A stretch of 37,826 bases of DNA, taken from assembly GCF_004010195.1 (NCBI RefSeq), contig NC_057719.1:43227789-43265614 (forward strand), given 5' to 3'. Numbering within the stretch: position 1 is the stretch's first letter; every line of letters begins with the position of its first letter. The stretch comes from Chiloscyllium plagiosum (Eukaryota). Below the pieces are notes generated by a model. The model saw only the letters and a program-made list of their open reading frames with translations, was not told the DNA's origin and made no database searches. The position numbers were made by a program, and so were the translations under genes. Below, one piece after another: positions 1 through 37,826 of this stretch.

Positions 1-109
1 TCCCCAATCTTGAGTTGCTACATTTGTTCAAAATCTGTCTGCACACTGAACAAAATTTGAGTTAATAAAAAAAAGAAAGCATCCCAACGTTCATTATTAT
101 TCTTCCACT

Positions 110-200
110 ATTTGCAGTAGGACTTGAACCCAGGTATCCGGAGCACAACATGAGTCTCTGGATTACTAGTCCAAGATTCAGTATGCTATTTATTACCTTA
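110..200 (-). mobile_element. tRNA-derived SINE head fragment
   Basis: Minus strand ggactagtaatccagagac...gggttcaagtcc (B box); similar to the head at 23800-23871. Confidence 0.55.
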
Positions 201-587
201 CTCTGCAGGCTCACCATGCTCAGCTGCAACTTCTGTACAGTTGGGGATCGCAGGAATGGTGTAGGCAAAGGGGCTTGGCACTTCTAGAGTCCTGAGAAGA
301 GACTTCTGGGGTTCTTATCTGTGTGATTCCTCTCCTATCTAGGTGCCTCCTGGCACTACCCTGTCTCCTTGAGAGGAAGGAGCATTTGGAGTGAGGTCCA
401 CATTCCCCACCTCATTCTCACCTTGCCTCACTGATGCTGAACATAAATGATTAAAGCATTCTGCTGGCCCGGCTTTCCCCATGACAGCTGCCAACCCGCC
501 CATAAAGACACCAAAAGCATCTTTCAATCTAGACTACCAAGCATTTATGAGAAACTTGCCTGCTGTTCCTATGTTTATCTGTGTATG

Positions 588-1630
588 TGTACAAAGTTAA
601 AAATCACACAGCATCAGGTTATAGTCCAACAGGTTTATTTGGAAGCACTAGCCTTCAAGGCGCTACCTCTTCATCAGGTAGTTGTGGAACAGGACCATAA
701 GACAGCTTTTTATAGCAAAAGGGTTATAGTGTGATGGAGCTGTAACAATATATTAAACAAATTTAGATTAAGTCTTTCATATTTTTAAATAGGATATGCT
801 AGTTTTGGTTCTTTAATATGTAAATCCCAGAGCTCTTTTTAAGTTACATTCTCAAGGTAGCTTCAGCTTTTCTGGCAATGGATGCCATCTCAGCTCAGAC
901 AATGCAGTAAAGATGTGAGGTTAAAGTCTGTCTGTGTCCCAGTGTTGAGTCAGACTGGTTCTATTTCTAAAATGGGACTTACAGAATCTTACATGGATTT
1001 ATGCAATATATTTTTGAGCAAAATAAAATGTAATTCTGCAATACAAATTCACCCCATAAACTTGTATATGCGCACAAGCAGAGGAGACAGTGAGTGCGTG
1101 CTTGTGAATGTGAACAAGCTTGGTCAAGTAGGTGTGTGAGTGTGATGGGGTATAAGCCTGTGAGAGGGTGCATGTGTGTACGTATTGCAGAGGGTCTGTT
1201 TGAGTATGTTGGAGTGTGTGTAGTAAAGTGGGGTCTCCTGTAGTGTGACATGAACCCAAGGTCCCAGTTGAAGCTATCTCCTTAGGTACCAAACTTGGCT
1301 ATCAGCCTCTGCTCAGCTGCTTTACATTGTTGCTTGTCCCAAAGTCTGCTATGGAGGATGGTCACCCAGGGGTCCAAGGCTGCATGTCCGAATGGGAGGG
1401 AACACTCCTGGCTGGTGATTGTTGCGCGGTGTCCATTCATCCATTGTCGTAGCGTCTGTTCAGTCTCACCAATGTACCATGCCTCAGGGCATCCTTGCCT
1501 GCAGCGTATGAGAGGCAACGTTGGCCAAGTCAACAAGTACCTGCTGCGTACGTGGTGGAAGGTGTCCCCACATGGAAAGGTGGTATTTATATCGACACTG
1601 ACATATCTTGAAGTGGTACAAAGTTGTTAA
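588..1630 (-). mobile_element. Penelope-like element 3' part: GIY-YIG endonuclease remnant, 3' UTR and hammerhead-bearing terminal repeat
   Basis: ORF 1282-1536 reads IRCRQGCPEAWYIGETEQTLRQWMNGHR...EQRLIAKFGT (YIG motif, catalytic R and E). The terminal segment 588-680 matches the arms at 34904-35110. Confidence 0.85.
646..680 (-). ncRNA. Degenerate minimal hammerhead ribozyme motif (family B)
   Basis: TAC-CTGATGA-A-GAGG tagcg CCTT-GAAG-GCTA-GTG; GAAA is mutated to GAAG. Confidence 0.65.
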
Positions 1631-1964
1631 TGACCACCACCGCGGGATCATGCACACGAGTAGTCACAATGATGGTGGAGTAACACAGTGTGATAGCCTT
1701 TCTTGGTTTGCAGCATTTGAGGTTGTGCACGACTGGACTTCAAATGTGGCACTAGTAATATGAGTGACACAAGGTCCAGCAATTGTGAGCACATTTGCCT
1801 CTGCTGCCACATGATTGCATCAGTTTGGCACCACAGAGCCCTAATATACATGTTATAATGCATACAAGATTGGTTTGAGCCACAATTGGACATCTGCCAT
1901 GAAATTATATGAAAATGGGAACATTCAGTCCATACTTTCCTCCATCTTTGTGTTTCTTTGCAGA

Positions 1965-2325
1965 GGGACTGAGGGGGAACCTGACTGAGATGAGCAAAGT
2001 TATGAAGGGCTTGGATCACATAAACAGGGAGAATGTTTTTCCCCTTAGTGGAGTAACAGTTTTAAGGACAGGGGATTTAGAGAGTATTTGTGGAAACATC
2101 TTTTCACCCAGAGGATTGTGGTTTTTTGGAACTCCTTTTACATAAAAAGGTGGGAGAAGCAGGAACACTCAAGACATTTGAGAAATATTTAGATGAGCAC
2201 TTGAAAGGCAATAGCACTCAGGCAGAGTGCTTGAAAGGGTACACTGGATTAGATGTATGCTTGATGAGTGGTGCACATTTCATGAGCGGAAAGGCCTTGC
2301 TCCATGCTATAAATGCACAATGACT
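1965..2325 (+). mobile_element. Old CR1 LINE 3' fragment
   Basis: Translates to GLRGNLTEMSKVMKGLDHINRENVFPL, a CR1 ORF2 C-terminus, followed by a CR1-type 3' UTR. Confidence 0.7.
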
Positions 2326-2849
2326 TGCAGTGTGCTTTTACTGTGTTTAAAAGCATTGCATGAGGAGAACAAACCACCATCCAAGAAAACTCAGTAAAGT
2401 CGCAGCAAAGAATAGGATCAATTCAGGAATCCCTACATCTACAAATTAATTAAGCAAGTTGATGTTGGCTCTGACATTCTCTCTAAGGCCATCAGCATCA
2501 TGAACCTTTATTCTGAATATCTTTGAACCTAATCAGAGTGAAGCTTCTCATCTTCCCCACTACATCTTATATTAGCGTCCTTTCATTTACAAACCATGTT
2601 GACACAAACAATCCATTTAGATGAATGTTATTTGGTGCATCTTTGCCAATGACCATGAAGGACAACACTGGGGAGGCAGGTTCTGGCATAGGTCCCATTC
2701 TGGATTTTGTTTTTGGTATTGAAGCCTGTTACCAAACTGCTGTATCCAGAAACTCTTCTGCTTGTGCATGTTGCTGACAAGATGTATCACCATTCCCCTC
2801 TTTCACCAATTCCTCCTTTCAAAATTTAAAAGTTTGATCAACTATTAAT

Positions 2850-3135
2850 TGAATCATAGAATCTCTTGTGTGGAAGCAGGATATTGGTCCATTGAGACCA
2901 CACCAGCATTCCGAAGAGCATCCCACCCAGACCGAGACCCTATGTCTGTAATCTTGCATTTCCCATGGCTAACCCACCTAGCCTGCATATTCCTGGACAC
3001 TATGGGCAATTTAGCATGGTCAGTCCACGTAACTAGCACATCTTTGGACACCAGGAGATTGTGTAAACTCACAGCTGCCCAAAGGTGGAATCAAGCCTGG
3101 GTCCCTGGTGCTTTGAGACAGCAGTACAAACCACC
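2850..3135 (-). mobile_element. HE1-type V-SINE, degenerate
   Basis: Reverse complement of the 3762-4073 element (ggcaatttagcatgg, catctttggac). Confidence 0.75.
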
Positions 3136-3176
3136 ATTTCACCCCTTTAACTTGCATGAAAATTACAATTGCTTAA

Positions 3177-3494
3177 GTGAGGAGCATGGATAGGGTAAAT
3201 AGACAAGGGCTTTCCATGGGGTGGAGGAGTCTAAAACTAGGGTGCACAGGATTAAGATGATGGGGGAAAAAATTTAAAAGGGGTCTAAGGGGCAATTTTT
3301 TCATAGAGGGTGATGCATTTCTTAATGAGTTACCAAGCAGTAGAGACTGGTACAATTACAACATTTAAAAGGCATCTGGATGGATATATGAATAGAGTTT
3401 AAAGAGGATATGGGCCTAGATTTACTTAGGATATCTTGTGGGCATGGACAAGTTGTTCCAAGGGGTCTGTTTGCATGCTGTACATCTATGACTC
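3177..3494 (+). mobile_element. CR1 LINE 3' end
   Basis: ggcaattttttcatagagggtg...catttaaaaggcatctggatgg...ctgtacatctatgactct tail; homologous to 16000-16332. Confidence 0.85.
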
Positions 3495-3761
3495 TGGTTT
3501 TCATGATTGCTTAAACATTTCAATGAAATTAATTCTCTTCACAATTTTAATTCAAGGAAATAGAACTATGAACCCATTGTGTTGATTTTAAAAGGGAAGC
3601 AGAATTGTGAATAAGTAATATCTAGTACAGCTATCAGGGAGGGAATAGCAGGTCTCCCGAATTAAACAAAAAGATAAACAGGTGAGACACTTCCATGAAG
3701 TCATGCACTTCAAACCATTAACTTTGTTCCTCTATTCAAAGATGTTGCCAGACATCTTTGT

Positions 3762-4073
3762 GGGCGGCACGGTGGTTAGCACTGCTGCCTCACAGTGCCA
3801 GAGACCCGAGTTCAATTCCCGCCTCAGGCGACTGACTGTGTGGAGTTTGCACGTTCTCCCCATGTCTGCGTGGGTTTCCTCCGGGTGCTCCGGTTTCCTC
3901 CCACCATCCAAAGATGTGCAGGGTCAGGTGAATTAGCCATACTAAATTGCCCGTAGTGTTAGGTAAGGGGTAAATGTAGGGGTATGGGTGGGTTTCGCTT
4001 CGGCGGGTCGGTGTGGACTTGTTGGGCCGAAGGGCCTGTTTCCACTCTGTAATCTAATCTAATCTAAAAAAAA
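3762..4073 (+). mobile_element. HE1-type V-SINE, near full length and young
   Basis: tRNA-like head (ggcacggtggttagcactgctgcctcacag...gagttcaattcc), V-domain (tgtgtggagtttgcacgttctcccc...ggtttcctccgggtgctccggtttcctcccac), CR1-like tail and (TAATC)n; many CpGs retained. Confidence 0.92.
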
Positions 4074-4589
4074 CCTGAGTTTCTACAGCATTTTGATTTT
4101 AATACAATTCCAGCAAGCTTTTTCCCATGGACACTGCAACAGAAGTCAAAATTCCAAACGAAGCAAATTCAAATTTAATGGAGAAGAGGAGGGGGGAGGG
4201 AAAGAGAGCGCATGAGCAAGAGATGCACCCTATCCTCTGTGGAGCAAGTTTTCTTGCATGGTTTTTCCACGACACAACTTATTCTGGACTGTATGGCAGT
4301 CTCCAGGGATATTACAGAAAGGTCTTAGCAGCTGGTGTTGTTACTCTTGCTACGAACAAATTCTGGGTTCAGTGTATGCTCCAGCTGGGAAATAATTGGT
4401 GAAACTCGAAGCAGCTGCCATATTTAAATTAGAGATCTTACAATTACTGAAATCCCAGACTGAAGCATTCTTTATTTCAAGTCCATTTAAAACCAGCCTT
4501 GCTGTGGAAAGATACCTTTAGTTTTGTAAAGATCATTAAGCTATTCTCAATCATTCTTGTAACATGCTGAACTGTGAAGGTATTACATG

Positions 4590-4930
4590 CAATTAGCTGT
4601 ATATTATTGTTTGTAGAAGGGATTGATGGTGAGTTAATCAAAGTTTTCTAAATATTCAGAGTTTCCCTCTATTGGCCTTTTTTTTGAAAGGGCACAGTCT
4701 TAAAAACAAAGATCCAATTGTTCAATGAGAGAAAATTAGGGAACACCAACAGAAAAAAGGTGTTTGAAGTTTAGAAATCTCTCTGCAAATGGTAAATTAA
4801 TGCTATATTGGTTAAGTTTAAACCTTGAGTTGACTGTTAATACCCTTTCGGTTAAGGTATAAATCAAATGAAGATAGTGAAACTTTGGCTGCCCTGCAAT
4901 CTGTGATGCAGATGAAGGGACTAAATATTT
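4590..4930 (+). mobile_element. Highly decayed CR1 3' fragment
   Basis: gattgatggtgagttaatcaaagttttctaaat...gggcacagtcttaaaa...gatgaagggactaaat resembles other CR1 ends. Confidence 0.5.
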
Positions 4931-5194
4931 CTAACATGTGGCTTAATATGACTTTAAACATTGCTAAGAGGAGCTTAGAAGTTGAAGTTTTTCATTTTTT
5001 TCAATTTAGAAAAAAATACATTTTTGTACTTAATGCAACCAAACATTTAAACAAGATACTGTAAACAAGAATTGAAAATGACCAATTTGTGCCAAAAGTG
5101 CCAACTGATAGATTCATATAGGTAAGGAGAGGCAAACAGAAACCGTACAAACAAACTTTAATTTGTATATATTAAAAAGCAACACAGTAAATAC

Positions 5195-6517
5195 AAAAAA
5201 AGCATGTGTATATTTTTATTGAACAAATCCATTTCTCAGTAAAAAAAAACTTTGCATACAATTACAAATATCTAAAGTACATGTTAATGTTTCAGGCTTT
5301 ACGTTATTGCTTAAACATGAATAAAATGTGTTTTGTTAATGAATAATACAAAATAGATTAGTTTTAACATTTAATATAACCTAAATGCAATTTCTCTCTG
5401 GGACTTAAGTCAATAGTTACTGCTATTAATATACTGCATTTTCTTTTCTAAAGCTTTTAACTAAAGATATAAATTCTATGTAATACTGCTTGAAAAGAAT
5501 TCTGACCCCTTAATAGCTCCCAAGTAGTTTAAAAACTGGACATCTGCCATCCAAATCAGGATTCATAATCATAATTGGGTGCATACTGCAACCCAAAACT
5601 TCACAATTGTATGATATTCATTTAAATAAATAAATAACTTGTAATAACTTAGATCAACTGTCCCAATTAGAATTCAGCTTGTGCTAACTATCCAACCATC
5701 AGAAAATATGGCTTTTTATAAAATGTAACCAAGTGGCTTAATTTGAAATAAAATATGCACCTCAATGTAAATTATAAATGCTTCAATTTTTAAAATTATG
5801 CAAAACATCTTTACATTTTCAATCCTTAGCGAGCGTTGTCTTCTGTGCCCAGATTCACAGTACTCTTGTGATTACACAGAACAAAGTGGAACATTTTCAT
5901 GTCAAGTCCACAGAGAATCTAGCAAGGAAACAATTCAATACCATTATAGCACATATAAAAGTTTCATCCAATGATTTCAAAGATTATAACTCGGAATACT
6001 GTGCTTGTAAGCCAATAATGCGAGTACACTGAAAAATTCCCTTTTAAACAATTTTTTGGATTTGCCATGGAGAGATGAAAGAATTCCATTTATATGGCAA
6101 TTCTGAAATGTAACTGGTCTATTTAGACAACACAAAAGATGATCTCTACTTGGCACTAAGGAAGACATTTTATAAATCCTCTTTGAATCTTATTTTTTGA
6201 TATAGAATAATATTTCAAAATTACCTGTTCAAATAAAAATAAACAGGAAACTTTTGAAACTGTAAAAAATCTAATCCGTATTAAAATATATATTTAAAAA
6301 TGTATGAAAATATGTACCATTTTTGTTTTAACTACAAGTAGAAGAACAAACGCAATGAAAGTGTTGCGTGCAAAAGGTATTATCCGAACATTAGTGATGA
6401 CAGTATTTTGGAGACAAGATAATAAACTTTACAAAAAAAGAGATAAAACTGAAAACAGAATTGGGTAGCTATGTATTTTACAATTATCTTCCAACAGAAT
6501 GGAGAAAATTCTTAAAT
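5195..6517 (-). other. CDCA4: CDCA4 3' UTR (predicted)
   Basis: Repeat-free, very AT-rich sequence after the stop codon, ending at a canonical poly(A) signal. Confidence 0.6.
5215..5220 (-). terminator. Polyadenylation signal AATAAA
   Basis: Minus strand AATAAA followed about 20 nt later by a U/GU-rich downstream element (tttttttgtatttactgtgttgctttt). A second ATTAAA at 5157-5162 also has a GU-rich follower. Confidence 0.65.
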
Positions 6518-7354
6518 TTAGGACCCAACAATGATCTCCATGATGTGATCAAGTTCATTTAAGTCTGTTTTGCAGTTTTGGGGAGAATTTATGGGTGTTG
6601 ATGTGTGAGATGGTAAACCATTTAATAATTCAAATATGACTGGTGTTGTTTTTGGACCAGTCATCAGCCCAGACATCACTGAGTCAAGCTCATGCCAAGA
6701 AGTGTCAATATCAACAAATAGATCATCTATTGTCATATCTGTGAGAGAGCTGGAGTAATTTGCAATCTCAAAAGTCCCAAACACTTGATCCAAGGGCTTT
6801 GGACACTCCTTCAGATCCACTTGTTGCTCCTCAGATTCCAACATATTCAGATCATTTTCAAAATGTGCTTGGACCAAATCTTTTACAGCACTGGAGTCTT
6901 TAGCAGAAGCAGTAGCTGAAGAACAAGTAATATTCTCACAAGATGAACAGTTTACCTTGCTTTTAGTAAGTGTGTCGGTATTGCGGATGGAAGCAGTGGT
7001 ACTTTCTACATGTAGCTCTTTGTTTGGGCTACATAAAAAATCTGTGGCAATTAGACTATCTGAAGAAGTATGATCTATGTACAGATCACTTCCTGTGAAA
7101 GCCATTTGTCCCTGCCAACTGCAGTCTTGTATCATTTCCTCCTGAATCTGTCGCACGGTGTTGGCTATAAGCACTGAACGACAAAGATTTGGTTCCACCA
7201 CCATCTTGCAGAGCTGAAGTTTGAACAATGAGATGTTTAGAAGTGACTGGCGTTGCAAATTATATGGCAAATTAAGACTGCTACCAACAGAATCAGGGCA
7301 GGCATCTACAACTTGCTCCTCAGGAAATTTACGCTTTGTGCCTTTTCCCAACAT
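6518..7354 (-). CDS. CDCA4: Cell division cycle-associated protein 4 (SERTA-domain / TRIP-Br family transcriptional co-regulator), single coding exon, 278 aa
   Basis: Uninterrupted ORF. SERTA core YNLQRQSLLNISLFKLQLCKMVVEPNLCRSVLIANTVRQIQEEM closely matches vertebrate CDCA4 (recalled YSLQRQSLLDMSLVKLQLCHMLVEPNLCRSVLIANTVRQIQEEM). Also LDQVFGT, DDLFVDID and C-terminal CKTDLNELDHIMEIIVGS; N-terminal KRK motif; good Kozak (aacATG). Confidence 0.93.
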   Translation of the reverse strand: MLGKGTKRKFPEEQVVDACPDSVGSSLNLPYNLQRQSLLNISLFKLQLCKMVVEPNLCRSVLIANTVRQIQEEMIQDCSWQGQMAFTGSDLYIDHTSSDSLIATDFLCSPNKELHVESTTASIRNTDTLTKSKVNCSSCENITCSSATASAKDSSAVKDLVQAHFENDLNMLESEEQQVDLKECPKPLDQVFGTFEIANYSSSLTDMTIDDLFVDIDTSWHELDSVMSGLMTGPKTTPVIFELLNGLPSHTSTPINSPQNCKTDLNELDHIMEIIVGS

Positions 7355-7360
7355 GTTGAC

Positions 7361-7375
7361 CTACAAAACAAAGTT
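7361..7375 (-). other. Splice acceptor of the CDCA4 coding exon
   Basis: Minus strand reads actttgttttgtAG|gtcaacATG: pyrimidine tract plus AG, 6 nt before the start codon. Confidence 0.85.
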
Positions 7376-7711
7376 ATCACAATGAAGACTTATACTTTAA
7401 AATTCAAGACAAAATACTCTGGAATTAACCATTACTTCAGAAGACCTATTTACATTAACATATGGTTTGATAGATGCAATAATTTAGAATTTACATGGAG
7501 AGAATATTCAAATTATGCTGCACTTTTTGTTACTATCATGTCAAATAATGCTTAAATAGTGTTCTGTTAACTACTTTTAACGTAGACTTTGTGGCATATT
7601 CTTAATTTCACCAATTAATTTTATCCATCTGTTTCATCATTACTTCCAGACTGACTGAAATACAGTATTGCTATAGTAAAAGAAAACTGAAGTGAAATGC
7701 AACTGGAGGGA

Positions 7712-8006
7712 GAGTTTTGAGAAGATCTGCAGCTCCGGTTGAGATTCTGGATGTAGGTTTTCAGACTTTTCATCACCATACTAGGTAACATCAGTGAGCC
7801 TCTGGATGAAGCACTGGTGATATGGCCTGCTTTTTATGTTTCCTTGGAGTGGTGTTGCCATTTCCTGTTGTCATTTTCTGTTGTTTTTCTCAGAGGGTGG
7901 TAAATGGGATCCCACATAGACTTGGATCTCATTTACCACCCCCTGAGAAGAACAGGAAAACTTCTGAAAACGAACCTTACAGCTCAGCGAGCAAAACCTA
8001 CATCCA
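7712..8006. mobile_element. PLE-type terminal-repeat insertion with inverted halves (family C), in the CDCA4 intron
   Basis: Outer inverted segments (ctggatgtaggtttt / aaaacctacatccag) and an inner inverted repeat 7882-7912 / 7924-7954. 13-bp TSD gcaactggaggga (7699-7711) / gcaactgcaggga (8007-8019). Decayed hammerhead at 7761-7797 (minus). Confidence 0.7.
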
Positions 8007-8460
8007 GCAACTGCAGGGATTAGAATGATCAATGAATATAGGACAGTCAAAGAAACAAATATCTAAGTACTTGTATCAGCCATTATAAAGAGGATATCTG
8101 AGGTGAATCTTGAATTCATTTAAAAAGTAAAAAGCATCCCTTCATAGTTATATGGAAATTCATTGGCAACTTATTTACTTATTCCTGATTCTAAGATCAT
8201 TTTTCAGATTATTATGGCTTAAGAAAAAAAAACCTTGCTCTCGTTTTGGTGTCTAATGAATGAGCTTTACACTTTCTAGCTCTATTTCCTAAATCACTAG
8301 TATAAGCAATGAACGGAAATAACTCAAACTTAAATCTGAGGAACATCATTATCCACTTGTAACCACTGAAATAAAACCCTTAACTATTTGTTTTGCTTTC
8401 TCCCTTCTAGCTAATTCTTAATCCAGTTTACAATTTACTGCTACTAAACTCAAATGTACC

Positions 8461-8740
8461 ATAGAATCCCTACAGTGTGGAAACAGGCCCTTGGACCCTC
8501 GAAGTGTAACACACCCAGATCCATTCTCATACCTATTATCCGATATTTAGCCCTGACTAATGCACTTAACCTACACATTCCTAAACACTAAGGGCATTTT
8601 AGCATGGCCAATTCATCTAACCTGCCAATCTTTGGATTGTTGGAGGAAACCCAGGCAGACACGGAGAGTGTGCAAACTCCACACAGTCACCCAAGGTTGG
8701 AATCAAACTCTGGTCCCTGGTGCTATTAACCACCGTGACA
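8461..8740 (-). mobile_element. HE1-type V-SINE
   Basis: atagaatccctacagtgtggaaacaggccc...ggaggaaaccc...tgcaaactccacacagtcaccc...ctaaccaccgtg-like end. Confidence 0.85.
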
Positions 8741-8810
8741 TCCACACTCCATCCACTCAGTTTCCATAATCTGTTTTCTGCTCCTCCTCAAAGAATTCTT
8801 TAACATTTGT

Positions 8811-10315
8811 CATAGAGTTGTACAGCACAGAAACCCATACTGACCAGGTATCCCAACCTAACCTAGTCCCATTTGCCAGCACTTGACCCATACTCCTTTA
8901 AACCCATGCAATTCATATGCGCATCCAGATGCCTTTTAAAATGTTGTAATTTTACTAGCCTCTACACTTCCTCTGGCAGCTCATTCCATACACGCACCAC
9001 CTGTGTGTGAAAACGTTGCCCCCCGGGTCCCTTTTTATCTTTCCCTCTCTCATCATAAACCTATGCCCTCTAGTTCTGAACTCCCCCCACCCCAGGAAAA
9101 AGACCTTGTCTATTTATCCTATTCATGACCCTCATGATTTTATAAATCTGAGGTCACCCCTCAGTCCCCGGGAAAACAGCCCCAGCCTGTTCAACCTCTC
9201 CCTGTAGCTCAAATCCTCCAGCCCTGACAACATCCTTGTAAATCTTTTCTGAACCCTTTCAAGTTTTACAACACCTTTCCGGTAGGAAGGAAACCAGAAC
9301 TACATGCAATATTCCAGAAGTGGCCTAATCAATGTCTTGTACAGCCGCAACATGACCTCTCAACATCAATACTCAATACTCTGACCAATAAAGGAAAGCA
9401 TACCAAACACCCTCTTCACTCCCCTAGCTACCTGCGACTCTACTCTCAAGTAACTATGAACCTGCACTCCAAGGTCTCTTTGTTCAGCAACACTTGCCAG
9501 GACCTTACCATTAAGTGTATAAGCCCTGCTAAGATTTGCTTTGCCAACAGGCAGCACCTCGCACTTATCTAAATTAAACTCCATCTGCCGCTCCTCAGCC
9601 TATTGGCCTGATCTGATCAAAATCCTACTGTAATATGAGGCAACCTTCTTCGCTGTCCACTACACGCCCAATTTTTGTCATCTCCAAACTTACTAACTAT
9701 ACTTCCTATGTTAGTGTCCAAATCACTTATGATAAAAAGTTGTGCACCCAGCACCGACTGTTGTGGCACTCCGTTGGTCACATGCCTCCAGTCTGAAAAA
9801 CAACCCTCTACCACCTCCTTCTGTCTTGTGTTTCAGCCAGTTCTGTATCCAAATGGCTAATTCTCCCTGTATTCCTCGAGATCTAACATTGCTAACCAAT
9901 CTACCATGGGGAACCTTGTTGAACACCTTACTGAAGTCCATGTAGATCATTCTGCCCTCATCCATCCCCTTACTTTTTCAAAAAAACTCAATCAAGTTCG
10001 TGAAACACAATTTCCCATGCACAAAGGAGAAAGTGAGGACTGCAGATGCTGGAGATCAGAGCTGAAAATGTGTTGCCGGAAAAGCGCAGCAGGTCAGGCA
10101 GCATCCAAGGAACAGGAGAATCGGGCATAAGCCCGAAACGTCGATTCTCCTGTTCCTTGGATGCTGCCTAACCTGATGCGCTTTTCCAGCAACACATTTT
10201 CAGTTCCCATGCTCAAAGCCATGTTGACTATCCCTAAATCAGTCCTTGCCTTTCCAAATACATGTAAATCTTGTCCCCTCATGATTCCCTCCAATAACTT
10301 GCCCACCACCGTCAG
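8811..10315 (-). mobile_element. CR1 LINE, 5'-truncated ORF2 (RT) pseudogene with 3' tail
   Basis: Frameshifted RT segments IYMDFSKVFNKVPHGRL, NGVPQQSVLG, SKFGDD, MEFNLDKCEVL; interrupted by the insertion at 10027-10203. Confidence 0.93.
10027..10203. mobile_element. Fold-back PLE-tail insertion (family A) nested in CR1
   Basis: 62-bp inverted arms 10062-10123 / 10142-10203 (3 mismatches); the loop carries GGGCATAAGCCC-GAAACGTC; 15-bp TSD 10012-10026 / 10204-10218. Confidence 0.85.
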
Positions 10316-10864
10316 GCAAGCACAGTCTTCTCTTTTCAAATTTTTTTTTATAAAACTATTTCTGCTTTTTTCTCAAGTGACAAAACCTACTCCATATCTG
10401 GATAACAGATGACATTCCTATTTCATGTTCAGCTAACTGCCATGTAATTACCGTCAATTGCTCTGCATTTAAAAACATACAATATTTGTTGTCCTCCAGC
10501 ACAAATCCACATTGAATAGAATGCGGAGATATAACTTGTAGGGTCTTACACCTTCCATACCCAGACTAGATTGGATAAGTGGATAAAAGGTGTTGACAGG
10601 AGAACAAATAAATCATGGTTACAAGTACTGCTTGTTTGAAGACTGCTTGCTAACAAACTGATTAGCTAAAAAATAAATCAAATTTTTCCTCTTGCACCTC
10701 GCTGTCTGTTTACATCCCCAATTCACTCTCCACTTTGAGCACTTGAAGTGCGATAACATTTAAGGCTATAGACCAAGTAGGACTAGTTCATAGGGAGTAG
10801 TTTTGGCAATAAACTCCTCAATAGGTCAAACACACTCCTCTATACTGTATGATTATTAATCCAC

Positions 10865-11165
10865 AGACCACTTCTCTTACCCCACTCTGATCCACACAAT
10901 GTCAAACGCTTCCCCCTTCCCCCAGCGTTAACCGCCCTCTCCCCATAGCCTTCCCCAAACCCCCCAACTCCTTTTGCTTTCCTTTCCTCTCCTCTCCTTC
11001 GACCACGAGCCATCAAACCCACAAACTCTCCCCTCTGCCCCGTGAACACCTTCCCATGACACCCACCAAATCCAAACCCCTCCCCCCCGAAAAATAAGAA
11101 TTCCCCTCATCACAAAACCTCCCCCTTTCCCCGCCACACCTTCTCCCACATCGTTCCCCCTCCGA
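10865..11165. repeat. C-rich low-complexity tract (G-run-rich on the CDCA4 sense strand)
   Basis: Many runs of CCC to CCCCCCC with very few G on the plus strand. Confidence 0.8.
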
Positions 11166-11900
11166 CCCTGGGGTAAAGTTACCAGCTGTGTATGTAAGAG
11201 GCCGGGTGCGCGGCCTGTGGTCTGGTCGTTGCCGCTTTAAGAGCCTGAGCTCCCGGTGACGTTGCCGCGCGCGCGGAGGGACCCGGAGTAAAGGGGGGAG
11301 GTTGAAGATACGCGAACCGGGGCCTAGACGGGGCCAGGCTTCACAATCACCGAGCAGCAATCCCCACACCGCCACTGAACTAAAACCACGCTTAAATACG
11401 TGCGATTTGCTGCTGTTTTAGTGGGGGGTGGGACGCATTCTCTTTGAGCGGAGCTGCGACACAAATTTAAATCTTCGCCCGGCGGTAACGGCCGCCATTT
11501 TAGGATCGCTAACTCATTCCTCTCCGAGCCGACGGAAAAAAATCTAAATACCGATAAAACAACTGAAAGAAGATAAACTTCGCTCAGATTTTGCTCACCT
11601 GCATCGATCAATACTTTAAATGGCGAGCATAAAGAATAGACACAGAAAAAGAGAGGGGAAGAAACAGAACGCGCGAACTGAAGACAGCGAAGCGATTTAC
11701 TGCAACTAAGACAATCACGGCGGCGGCAGCAGGAAACGCTGCCCTCTGATGGACAGCTGGCAGGCCCGGTTGCCATGGTTTACCCGTAGTTTGATTGGCA
11801 GTCGCGCGACGCGCTAACCCCGCCTACTCTCCCCGCCCCGTGGGAAGTTGCATTTGAGCCAGGGACCAGCGAGGAAATGCTGCAGTGCCGGGAAAGCTTT
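11150..11900 (-). promoter_or_regulatory. CpG island / CDCA4 promoter
   Basis: Only extended CpG-rich tract in an otherwise CpG-depleted window. CCAAT box (ATTGG 11794-11798), GC boxes (11818-11825, 11831-11839), CGTGGGAA (11839-11846), E2F-like GCCGGGAAA (11887-11895), CTCF-like 11739-11752, RFX-like 11769-11783, YY1-like GCCGCCATTTT near 11491-11501. Confidence 0.8.
11599..11760 (-). other. CDCA4: Predicted exon 1 (essentially 5' UTR) of CDCA4; intron would be 7361-11598
   Basis: Near-consensus donor CAG|GTGAGC at 11599/11598 (minus) inside the CpG island. The 5' end (TSS) is a guess. Confidence 0.6.
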
Positions 11901-12214
11901 AACAATTGCTGCACACAAGGAACATCAAGAGAATAAAACAAAAACGTGTGAAATATTTGTCTTGTAATCAACAAAGGGGTGCAAAGATTATACTTATAAG
12001 GATGTACTCTAGTTATCCAAATAGAGACTGCGGTGGTAGCAGAGAAAGGGCAGAAAGTGACAAGGGTTCGAGAACTCTGGTCTCCAACCCTATTAAGAAC
12101 AAGATTATGAATTTCAGTGTATCCCAGGATCTACCTTGAAGAAAATATAGAATAAACAAAGTTTATTCTTAGATCCGTATAAATTTAAAACCAAGTACAT
12201 GAATGTCCAGAACA

Positions 12215-12890
12215 ACATCAAGTTGATGGCAGTGAATCCCCCACTGTCAACATGCTGGGCATTATCTTTGACCAGAAACTCAACTGGACTCACCACATAA
12301 ACACAGTGACTACAAGAGCAGGCTAGCAACACTGTGGCAAGTAGCACATCTAATGACTCTCCAAAGTCTGTCCATCATCTACAAGGCACAAGTCAGGAAT
12401 GTGATGGAATACTCCCCAGTTGCCTGGATCAGTGCAGCCCCAACAACATTCAAGAAGCTTGCCATCACCCAGTACAAAGCGGCCTGTTTGATTAGCACTA
12501 CGTCCACAAGTGTCCACTCCCTCCACCACCCACATTCAGGAGCAGCAATGAGTACTATTTACAAGAAGCAGTGCAGAAATTCACCAAAGATCCTCCGACA
12601 GCACCTTCCAAATCCACAACAAGGGCAGCAGATACACGGGAATGCCACCGCATTCTAATTCCCCTCCAAGCCACTCACCATCTTGACTTGGAAATATATC
12701 ACTGTTCCTTCACTGTTGCTAGGTCAAATTCCTGGAATTCCCTCCCTAATGGCATTGTAGGTCAACCCACAGCAGGTGGATTGCAGCGGTTCAAGAAGGC
12801 AGCCCATTACCACCTTCTCAAGGGCAGCTAGGGACAGGAAATTAATGTTGGCCAGCCAGCACTGCCCACATCTCACAAATTAATACATTA
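12215..12890 (+). mobile_element. Non-LTR retrotransposon 3' end (CR1/L2 superclade, CR1-Zenon-like); same family as 20335-23871
   Basis: LGIIFDQKLNW, IYKAQVRNVMEYSPVAW...QYKAACLI, FKKAAHYHLLKGS*; inverted homologue at 20335-21050. Confidence 0.85.
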
Positions 12891-12894
12891 ACAT

Positions 12895-13610
12895 CGGGGT
12901 ACAATTTTAAAGGGGTTCATAAGCAGAAGGAGCTGGGTCAACATGTGCATTGATCATTGGAAGTGCAGGACAGGTAGGCAACACAACAACTATAGCATAC
13001 AGTACCTTCAGACTTATTAATTAGGGATATTAGAGTACAAAAAACAAGGAGGGATGCTGAATTTGTATAAGGCACTTGATAAATCTCAACTGGAATATTG
13101 TATACTGTTCTGATTGCCACATTGTAGGCAGAATCTGAACACATTGGAAAGAGTGCAGAGGCAGTTTACAAGAATAGTTCCAAGGATGAGAAACTTCATT
13201 GCGAGGATAGATTGAAGAAAATGGATCTGTTCTTGGAGATAAGAAGGCTAAGAGATGACAGAGGTTTTCACAACCATAATTGGGCTGGATAGAACAGATA
13301 GGGAGGAACTGTGCTTGTAAAAGGAGCAAGAGGATATGGTTTGAAAGTGACCTACAAAAGAAGCAAAGGTGAAGTGAGGAAAAGCTTTTTTCACTCTGTG
13401 TAGCTGGGGTATAGAATGCACTGCCTGGAAGTCTGGTAGAGGCAGGTTCGATTGAGACATTGAAGAGGACATTGGATAATCATTTGGATTAAAATATTGT
13501 GCAAGGGTATGCAGAAAAAGCAGGAGATCAGCACTAGGTAATGGTATTTGATTATTGGTGCAGAGGCATGATGGCCTGCTCTGCACCAATACAATTTGGT
13601 TATTCTGTGA
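12895..13610 (+). mobile_element. Old CR1 LINE 3' fragment
   Basis: ctgaatttgtataaggcacttg...caactggaatattg...ttggaaagagtgcagaggcagtttacaagaat (LYKAL..LEY..LERVQRQFTR). Confidence 0.8.
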
Positions 13611-13843
13611 TTTATAATTATTTATTTTGTTCTCTACTCACCAAGTCTCAGTATGATCCCTGTATCTGCACATTATTTGCCATTTCCTTTAAGTCTGAAT
13701 TGTAGTTTATACAGTCGTGTACAGTCCAACAAATGGTTAGCTGTGAGGCAAGTGCGATACTTGGAATTGATTATCCTCATTGGAAAGAATACTGTGGAAT
13801 TAAATACGTTTTAATTTTAAATGCATGGGATGATAGTACTGCT

Positions 13844-14043
13844 CTGTTGGTTCTGATATTACGCGGTAGTTCCATTCTTGTGCAACCCTGTGTTATAAGA
13901 AAACAGCGTAATATCAGCACTATTTAATGGGGCCAGAATTGCATTATAACCAATACACACTTTAAAAGTTTGCGCTTTAGAAACAGTGCCCTAATTCATC
14001 AATTGCTTTAGAGTGAATTCACTTGATAGGAGAACAACCGGTA
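13844..14043. mobile_element. Probable MITE (Tc1/mariner-Tigger-like) remnant
   Basis: Imperfect terminal inverted repeats (gttggttctgatat / ataggagaacaacc) and an internal inverted copy gcgtaatatcag at 13907-13918. Confidence 0.45.
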
Positions 14044-14422
14044 GTTAATTTTCTCCAGTCCCAAGTCCTCAAAAATTGCTATCACTTGATCTGACTTTTA
14101 GCTCAATACCACTTTGTGTAGTAAGTATCTTCATTTCAACTCCATTGCTTTGTAAATCCAATAGCTGATGAAATTTACTAGCCAAAACACCAATGTCTAC
14201 TTGAACAAATGGATTTCAGACAGACATGATGATTTGTTCCATTACACCTAACCCTTTGCTAACTTTCTCAGGTAAGTTCATAAACTTTCTGGGTGGAACC
14301 ATTTTTCTTTACTTTAAATTTTTTTTAGTGTTTTCTCTAGACTTGGGAAGTGTTGCAGTGTTTTATTTTTAATGGGGACAAGCACAACCAGTTTCAATTT
14401 AAATGCATTGCAGCACTGACCA

Positions 14423-15023
14423 AAAGAGAAAATGCTGGAAAATCTCAGCAGGTCTGGCAGCATCTGTAAGGAGGGAAAAGAGCTGACGTTTCGAGTCTAA
14501 CTGACCCATTGTCAAAGCTAAAAAAAGGGAGAAATAGGGAGGTATTTATACTAGGCTGAGAGATGGTGAGTCATGGCTCCAGAAGCAAAGGTAGCAATAA
14601 AGAGGTGATAATGACAGTACATAGAGAGATTATAGGGAGATGACCAAAGCTGAAGCTGTGACAAAATATGAGGGGGATGGGTGAAGCAGAAGCAAAATGG
14701 AAAACAGGGGAGAAGGGTAGCAAAGGGGGAAGAGGAGAAGAAAAAGGCGGTGAGAGAGTGGGGAGCAAGAGAAAGAGAAACAATCAAGAAATAAGAGGTA
14801 CAGAACAGTGAAAAAAATATTTAAAAAGTAAAATAAATGAAATAAAATTACGGAGCAGAATGAAAACAGAGGGGTCGACATGGGATAATCATCTGAAGTT
14901 GTTGAATTCAATGTTGAGACCAGCAGGCTGTAACATGCCTAGTCGGAAGATGAAATGCTGCTCCTCCAGTTTGCGTTGAGCTTCACTGGAACATTGCAGC
15001 AGGCCAAGGACAGGTCTCTTCAA
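14423..15023 (-). mobile_element. Penelope-like (Neptune-type) element 3' end with TSD
   Basis: 14889-15011 translates to VLGLLQCSSEAQRKLEEQHFIFRLGMLQPAGLNIEFNNFR* (GIY-YIG C-terminus), then a pyrimidine-rich UTR and a hammerhead motif. Exact 12-bp TSD CAGCACTGACCA at 14411-14422 and 15024-15035. Confidence 0.88.
14481..14519 (-). ncRNA. Minimal hammerhead-like motif, variant core (family A')
   Basis: AGCT-TTGACAA-T-GGGTC agtta GACTC-GAAACGTC-AGCT; stems I and II intact, core differs from CTGACGA at 2 positions. Confidence 0.6.
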
Positions 15024-15049
15024 CAGCACTGACCATACGTGCTACATCA

Positions 15050-16332
15050 CTGGACATTATCAATGTGGATTTCAGTAAGGCGTTCAACAAGGTTCCATGT
15101 GGCAAAGTGATTAACAAGGTTTGAGAGCATGGAATACAGGGAGTATTAGCCATATGGATTCAATATTGGCTCAAAGGTAGGAGGTAGAGTGTGGTGGTGT
15201 GAGGGTTGATTTTTGGACTGGAGGACCGTGATCAGCGGTGTGCTACAAGGAGCGGTGCTGGGTTCATTGCTTTTTGGCATTTATATAAATGATTTGGGTG
15301 TGAACATAGGAGGTACAGTTAGTAAGTTTGAAGATGAGACCAAAATTTGTGGTGTACTGGACAGCGAAGAAGGTTCAAAAAAGTGTGGCGCTGGAAAAGC
15401 ACAGCAGATCAAGCAGCATCTGAGGAGCAGCTGTATTGACATTTCAGGCAATAAGCCCTTCATCAGGAATGTGTGTACCTGAGAGTACAACAGGACCCTG
15501 ATCAGGTAGGCAAATGGGCCGAGGAGTGCCAAATGGAATTTTGTTTAGACAAATGTGAGATGCTGCATTTTGGGAAGGCAAATCAGGGCAAGACTTATAC
15601 ACTTAACAGTAAGGTCCTGAGGAGTGTTGCTGAACAAAGAGACCTTGGAGTGCAACTTCATAATTCCTTGGAAATGGAGTTGCAGTTAAAAGGGTGGTGA
15701 AGACAGTGTTTGCTACACTTGCCTTCATTGGTCTGTGCAATGAGTGTAGGAGTTGGGAGATCATGTTGCAGCCATACAGAACATTGGTTAGGCCACTTTT
15801 GGAATACTGCATTCAACTCTCAACTCCCTGCTGTAGGAAAGATGTTATTAAATTTGAAAGAGTTCAGAAAAAATGTACAAGAATGTTGCCAGGGTTAGAG
15901 GATTTGGGCTATGGGAGAAGGTGAATAGGCTGGGGCTATTTTCCCTGGAGCATCAGAGGCTGAGGGGTGACATTGTAGAGGTTTACAAAATCATGAGAAG
16001 GCATGGATAGGGTGAATAGCCAAGGTCTTTTCCCCAGTCCAAAACTAGCGGACATGTGTTTAAGGTGAGAGGGGAAAGATTTAAAGGGAATGTAAGAGGC
16101 AACTTTTTCTTGCAGAGGATGGTGCACGTATTGAATGAACTGCCAGAGGAAGTGGTGGAGGTTGGTAGAATTACAACATTTAAAAGGCATCTGAATGGAT
16201 ACATGAATAGGAAGGGTTTAGTGGGATATGGGCCAAATGCTGGCAAATGGGACTAGATTTATTTAGGATATCTGGTTGGCATAGACATGTTGGACCGAAG
16301 GGTCTGTTTCTGCGCTATACAACTCTATGACT
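15050..16332 (+). mobile_element. CR1 LINE ORF2 (RT) pseudogene with 3' tail
   Basis: DFSKAFNKVP, SGVLQGAVLGSLLFGIYINDL, SKFEDETKI, LVRPLLEYCIQ; interrupted at 15376-15475. Confidence 0.93.
15376..15475 (-). mobile_element. Short hammerhead-bearing PLE-tail insertion (family A) nested in CR1
   Basis: Splits CR1 gaagaaggtt|acctgagagtac; minus strand ATTC-CTGATGA-A-GGGC ttatt GCCT-GAAATGTC followed by the family tail. Confidence 0.8.
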
Positions 16333-16333
16333 T

Positions 16334-17204
16334 TGTCCTTTTCCTGCAGTTCAGAATTCATCTCATTCAGTTTTGATATAATATCTGTAAGGAACTTGTG
16401 GTTGAGCAACCATACATTGTCTGACAACTCACTGCACACTTCATTTCTTGAGTTAAGAAAAGAGATTTAAGGCATCAGATCTAAAAGTCTTTGCAGCACC
16501 TTACCTCAACCTAAACATCTCACATCCACATGGAGGATTAGTTCATAGTAGCATCACATTTGTTGATTTAAACAAGTGACACTGAAGTGCTCTTGCTCAA
16601 ATACTGCTTACAATCTTAACAACAACTTTAATTACTCTAGAATGTCCATAACTTTATTTGCTAATTCTAGCTTGTGGGGGCATGGATAGCTTATACACTG
16701 ACAGTAAATTCAATGCAATTCAAAGAGGAAAGCACCAAGTGACATGCTCTGTATTGATGTTATTTTCTTTTTTGTTCTTAAATTCTTTTAATGAAGAGCC
16801 AGTGGCTACACTTATTACTTCTTTAATTACTTTTACATCTATCAACGAATCCTTTATTGGGTTTTTCTTGAAGGTGGCAAACATGAAAAAAGATTTGTGA
16901 GTACAAACCTGACGTTTTGCTACTGGTTTAGAAAAAAAGTGACTGCTGAGCTTTCAAAACTGTCTTCAGATTATTTACTGTCTTTGTCTGAAGCATGCTG
17001 TTCAAAGGAAAACTTGAATTAACTGTGCATTGTTGTGTGATATTGTTCCAAATTTCCCTTTTTAATTATTGATTTTACTTTAGTGTCATACAAAGCAAAC
17101 ACTCTTATCTTTACAGTTGTGAACACAAATTCATTTTCCCATTCTGAGTGGAAATTGTACATTTTTGATTTCTTTTTAGATGGTCCAGATTCATCACTCA
17201 TCAA
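16334..17204 (-). pseudogene. hAT (Charlie/Buster/SPIN, GTF2IRD2-like) transposase remnant
   Basis: SKKKSKMYNFHSEWENEFVF...KKGNLEQYHTTMH, then LKAQQSLFSKP, VVKIVSSI*ARALQ, LHVDVR, GKVLQR, LSDNVWL...FLTDIISKLNEMNSELQ; stops, frameshifts and an internal deletion. Confidence 0.8.
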
Positions 17205-18729
17205 TTTTGCTTGACCTTGTAGTTTGTGACATCACAGTGGCCACGCTGTAGGTAGGTCCCTGGATTTGTTCCTCTGGAACGTCTGGAATGTTGATGGCTG
17301 CATTCAAGTGTAGAAGCACATGAAGACACTTCTGTAGTTGTGATTTGTTTCTAGGACTCCCGGTCAGCTTGCATTGCTCGGAAATTGCAATTTAGGCACA
17401 ACAAATCACAAGATTTCTCTTTGTCCTGCATGGAACCATTAGATAAGCAGTTGAAAAAAATCACCTACTCATTGACATACTCATGGTGAGGGAAAGACAA
17501 GGAACGTTTAATATAAAATAACTGGCCAGGCAAAAGCAATTTCAATGCAGTTACACATGGATCTGGCGAGGATTAATATGATAAAAGTCTTCTACAGGGA
17601 TATTAAAAAAGACCATGAAAGAAGAACTAGGTCAACTAGGGCCACTCAAATACTAACCCCGATGTAGACTTGATCCAAACACAGATAAAAGAACAGAACT
17701 GAAAAGCTGAGGTTAGATTAATCCCCACCTATACTGCTCGCAAACAAAGCTTTTCATTGTGCTTGGGTAAATGTGACTATAATGAATCAAATCAAAGGAT
17801 ATTTGGGACTTTAGGGAATGCTGGAACCAATGGTCCACCTCCCCAACCAAAAGGATTTAAGGAGTGTGAAAGAAACAGGAAAAATGAACAAGGAGGGTAA
17901 ATTAGAATGGTAATACCAAAGTAGATACAAAAGAAGTTAAAAGGAGAAACAGAAGAATAACAGTGATGGAAAGGAAAGTAGCATTTTATGGAGTCCTCCA
18001 ACTTTGACACCACCTTCTGTTCTGCACCTGACTCTGTACATTTCCTGGATTTTTATTGTTACCTGTGTCAGTGCGTCTGACTATATCTATGCTTAAAGAG
18101 CTTCTGGAGATTTACCTCCCTGTCTCCAAACTTAGACAATAATTCTGAGTTGCTTTATGTTGATTCTGCTCTTCCTAGTTCATCATTATTCCAGCATTGG
18201 ATCTCCAGGTTTATCCCTGAATTCCACTTATTATTACAGTTTATTTCCTATTGCCACTTTACATCAAATTCAAATAGTTTAACTTGTATTCTTGTGTGCA
18301 TTTTGGTTGTTGGTCAGAAGCAAAGCCCTTCTATGTATTTCTACTTTTTGATCTTTTAAAATTATTTTGTCTTTACACTTCCTAGCCTGTCTTCCACAAA
18401 CTCACATCCTTTTACATCTCTACTCTAACAATCTGCCTTCCCAATTCCCTATCCCTTCAGTACTCCTCAATGTTCATGCTCTCTTGTTGCCAGGGCAGAT
18501 TTGCCAACTTGTTAGATAGCTTCCCTCTGTAACTTCCTTTGACATCTGTTGACTGGCTCATCAAGACACTCATTGATGAATCATTTCCAGTCACAACTCC
18601 CACTGACCTCACTTGCTCATTGACCTATCATTCCATGGACCTTAACCTTGATAATCTTTCTGTCCAAATACCCTGCCACTGCTGACTTCATGGATTCTGC
18701 CAGCAGAACAGTCTCACTATCCCTTTACA

Positions 18730-19085
18730 TATTTCCCTTCAGACTATCCTTTACTTGTGTAGAAGGCCCTTAGCATTCATGAATGTATTAAGGATGTTTG
18801 CATTGACATCTTGGATTTAATAGAAACCCAGCTGAGGGGTGACAATATTTTTCCTGTTAATGAAACCTCTCCACTTGATTATGGCTTCCAGCACTTGCGC
18901 CACTAATCAGTAGTGTGGCACTTATTCCTCTATCTCACATTGTCAGAGGAGAAGGGATTTGGTCACTGTCTCCTTTTTAGCATCTGGCCTTCTTGCACCC
19001 TTTTCAACTCTTTTTTTCAAGTCATCATTCTATACCACCCTAAATCACAGATATGTTCACTGCATTCCTCCCTCAGCCTTAACCT
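18730..19085 (+). mobile_element. L2-like LINE APE endonuclease remnant
   Basis: KALSIHECIKDVCIDILDLIETQLRGD...NETSPLDYGFQH...VALI...IILYHP resembles the DIxxLTETWL/PxGY motifs. Confidence 0.6.
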
Positions 19086-19529
19086 CAGCTCCATCTCTGA
19101 CAGCATGTTATATTTTCAATCCAGTGCCACATTTGTCTGCACAGTGTTTATTGAAATTGACTGCAAGATGTGCTAGAGATCACGTGTGGTTACAGCGAAC
19201 CAGGAGGCACATTGGTACAGCATTGCATTTCTATCCCAAATAAACCACATAATATGGCATTTAACATGATCAAACAATTTTCCATAAATATAATAGTGGG
19301 GCGTTTAGATGGAAAGAATGGTTTATGTGGAGAAACGGACAGTGAATGCGGTGGAGAGAGAACATTCTGATTTCAACCTCTATCACAAATTATCAAGGAT
19401 GAGAAGTCGCTAAGTGACTGAGGGAGGAAAGCAGTGAAGGAATCCCAGTGGTGTTGTTGGAAGAATACATGTTGGTCAGTAAACCAGGATAGCTTCCCTG
19501 CTGACCTACAAGTTTTGTGATGTGAAGAT

Positions 19530-20162
19530 GAGACAGGGTGGTGAAGAAGGTCTTTAGTACACTTGCCTTTATTGGTCACTGTATTGAGTATAGGAGTCGG
19601 GAGGTTGCAGCTATATAGGACATTGGTTAGGCCACTTTTGGAATACTGTGTTCAATTCTGGTCTCCTTGCTATAGGAAAGATGTTGTGAAACTTGAAAAG
19701 GTTCAGAAAAGATTTACAAGAATGTTGCTGGGATTTGAGGATTTAAGCTATAGAGAGAAGTTGAATAGGCTGGGACTTTTTTCTCTGGTATGTACGAGGC
19801 TGAGAGGTGAGCTTTCAGAGGTTATATAGTCATGAAGGGGCATGCATAGAGTGAATAGCCAAAGTCTTTTTCCCACAGTAGGGGAGTGCAAAACTAGAAG
19901 GCATAGGTTTACAGTGAGAGGGGAAAGATTTAAAAGGGACCTAAGGGGCAACTTTTTCATGCAGAGGGTGATGCGTGTATGGAACGAGTACCAGAGAAAG
20001 TGGTGGAGACTGGTAGAATTACAATGTTTAAAAGACATCTGGATGGATACATGAATAGGAAGTTTTGAGGGATGTAGGCCAAATGCTGAGAAATGGGATC
20101 TGTGGTCAGCATGGGTGAGTTGGACTGAAGAGTCTGTTTCCATGATATATAACTATGACTGT
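19530..20162 (+). mobile_element. CR1 LINE 3' fragment
   Basis: LYRTLVRPLLEYCVQFWSPCYRKDVVKLEKVQKRFTRML...LNRLGLFSL and a CR1 tail. Confidence 0.93.
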
Positions 20163-20169
20163 ATGAACC

Positions 20170-20305
20170 TGGGCCTTTGGTTAAGGTCCCATCTGAAAGA
20201 ATTCACTTCTGATAAATGCAGCACTCCTTCTATACAATACGGAAGTGTATGCTTTACATTTCTGCACTCAAGTCCTGCATTGGGTTTTGAACTGGGTACC
20301 TTGTG
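20170..20305 (-). mobile_element. Deu-domain SINE fragment (SacSINE/AmnSINE-like)
   Basis: catctgaaaga...tgcagcactcc...gcactcaagtcctg...tttgaac pattern of the DeuSINE 5' half. Confidence 0.55.
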
Positions 20306-22194
20306 ATATATGCAGTTCAAAATGCTTTTTTTAAATTTATTCAGTTTTTTTAGTGGGATGTGGACATCACTGGCTGGCCAGCATTTATTGCCTGTCCCTA
20401 GTTGCCCTTGAGGAGGTGGTGGTGTGCTGCCTTCTTGAATTGCTGCAGTCCACCTGCTATGGGTTGACCCACAATGCCATTAGGGAGGGAATTCCAGGAT
20501 TTTGACCCAGCGACAGTGAAGGAACAGCGATATATGTCAAAGTCAGGATGGTAAGTGGCTTGAAGGGGAACGTGAAGGTGGTGGTGTTCCCATATATATC
20601 TGATGCCTTTGTCCTTCCACATGGAAGTGGTTCTGAGTTTGGAAGGTGCTGTCTGAGGATCTTTGCTGAGAATTTCTGCAGACCATCTTGTAGACAATAC
20701 ACACTTCTGCTACTAAGCGTTGGTGGTGGAGGGAGTGGATGCTTATGGATGCAGTGCCAATCAAGCAGGCTGCTTTGTCCTGGGTGGTGTCAAGCTTCTT
20801 GAGTGTTGTTGGGACTTCACTGATCCAGGCAAGTCAGGAGTATTCCATTACACTCCTGACTGTGCCTTGTAGATGGTGGAAAGGCTTTCAGGAGTCAGGA
20901 GGTAAGTTATTCACCACAGTATTCCTAGCTGCTGACCTGCTTACCACTGTGTTTACATGGTGAGTCCAGTTAAGTTTCTAATCAATGATAACTCCCAGGG
21001 TGTTAATAGTGGAGGATTCATTGATGGTAACACCATTGAATGTCAAGGGATGGTGGTTAGATTATCTATTGTTGGTGATAGTCATAGCCTGATATTTGTG
21101 TGGCACAAACGTTACTTTCCACTTGTCAGCCCAAGCCTTGATATTGTCCAGATTTTGTTGCATTTGGACATGAACTGCTTCAGTTTTTGAGGAGTCGCAA
21201 ATGGTGCTGAACATTTGTGCAATCTTTGGCAAATATCCCCACTTCTGACCTTATGATGGAGGGAAGGTCAATGATGAAGCAGTTGAAGATGGTTAGGCCT
21301 CGGACATGATCCTGAAGAACTCCTGTAGAGATGTCCTGGAGCTAAGATGACTGACCTCCAAAAGCCATGACCATCTTCCTATGTGTCAGGTATGACTCTA
21401 ACCACTCGAGTTTGCCCCCCCCCCCCAGATTCCCATTGATTCCAGTTTTGCTGGAGGTCCTTGATGCCACACTCAGTCAAATGCAGCCTTGATGCCAAGG
21501 GCTGCCACTCTCACCTCACCTCTCGAATTCAGCTATTTTGTCCATGTATCAAGGCTGTAATAAGGTCAGGAGCTAAGTGACCCTGGTGGAGCCCAAACTG
21601 AGCATCAGTGAGCAGGTTATTGCTGAGCAGGTGCTGCTTGATAGTACTGTTGTTGGCACCTTCCACCACTTTACTGATGATTCAGAATAGACTGATGGGG
21701 CGATAATTGGCTGGGTTAGATTTGTCCTGCTTTTTATGTACAGGACATACTTGGGCAATTTTTCACACTGTTGGGTAGATGCCAGTGTTGTAACTGTACT
21801 GAAACAGCTTGACTAGGGGAACGTCAAGTCTGGAGCACAAGTCTTCAGTACTATTGTCAGAATGTTGTCAGGGCCCATAGCCTTTGCAGTATCCAGTGTC
21901 TCCAACTATTTCTTGAAATCACGTGGAGTGAATTGAATTGACTGAAGACTAGTATCTCTAATGCTGGAGACTACTGGAAGAGGCCGAGATGGATCATCCA
22001 CTTGACACTTCTGGCTGAAGATTGCATTACCTTTTGCACTGATGTGCTGGGCTGTTACATCATGGAGGATGGGAATATTTGTGGAGCCTCCTCCTCCTCC
22101 TGTGAGTTGTTTAATCGTCCACTACCATTCACGACTGGATGTGGCAGGACTGCAGATCTTAGATCTAATCCATTGGTTGTGGGATTGCTTAGCT

Positions 22195-22324
22195 TCATCA
22201 GGATTCCTAATGAAGGGCTTTTGCCCGAAACATCGACTCTCCTGCTCCTCGGGTGCTGTGCTCTTCCAGCACCATCCTCTTAACTCTAATCTCCAGCATC
22301 TGCAGTCCTCACTTTTGCCTAGCT
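22195..22324 (+). mobile_element. Short hammerhead-bearing PLE-tail insertion (family A) nested in the LINE
   Basis: TTC-CTAATGA-A-GGGC tttt GCCC-GAAACATC-GA plus tail; preceded by a small inversion cttcatcagga; TSD 22182-22194 / 22325-22337. Confidence 0.85.
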
Positions 22325-22510
22325 GGATCACTTAGCTCTGGTAATCACTTGCAGCTAATGCTGTTTGGCATGTAAATGATCCTGTGTGGTGGCTGTTCCA
22401 GGTTGACACCTCATTTTCAAGTGTGCCTGGTGCTGCTCCTAGCATGCCCTCCCGCATTTTCTATTGAACCAGGGTTGATCCCTTGGCTTGATGGTAATGG
22501 TTGAGTGGGG

Positions 22511-22952
22511 GATACGCAAGGCCATGGATGCCTGATCTTGAGCTGCTAGATCTGTTCGAAGTCTGTCCCATTTAGCACGGTGATAGTGCCACACAATACA
22601 ATGGAGGTTATTCTCAATGTGGAGGTGGGACTTCATCTCCATAAGGACTGTGTTGTGGTTGCTGTTACTGATACTGCCATGGACAGATGCATTTGCAGCT
22701 GACAGACTGATAAGAATGAGGTCAAGTATGTGATACGCAAGGCCATGGATGCCTGGTCTTGAGCTGCTAGATCTGTTCGAAGTCTGTCCCATTTCGCACG
22801 GTGATAGTGCCACACAATACAATGGAGGTTATTCTCAATGTGGAAGTGGGACTTCATCTCCATAAGGACTGTGTTGTGGTTGCTGTTACTGATACTGCCA
22901 TGGACAGATGCATTTGCAGCTGACAGACTGATAAGAATGAGGTCAAGTATGT
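22511..22952. repeat. 221-bp direct tandem duplication
   Basis: Copies 22511-22731 and 22732-22952 differ at 3 positions by my reading. Confidence 0.95.
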
Positions 22953-24264
22953 TTTTCCCTCCTGTTGGTTCCTTCACCGTCTGCCACAGACTCAGTGTAG
23001 CAGTTATATCCTTTAGGACCTGACTAGCTTGATCAGTAGTGCTGCTGTCAAGCCCCTCTTGGTGATGAACATTGAAATCCCCCACCCAGAGGATATTTTG
23101 TGCCATGGCCATCCTCAGTGCTTCCTCCAAGGGTTGTTCAACATGGAGGAGTACCTATTCATCAGCTGAGAGCGAATAATATGTGGTAAGTAGCAGGAGG
23201 TTTACTTGCCCATGTTTAACCTGAAGCCATGAGACTTCATGTCCAGAGTCAATGTTGAGGACTCCCAGGGCAACTCCCTCCTGACTATATACCACAGTGC
23301 TGCCACCTCTGCTAGCTCCATCCTACCGGTGGGACAGGACATATCCAGGGATAGTGATGGTGGCGTCTGGGACATTGTCTGTAAAGTATGAATCCATGAG
23401 TATGATTATATCAGGCTGTTGCTTGACTAGTCTGTGAGACAGGTCTTCCAATTTGGCACTAGCCCCCAGATGTTAGTGAGGAGGACTTTGCAGGGTCGAC
23501 AGGGCAGTTCCTGCTTTACGTTTTCCAGTGCCCAGGTCAATGCCAGGTGATCTGTCCAGTTTCATTCTTTGAGAGTCTGTAGCAATTGGTACAACTGAAT
23601 GGGTTGCTAGGCCATTTCAGATGGCAACTGAGAGTCAACCATATTGATGGGGGTCTGAAGTCACATTAGGCCAGACCAGGTGAGGATGGGCAGTTTTCTT
23701 TCCCTGAGGGACTTCAGTGAACCAGATGGATTTTTTCTGACAATTGTTTCATGATCATTATTAGATCCTTAAATCCAGATTTTATTGAATTCAAATTCCA
23801 CTATCTGCCATGGCGGGATTCGAACCTGGGTCCCCAGAACATTATCTGGGTCTCTGAATTAATAATCGCCTTTCGTATCCTTCAGAAAAGCTGTATTAGG
23901 AAGTAACACAAAGGACTGAATCTTACTTTTTTTTGGCTAAGTGCAAGTTATGTTGAGTTTTTTTGGAGAGTTTTTCACCACAAGGTCTCCTGAGATTTGT
24001 TGTCATATCTTATTCTTAAGAGTATCTTTGTTATTAATTGTTCGATGAATAATCAAACAATATCTTAGAAGTAGAATTACTTATTGTGTCAACTCCACCT
24101 AGTGGTAATCAAATGCATATGTTCAGAGTGAATATCTGAGATATTTATTTGCATATTTATGCACAATGTGAGGCTTCAATGGAGCAGAAACAGTGCTGCT
24201 TCACATTGATAGATCTACTGGTCTGGAATGTGAAGTAACAGCTGTGTTACACTGTTATAAATAA

Positions 24265-24620
24265 TAGAGTCATAAAGATACAGAGCACGGAAACAGACCC
24301 TTTGGTCCGACCCATCCATGCCAACTAGATATCCTAAATAAATCTAGTTCCACTTGCCAGCATTTGGCTCAAATCCCTCTAAACCCTTCCTATTTATATA
24401 CCCATTCAGGTACCAGCCTCCACCACTTCTTCTGGCAGCTCATTCCATATACCCATCACTGTCTGCATGAAAAAGTTGCTCCCTTTTAAATTTTTCCCCT
24501 CTCACCTTAGACCTATGCCCTCTATTTTTGACTCACCTAATCTGGGGAAAAGACCTTGTCTATTTACCCTATTCTTGCCCCTCATAATTTTATAAACTTC
24601 TGTAAGGTCACCCCTCAAAC
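24265..24620 (-). mobile_element. CR1 LINE 3' end
   Basis: atagagtcataaagatacagagcacggaaacagaccctttggtcc... is the reverse complement of the CR1 tail. Confidence 0.88.
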
Positions 24621-25059
24621 TGTAAAGAAAAACTGAGACTGAATGCAATAAAATTAAGCCCCATGGGAAAGAGAAATATTAATGCAAAATTCATCCTTTA
24701 ATCTCACGGGGTCAGTAAATATTTACAAAGTTTCTGCTATACACAGACACAAAATCACAACTGAATATAGAAGGAGAATAAGATCTATGTATTCTACCTG
24801 AAACTGTTACATACATAACAAAACTAGCACATATTTGATGAGTGCAGAACACTTATCAAATTTGCATTTTCTTTTATATAGCGGCAGTGGATGATATTCA
24901 CTTTCTCAACCATTGCTGGAAACTGGTATGCAGAACAGATGTAGAATAGAATGCCTCAGTGCAGACACAAGGAACTGAATGGCCTCCTTCTGTGCTGTGA
25001 TTCTATGATGCAGATTCTGGTGATTAAGGAAGCCACATTCTGTTGTCTAGAGTATCGTA

Positions 25060-25780
25060 TAAAAATATCCTGTAGAAATGAACAGAGAGAAGCGGAATAA
25101 AACTCACTTTCACAAATAAACGCCAATAATATCTGAGTACAAAATGAAATTAAATGTGTCAGTGACACCACAGAACCCTAAGAAACACATCTCATTCTGA
25201 CAGACAGAACCAGCATTTTATTATATATATGTATCTCCCACAATCATCATCCAAACAAGAAATTGTGTTGATGATTCTGAATGGCTCGCAGATGAAAGCA
25301 GTCTCCCTCCTGTCATCACCCCATGTGCCACAGACTGACCAGTCACTTATAATTCACAAAATACAGAAGATATTAAGATCCAGTCTGAACCCTAATAACT
25401 ACTGTCACAGAATGAATTACATAGGCACAGAGAACATTACCGGCTGGCAGAGAATTAAGCCACATTTACAAGTAGAAAGTGACAAATACAGATTGGTACC
25501 TACACTCACGCATTCACATTGCAGAAACAGACCAGAAATATTGATGATGACACTCATCTTCACATAGAAGAAACTGACAGGTCCAGGTTAATAATGACAC
25601 TCACATCTCAGCAGAGCAGATACTGACTGTAACAGATTGGTAATAAGTCTCCCAGTTTCACACAACAAAAAAATGATAGGTACAAATTTTGATCTACACT
25701 CATATTCATAGAAACAAAAAACTGACAGGTACAGTTTAATAACTGCATTCACATATTCATAACGACAGAAACACACTAAA
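25060..25780. repeat. Decayed tandem array, period about 48-50 bp
   Basis: Recurring aaactgacaggtncag...acactcacat...cacanacag motif, e.g. starts near 25574, 25622, 25672, 25721. Confidence 0.6.
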
Positions 25781-25829
25781 TTTAAAATATAAGTGCACTA
25801 AAGATCAATAAGCCCACAAGTACAAAGTA

Positions 25830-27530
25830 CATGTTCATTTCTAGGCATTGAAGTACAACGACAGAGAAACTATGTGAAATTTGCATAGTATCTTAATGTA
25901 CAGTTAGATTGCCATGTACATTTCTGGCCTCCATGTTACATGGAAGATATTGGAGCATTGGAGAAAGTGCAGAAAAGATTTATAAAAGTGTTATTAGAAT
26001 ATAACAATCAGGAAACATTGAAAGGTTGCAAAAAAAAGTGGAAAGGTTACAGCATAGAAGGAGTCCATTTGGCCATCATGTCTGTATGGGCTCTTTAAAA
26101 GAGTAGTACAATTACTGTTCCACGCCAGACTTTTTCCCTAGCGCTAAGAGTTTGAAATAATGCATTTTTGTAATAACGGTCAAATTCCCTTTGAACAGCC
26201 TCAATTGAGCCCACCTCCACCACACTCTCAGACTGGAGATATTTTCTTTGCAGAAGAGATGAAAAGGAGACCTGATGGAAGCTTTTATAATTATGAAGGA
26301 TTTTGATTGGGTGGAATTGGAGAAATTGTTTGAGTTCTCTTCCCTAGAGAACTGTGGAAGTTCAAACATTATCTAAGTTCAAGACAGATATTGATAGATC
26401 TTTAGTTATTCATAACATCGAAGGATGTGGGGATAGCACAGGAATGATGGCATTGAGATGGATGATGAGACGTGACTTAGAATTGCAGAGCAGACTTGAG
26501 GAGTTACATGGCCTACTCCGTTGATTTGATTTAATTTATTATTGTCACATATACTGAGATACAGTGAAAAGTATTGTTTTGTGTGTTAATCAGACAAATC
26601 ATAAGTACATCAATGTAATTGAACAGAATGTAGAATATTGTGTTACAGCTATAGATGTTGATGGAGCTGCACTTCACAAAGTTTAAATAGCACAGTGCAG
26701 ACGGAGTTTGGATACCAGATGAAAGAGAGTACGCATGACGAAGACAGCTGAGAAAAAAAATTCCTACTTCTATGATCCCTTTTGTGGGAGAGTCCAAACG
26801 AAGGTATATAAATATATGATAACCATAAACACACTAAATTTTAAAAATCTTCAGAATTTCTTTATAGAACATGGTGAAACTGTGAAAGTCATTACCGCAA
26901 AGAATGGTCGAAGCAAATATCATTGAAACAATGAGGACAAAGGTTGATGAATACATGATAGGGGAATAGAAGAATGTGGCAGCAGGGCAGAAAGATGTAA
27001 TACATGGGAGAAGGTTGATGTGGAGTTCAATCACTGCTTATAGAGTGGACTGAATGTACTTTATCACTATGGTTTATTTCTATGTAATGGAAGAGGAAAA
27101 GATGCAGTAAAATTTGCTAAAGTTAACACGTGCAAGAAAACATTACTAAAAACATTAGCACTTAAGACTGACAAATTTCCAATGCCTGATGGTTTCCATC
27201 CAAGGTTTTTAAAAGAAATAATAGGAAATTGTCAGAAATGCTTTTCTTATAATCTTCAAAAACCCTGATTCAGGAAATGTCTATTTAGGTTGGAAAATTA
27301 TTAATGTAACTCCATTATTTAAGTAAAAATGATAGAAACCTGAAAATCTCAGATCTATAACCTAATATTTGTTGTGAAAATTTTGTTGGAATCTGTAATT
27401 AAGAGTAAAGTGATTAACTACTTCGAAATAATTGGGGAGCATCAACATGGAAGTGGTAAAGGGAATGTAATATTAAATAAACATTAGTAGTTTTTGAAGA
27501 AGATGACGGGGGAATGTTGATGGATGTGGA
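25830..27530. mobile_element. Cluster of old CR1 fragments in both orientations
   Basis: ttggagaaagtgcagaaaagatttataa (25958+), an inverted tail at 26040-26240, and gatggtttccatccaaggtttttaaaagaa...aatgtaactccattatttaag (PDGxHPRxLKE, NVTPLFK) at 27180-27330. Confidence 0.65.
26521..26660 (-). mobile_element. Rex1/Babar-type 3' tail fragment
   Basis: Minus strand ttttcactgtatctcagtatatgtgacaataataaat + (AAATC)n; similar to 30501-30560. Confidence 0.55.
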
Positions 27531-28955
27531 AATGGGCTTTGGGTCAGTGTCAAGTACCCTTTCAATATCCTTTGTCATTTCGCTAATATCCAGTAACCTC
27601 CTGGCACCCACATTTCTTCCCATCCTCTTCCTGTCTGCACTCCCCCAGGCTCTTCTACTGTTCAAAATGTCTCCACCACATCCCATGCTGGATCCAATTA
27701 TCCAAGTGTTTTCTATTTATCTGAATATTGAATTTGGTCGTGATTTACTGTTTGTAACACAACAAGAAGATCAATTAAAACAATATACAATATTAAATAA
27801 AAACAGTATAAAAATATCAGATATGTTGTTAAAATAGAGAGCATTGCACTTACTCTCACAAGTATAATCACACATGATTAACGGGTTATTAATGAATATT
27901 TAGCATTAGATGTGAGAATGATACAGCAAAAGTACAAGATATTGACAACAATTTCAGCGTACCCTGTACATCTAATCCAATGCAATATAATACTTTGTCG
28001 CTTAGTCTTCCCCTTATTTATAAAATTGTAGCAAATGGGCAGATTTGATGTAAAGAGGTACTTGTTCTCATCTAAAACATTTTTCCTTGATGATGGTAAG
28101 CATCAAAAGTATTTAAGTATGCCCAGCATTCAAGCCACTTTTCTTTCTTCTCCCTGCTTATCAAATATGCTTTAGTGTTCTTATTTTTCAACAAACTTCC
28201 TTTTTAAAACCATCCGATATGCATTTATAACAAATTATTGTTCTTGTTTCAAGAGATCAGTGTGTACCTACCAGGAGGTGCTGTATGATTTACTAAACAA
28301 TCATGATTAATATTTGTATGGCATCTTTAACATAAAATATCCCTAGGAAATTAAGAGCAATGCAGTAAATTGAACACCAGGCCACAGAAGGCAATATCAG
28401 CGCAGATGTCTGTTTCCATGCTGTACATCTCTATGACTCTATGACCAAAAGTTCAGCCAAAGAAGATAATTTTAAGGCACATCTCAATGTAGGAGAGATA
28501 AATGGAGTGTTTTGAGCAGGGAATTCAGAGCTTGCTTTTTAAAAAAAGCATTTTATGGGATGACAGCACAGCTGACAAGGCCAGCATATATTGCTATCCC
28601 TAAATACTCTTGAAACGTGAATGAAAAACTGCCTTCTTGTCTTTGGAATAGGAGCACACAGTATAGAATTTTGACCTACTGAAGGAACAGTGATGAAGTT
28701 CCAAGTTAGGATGGTGTTTGGCTTGGAGGGGATACTGCAGATGGTGGTGTTTAAACTATCAATTTTCCTGCATTTTTTGGAGACATTCTCACCTCCAAAG
28801 CCTAGCAAGATTTCTTGCATATCGTACTAAACTCGCTGCCTAAACCCGTCTATGCTCTTTTCTCAACTATCCTACCTCTCAGCATATTCAGAACAACTCA
28901 TAACAGCCGTGATATCACAAAATAGACCAGCATAGAATAGATAATTTAAACAGCC

Positions 28956-29060
28956 GGCTGCTGGCAGGTGGGACTAGATTGGGTTGGGATATTTGGTCGG
29001 CATGGATGGGTTGGACCGAAGGGTCTGTTTCCATGCTGTACATCTCTATGACTCTATGAC
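28956..29060 (+). mobile_element. Short CR1 3' tail
   Basis: gctggcaggtgggactag...ttggaccgaagggtctgtttccatgctgtacatctctatgactctatgac. Confidence 0.85.
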
Positions 29061-29124
29061 TGGAATATGCAGCCACAATGACAGAGCACAAATTTAAAAG
29101 ACTACCAGTGAAGCTTTAAGAGAT

Positions 29125-29220
29125 TTTCTTTTAATCAACTTGTTTAGACATGGTATGCCACATGCCTGGGACAGATGGGACTTGAAACCGGATCTTCTGG
29201 CCCAGGTAAGGAAACAAGCC
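29125..29220 (-). mobile_element. Short tRNA-derived SINE, decayed
   Basis: B-box-like ggtttcaagtccc; homologous to 33530-33632. Confidence 0.5.
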
Positions 29221-29600
29221 TTAAACATGCAAGGCATTGAAAGATAGTTCGCCTGAGAACAGACAAAACATAGCTACTTCCTGCATCTTCTGTAATGGCA
29301 TATGTAATGAGACAATTGCATCACCAGTAATTTAGGTATTTGGGGAAATAAATCCATCCCTGCTTATGAAGGTAATAGTCCTGAGATTGACTCTTTATAG
29401 GCACATGCGTGATTTTAATGAAGCCCTCCATTTACAGGATTCTAGCCACCTGAAGTCCCATAATGTCTGTCAGATCCTCTTTGATGGGTTCATGTAGAAC
29501 TCAGATGTGCTTGAACTCTAACAAAGGAATAAAAATTGACTTCCTAATCAGTGCTATCAGATTCCATTGGAAGGCATTTGACATGAGTTGAGCAATGGGA

Positions 29601-29726
29601 TGATGAAGGGCTTTTGCCCGAAACGTCGATTTTACTGCTTCTCAGATGCTGCCTGAACTGCTGTGCTCTTCCAGCACCACTAATCCAGAATCTGGTTTCC
29701 AGCATCTGCAGTCATTGTTTTTACCT
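29601..29726 (+). mobile_element. Short hammerhead-bearing PLE-tail insertion (family A)
   Basis: TGATGA-A-GGGC tttt GCCC-GAAACGTC-GATT plus a tail nearly identical to 36377-36456. Confidence 0.85.
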
Positions 29727-30500
29727 ACCCCTGAATTGAGGGGTAGGTAATAGCCACAAACAAGACAGTGAAACAGCAGAATTAACACAGAAATTCCAAG
29801 AGCTGATGTCTCTCCAGACGGAAAGAGAACTCCCTGTAGTCTATTGATCCCATGGCGTAAAAACCTGAGAGATGGTTATTGACTTTATGTCACTACACTC
29901 AACTGACTTTCATCTTTTACTACTACCCATTACCATCTTCATTGAAAGCAAAGGAAGAATATAAATCCCAGAGGAATATTGATTGGGAGGGCATGCAAAA
30001 AAGCCTTTGACATTTTGAGTGAATGTGCCAACGGAAAGCAGGATTGGAGGTTTCCTTGGGATTGCTCATTTCCAAGACCCAATATGTCAATCAACTCAGA
30101 CCAGAAGACAGCCAATTTCTCACAGTGGCAACTTTCAGTGTAGTCCATTTAGTGACTACAGTTCGTCTGTTAAATGAGACCAATGTTTGAGTTCTCTCTG
30201 ACCTTAGATGAGCACACATCAGGGTATGGAATAGGTTCTTCTTTGTCTATTCACTAATTTGGGTTCAAGTCTATTTCTATTCTGTTGATTCATGATGTAG
30301 AAGTCCCTTTAAGTTCTTTCAAGTTTAACAAAATACCTTTAAATATCCAAGAATTGCAATTTCAAAAAAACAGGCATGACTTTGTGTCAAAAATCCATTT
30401 AACTAATACATAGCCTTGCGCAGCAAAAGATGTGCAGCACCAGCATAGGACCGTAAGAAATAACAGGAGGTTGTTTGGCTCCTCGAGCACACTCAGGGTT

Positions 30501-31332
30501 GAATTGAATTGAATTAGCTTTATTGTCTCATGTACACAAATGAGTACAGTGAAAAGTTTATAAGTTGTCATTAACTGTGCTACCTTGGATACAAAGGTGC
30601 CAAGATACAATCCTTAGTTGCAGAATAGAGAAATGAAGAAAAAAAGGTAGATTACAGCTCTACACAACATAACCACAGATCAGAAAAACAAGAAGCAAAG
30701 TTAAAAAGACAAACATCACAGTCTCTTTCCAAAGTCTGTCCACAGCAAACCAGTGCAGGGGACCTCTACTTGTTCTGACTGTTGGCTATCATCGTAGTCT
30801 GCCGGCATCCCTGCTCTGGCTGCTGGTCACCAGCCTCCCTGTTCAGGCTGCAGGCATCCCTGCTCTGGCTGCTGGTCACTGGTATCCCCACTCTGGTTGC
30901 GGGCACCAGCGTCTCTGCTCTGGTTGCTGGTCACTGGCATCCCCACTCTGGCTGCTGGTCACCGGCCTTCCTGTTCAGGCTTCTGGCATCCCCACTCTGG
31001 CTGCTGGTCACCGGCCTCCCTGTTCAGGCTTCTGGCATCCCCACTCTGGCTGCTGGTCATCGGCCTCCCTGTTCAGGCTTCTGGCATCCCCACTCTGGCT
31101 GTTGGTCACCGGCCTCCCTGTTCAGGCTGCAGGCGTCCCTGCTCTGGCTGCTGGTCACTGGCATCCTTGCTCCAGCTACTGGCATCCTTGCTCTTGCCAC
31201 TGGCATCTCCGCTGACTGCCAATCCCAGCTGGAGCCAAGTGTCCAAGGCCAAGAGAAGGGAGGAGATAGGGAGAAAAAAGAAAAAGAATAGGTAGAGCAG
31301 AGGAGCTCTGTGTCCTACTCTGCCACCATCTT
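30501..31332 (-). mobile_element. Non-autonomous retroelement (Rex/Babar-like ends) carrying a minisatellite
   Basis: 5' end AAGATGGTGGCAGAGTAGGAC; 3' end cactgtactcatttgtgtacatgagacAATAAAgct + (AATTC)n; no RT between. Confidence 0.55.
30804..31215. repeat. GC-rich minisatellite, 49-bp unit built from 28- and 21-bp subunits
   Basis: ggcatcc-like unit starts at 30804, 30853, 30881, 30936, 30985, 31034, 31083, 31132, 31160, 31181, 31202. Confidence 0.92.
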
Positions 31333-31334
31333 AC

Positions 31335-32120
31335 CAGAATGATGCTGATCTGACATTTCTCACATCCACTTTCTTGCCTTTTCCTATAACCTTTGATTTT
31401 TCTACTTAGCAGAAATCTATCTATCTCACTCTTCAGTATTCAACAAGGACTCAGTCTCCACAGCTTTCTGTGGCAAGGAGTTCCAAAGATTCACGACCCT
31501 CTGAGAAGAAATTCTGAGACTAGATTCTCCCCATGAAGGAAAATATTATCTCCTTATTTATCTTGTCAAGCCCCTTAGGAACCTTATATGTGTCAATGAG
31601 ATCACTTCTCATTCTTCTAAACTCCAGTGAGTCCCAACCTGTTTAGCCTTTGCTCTTAAGACAAACAATATATTCTGAGGATCATCCTTGTGAACCTTCT
31701 CTGAACTTCCACCAATGAAACAATATCTTTCCTTAAATAAGGGAACCAAAACTGCTCACAGTAGTCCAATGTGGTCTCACCAACATGTTGTACGGTTGCA
31801 GTAAGACTTCCTTACTCTTAAACTGTAAACCCCTTGAAAGAAGGACCAACATTCCGTTAGCCCTTGATTAAGTGCTAGCTTTCTGTGTTTTATGCGTAAG
31901 TACCCCCAAGTCCCTTTGTGTTGCTATTTTTCTCAATTTAAATAATACTGTTCTCTTGTTCTTTCCAAAATGAACAACTTCACATTTTCCCACATTATAC
32001 TCTATTTGCTAACTTTTTGCCCATTTATTTAATCTATCAATATCTCTCTGTAAACTTTGTATAACTATTTTTATAAGCTGCCTTTCCACCTATTTTTGAC
32101 TGCAAATTTAGCTGCAATGC
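31335..32120 (-). mobile_element. Old CR1 fragment
   Basis: ggaaccaaaactgctcacagtagtccaatgtggtctcaccaac (LVRPHWTTVSSFG-like decayed LVRPHLEYC), acaacttcacattttcccacatt. Confidence 0.75.
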
Positions 32121-32335
32121 TAGGTTCTTTGTCTTAAGATTCTTACACACTTGATGCAACTTAATACGCCAACTTCTGTGAACAACCAAAATTTATGAAG
32201 TAAGTACAAGCTTTGGAAGAACTCTTAACACTCTTCACAATGCCTGTGAAGCATGTCAAGAGAAGCTCTGTAAACAAAGGAACGGACACCTTCCTTTATA
32301 CAAAATCTTTACATCACAGTCAGTAATGCCCACAA

Positions 32336-32421
32336 TTCTAAATTAGTGGTGCTGGAAGAATAAAGCAGTTCAGGCAGCATCCAAGGAGCAGCGAAATCGA
32401 CATTTCGGGCAAAAGCCCTTT
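32336..32421 (-). mobile_element. Short PLE-tail insertion (family A) with partial hammerhead
   Basis: Minus strand AAGGGC tttt GCCC-GAAATGTC-GATT plus tail; 10-bp TSD atgcccacaa (32326-32335) / atggccacaa (32422-32431). Confidence 0.8.
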
Positions 32422-32789
32422 ATGGCCACAAGACAAGCCCCAGCCACATGCTACTCAAGACACAATGCAGTGACCTGATCATCTCCAGAAACGGTGTAAA
32501 GTAAATCATACCTTAATGGTCAGATCTGTTGTAAATCATTTTTTTAACTACAGGGTGTGATCAGAATTCCAAGTGCAATGTTCTTATTGATACTGAATGG
32601 CAGGCGATGACAAAGTGAATGGTAGAAGAAAATGTAAATTTACTTCTGAGTAGTCGGAGATGGCAAAGTAATTTTTTTACATTGTATCTGCAAGACAAAG
32701 ACATACCACCCTACCCTCGGGACATCCAATTTCTTGCAGGTCAGCAGAATAAATTAACCCTTTAACATCTCAGCAAGACATTCACCTTC

Positions 32790-33190
32790 TTCCTAGAAAT
32801 AATTAATATATATTGTAAACAGTTGCAGTCCCAGCACTGATTCCACCCCACTGATTGCAGGTTGCCAACCTGAATAGGAAGTCCTTATCCCCACTTGCTG
32901 TTTCCTGCCCATCAGCCAATCGTCTATCCCTGCCAATATACCAGCACCAACAGTGTGGGCTCCTATCTAATGACGTAACCTTTTGTGAAGTACTTTGTTA
33001 AATGCCTTTTGGAAGTCCAAATGCAACACATCTACTGGTTCTTCTGTATCCACTCTGGTTGACACTCCCTCATAAAACTCAAATAAATTAATCAGAAAAA
33101 ATTTCCCTCTCATGAAGTCATGCTGATTTTCATTTGTTGTGATTTTCCAAATGCTATTACTTCCTTTTAATCAATTCTATCATTTTAATG
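32790..33190 (-). mobile_element. Old CR1 RT fragment
   Basis: Minus strand gatgtgttgcatttggacttccaaaaggcatttaacaaagtacttcac = DVLHLDFQKAFNKVLH. Confidence 0.75.
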
Positions 33191-33529
33191 GCAGTCATTT
33201 TCAATGGCAATACATGAGTGGGAAAATGGACTATAATATTTGTCAATATTCATCATTTAAAGTGAAAAATATGCTCCTACTGACAAAATGTCACAGGAGA
33301 TTTACTAGAGGGAAATAAAGGTAATCATTTTTATGAATAGAGTTTTGGCAGAATGGGGATTCTGCTTCCTTTTACCTATAGATCTGCATCTAGATTTGCC
33401 ACAAAATGGGCAAATATTAAAAATCCAGCCTAATAGCTGTATTGTTTTTAATCACCACTTGATGGCACCAAAGCATGAGAAAATGCAGTTTTTAGGTGAA
33501 AGACCAGATTCCCAGTGGTAATTTAACGT

Positions 33530-33632
33530 ATTTTTTCAAATCAACCTGTTCAGAGATGTTATTACACAACTCTGGAGCAGGTGGGACTTGAACCCAGGCC
33601 TCGGGACACTATCACTGTACCACAAGAGGGCC
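33530..33632 (-). mobile_element. Short tRNA-derived SINE
   Basis: Minus strand ggccctcttgtggtacagtgatagtgtccc...gggttcaagtcccacc (A and B boxes) ending in an A-rich tail. Confidence 0.65.
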
Positions 33633-33934
33633 AGATTATATTAACAATGTTAAATCACAAATGCATGCAACTGGCCCAACAAATGATTTGAGATACCTCA
33701 CAATTTATAGTGGACTAAGATGCTTAAATATTAAAGAGATACAGGAATACAAATGGTTTCAGAAAATCTGAACCTTATGAGACAGTGGCAATTGTCATTA
33801 TTTTACAAAATAAATTTTATAAATCAAAACATTATTCAAATTATTTTTACACTACAGTTTATTGTCTTAATAATTCTTGGCTCCAGTTTTTATCTCTCTA
33901 ATCTGTTAACAAATTTCTAAATCATTAGATATCA

Positions 33935-34197
33935 TGGGGTGGTATGGTGAGCCATAGTGCCAGGAACCTGGGTTCAATTCCACCCTTGGGTGACTGTGTG
34001 GAATTTGCATGTTCTCCTGTGTGGGGTTTCCTTCCACAGTCCAAAGATGTGTAGGTTAGGTGGATTAGCCATGCTAAATTGCTCAGGGATATGCAGACTA
34101 GGTGGATTCGCCATAGAAAATACAGTGTTGAGGTGGGATGGTTTTTGTAGGTTTGGTTTGGGCCGAATGGCCTGTTTTCACACTCTCAGTGCTTTAT
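33935..34197 (+). mobile_element. HE1-type V-SINE, degenerate
   Basis: gggttcaattcc...gactgtgtggaatttgcatgttctcc...ccaaagatgtgtaggttaggtggattagccatgctaaattg...ggccgaatggcctgtttt. Confidence 0.85.
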
Positions 34198-34866
34198 GAG
34201 AAGACATCTTTAATAGTCACTCAAACCAGCAAAATTTTGATTAGTTCAGCTATAGTAGCAGTTTTAGAAATCACATCTGGAGAGGGCAAATTATTTTCTG
34301 ACAGTAAATTTGGCGAAATCTCTAGTATTTTGGAATATAATTTATTCTATTATTTATATGAAGGAAAACTGAAACAAATGCTCGCTTTAGTATGTTGCAA
34401 TAATTATTAGCAAAGTATCAGTAGTTTTTTGGTTTTTGGGTTGATTTTAACTTCGGTGACTGAATCCCCCAAAGAAATGTGTAAGGGTTTCAAAGCTTTT
34501 AGATGGCTTATCTTTATCTCCCTTTGTCAGGAATGCTACCCAGGAATTTTCCAGTGTTAATGGACAGTTCACCAGAGAGGGATTTGGATTTTCAGGCAGG
34601 ATTTCTGTCAATACAAAGCTGGCTATATCTCTTAAAATTACAAGATTTTTGTTTTGTACACAGAGAGAGACAAAGGCATCCAACTATCTGGACCCTGTCC
34701 TGGAGATTTACTTGTGTAAAATAAACTTTAGTACTCCCTCACTGAAACTAGAGTGCTTCACAAAACACTGAAACAAGCTTGAAGGGAGAGTTCAGAACAA
34801 ATGAATACTCCTAATGTATAGCTAGAATGTTCAAGGTTAAAAAAAGACAAACTTATCCATAATAAG

Positions 34867-35110
34867 CATGATTTGGAGATGCCGGTGTTGGACTGGGGTG
34901 TACAAAGTTAAAAATCACGCAACACCAGGTTATAGTCCAACAGGTTTAATTGAAAGCACACTAGCTTTCAGAGCGTCACTCCTTCATCAGGTGGTAGTGG
35001 AGGGCTCAATCCTAACACACAGAATGATGAAGGAGCGACACTCTGAAAGCTAGTGTGCTTCTAATTAAATCTGTTGGACTATAACCTGGTGTTGTGTGAT
35101 TTTTAACTTT
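34867..35110. mobile_element. Fold-back PLE terminal-repeat insertion (family B) with two opposed hammerhead motifs
   Basis: 86-bp inverted arms 34904-34989 / 35025-35110; exact 14-bp TSD TTATCCATAATAAG at 34853-34866 and 35109-35122. Confidence 0.88.
34959..34993 (-). ncRNA. Minimal type-I hammerhead ribozyme motif with intact core
   Basis: CAC-CTGATGA-A-GGAGT gac GCTCT-GAAAGCTA-GTG: stem I CAC/GTG, stem II with G-U pairs, palindromic AGCT in place of stem III, predicted cleavage after CUA. Confidence 0.75.
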
Positions 35111-35129
35111 ATCCATAATAAGAATTGCC

Positions 35130-35580
35130 TTTTTGTTGCTATAAGAAGCATGTTATTAAACTGGAAAGGGTGTAGAAAAGATTTACAAGGATTTTGCCAA
35201 GACTAGAGGGTTTGATTTATAAGGAGAGGCTGAATATGCTGGGACTTTTTTCCCTGGAGCATCAGAGACTGAGGTGGGACCTTATCGAAGTTAAAAGAAT
35301 AATGACGGGCACAGCTAAGGTGAATAGCCAAGATCATTTCCCCTGAGTAGTGGAGTCCAAAATTAGAGGGCATAAGTTTAAGATAAGAGGGGAAATATTT
35401 AAAAGGCACCTGAGGAGCAACTTTTTCATGCAGTGCATGGTGCATATATGAAATGAATTACCAAAGGTTAGTGCCATTACAATATTTAAAAGACAGGTTC
35501 ATGAATAGGAAAGGTTTGGAGGGATTTGGGCCAAAGACAGGCAAACAGGACTAGTTCAGTTTAAGAAACCTAGATGGCAG
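35130..35580 (+). mobile_element. CR1 LINE 3' fragment
   Basis: attaaactggaaagggtgtagaaaagatttacaagg...ggacttttttccctggagcatcagagactgagg. Confidence 0.88.
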
Positions 35581-35861
35581 AAAGAGAAATGAAAATAAGT
35601 GTGTATTTTTATCCTGGAGACAAAATAACACCCAGCTATTTGAGCTCCTGATGTGTTCAATACTTACTTTTCATTGTTCCCTTTCTGCTATTTGCTGGCC
35701 ACTTTACAAAATTGATCCCTTCTGAAATTGAGTCTTTAGTTGGTCTTTTCAGCCAGTATCCACTGTATAGTGTAGTGGACCTTTGTAATTCATAGGCCAG
35801 GGAACATTCTGGGAACATAGGCATGCAGGCCTTCCATTACTGCTGACATGGAACAAACTCT

Positions 35862-36457
35862 CTTCTCACCTCCATCCAAGGCCCTAAAGGAGCCTTCCAC
35901 ATCCATCAAAGTTTTACCTGCACATCCACTAATATCATTTATTGTATCCGTTGCTCCCGATGCGGTCTCCTCTACATCGGGGAGACTGGNNNNNNNNNNN
36001 NNNNNNNNNNNNNNNNNNNNNNNNNNNNNNNNNNNNNNNNNNNNNNNNNNNNNNNNNNNNNNNNNNNNNNNNNNNNNNNNNNNNNNNNNNNNNNNNNNNN
36101 NNNNNNNNNNNNNNNNNNNNNNNNNNNNNNNNNNNNNNNNNNNNNNNNNNNNNNNNNNNNNNNNNNNNNNNNNNNNNNNNNNNNNNNNNNNCTTCCCTGA
36201 CCTATCACCTTCATCTCCTTCCCCACTGACCTATTGTACTCTATGCTACTCTCTCCCCACCCCCACCCTCCTCTAGCTTATCTCTCCATGCTTCAGGCTC
36301 TCTGCCTTTATTCCTGATGAAGGGGTTTTGCCCAAAACGTCAATTTTGCCTGTCCTCGGATTTTGCCTGTCCTCGGATGCTGCCTGAATTGCTGTGCTCT
36401 TCCAGCACCACTGATCCAGAATCTGGTTTCCAGCATCTGCAGTCATTGTTTTTACCT
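35862..36457 (+). mobile_element. Penelope-like (Neptune-type) element 3' part spanning an assembly gap
   Basis: 35865-35989 (a frame not in the ORF track) reads LTSIQGPKGAFHIHQSFTCTSTNIIYCIRCSRCGLLYIGETG (GIY-YIG). After the N gap come a C/T-rich UTR, CTGATGA-A-GGGG tttt GCCC-AAAACGTC (36314-36341) and the family A tail. Confidence 0.88.
35990..36191. other. Assembly gap (N run)
   Basis: Run of N; true length unknown. Confidence 0.99.
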
Positions 36458-37504
36458 CTCTCCATTCATCACCAATGAGGTGCACAACATTTCAGGGGGA
36501 GCTGCCCTGGCAGAGAGACTCTCTCTCTGCCCATTGCTGTTTGCTCAGCTGAGCAAACCAGAGATGCAGAGCCTAAGGAGTCACAAAACAGATAGTTGTA
36601 CCTGGGAAACCAGTGAGATATGTGGCCTACATGGCGTTTCCCAAGGCACTGTGGAATAATTGGATGAAATTAAAGGAGTCCATTTATCTCACCTCATGTA
36701 CTCCACAATGTCTCAGTGATTAACTCTTCCATAAAGTGTGCAGCATCATACAGAATAAATCCAGCAGTGGCACACTGAAACGTGCAGAATATATGCTTGA
36801 GTCTGTAACAATGATCTGTCAGCGGGGCAAACGAAGCATGGCATGGTCTCATGTGCACTGAGCTATGGCTGAGGAGGCACTATCTTCATCATCTGCCTCC
36901 ATGACTGCTCCAATGGATGAAGTATGTCTAGAATTGTGCACCGTGACACAGACTGGCCCTTCAGTGATATAGTTTTCAGAAGTAACCCTCCGGTACCTCT
37001 GTAGTGAGACCAAGTGCCATGTACATCTCAGGCTTAGACAGGCACTTGCAAGTGTTCTGCATTCAACACATTCTCAGCCGCAGAGGAAACATTTCACACA
37101 AGTAGCCACATCTCAGGCATCCACATCAAAAATCTCACGCCACTTGGGTGTGCCTGTTGTAAATAATGTGGCATGTTGTTAAACTAAGGCAGATTTTATC
37201 ATCAGGATGAAACGCAGGAGAAAGGCAAATACGGGTTAGCATAGCAATGCTTTTGTCTTTGGAAGATTGCTGAATTTTGTTCTGTACAGATGCTTGCTTT
37301 CACTCAGGTAAAGAGGAATCTTCTCTCAAAACGTTCTAAAGATTAAATAGGCTCAAGTGAAATACATTTGGATCTGACTGGTTCTAGTGTCCCTGCCATC
37401 CCCATTAAAGCTCCACCTCCTGAGCCTTTAATATCCACACCCCTCTTTGTATGGAGGCTGTTCTCCAGTCCTACCTTAACCTCATTTTCATACTTGTCTG
37501 CTTT

Positions 37505-37826
37505 ATAGAGTCATAAAGGCAAATAGCACAGAAACAGGCCTTTGAGTCCGACTTGTCCATGCTGAAAGCAAATCCTAGCAGAACTTATACATTTAATGGT
37601 AAGGTCCTAGGGACTGTTGCTGAACAAAGAGACCTTGGAGTGCAGGTTCATAGCTCCTTGAAAGTGGAATCTCAGGTAGATAGGATAGTGAAGAAGGCGT
37701 TTGGTATGCTTTCCTTTATTGGTCAGGGTATTGAGTATAGGAGTTGGGAGGTCATGTTGCGGCTGTACAGGACATTGGTTAGGCCACTGTTGGAATATTG
37801 CATGCAATTCTGGTCTCCTTCCTATC
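37505..37826 (+). mobile_element. CR1 LINE fragment running off the window, preceded by an inverted CR1 tail
   Basis: 37566-37826 encodes YTFNGKVLGTVAEQRDLGVQVH...LYRTLVRPLLEYCMQFWSP; 37505-37565 is a minus-strand tail. Confidence 0.9.

Follow-up and report, generated by a model that had tools for sequence, protein, structure and literature searches.

A 37,826-nucleotide stretch of the Chiloscyllium plagiosum genome (contig NC_057719.1), referred to here as the window, contains repeated short pieces that resemble hammerhead ribozymes. The questions raised by this locus are what kind of element these pieces come from, and why so many of them begin at the first bases of the ribozyme. An initial annotation proposed about ten loci with minimal hammerhead motifs, tied to the ends of Penelope-like elements (PLEs), and all 11 sites that it named were found in the window (Table 1).

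Hammerhead architecture and families

The core and stems I, II and III of these motifs have the architecture of genuine minimal type-I hammerheads. Core-anchored majorities were derived for seven subfamilies (103 copies), in which the core is kept while the pairs of stems I and II vary between families with pairing retained. The core boxes CUGANGA, GAAA and UH are all present at the family level. The first pair of stem II is G10.1-C11.1 in all seven majorities, with one unpaired base after A9 and a stem length of 3–6 bp. Stem I has 3–4 pairs and differs in sequence among families A, B, C and D. Stem III is a palindrome without a loop; among matches at random loci it has CG or GC in 89/131, CpG-decay forms in 38 and other forms in 4.

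The initial annotation distinguished four families. It missed stem I of family A (ATTC/GATT, with a U-U mismatch in subfamilies A1 and A2), a family that accounts for 6 of the 11 window sites, and at least one further family (C) exists in the genome. The strict descriptor requires a 3-bp stem I, so the common A1 and A2 subfamilies cannot pass it. With this descriptor, the window contains one site with no core change and two with at most two changes, while 20 dinucleotide shuffles gave 0 and 0.15, respectively. An Rfam scan of the window returned no hammerhead family match, only chance matches of hairpin type.

As anticipated, most copies in the window have core defects; only 2 of 11, at 34990(-) and 14515(-), are complete. 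The latter (the 14481 site) should not be counted as decayed, because both of its changes in the core are characteristic of family E. The U3-A8 core gave 1,839 matches in the genome versus 153 in the control, and family E accounts for 94 of the 100 matches listed, compared with none of the 100 listed for U3-G8. On sequence grounds, U3-A8 in family E is a compensatory core pair. A hammerhead dimer fold can be drawn for the copies, but in all seven that were folded the predicted minimum-energy dimer is much more stable. Each hammerhead of the PLE pseudo-LTR (pLTR) is predicted to cleave only as a dimer.

Table 1. Hammerhead-bearing copies and associated features in the window. Copy positions are given as that of C3, on the ribozyme strand.
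Feature	Position	Strand	Description
Family B PLE 3' fragment	587..1572	-	GIY-YIG remnant ~1572-1240, 3' UTR, hammerhead, tail
Family B hammerhead of 587..1572 (646 site)	C3 at 677	-	A15.1>G
Family D fragment and inverted partner	7763..8006		- copy with C3 at 7794; + partner 7913-8006 without core
Family D copy	C3 at 7794	-	3-nt deletion in first core box; stem III altered
Family A fold-back insert	10024..10206		+ arm from stem II (+8) to +88; - arm +27 to +126; target duplicated at 10012 and 10204
Family A + arm (10123 site)	10123	+	Begins at stem II, without first core box
Family E PLE 3' fragment	14428..14984	-	Endonuclease C-terminus 14984-14892, 3' UTR, complete hammerhead
Family E hammerhead (14481 site)	Position 3 at 14515	-	U3-A8 core; stem I AGCT/AGCT; stem II 5 bp
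Family A solo copy	15385..15470	-	Begins at -4; C3 at 15466; stem III CpG decayed
Family A copy	22203..22321	+	Preceded by short inverted arm, begins at -4; C3 at 22207; decayed stem III and G5>A
Family A1 solo copy	29601..29726	+	+1 to +126; without C3 and 5' strand of stem I
Family A1 solo copy (32395 site)	32343..32420	-	+6 to +83; without first core box
Family B head-to-head pair	34869..35111		14-bp duplicated target at 34853 and 35109
Family B - arm	35019-34869	-	Complete hammerhead, C3 at 34990, CUA triplet
Family B + arm	35025-35111	+	Begins at +1, without C3
Family A1 PLE 3' fragment	35871..36457	+	GIY-YIG N-terminal half 35871-35987, N run 35990-36191, 3' UTR
Family A1 hammerhead of 35871..36457	C3 at 36314	+	G12>A; tail to +126

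Coding sequence, abundance and decay

The proposed link to PLEs is borne out by reverse transcriptase (RT) and GIY-YIG coding sequence tied to hammerhead copies. GIY-YIG remnants were seen upstream of the three copies at 36314, 14481 and 646. The first encodes a peptide with 100% identity to copies above the Pfam PF01541 cut-off, the second matches a PF01541-passing copy (E 3e-12), and the third is a weak match (E 0.002) with a Cys/YIGET motif. PF01541 was found on four of the seven pieces tested, three of them over the cut-off, and a PF01541 search of the genome was uninformative, with one match among 150 scored candidates. One locus (L093) contains an RT piece with YIDD, the endonuclease and the hammerhead together, and it has homologues with PF00078. 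Neither the window peptides nor the 121-aa RT piece had a match in Pfam or PDB searches.

In family A, the RT is followed by a C-terminal GIY-YIG domain with Cys between the boxes, and the linker C-HRRN-CKTC (P0002) fits the CX2-5CxxC pattern before the endonuclease. Its ORF has an ATG about 160 nt downstream of the hammerhead, and at one locus (L230) the tail runs into the ORF. Families B and E are represented by endonuclease remnants only. The N-terminal and C-terminal parts of the ORF were found in separate loci. A search for a full-length element yielded 15 candidates, all interrupted by N runs, and none was recovered; long open frames taken as full-length elements were rejected as N runs. 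The copies have the traits of EN+ PLEs, namely a pLTR with a hammerhead, an optional tail of 30–40 nt, 5' truncation, inverted copies and target duplication.

The suggestion of a very large ribozyme-derived repeat population holds for the whole genome, which contains 143,649 exact intact cores (112,126 + 31,523) versus 25 in controls (16 + 9). A looser core pattern gave 131 matches in 145 random 10-kb loci, compared with one in reversed sequence. The suggested density was roughly one copy per 4 kb; the random sample has one per 4.9 kb. Extrapolation gives ∼0.7 million hammerhead pieces. CpG decay is alike in the core (G12, 19/114) and in the tail (+44, 22/113), and individual genomic copies are likely inert; selection would have acted on master elements. 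Non-CpG mismatch is 0.03 in the core versus 0.058 in the tail. We rejected this difference as a sign of selection on the copies: the sampled sequences were required to align across the core, and the tail includes differences between subfamilies.

Copy ends and the origin of short copies

Family A copies start about 4 nt before the core, not at the cleavage site, a feature that is new here. Among 222 starts, 52 fall at -5 to -3 (3–5 nt before C3) and 4 at the cleavage site (+28 to +30), where no pile-up of copy ends was seen. Ends occur at a rate of 0.155 per base at -5 to -3, versus 0.003–0.005 upstream of -12. In family B, 44 of 66 starts lie at -1 to -11 in a broad pile-up, and the 29 family D copies show none at the hammerhead. 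All four copies found to run from the hammerhead into the ORF start at -2 to -5; three of these have a break within the ORF, after which comes another hammerhead that starts near -4. Loose ends listed for sequencing runs from other organisms include the -4 junction as well. We discarded a 3' splice site at -4, since this position is not preceded by AG. The 3' ends of copies lie at about +75–95 and +123–127.

The base preceding -4 is G in 3,336 cases, A in 1,123 and T in 915 (expected shares 0.25, 0.37 and 0.38, respectively). This G excess is partly templated: inverted junctions make up 16 of the 30 G loci, and a clean target duplication with one added G is seen at only 2 of the 14 non-inverted ones. 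With inverted, native and duplicate loci removed, the G share is 0.40 (95% range 0.28–0.50) versus 0.25 expected, and in a small unselected set G is not in excess (10/43, p 0.29). RNA reads of a relative include 751 family B reads with poly(A) at +57/+60, which falls short of the genomic 3' ends (+83 to +91 and +120). In these reads, from a poly(A) single-cell library, there is no site where many molecules begin or end.

We conclude that the hammerhead pieces are pLTRs of several Penelope-like families, and that the short copies probably derive from run-off of leader-primed cDNA. The start cluster at -3 to -5, the same starts in ORF-bearing copies and the upstream G excess lead to the idea of cDNA run-off at a capped RNA end, and the DNA junctions point to a leader-primed cDNA that reaches the capped end and then jumps. 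Many pieces would begin at the ribozyme's first bases because the element RNA likely starts there, at the outer end of stem I, such that the hammerhead would be transcribed first and recur at the 3' end. The RT would prime ∼90 or 125 nt downstream, copy uncleaved RNA and reach the capped 5' end. The short cDNA could then be joined to the target, giving a solo copy, fold back into a head-to-head pair, or jump elsewhere on the RNA; landing on the 3' hammerhead copy would yield long copies with direct repeats. Internal priming and the use of uncleaved RNA were shown in vitro for an anole PLE (PMC11167929). Whether PLE copying is retrovirus-like as a whole, with a hammerhead at both RNA ends, a strong-stop cDNA of 90–130 nt and a jump onto the 3' copy that completes the element, is a tentative proposal, with chances somewhat short of even. 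If so, the shark hammerhead pieces, which number in the hundreds of thousands, would represent jumps that failed, and the position of the RNA start would dictate how short stem I is in animal PLE hammerheads. The combination of a start fixed 4 nt ahead of the core, priming past the poly(A) site and jumping from that start amounts to a specific, testable model.

The same elements could instead owe the -4 pile-up to endonuclease cutting or microhomology joining at ATT rather than to the RNA start, which we consider unlikely. In the anole, the PLE protein cleaves 5'-ATT-3' at the ORF-pLTR junction of its own element (PMC11167929), and at ∼7 of the 14 non-inverted G loci, read by eye, the G lies within a target duplication that is exact or short, in most cases with AT next. 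However, ATT also occurs at +29 (+28 to +30) in A1/A2 and at -74/-81, where there is no pile-up, starts of families B and C gather at the same position as in family A with no ATT present, and the loci where one extra G accompanies a target duplication (L059, L144, L276 and L279) would be left unexplained. A different source for the short copies, either non-autonomous SINE-like masters or self-priming products on an antisense template (PMC3846280), seems quite improbable. Solo copies of 85–130 nt with target duplications are indeed common, and 28 of 60 copies starting at -6 to -2 are head-to-head, a form that PMC3846280 interprets as self-priming; yet the same subfamily variants are found in short and in long copies, ORF-bearing copies begin at the same place, and the inverted arms end at varied positions.

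Two further possibilities concern the role of the ribozyme. Self-cleavage might define where the copied RNA begins and ends, a role that the HDV-like ribozyme plays for R2. The - arm of the 10024-10206 insert begins at the cleavage site (+27) and 16 of 222 family A copies begin at +25 to +32, but ends are as frequent there (0.0095 per base) as at +5 to +25 (0.0092), and 142 of 286 family A matches span the whole core. This explanation, already disfavoured, is highly improbable. That the motif is kept for another reason, as a promoter or protein-binding site without cleavage, would agree with the weak predicted dimers, the low in vitro activity of metazoan minimal hammerheads (PMC4209133) and the catalytic mutants that had no effect on insertion in vitro (PMC11167929). 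It is nevertheless very unlikely: the catalytic 3-8 pair is exchanged for U3-A8 throughout one family, and the stem III palindrome alternates between ACGT and AGCT, both of which fit selection on the RNA fold.

Relation to known systems

Hammerhead-bearing PLE pLTRs are of a known kind, to which shark families are added here. Passages of Cervera and De la Pena 2014 (PMC4209133) describe minimal hammerheads in metazoan PLE pLTRs that share the type-I core, a single unpaired base ahead of stem II, G10.1-C11.1, palindromic 15.2-16.2, short stem I, several consensus families and mostly solo copies, as well as the U3-A8 variant, there in Schistosoma. The scale differs, with 143,649 exact cores here versus ∼4,000 in coelacanth and ∼9,000 in Xenopus, though descriptors and genome sizes also differ. 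Sharks are not named in these passages or in two supplement files.

Poseidon of Anolis carolinensis (Frangieh et al. 2024, PMC11167929, in the part considered) similarly carries its hammerhead where pLTR and ORF meet, has two positions for the 3' end (tail) and makes copies from uncleaved RNA. Its ORF starts in stem II, in contrast to the distant ATG of family A, and neither Penelope nor Poseidon has the CX2-5CxxC linker. That part of the paper contains no description of a fixed 5' run-off point or jump. The Neptune clade (PMC8557442) resembles family A in that the RT precedes a C-terminal GIY-YIG, with a pair of Cys between its boxes and a C-x4-CxxC linker upstream; the likeness covers family A only and rests on domain features, and the linker is also common to Nematis. 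Animal non-LTR retrozymes (bioRxiv 10.64898/2026.07.22.740005), in a study that sampled one chondrichthyan genome, also have type-I hammerheads derived from PLE pLTRs. Retrozymes are tandem arrays with a hammerhead per unit, whereas the window copies are solo, head-to-head or ORF-linked, and the nine tandem rows in the window include no hammerhead array.

A literature search, with most subscription papers outside its scope, found no earlier report of shark PLE hammerheads and no description of run-off, cap G or jump for PLEs. The formation of PLE pseudo-LTRs and the role of the hammerhead are open questions (PMC8557442, PMC11167929). The cited passages of PMC4209133 contain no mapping of copy ends, unlike the present analysis, and this junction map is the more useful part of our results, compared with the addition of shark families.

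Hammerhead copies in the window and the genome

All 11 hammerhead motif sites listed in the initial annotation were found where it had placed them. Positions are numbered from C3 of the core (0), so that cleavage in family A is predicted between +27 and +28. Under a strict descriptor, 34990(-), of family B, passes with 0 core changes and 14515(-), of family E, with two; 20 shuffles gave 0 (no core change) and 0.15 (up to two changes) matches. No matching family was found in Rfam for the window hammerheads. Alignment of each window copy to genomic copies defined its state: in 9 of 11, truncation reaches the core, or the core or stem III is altered, as had been proposed for most copies, but the changes at 14515 are not decay, since the U3-A8 pattern, a compensatory core-pair swap, matches the genome 1,839 times (control, 153), and the stem II of this copy recurs in 94 of the 100 U3-A8 matches listed. 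This stem II occurs in 0 of 100 listed matches to the U3-G8 pattern. Window 14482-14519 (-) represents a U3-A8 variant family of about 1,700 exact copies. A previous study described the swap in PLEs of Schistosoma (PMC4209133).

The genome holds 112,126 exact intact cores with the ACGT palindrome and 31,523 with AGCT, against 16 and 9, respectively, for reversed-pattern controls. A random sample (145 10-kb loci spaced 1 Mb apart along 15 contigs; 1,379,357 non-N bases) contains 65 exact cores and 283 copies touching the core (family A 195, B 57, D 31). The very large ribozyme-derived population anticipated at about 1 per 4 kb is borne out by this density of 1 per 4.9 kb, which extrapolates to about 0.7 million copies in the genome, with families C and E outside the count. 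A 2014 study, using another descriptor, counted about 4,000 in coelacanth and about 9,000 in Xenopus (PMC4209133).

The window also holds other repeats, including an abundant 5'-truncated one whose copies look like CR1/L2-type LINE 3' ends. Hammerhead copies at 10024 and 15385 lie within or beside its copies.

Other repeats in the window
Feature	Position	Details
Abundant repeat, 5'-truncated copies	8835-9950, 15056-16339, 19531-20166, 24259-24617, 35107-35579, 37564-37825	
Tandem duplication	22511-22952	221 bp, 98% identical
GC-rich minisatellite	30802-31207	49 bp
Inverted repeat pair	12230-12879 and 20350-21023	650 bp, 79% identical

Hammerhead structure and PLE coding sequence

Core-anchored majority sequences were compared for 7 subfamilies (103 copies). 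Pairs of stems I and II vary among the seven majorities with the core kept, in agreement with the earlier proposal that the stems pair despite sequence differences, and G10.1-C11.1 is retained throughout. The palindromic stem III has CG or GC in 89 of 131 matches and a CpG-decay form in 38. Core CpGs decay like those of the tail, the segment 3' of the hammerhead (19/114 versus 22/113), and copies therefore appear, from these sequences, to drift after insertion. A dimer can be drawn with a pseudoknot-free fold; in 7/7 folded copies the energy of this fold exceeds the predicted minimum by 12-16 kcal/mol, so self-cleavage stays a predicted activity.

GIY-YIG remnants precede three window copies, as annotated: the peptide at 35871-35987, identical in 150/150 genomic matches scored, and endonuclease remnants before the 14481 and 646 copies. 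Longer genomic copies of the peptide pass PF01541. They also have two features defined for Neptune and Nematis (PMC8557442): a linker of the form C-x4-CxxC, and a pair of Cys residues lying between the GIY box and the YIG box. One locus, L093, combines a YIDD RT piece, an endonuclease and two consecutive hammerheads; among its best homologues, which come from carpet sharks and rays, many contain PF00078. No full-length element was recovered, because each of 15 candidates is interrupted by N runs.

The hammerhead tail is the ORF leader. Locus L230 is continuous from -2 through hammerhead and tail into an ORF that aligns with the N-terminal ends of homologues 841-889 aa long (E 1e-10), breaks after 1.9 kb to a second hammerhead (start -4, end near +126), and is flanked as a whole by a 9-bp duplication. 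The hammerhead also runs into the ORF at L223, L258 and L177 (starts -2, -3 and -5, respectively), with an ORF break and second hammerhead at L223 and L177.

Across the core, family B reads in a relative's poly(A) RNA favour one strand by about ten to one; poly(A) at +57/+60 (337 + 414 reads) is preceded by an AWTAAA word at +40..45. These reads may stem from host genes using inserted copies, which may provide the 3' ends of host transcripts. Family B genomic copies probably were not primed at this poly(A) end, because they extend to +83..91 and +120. In family B (+40..+80; L074:1540-1580), the hammerhead is followed by a poly(A) signal, the +57/+60 addition sites and a GU-rich tract.

Where copies begin

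The outer end of stem I falls at -4. Among 222 tail-anchored family A copies, starts fall at -5..-3 in 52 and at +28..+30 in 4. For family A copies reaching +40, the per-base end rate is 0.155 at -5..-3 and 0.003-0.005 upstream of -12. In family B, 44/66 near-intact-core copies, from a sample including loci chosen for an intact core, start at -1..-11; the sequence shared by 28 family C copies fades beyond -5, and family D has no start pile-up at the hammerhead. The -4 junction is also among loose ends listed in three runs of other organisms. The sequence just before the 60 copies starting at -6..-2 is an inverted arm in 28, other flank in 28, ORF sequence in 2, UTR-like sequence in 1 and an N run in 1. 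Identical inverted hammerhead-end/endonuclease junctions recur beside N runs at ≥7 loci among L182-L196 (e.g. L183:5712-6142, L185:5131-5560), and may reflect either an artefact of assembly or an inverted subfamily that has propagated.

We infer that PLE RNA starts at -4 and that the RT would copy from the tail to the cap; the short cDNA would then be inserted, fold back or jump, and a hypothetical jump onto a 3' hammerhead copy would yield long copies. In another system, a PLE protein has been shown to prime inside the pLTR-ORF junction, use uncleaved RNA and assist hammerhead cleavage (PMC11167929). Hammerhead cleavage could itself set copy ends, but the end rate around the cleavage site is 0.0095 versus 0.0092 at +5..+25. 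Alternatively, ends might arise by cutting or joining at ATT, and short copies might descend from separate masters that were themselves short or be products of self-priming on an antisense template (PMC3846280).

Full-length L1 insertions bear an additional G where the cap has been copied (PMC11702581). Subfamily A2 itself has C at -5; in its copies, -4 is preceded by G in 3,336 cases, by A in 1,123 and by T in 915 (expected shares 0.25, 0.37 and 0.38). This signal is confounded: 16 of 30 G loci are inverted junctions whose arm could supply the G, a clean duplication plus G is found in 2, the corrected G share is 0.40 (0.28-0.50), and the excess is not significant in a smaller unselected set.

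In A2, A3 and C, the A at -4 lies in a TCA-K-TY context that resembles the initiator consensus. In family A, the stem III ACGT palindrome (+23..+27) lies 28-31 nt past the putative start. In Drosophila, the Penelope pLTR contains a TATA-less internal promoter, and near that distance from the start LINE and Penelope promoters carry RGACGTGY (PMC2377424), to which the family A region matches at 5/8 positions only.

Relation to known systems

Our literature search found no paper on shark PLE hammerheads or on run-off at a hammerhead; a 2026 preprint on tandem retrozymes included one chondrichthyan, and its supplements may list shark families (bioRxiv 10.64898/2026.07.22.740005). That PLE pLTRs carry minimal hammerheads, and that these require a dimer, has already been published (PMC4209133; PMC6765202; PMC6155905). 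The shark families are added members of this class, and what is new is the proposed start-site mechanism, in which run-off at -4 would offer a specific mechanistic lead.

Follow-up and report, generated by a model that had tools for sequence, protein, structure and literature searches.

Inverted copies of the end of a PLE have been described before. In Adineta vaga Pen2/Pen2a, an inverted pLTR lies within an 8-10-bp TSD and one pLTR optionally carries a 31-bp tail (PMC3846280). The same build has been put forward as a general scheme for endonuclease-positive PLEs, in which a 30-40-bp tail is often present at one end only (PMC8557442). In the anole element PAc, this tail lies between, and is bounded by, two reverse-transcription start sites; the anole protein cuts and extends both target strands and prefers AT-rich DNA, the start site is the same for both strands in vitro, hammerhead cleavage needed the protein, and insertion did not require cleavage (PMC11167929). 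The minimal hammerheads of metazoan PLEs were defined in PMC4209133, which reports that a single motif did not cleave and describes opposed pairs of such motifs 100-700 bp apart in Schistosoma mansoni. Finally, non-LTR retrozymes have been reported in one chondrichthyan genome (bioRxiv 10.64898/2026.07.22.740005).

In this work, we analyzed an insertion within a stretch of 37,826 nucleotides of Chiloscyllium plagiosum (contig NC_057719.1, positions 43,227,789 to 43,265,614; hereafter, the window). We assign a probability of about 0.93 to a PLE insertion as opposed to a MITE. The insertion is best explained as a dead-on-arrival insertion that contains the end module only, in the form of two 5'-truncated copies placed head-to-head. 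The initial annotation had correctly identified opposed PLE ends, but it did not recognize that the outer extension of the left arm is the known PLE tail and that the insertion as a whole is the published inverted-pLTR pattern. The features discussed are the following:

34853-34866: TSD, left copy, identical to 35109-35122
34867-34897, minus strand: PLE tail, an A/C-rich 3' extension of 31 nt ending in ATG, left arm only
34898-34903, minus strand: end of the tail-less family form, shared by the left arm and the 588 copy; the right arm stops short of it
34904-34989, minus strand: portion of the left arm that pairs with 35025-35110, corresponding to the 3' end module (pLTR)
34959-34993, minus strand: minimal type I hammerhead motif, from the descriptor scan
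34990-35024, minus strand: unpaired centre, in which the left arm runs on for 35 nt from the hammerhead core upstream to its 5' truncation
35025: head-to-head junction, where one T fits both arms (1-nt microhomology)
35025-35110, plus strand: right arm, an inverted, tail-less, 5'-truncated copy that starts at U4 of the hammerhead core, C3 being lost
35109-35122: TSD, right copy, whose first 2 nt overlap the right-arm end
587-1615, minus strand: related 5'-truncated PLE copy elsewhere in the window (the 588 copy), with a tail-less end at 587-599 and a damaged hammerhead at 649-677
about 1237-1632, minus strand: GIY-YIG remnant, a decayed reading frame upstream of the 588 end, matching P0002 and P0003

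Both the fold-back architecture (PMC3846280, PMC8557442) and opposed minimal hammerheads (PMC4209133) are already on record; a search of literature with few subscription journals yielded no paper on this shark PLE family. The shark insertion shares with Adineta vaga Pen2/Pen2a (PMC3846280) a head-to-head inverted end, a TSD around the whole unit, a hammerhead in the end module and a 31-nt tail on one end; it differs in having no ORF between the ends (the two copies are truncated within 158 and 86 nt, respectively), a TSD of 14 bp instead of 8-10 bp and a centre without palindrome. With the Poseidon element PAc of Anolis carolinensis (PMC11167929) it has in common two termini around an A/C-rich tail, an AT-rich target and the joining of both target strands to element 3' ends. 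In contrast, the clade differs by motif, since the shark relatives carry a CX4CxxC linker that Penelope/Poseidon elements do not; the ORF of PAc begins at helix II, whereas in the shark the core ATG opens a frame of just 8 codons; and no significant stem-loop was predicted in the shark tail (z -0.86 and 0.90). Like the insertion, non-LTR retrozymes are short, non-coding, hammerhead-bearing and derived from PLE pLTRs, but they are head-to-tail tandems, while the shark pair stands head-to-head and provides no dimer on one transcript (bioRxiv 10.64898/2026.07.22.740005). A retrozyme was rejected for this reason, the two motifs lying on opposite strands. In L1 twin priming, the element RNA is primed from both target strands, with an inverted 5' part left inside one TSD; the second primer lands internally and the parts do not overlap. 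The analogy is limited in that both shark arms start at the 3' module, which yields a fold-back. The MITEs of DDE transposons are likewise short, non-coding, hairpin-forming, TSD-flanked and abundant, whereas the shark case has asymmetric ends, a variable centre, TSD lengths that differ within the window and an RT/GIY-YIG partner.

Architecture of the insertion and of its relatives in the window

The 270 bases at 34853-35122 consist of two 86-bp inverted arms enclosed by an exact 14-bp TSD. This 14-mer occurs only twice in the window, and such a match is expected by chance with a probability of 1.3e-8 at the given place, or 6e-6 with ±10 nt of slack at each end. The pair is one of 20 exact direct repeats of at least 14 nt spaced 100-1000 nt apart in the window, the remaining 19 of which fall into tandem or duplicated blocks at 22.5, 28.4 and 30.8-31.0 kb (22511-22952 and 30800-31200 comprise a direct duplication of 221 nt and ~49-nt units arrayed in tandem). 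The exact 14-bp repeat first reported as a TSD is confirmed, although the length of the duplication is better given as 12-14 bp because the right arm ends in TT, which doubles as the first 2 nt of the repeat; alternatively, with a one-base slip, it would measure 17 bp because AACTT stands before both copies. The A+T content reaches 74% in 54 nt of flank plus TSD versus 59% in the window. Besides, the target at 34852-34866 has 5-bp inverted ends (CTTAT ... ATAAG), so that the two inferred nicks would sit in nearly the same sequence on both strands.

The arms 34904-34989 and 35025-35110 pair at 80 of their 86 positions; all six differences are transitions, and the arms are 7% apart. The RNA fold has a z of -21.8, and 0 of 200 shuffles were as stable. 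As initially described, the left arm is longer at both ends, by 37 nt on the outer side (34867-34903) and 35 nt towards the centre (34990-35024), and the right arm starts at TGATGA without the core C, an A standing in place of C3. In the sense of the element the left arm lies on the minus and the right arm on the plus strand, with the 3' ends pointing outward and the truncated 5' ends meeting at 35025. At the centre, one matching base closes a loop of 35 nt, and a palindrome is absent. The 31-nt tail is missing from both the right arm and the 588 copy, and it extends the left arm 31 nt beyond the 588-type end and 37 nt beyond the right-arm end. The ATG on which it ends (34867-34869, minus) has an in-frame stop 15 codons upstream and may be an ORF start in tandem copies.

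The arms had been matched to the end of a GIY-YIG element at 588-680, and this holds: both are 85-88% identical to 587-688, with 84.6% over 104 nt. The 588 copy, which with the insertion makes 2 copies of this family in the window, is, though, a different variant, 2 nt shorter, with another loop II and a GAAG core, and it lacks an inverted arm. Its terminal 10-mer (589-598) is found again, unchanged, at the point of 5' truncation (1616-1625); this is probably the 10-bp TSD of the 588 copy, with long primer-template homology, and suggests that its target matched the element end by 10-12 nt. The nuclease fragment upstream of it on the same strand (1237-1632) had no Pfam match, and its identity rests on protein relatives, of which 15 were found among 51 candidates, RT-bearing shark proteins included. 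It matches P0002 at 60% and P0003 at 54%, and the eight species-named relatives come from Chiloscyllium, Scyliorhinus and Mustelus. In P0013 and P0015, a reverse transcriptase domain is followed by a CX4CxxC linker and then by the GIY-YIG core; P0013 combines an RVT_1 domain with the same nuclease start. The linker is also found in P0002 and P0003 and is degenerate in the window remnant. As CX2-5CxxC in the RT-EN linker marks the Neptune/Nematis clades (PMC8557442), the element is, judged by this motif, an endonuclease-positive PLE of Neptune/Nematis type. Another GIY-YIG fragment begins at 35847-35990 (Pfam E 0.15; weak P0015 match) and is cut by an N gap at 35990-36191. Scans with exact patterns gave 0 matches in viral and metagenome contigs, and P0013 had no match in the viral contigs scanned with it.

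The fold-back at 10012-10218, the second in the window, matches the 34853-35122 family in build though not in sequence: 65-nt arms (94%), an 18-nt centre, a left-only extension of ~33 nt and a 15-bp duplication with one mismatch. Both TSD-flanked fold-backs of the window thus bear a one-sided tail (2/2). An inverted repeat at 7882-7954 was set aside, as it has no flanking duplication of at least 7 nt. The best Rfam match in the window, to a miRNA model, falls on the 10012-10218 fold-back and is treated as false, and the eight weak Rfam matches in all are treated as chance or hairpin artefacts. One of weak score, to the ODC IRES in the unique left flank (34547-34672, plus; 26.9 bits against a 44-bit cut-off, E 2.7), is probably due to chance. 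Elsewhere in the window, an intact 280-codon frame with a SERTA motif (6518-7360, minus; Pfam E 3.6e-18) represents a host gene, presumably CDCA4-like, and a decayed high-copy repeat seen in the read-depth table at 35150-35400, which we take to be LINE-like, begins ~27 nt to the right of the insertion.

Termini, inner junctions and age in public runs

Four of 24 listed public runs were aligned to 34250-35400: contigs X5 (organism B), X8 (organism C) and X15 (organism A), and raw reads X19 (organism A; 4% of the run). In X19, depth was ~34,000 over the arm and 0.54 in the flank, the latter value deriving from few reads, which points to tens of thousands of copies of the end-module family. Alignments with loose ends accumulate at two places. 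Among the 24 rows listed, those ending before 34867/34868/34869 number 4590/4162/2711 reads in X19, 982/963/618 contigs in X5 and 931/865/577 contigs in X8, and those ending behind 35108/35110 number 384/481 contigs in X5 and 338/429 in X8; the tail-less terminus is not among the six X19 rows listed. The sequences beyond the loose ends are AT-rich and agree at 0.34-0.37, as unrelated sites do. The family therefore has two termini, 31-44 nt apart, one at the tail end (34867-69) and one at the tail base (~35108-11), and the two ends of the insertion coincide with them, the right arm falling short, by a few bases, of the tail-less end seen most often.

The inner junctions, on the other hand, vary. 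Of the 15 joints listed (more than 1100 rows exist, and detection was limited to a short stretch), 11 connect the left arm with the right, each at a different pair of positions, and leave 0-24 nt unpaired in the centre, one of them none, versus 35 nt in the insertion analyzed here. Family contigs (X5, X15) match through 35024-35025 and then stop, so this centre is not the family norm. Reads and contigs also jump back within the end module, at 34906-34952 and 35076-35109 (132 raw reads from 34952 to 34906), which suggests short tandem duplications in some copies. One opposite-strand joint, 34959/34995, was seen in all four runs, with 72 raw reads and 48 different starts, while the other joints listed have 0-6 reads. 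Position 34959 would be the hammerhead cut site in the 2-nt-shorter variant, and 34995 lies 5 nt upstream of the core. The joint may represent either a copy that was amplified or a locally inverted segment; that it marks templates beginning at the hammerhead cut site, and would thus be genomic evidence of cleavage in vivo, is unlikely.

The copy itself is old, as shown by arms 7% apart next to a flank divergence of 2.9% in organism B and 2.0% in organism C. For four of the six positions at which the arms differ (34919, 34953, 34978, 35062), the read table lists a change specific to this copy. Organism B already carries the insertion, since one of its contigs crosses the left junction and continues from the flank 30 nt into the element. 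No joint skipping the insertion, as an empty site would give, was present among the 15 joints listed for the four runs.

Origin of the fold-back

From the two ends, the TSD and the junction, which are observed, we infer nicks, priming events, early stops and joining as follows. The nuclease, presumably the GIY-YIG enzyme of the element, would nick both strands of the AT-rich site 12-14 nt apart. Primed by the top-strand nick, reverse transcription would begin at the outer tail end (34867) and stop after 158 nt, and the bottom-strand nick would prime a second cDNA near the tail base, a 2-nt AA/UU match possibly helping, with a stop after 86 nt. Joining of the cDNA ends over the 1-nt match and fill-in by repair would then leave a fold-back with a one-sided tail. 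Since each fold-back would be built anew at insertion, it is not a self-copying unit. This two-primer route is, in our judgment, somewhat the better bet. It had been proposed from the outset that both strands were primed on the terminal sequence of the element; this proposal is plausible and agrees with the in vitro data on the anole PLE, but the observations made here are compatible with cDNA self-priming or endonuclease resolution as well, both of which have also been proposed in the literature.

In the latter case, the same PLE insertion would have taken place, but the inverted arm would have arisen by self-priming, the cDNA (or an antisense template) folding back on itself and being copied, and the nuclease then resolving the product at the tail base so that the tail stays on one side. 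Self-priming has been proposed in PMC3846280, and the origin of the tail by EN-mediated resolution in PMC8557442. The close arm starts in the listed joints (0-24 nt, one of them without unpaired centre) agree with it, as do the variant letters common to both arms (the 2-nt-longer form, loop II and the U at 11.1), which would be expected from one template. The same letters are, however, equally expected from two primers on one RNA or subfamily, and the 11.1 change lies at a CpG. Furthermore, the 35-nt loop at this locus is closed by a single base, without a palindrome, and the second end is a family-wide terminus that corresponds to an RT start site in the anole element (PMC11167929). We therefore regard self-priming as a serious alternative, though one with less than even odds.

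Whichever way the second arm was primed, several lines of evidence support the original claim of a PLE retrotransposition product over a MITE: the one-sided tail, the two classes of terminus, the many inner junctions, the GIY-YIG PLE remnant with the same end in the window, and the differing TSD lengths (14 bp here, 15 bp with one mismatch in the second family, probably 10 bp in the 588 copy). A true MITE or other non-autonomous unit would be a fixed fold-back copied whole. The nearly fixed outer ends, the very high abundance of the family (X19 arm depth ~34,000 against ~0.5 in the flank) and the recurrence of the 34959 to 34995 joint (72 reads, 4/4 runs) could be read in this sense, but two termini combined with many different inner junctions are incompatible with a fixed unit. 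In place of matching terminal inverted repeats, the left end has 37 partnerless nt, so that the ends are not mirror images and the tail stands on one side only; in place of a homogeneous internal structure, the inner joints differ among copies and family contigs cease to match at the junction of this copy; and the sole coding relative found is a GIY-YIG/RT element, while TSD lengths within the window are unequal. We consider a MITE very improbable. An origin from two separate insertions, or from a deletion that later joined two longer opposed copies, is just as implausible: the 7% distance between the arms and the microhomology deletions common in PLE copies (PMC3846280) would allow for it, but a single exact TSD surrounds both arms, both arms are of the same variant, and the second family of the window and many read joints have the same build. 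A deletion inside one longer head-to-head insertion is possible but would leave the class unchanged.

Returning to the two-primer route, it is tempting to speculate that the fold-back stubs of this genome strictly have one end with and one without a tail, and that this rule arises because each target strand is assigned its own RT start site, which may be achieved by, for example, the two halves of a dimeric PLE protein. We put this forward tentatively, as an idea that is possible but short of probable. The in vitro data of PMC11167929 do not explain such a rule, because they show no start-site difference between strands.

Hammerhead motifs and significance of the stubs

A descriptor scan following PMC4209133, in which up to one core mismatch was allowed and more damaged motifs fall outside, gave four hammerhead candidates in the window. 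Only that at 34990-34962 (minus), with triplet CUA, has no core mismatch, in agreement with the initial annotation, which had named 34959-34993 (minus; CUA) as the best-preserved hammerhead of the window. Hammerhead families were not among the eight Rfam matches of the window. The motif has a 3-bp helix I, intact CUGAUGA and GAAA, and a 5-bp helix II that includes two G-U pairs; the loop of helix III is absent, a palindromic AGCU standing instead. The cut is predicted to fall between 34962 and 34961. The absence of a helix III loop, the palindromic 15.2-16.2, the short helix I and an extra base between positions 9 and 10.1 are all shared with the minimal hammerheads of metazoan PLEs; what differs is that G-U replaces the usual G10.1-C11.1 pair in both arms, that the opposed motifs stand less than 100 bp apart, and that the right one lacks C3 (PMC4209133). 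The left motif is a minimal, dimer-type one, for which lone cleavage is not expected, and a dimer in cis is impossible at the insertion because the motifs lie on opposite strands and the right one is without C3. Two further damaged hammerhead-like motifs, at 22207-22234 and 29600-29631 (plus), belong to another family and have one core mismatch each.

The insertion has no evident function, and as a single locus it carries little weight, since the repeat is very abundant, its architecture is published, and this copy is old and non-coding. It does serve as a warning for annotation, as such stubs resemble MITEs or microRNA precursors. In bulk, however, they could test the origin of the inverted copy and of the one-sided tail, which both PMC8557442 and PMC11167929 leave unresolved. 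If the strict one-tail rule were true, shark genomes, with tens of thousands of copies, would constitute a natural data set on the formation of PLE inverted repeats.
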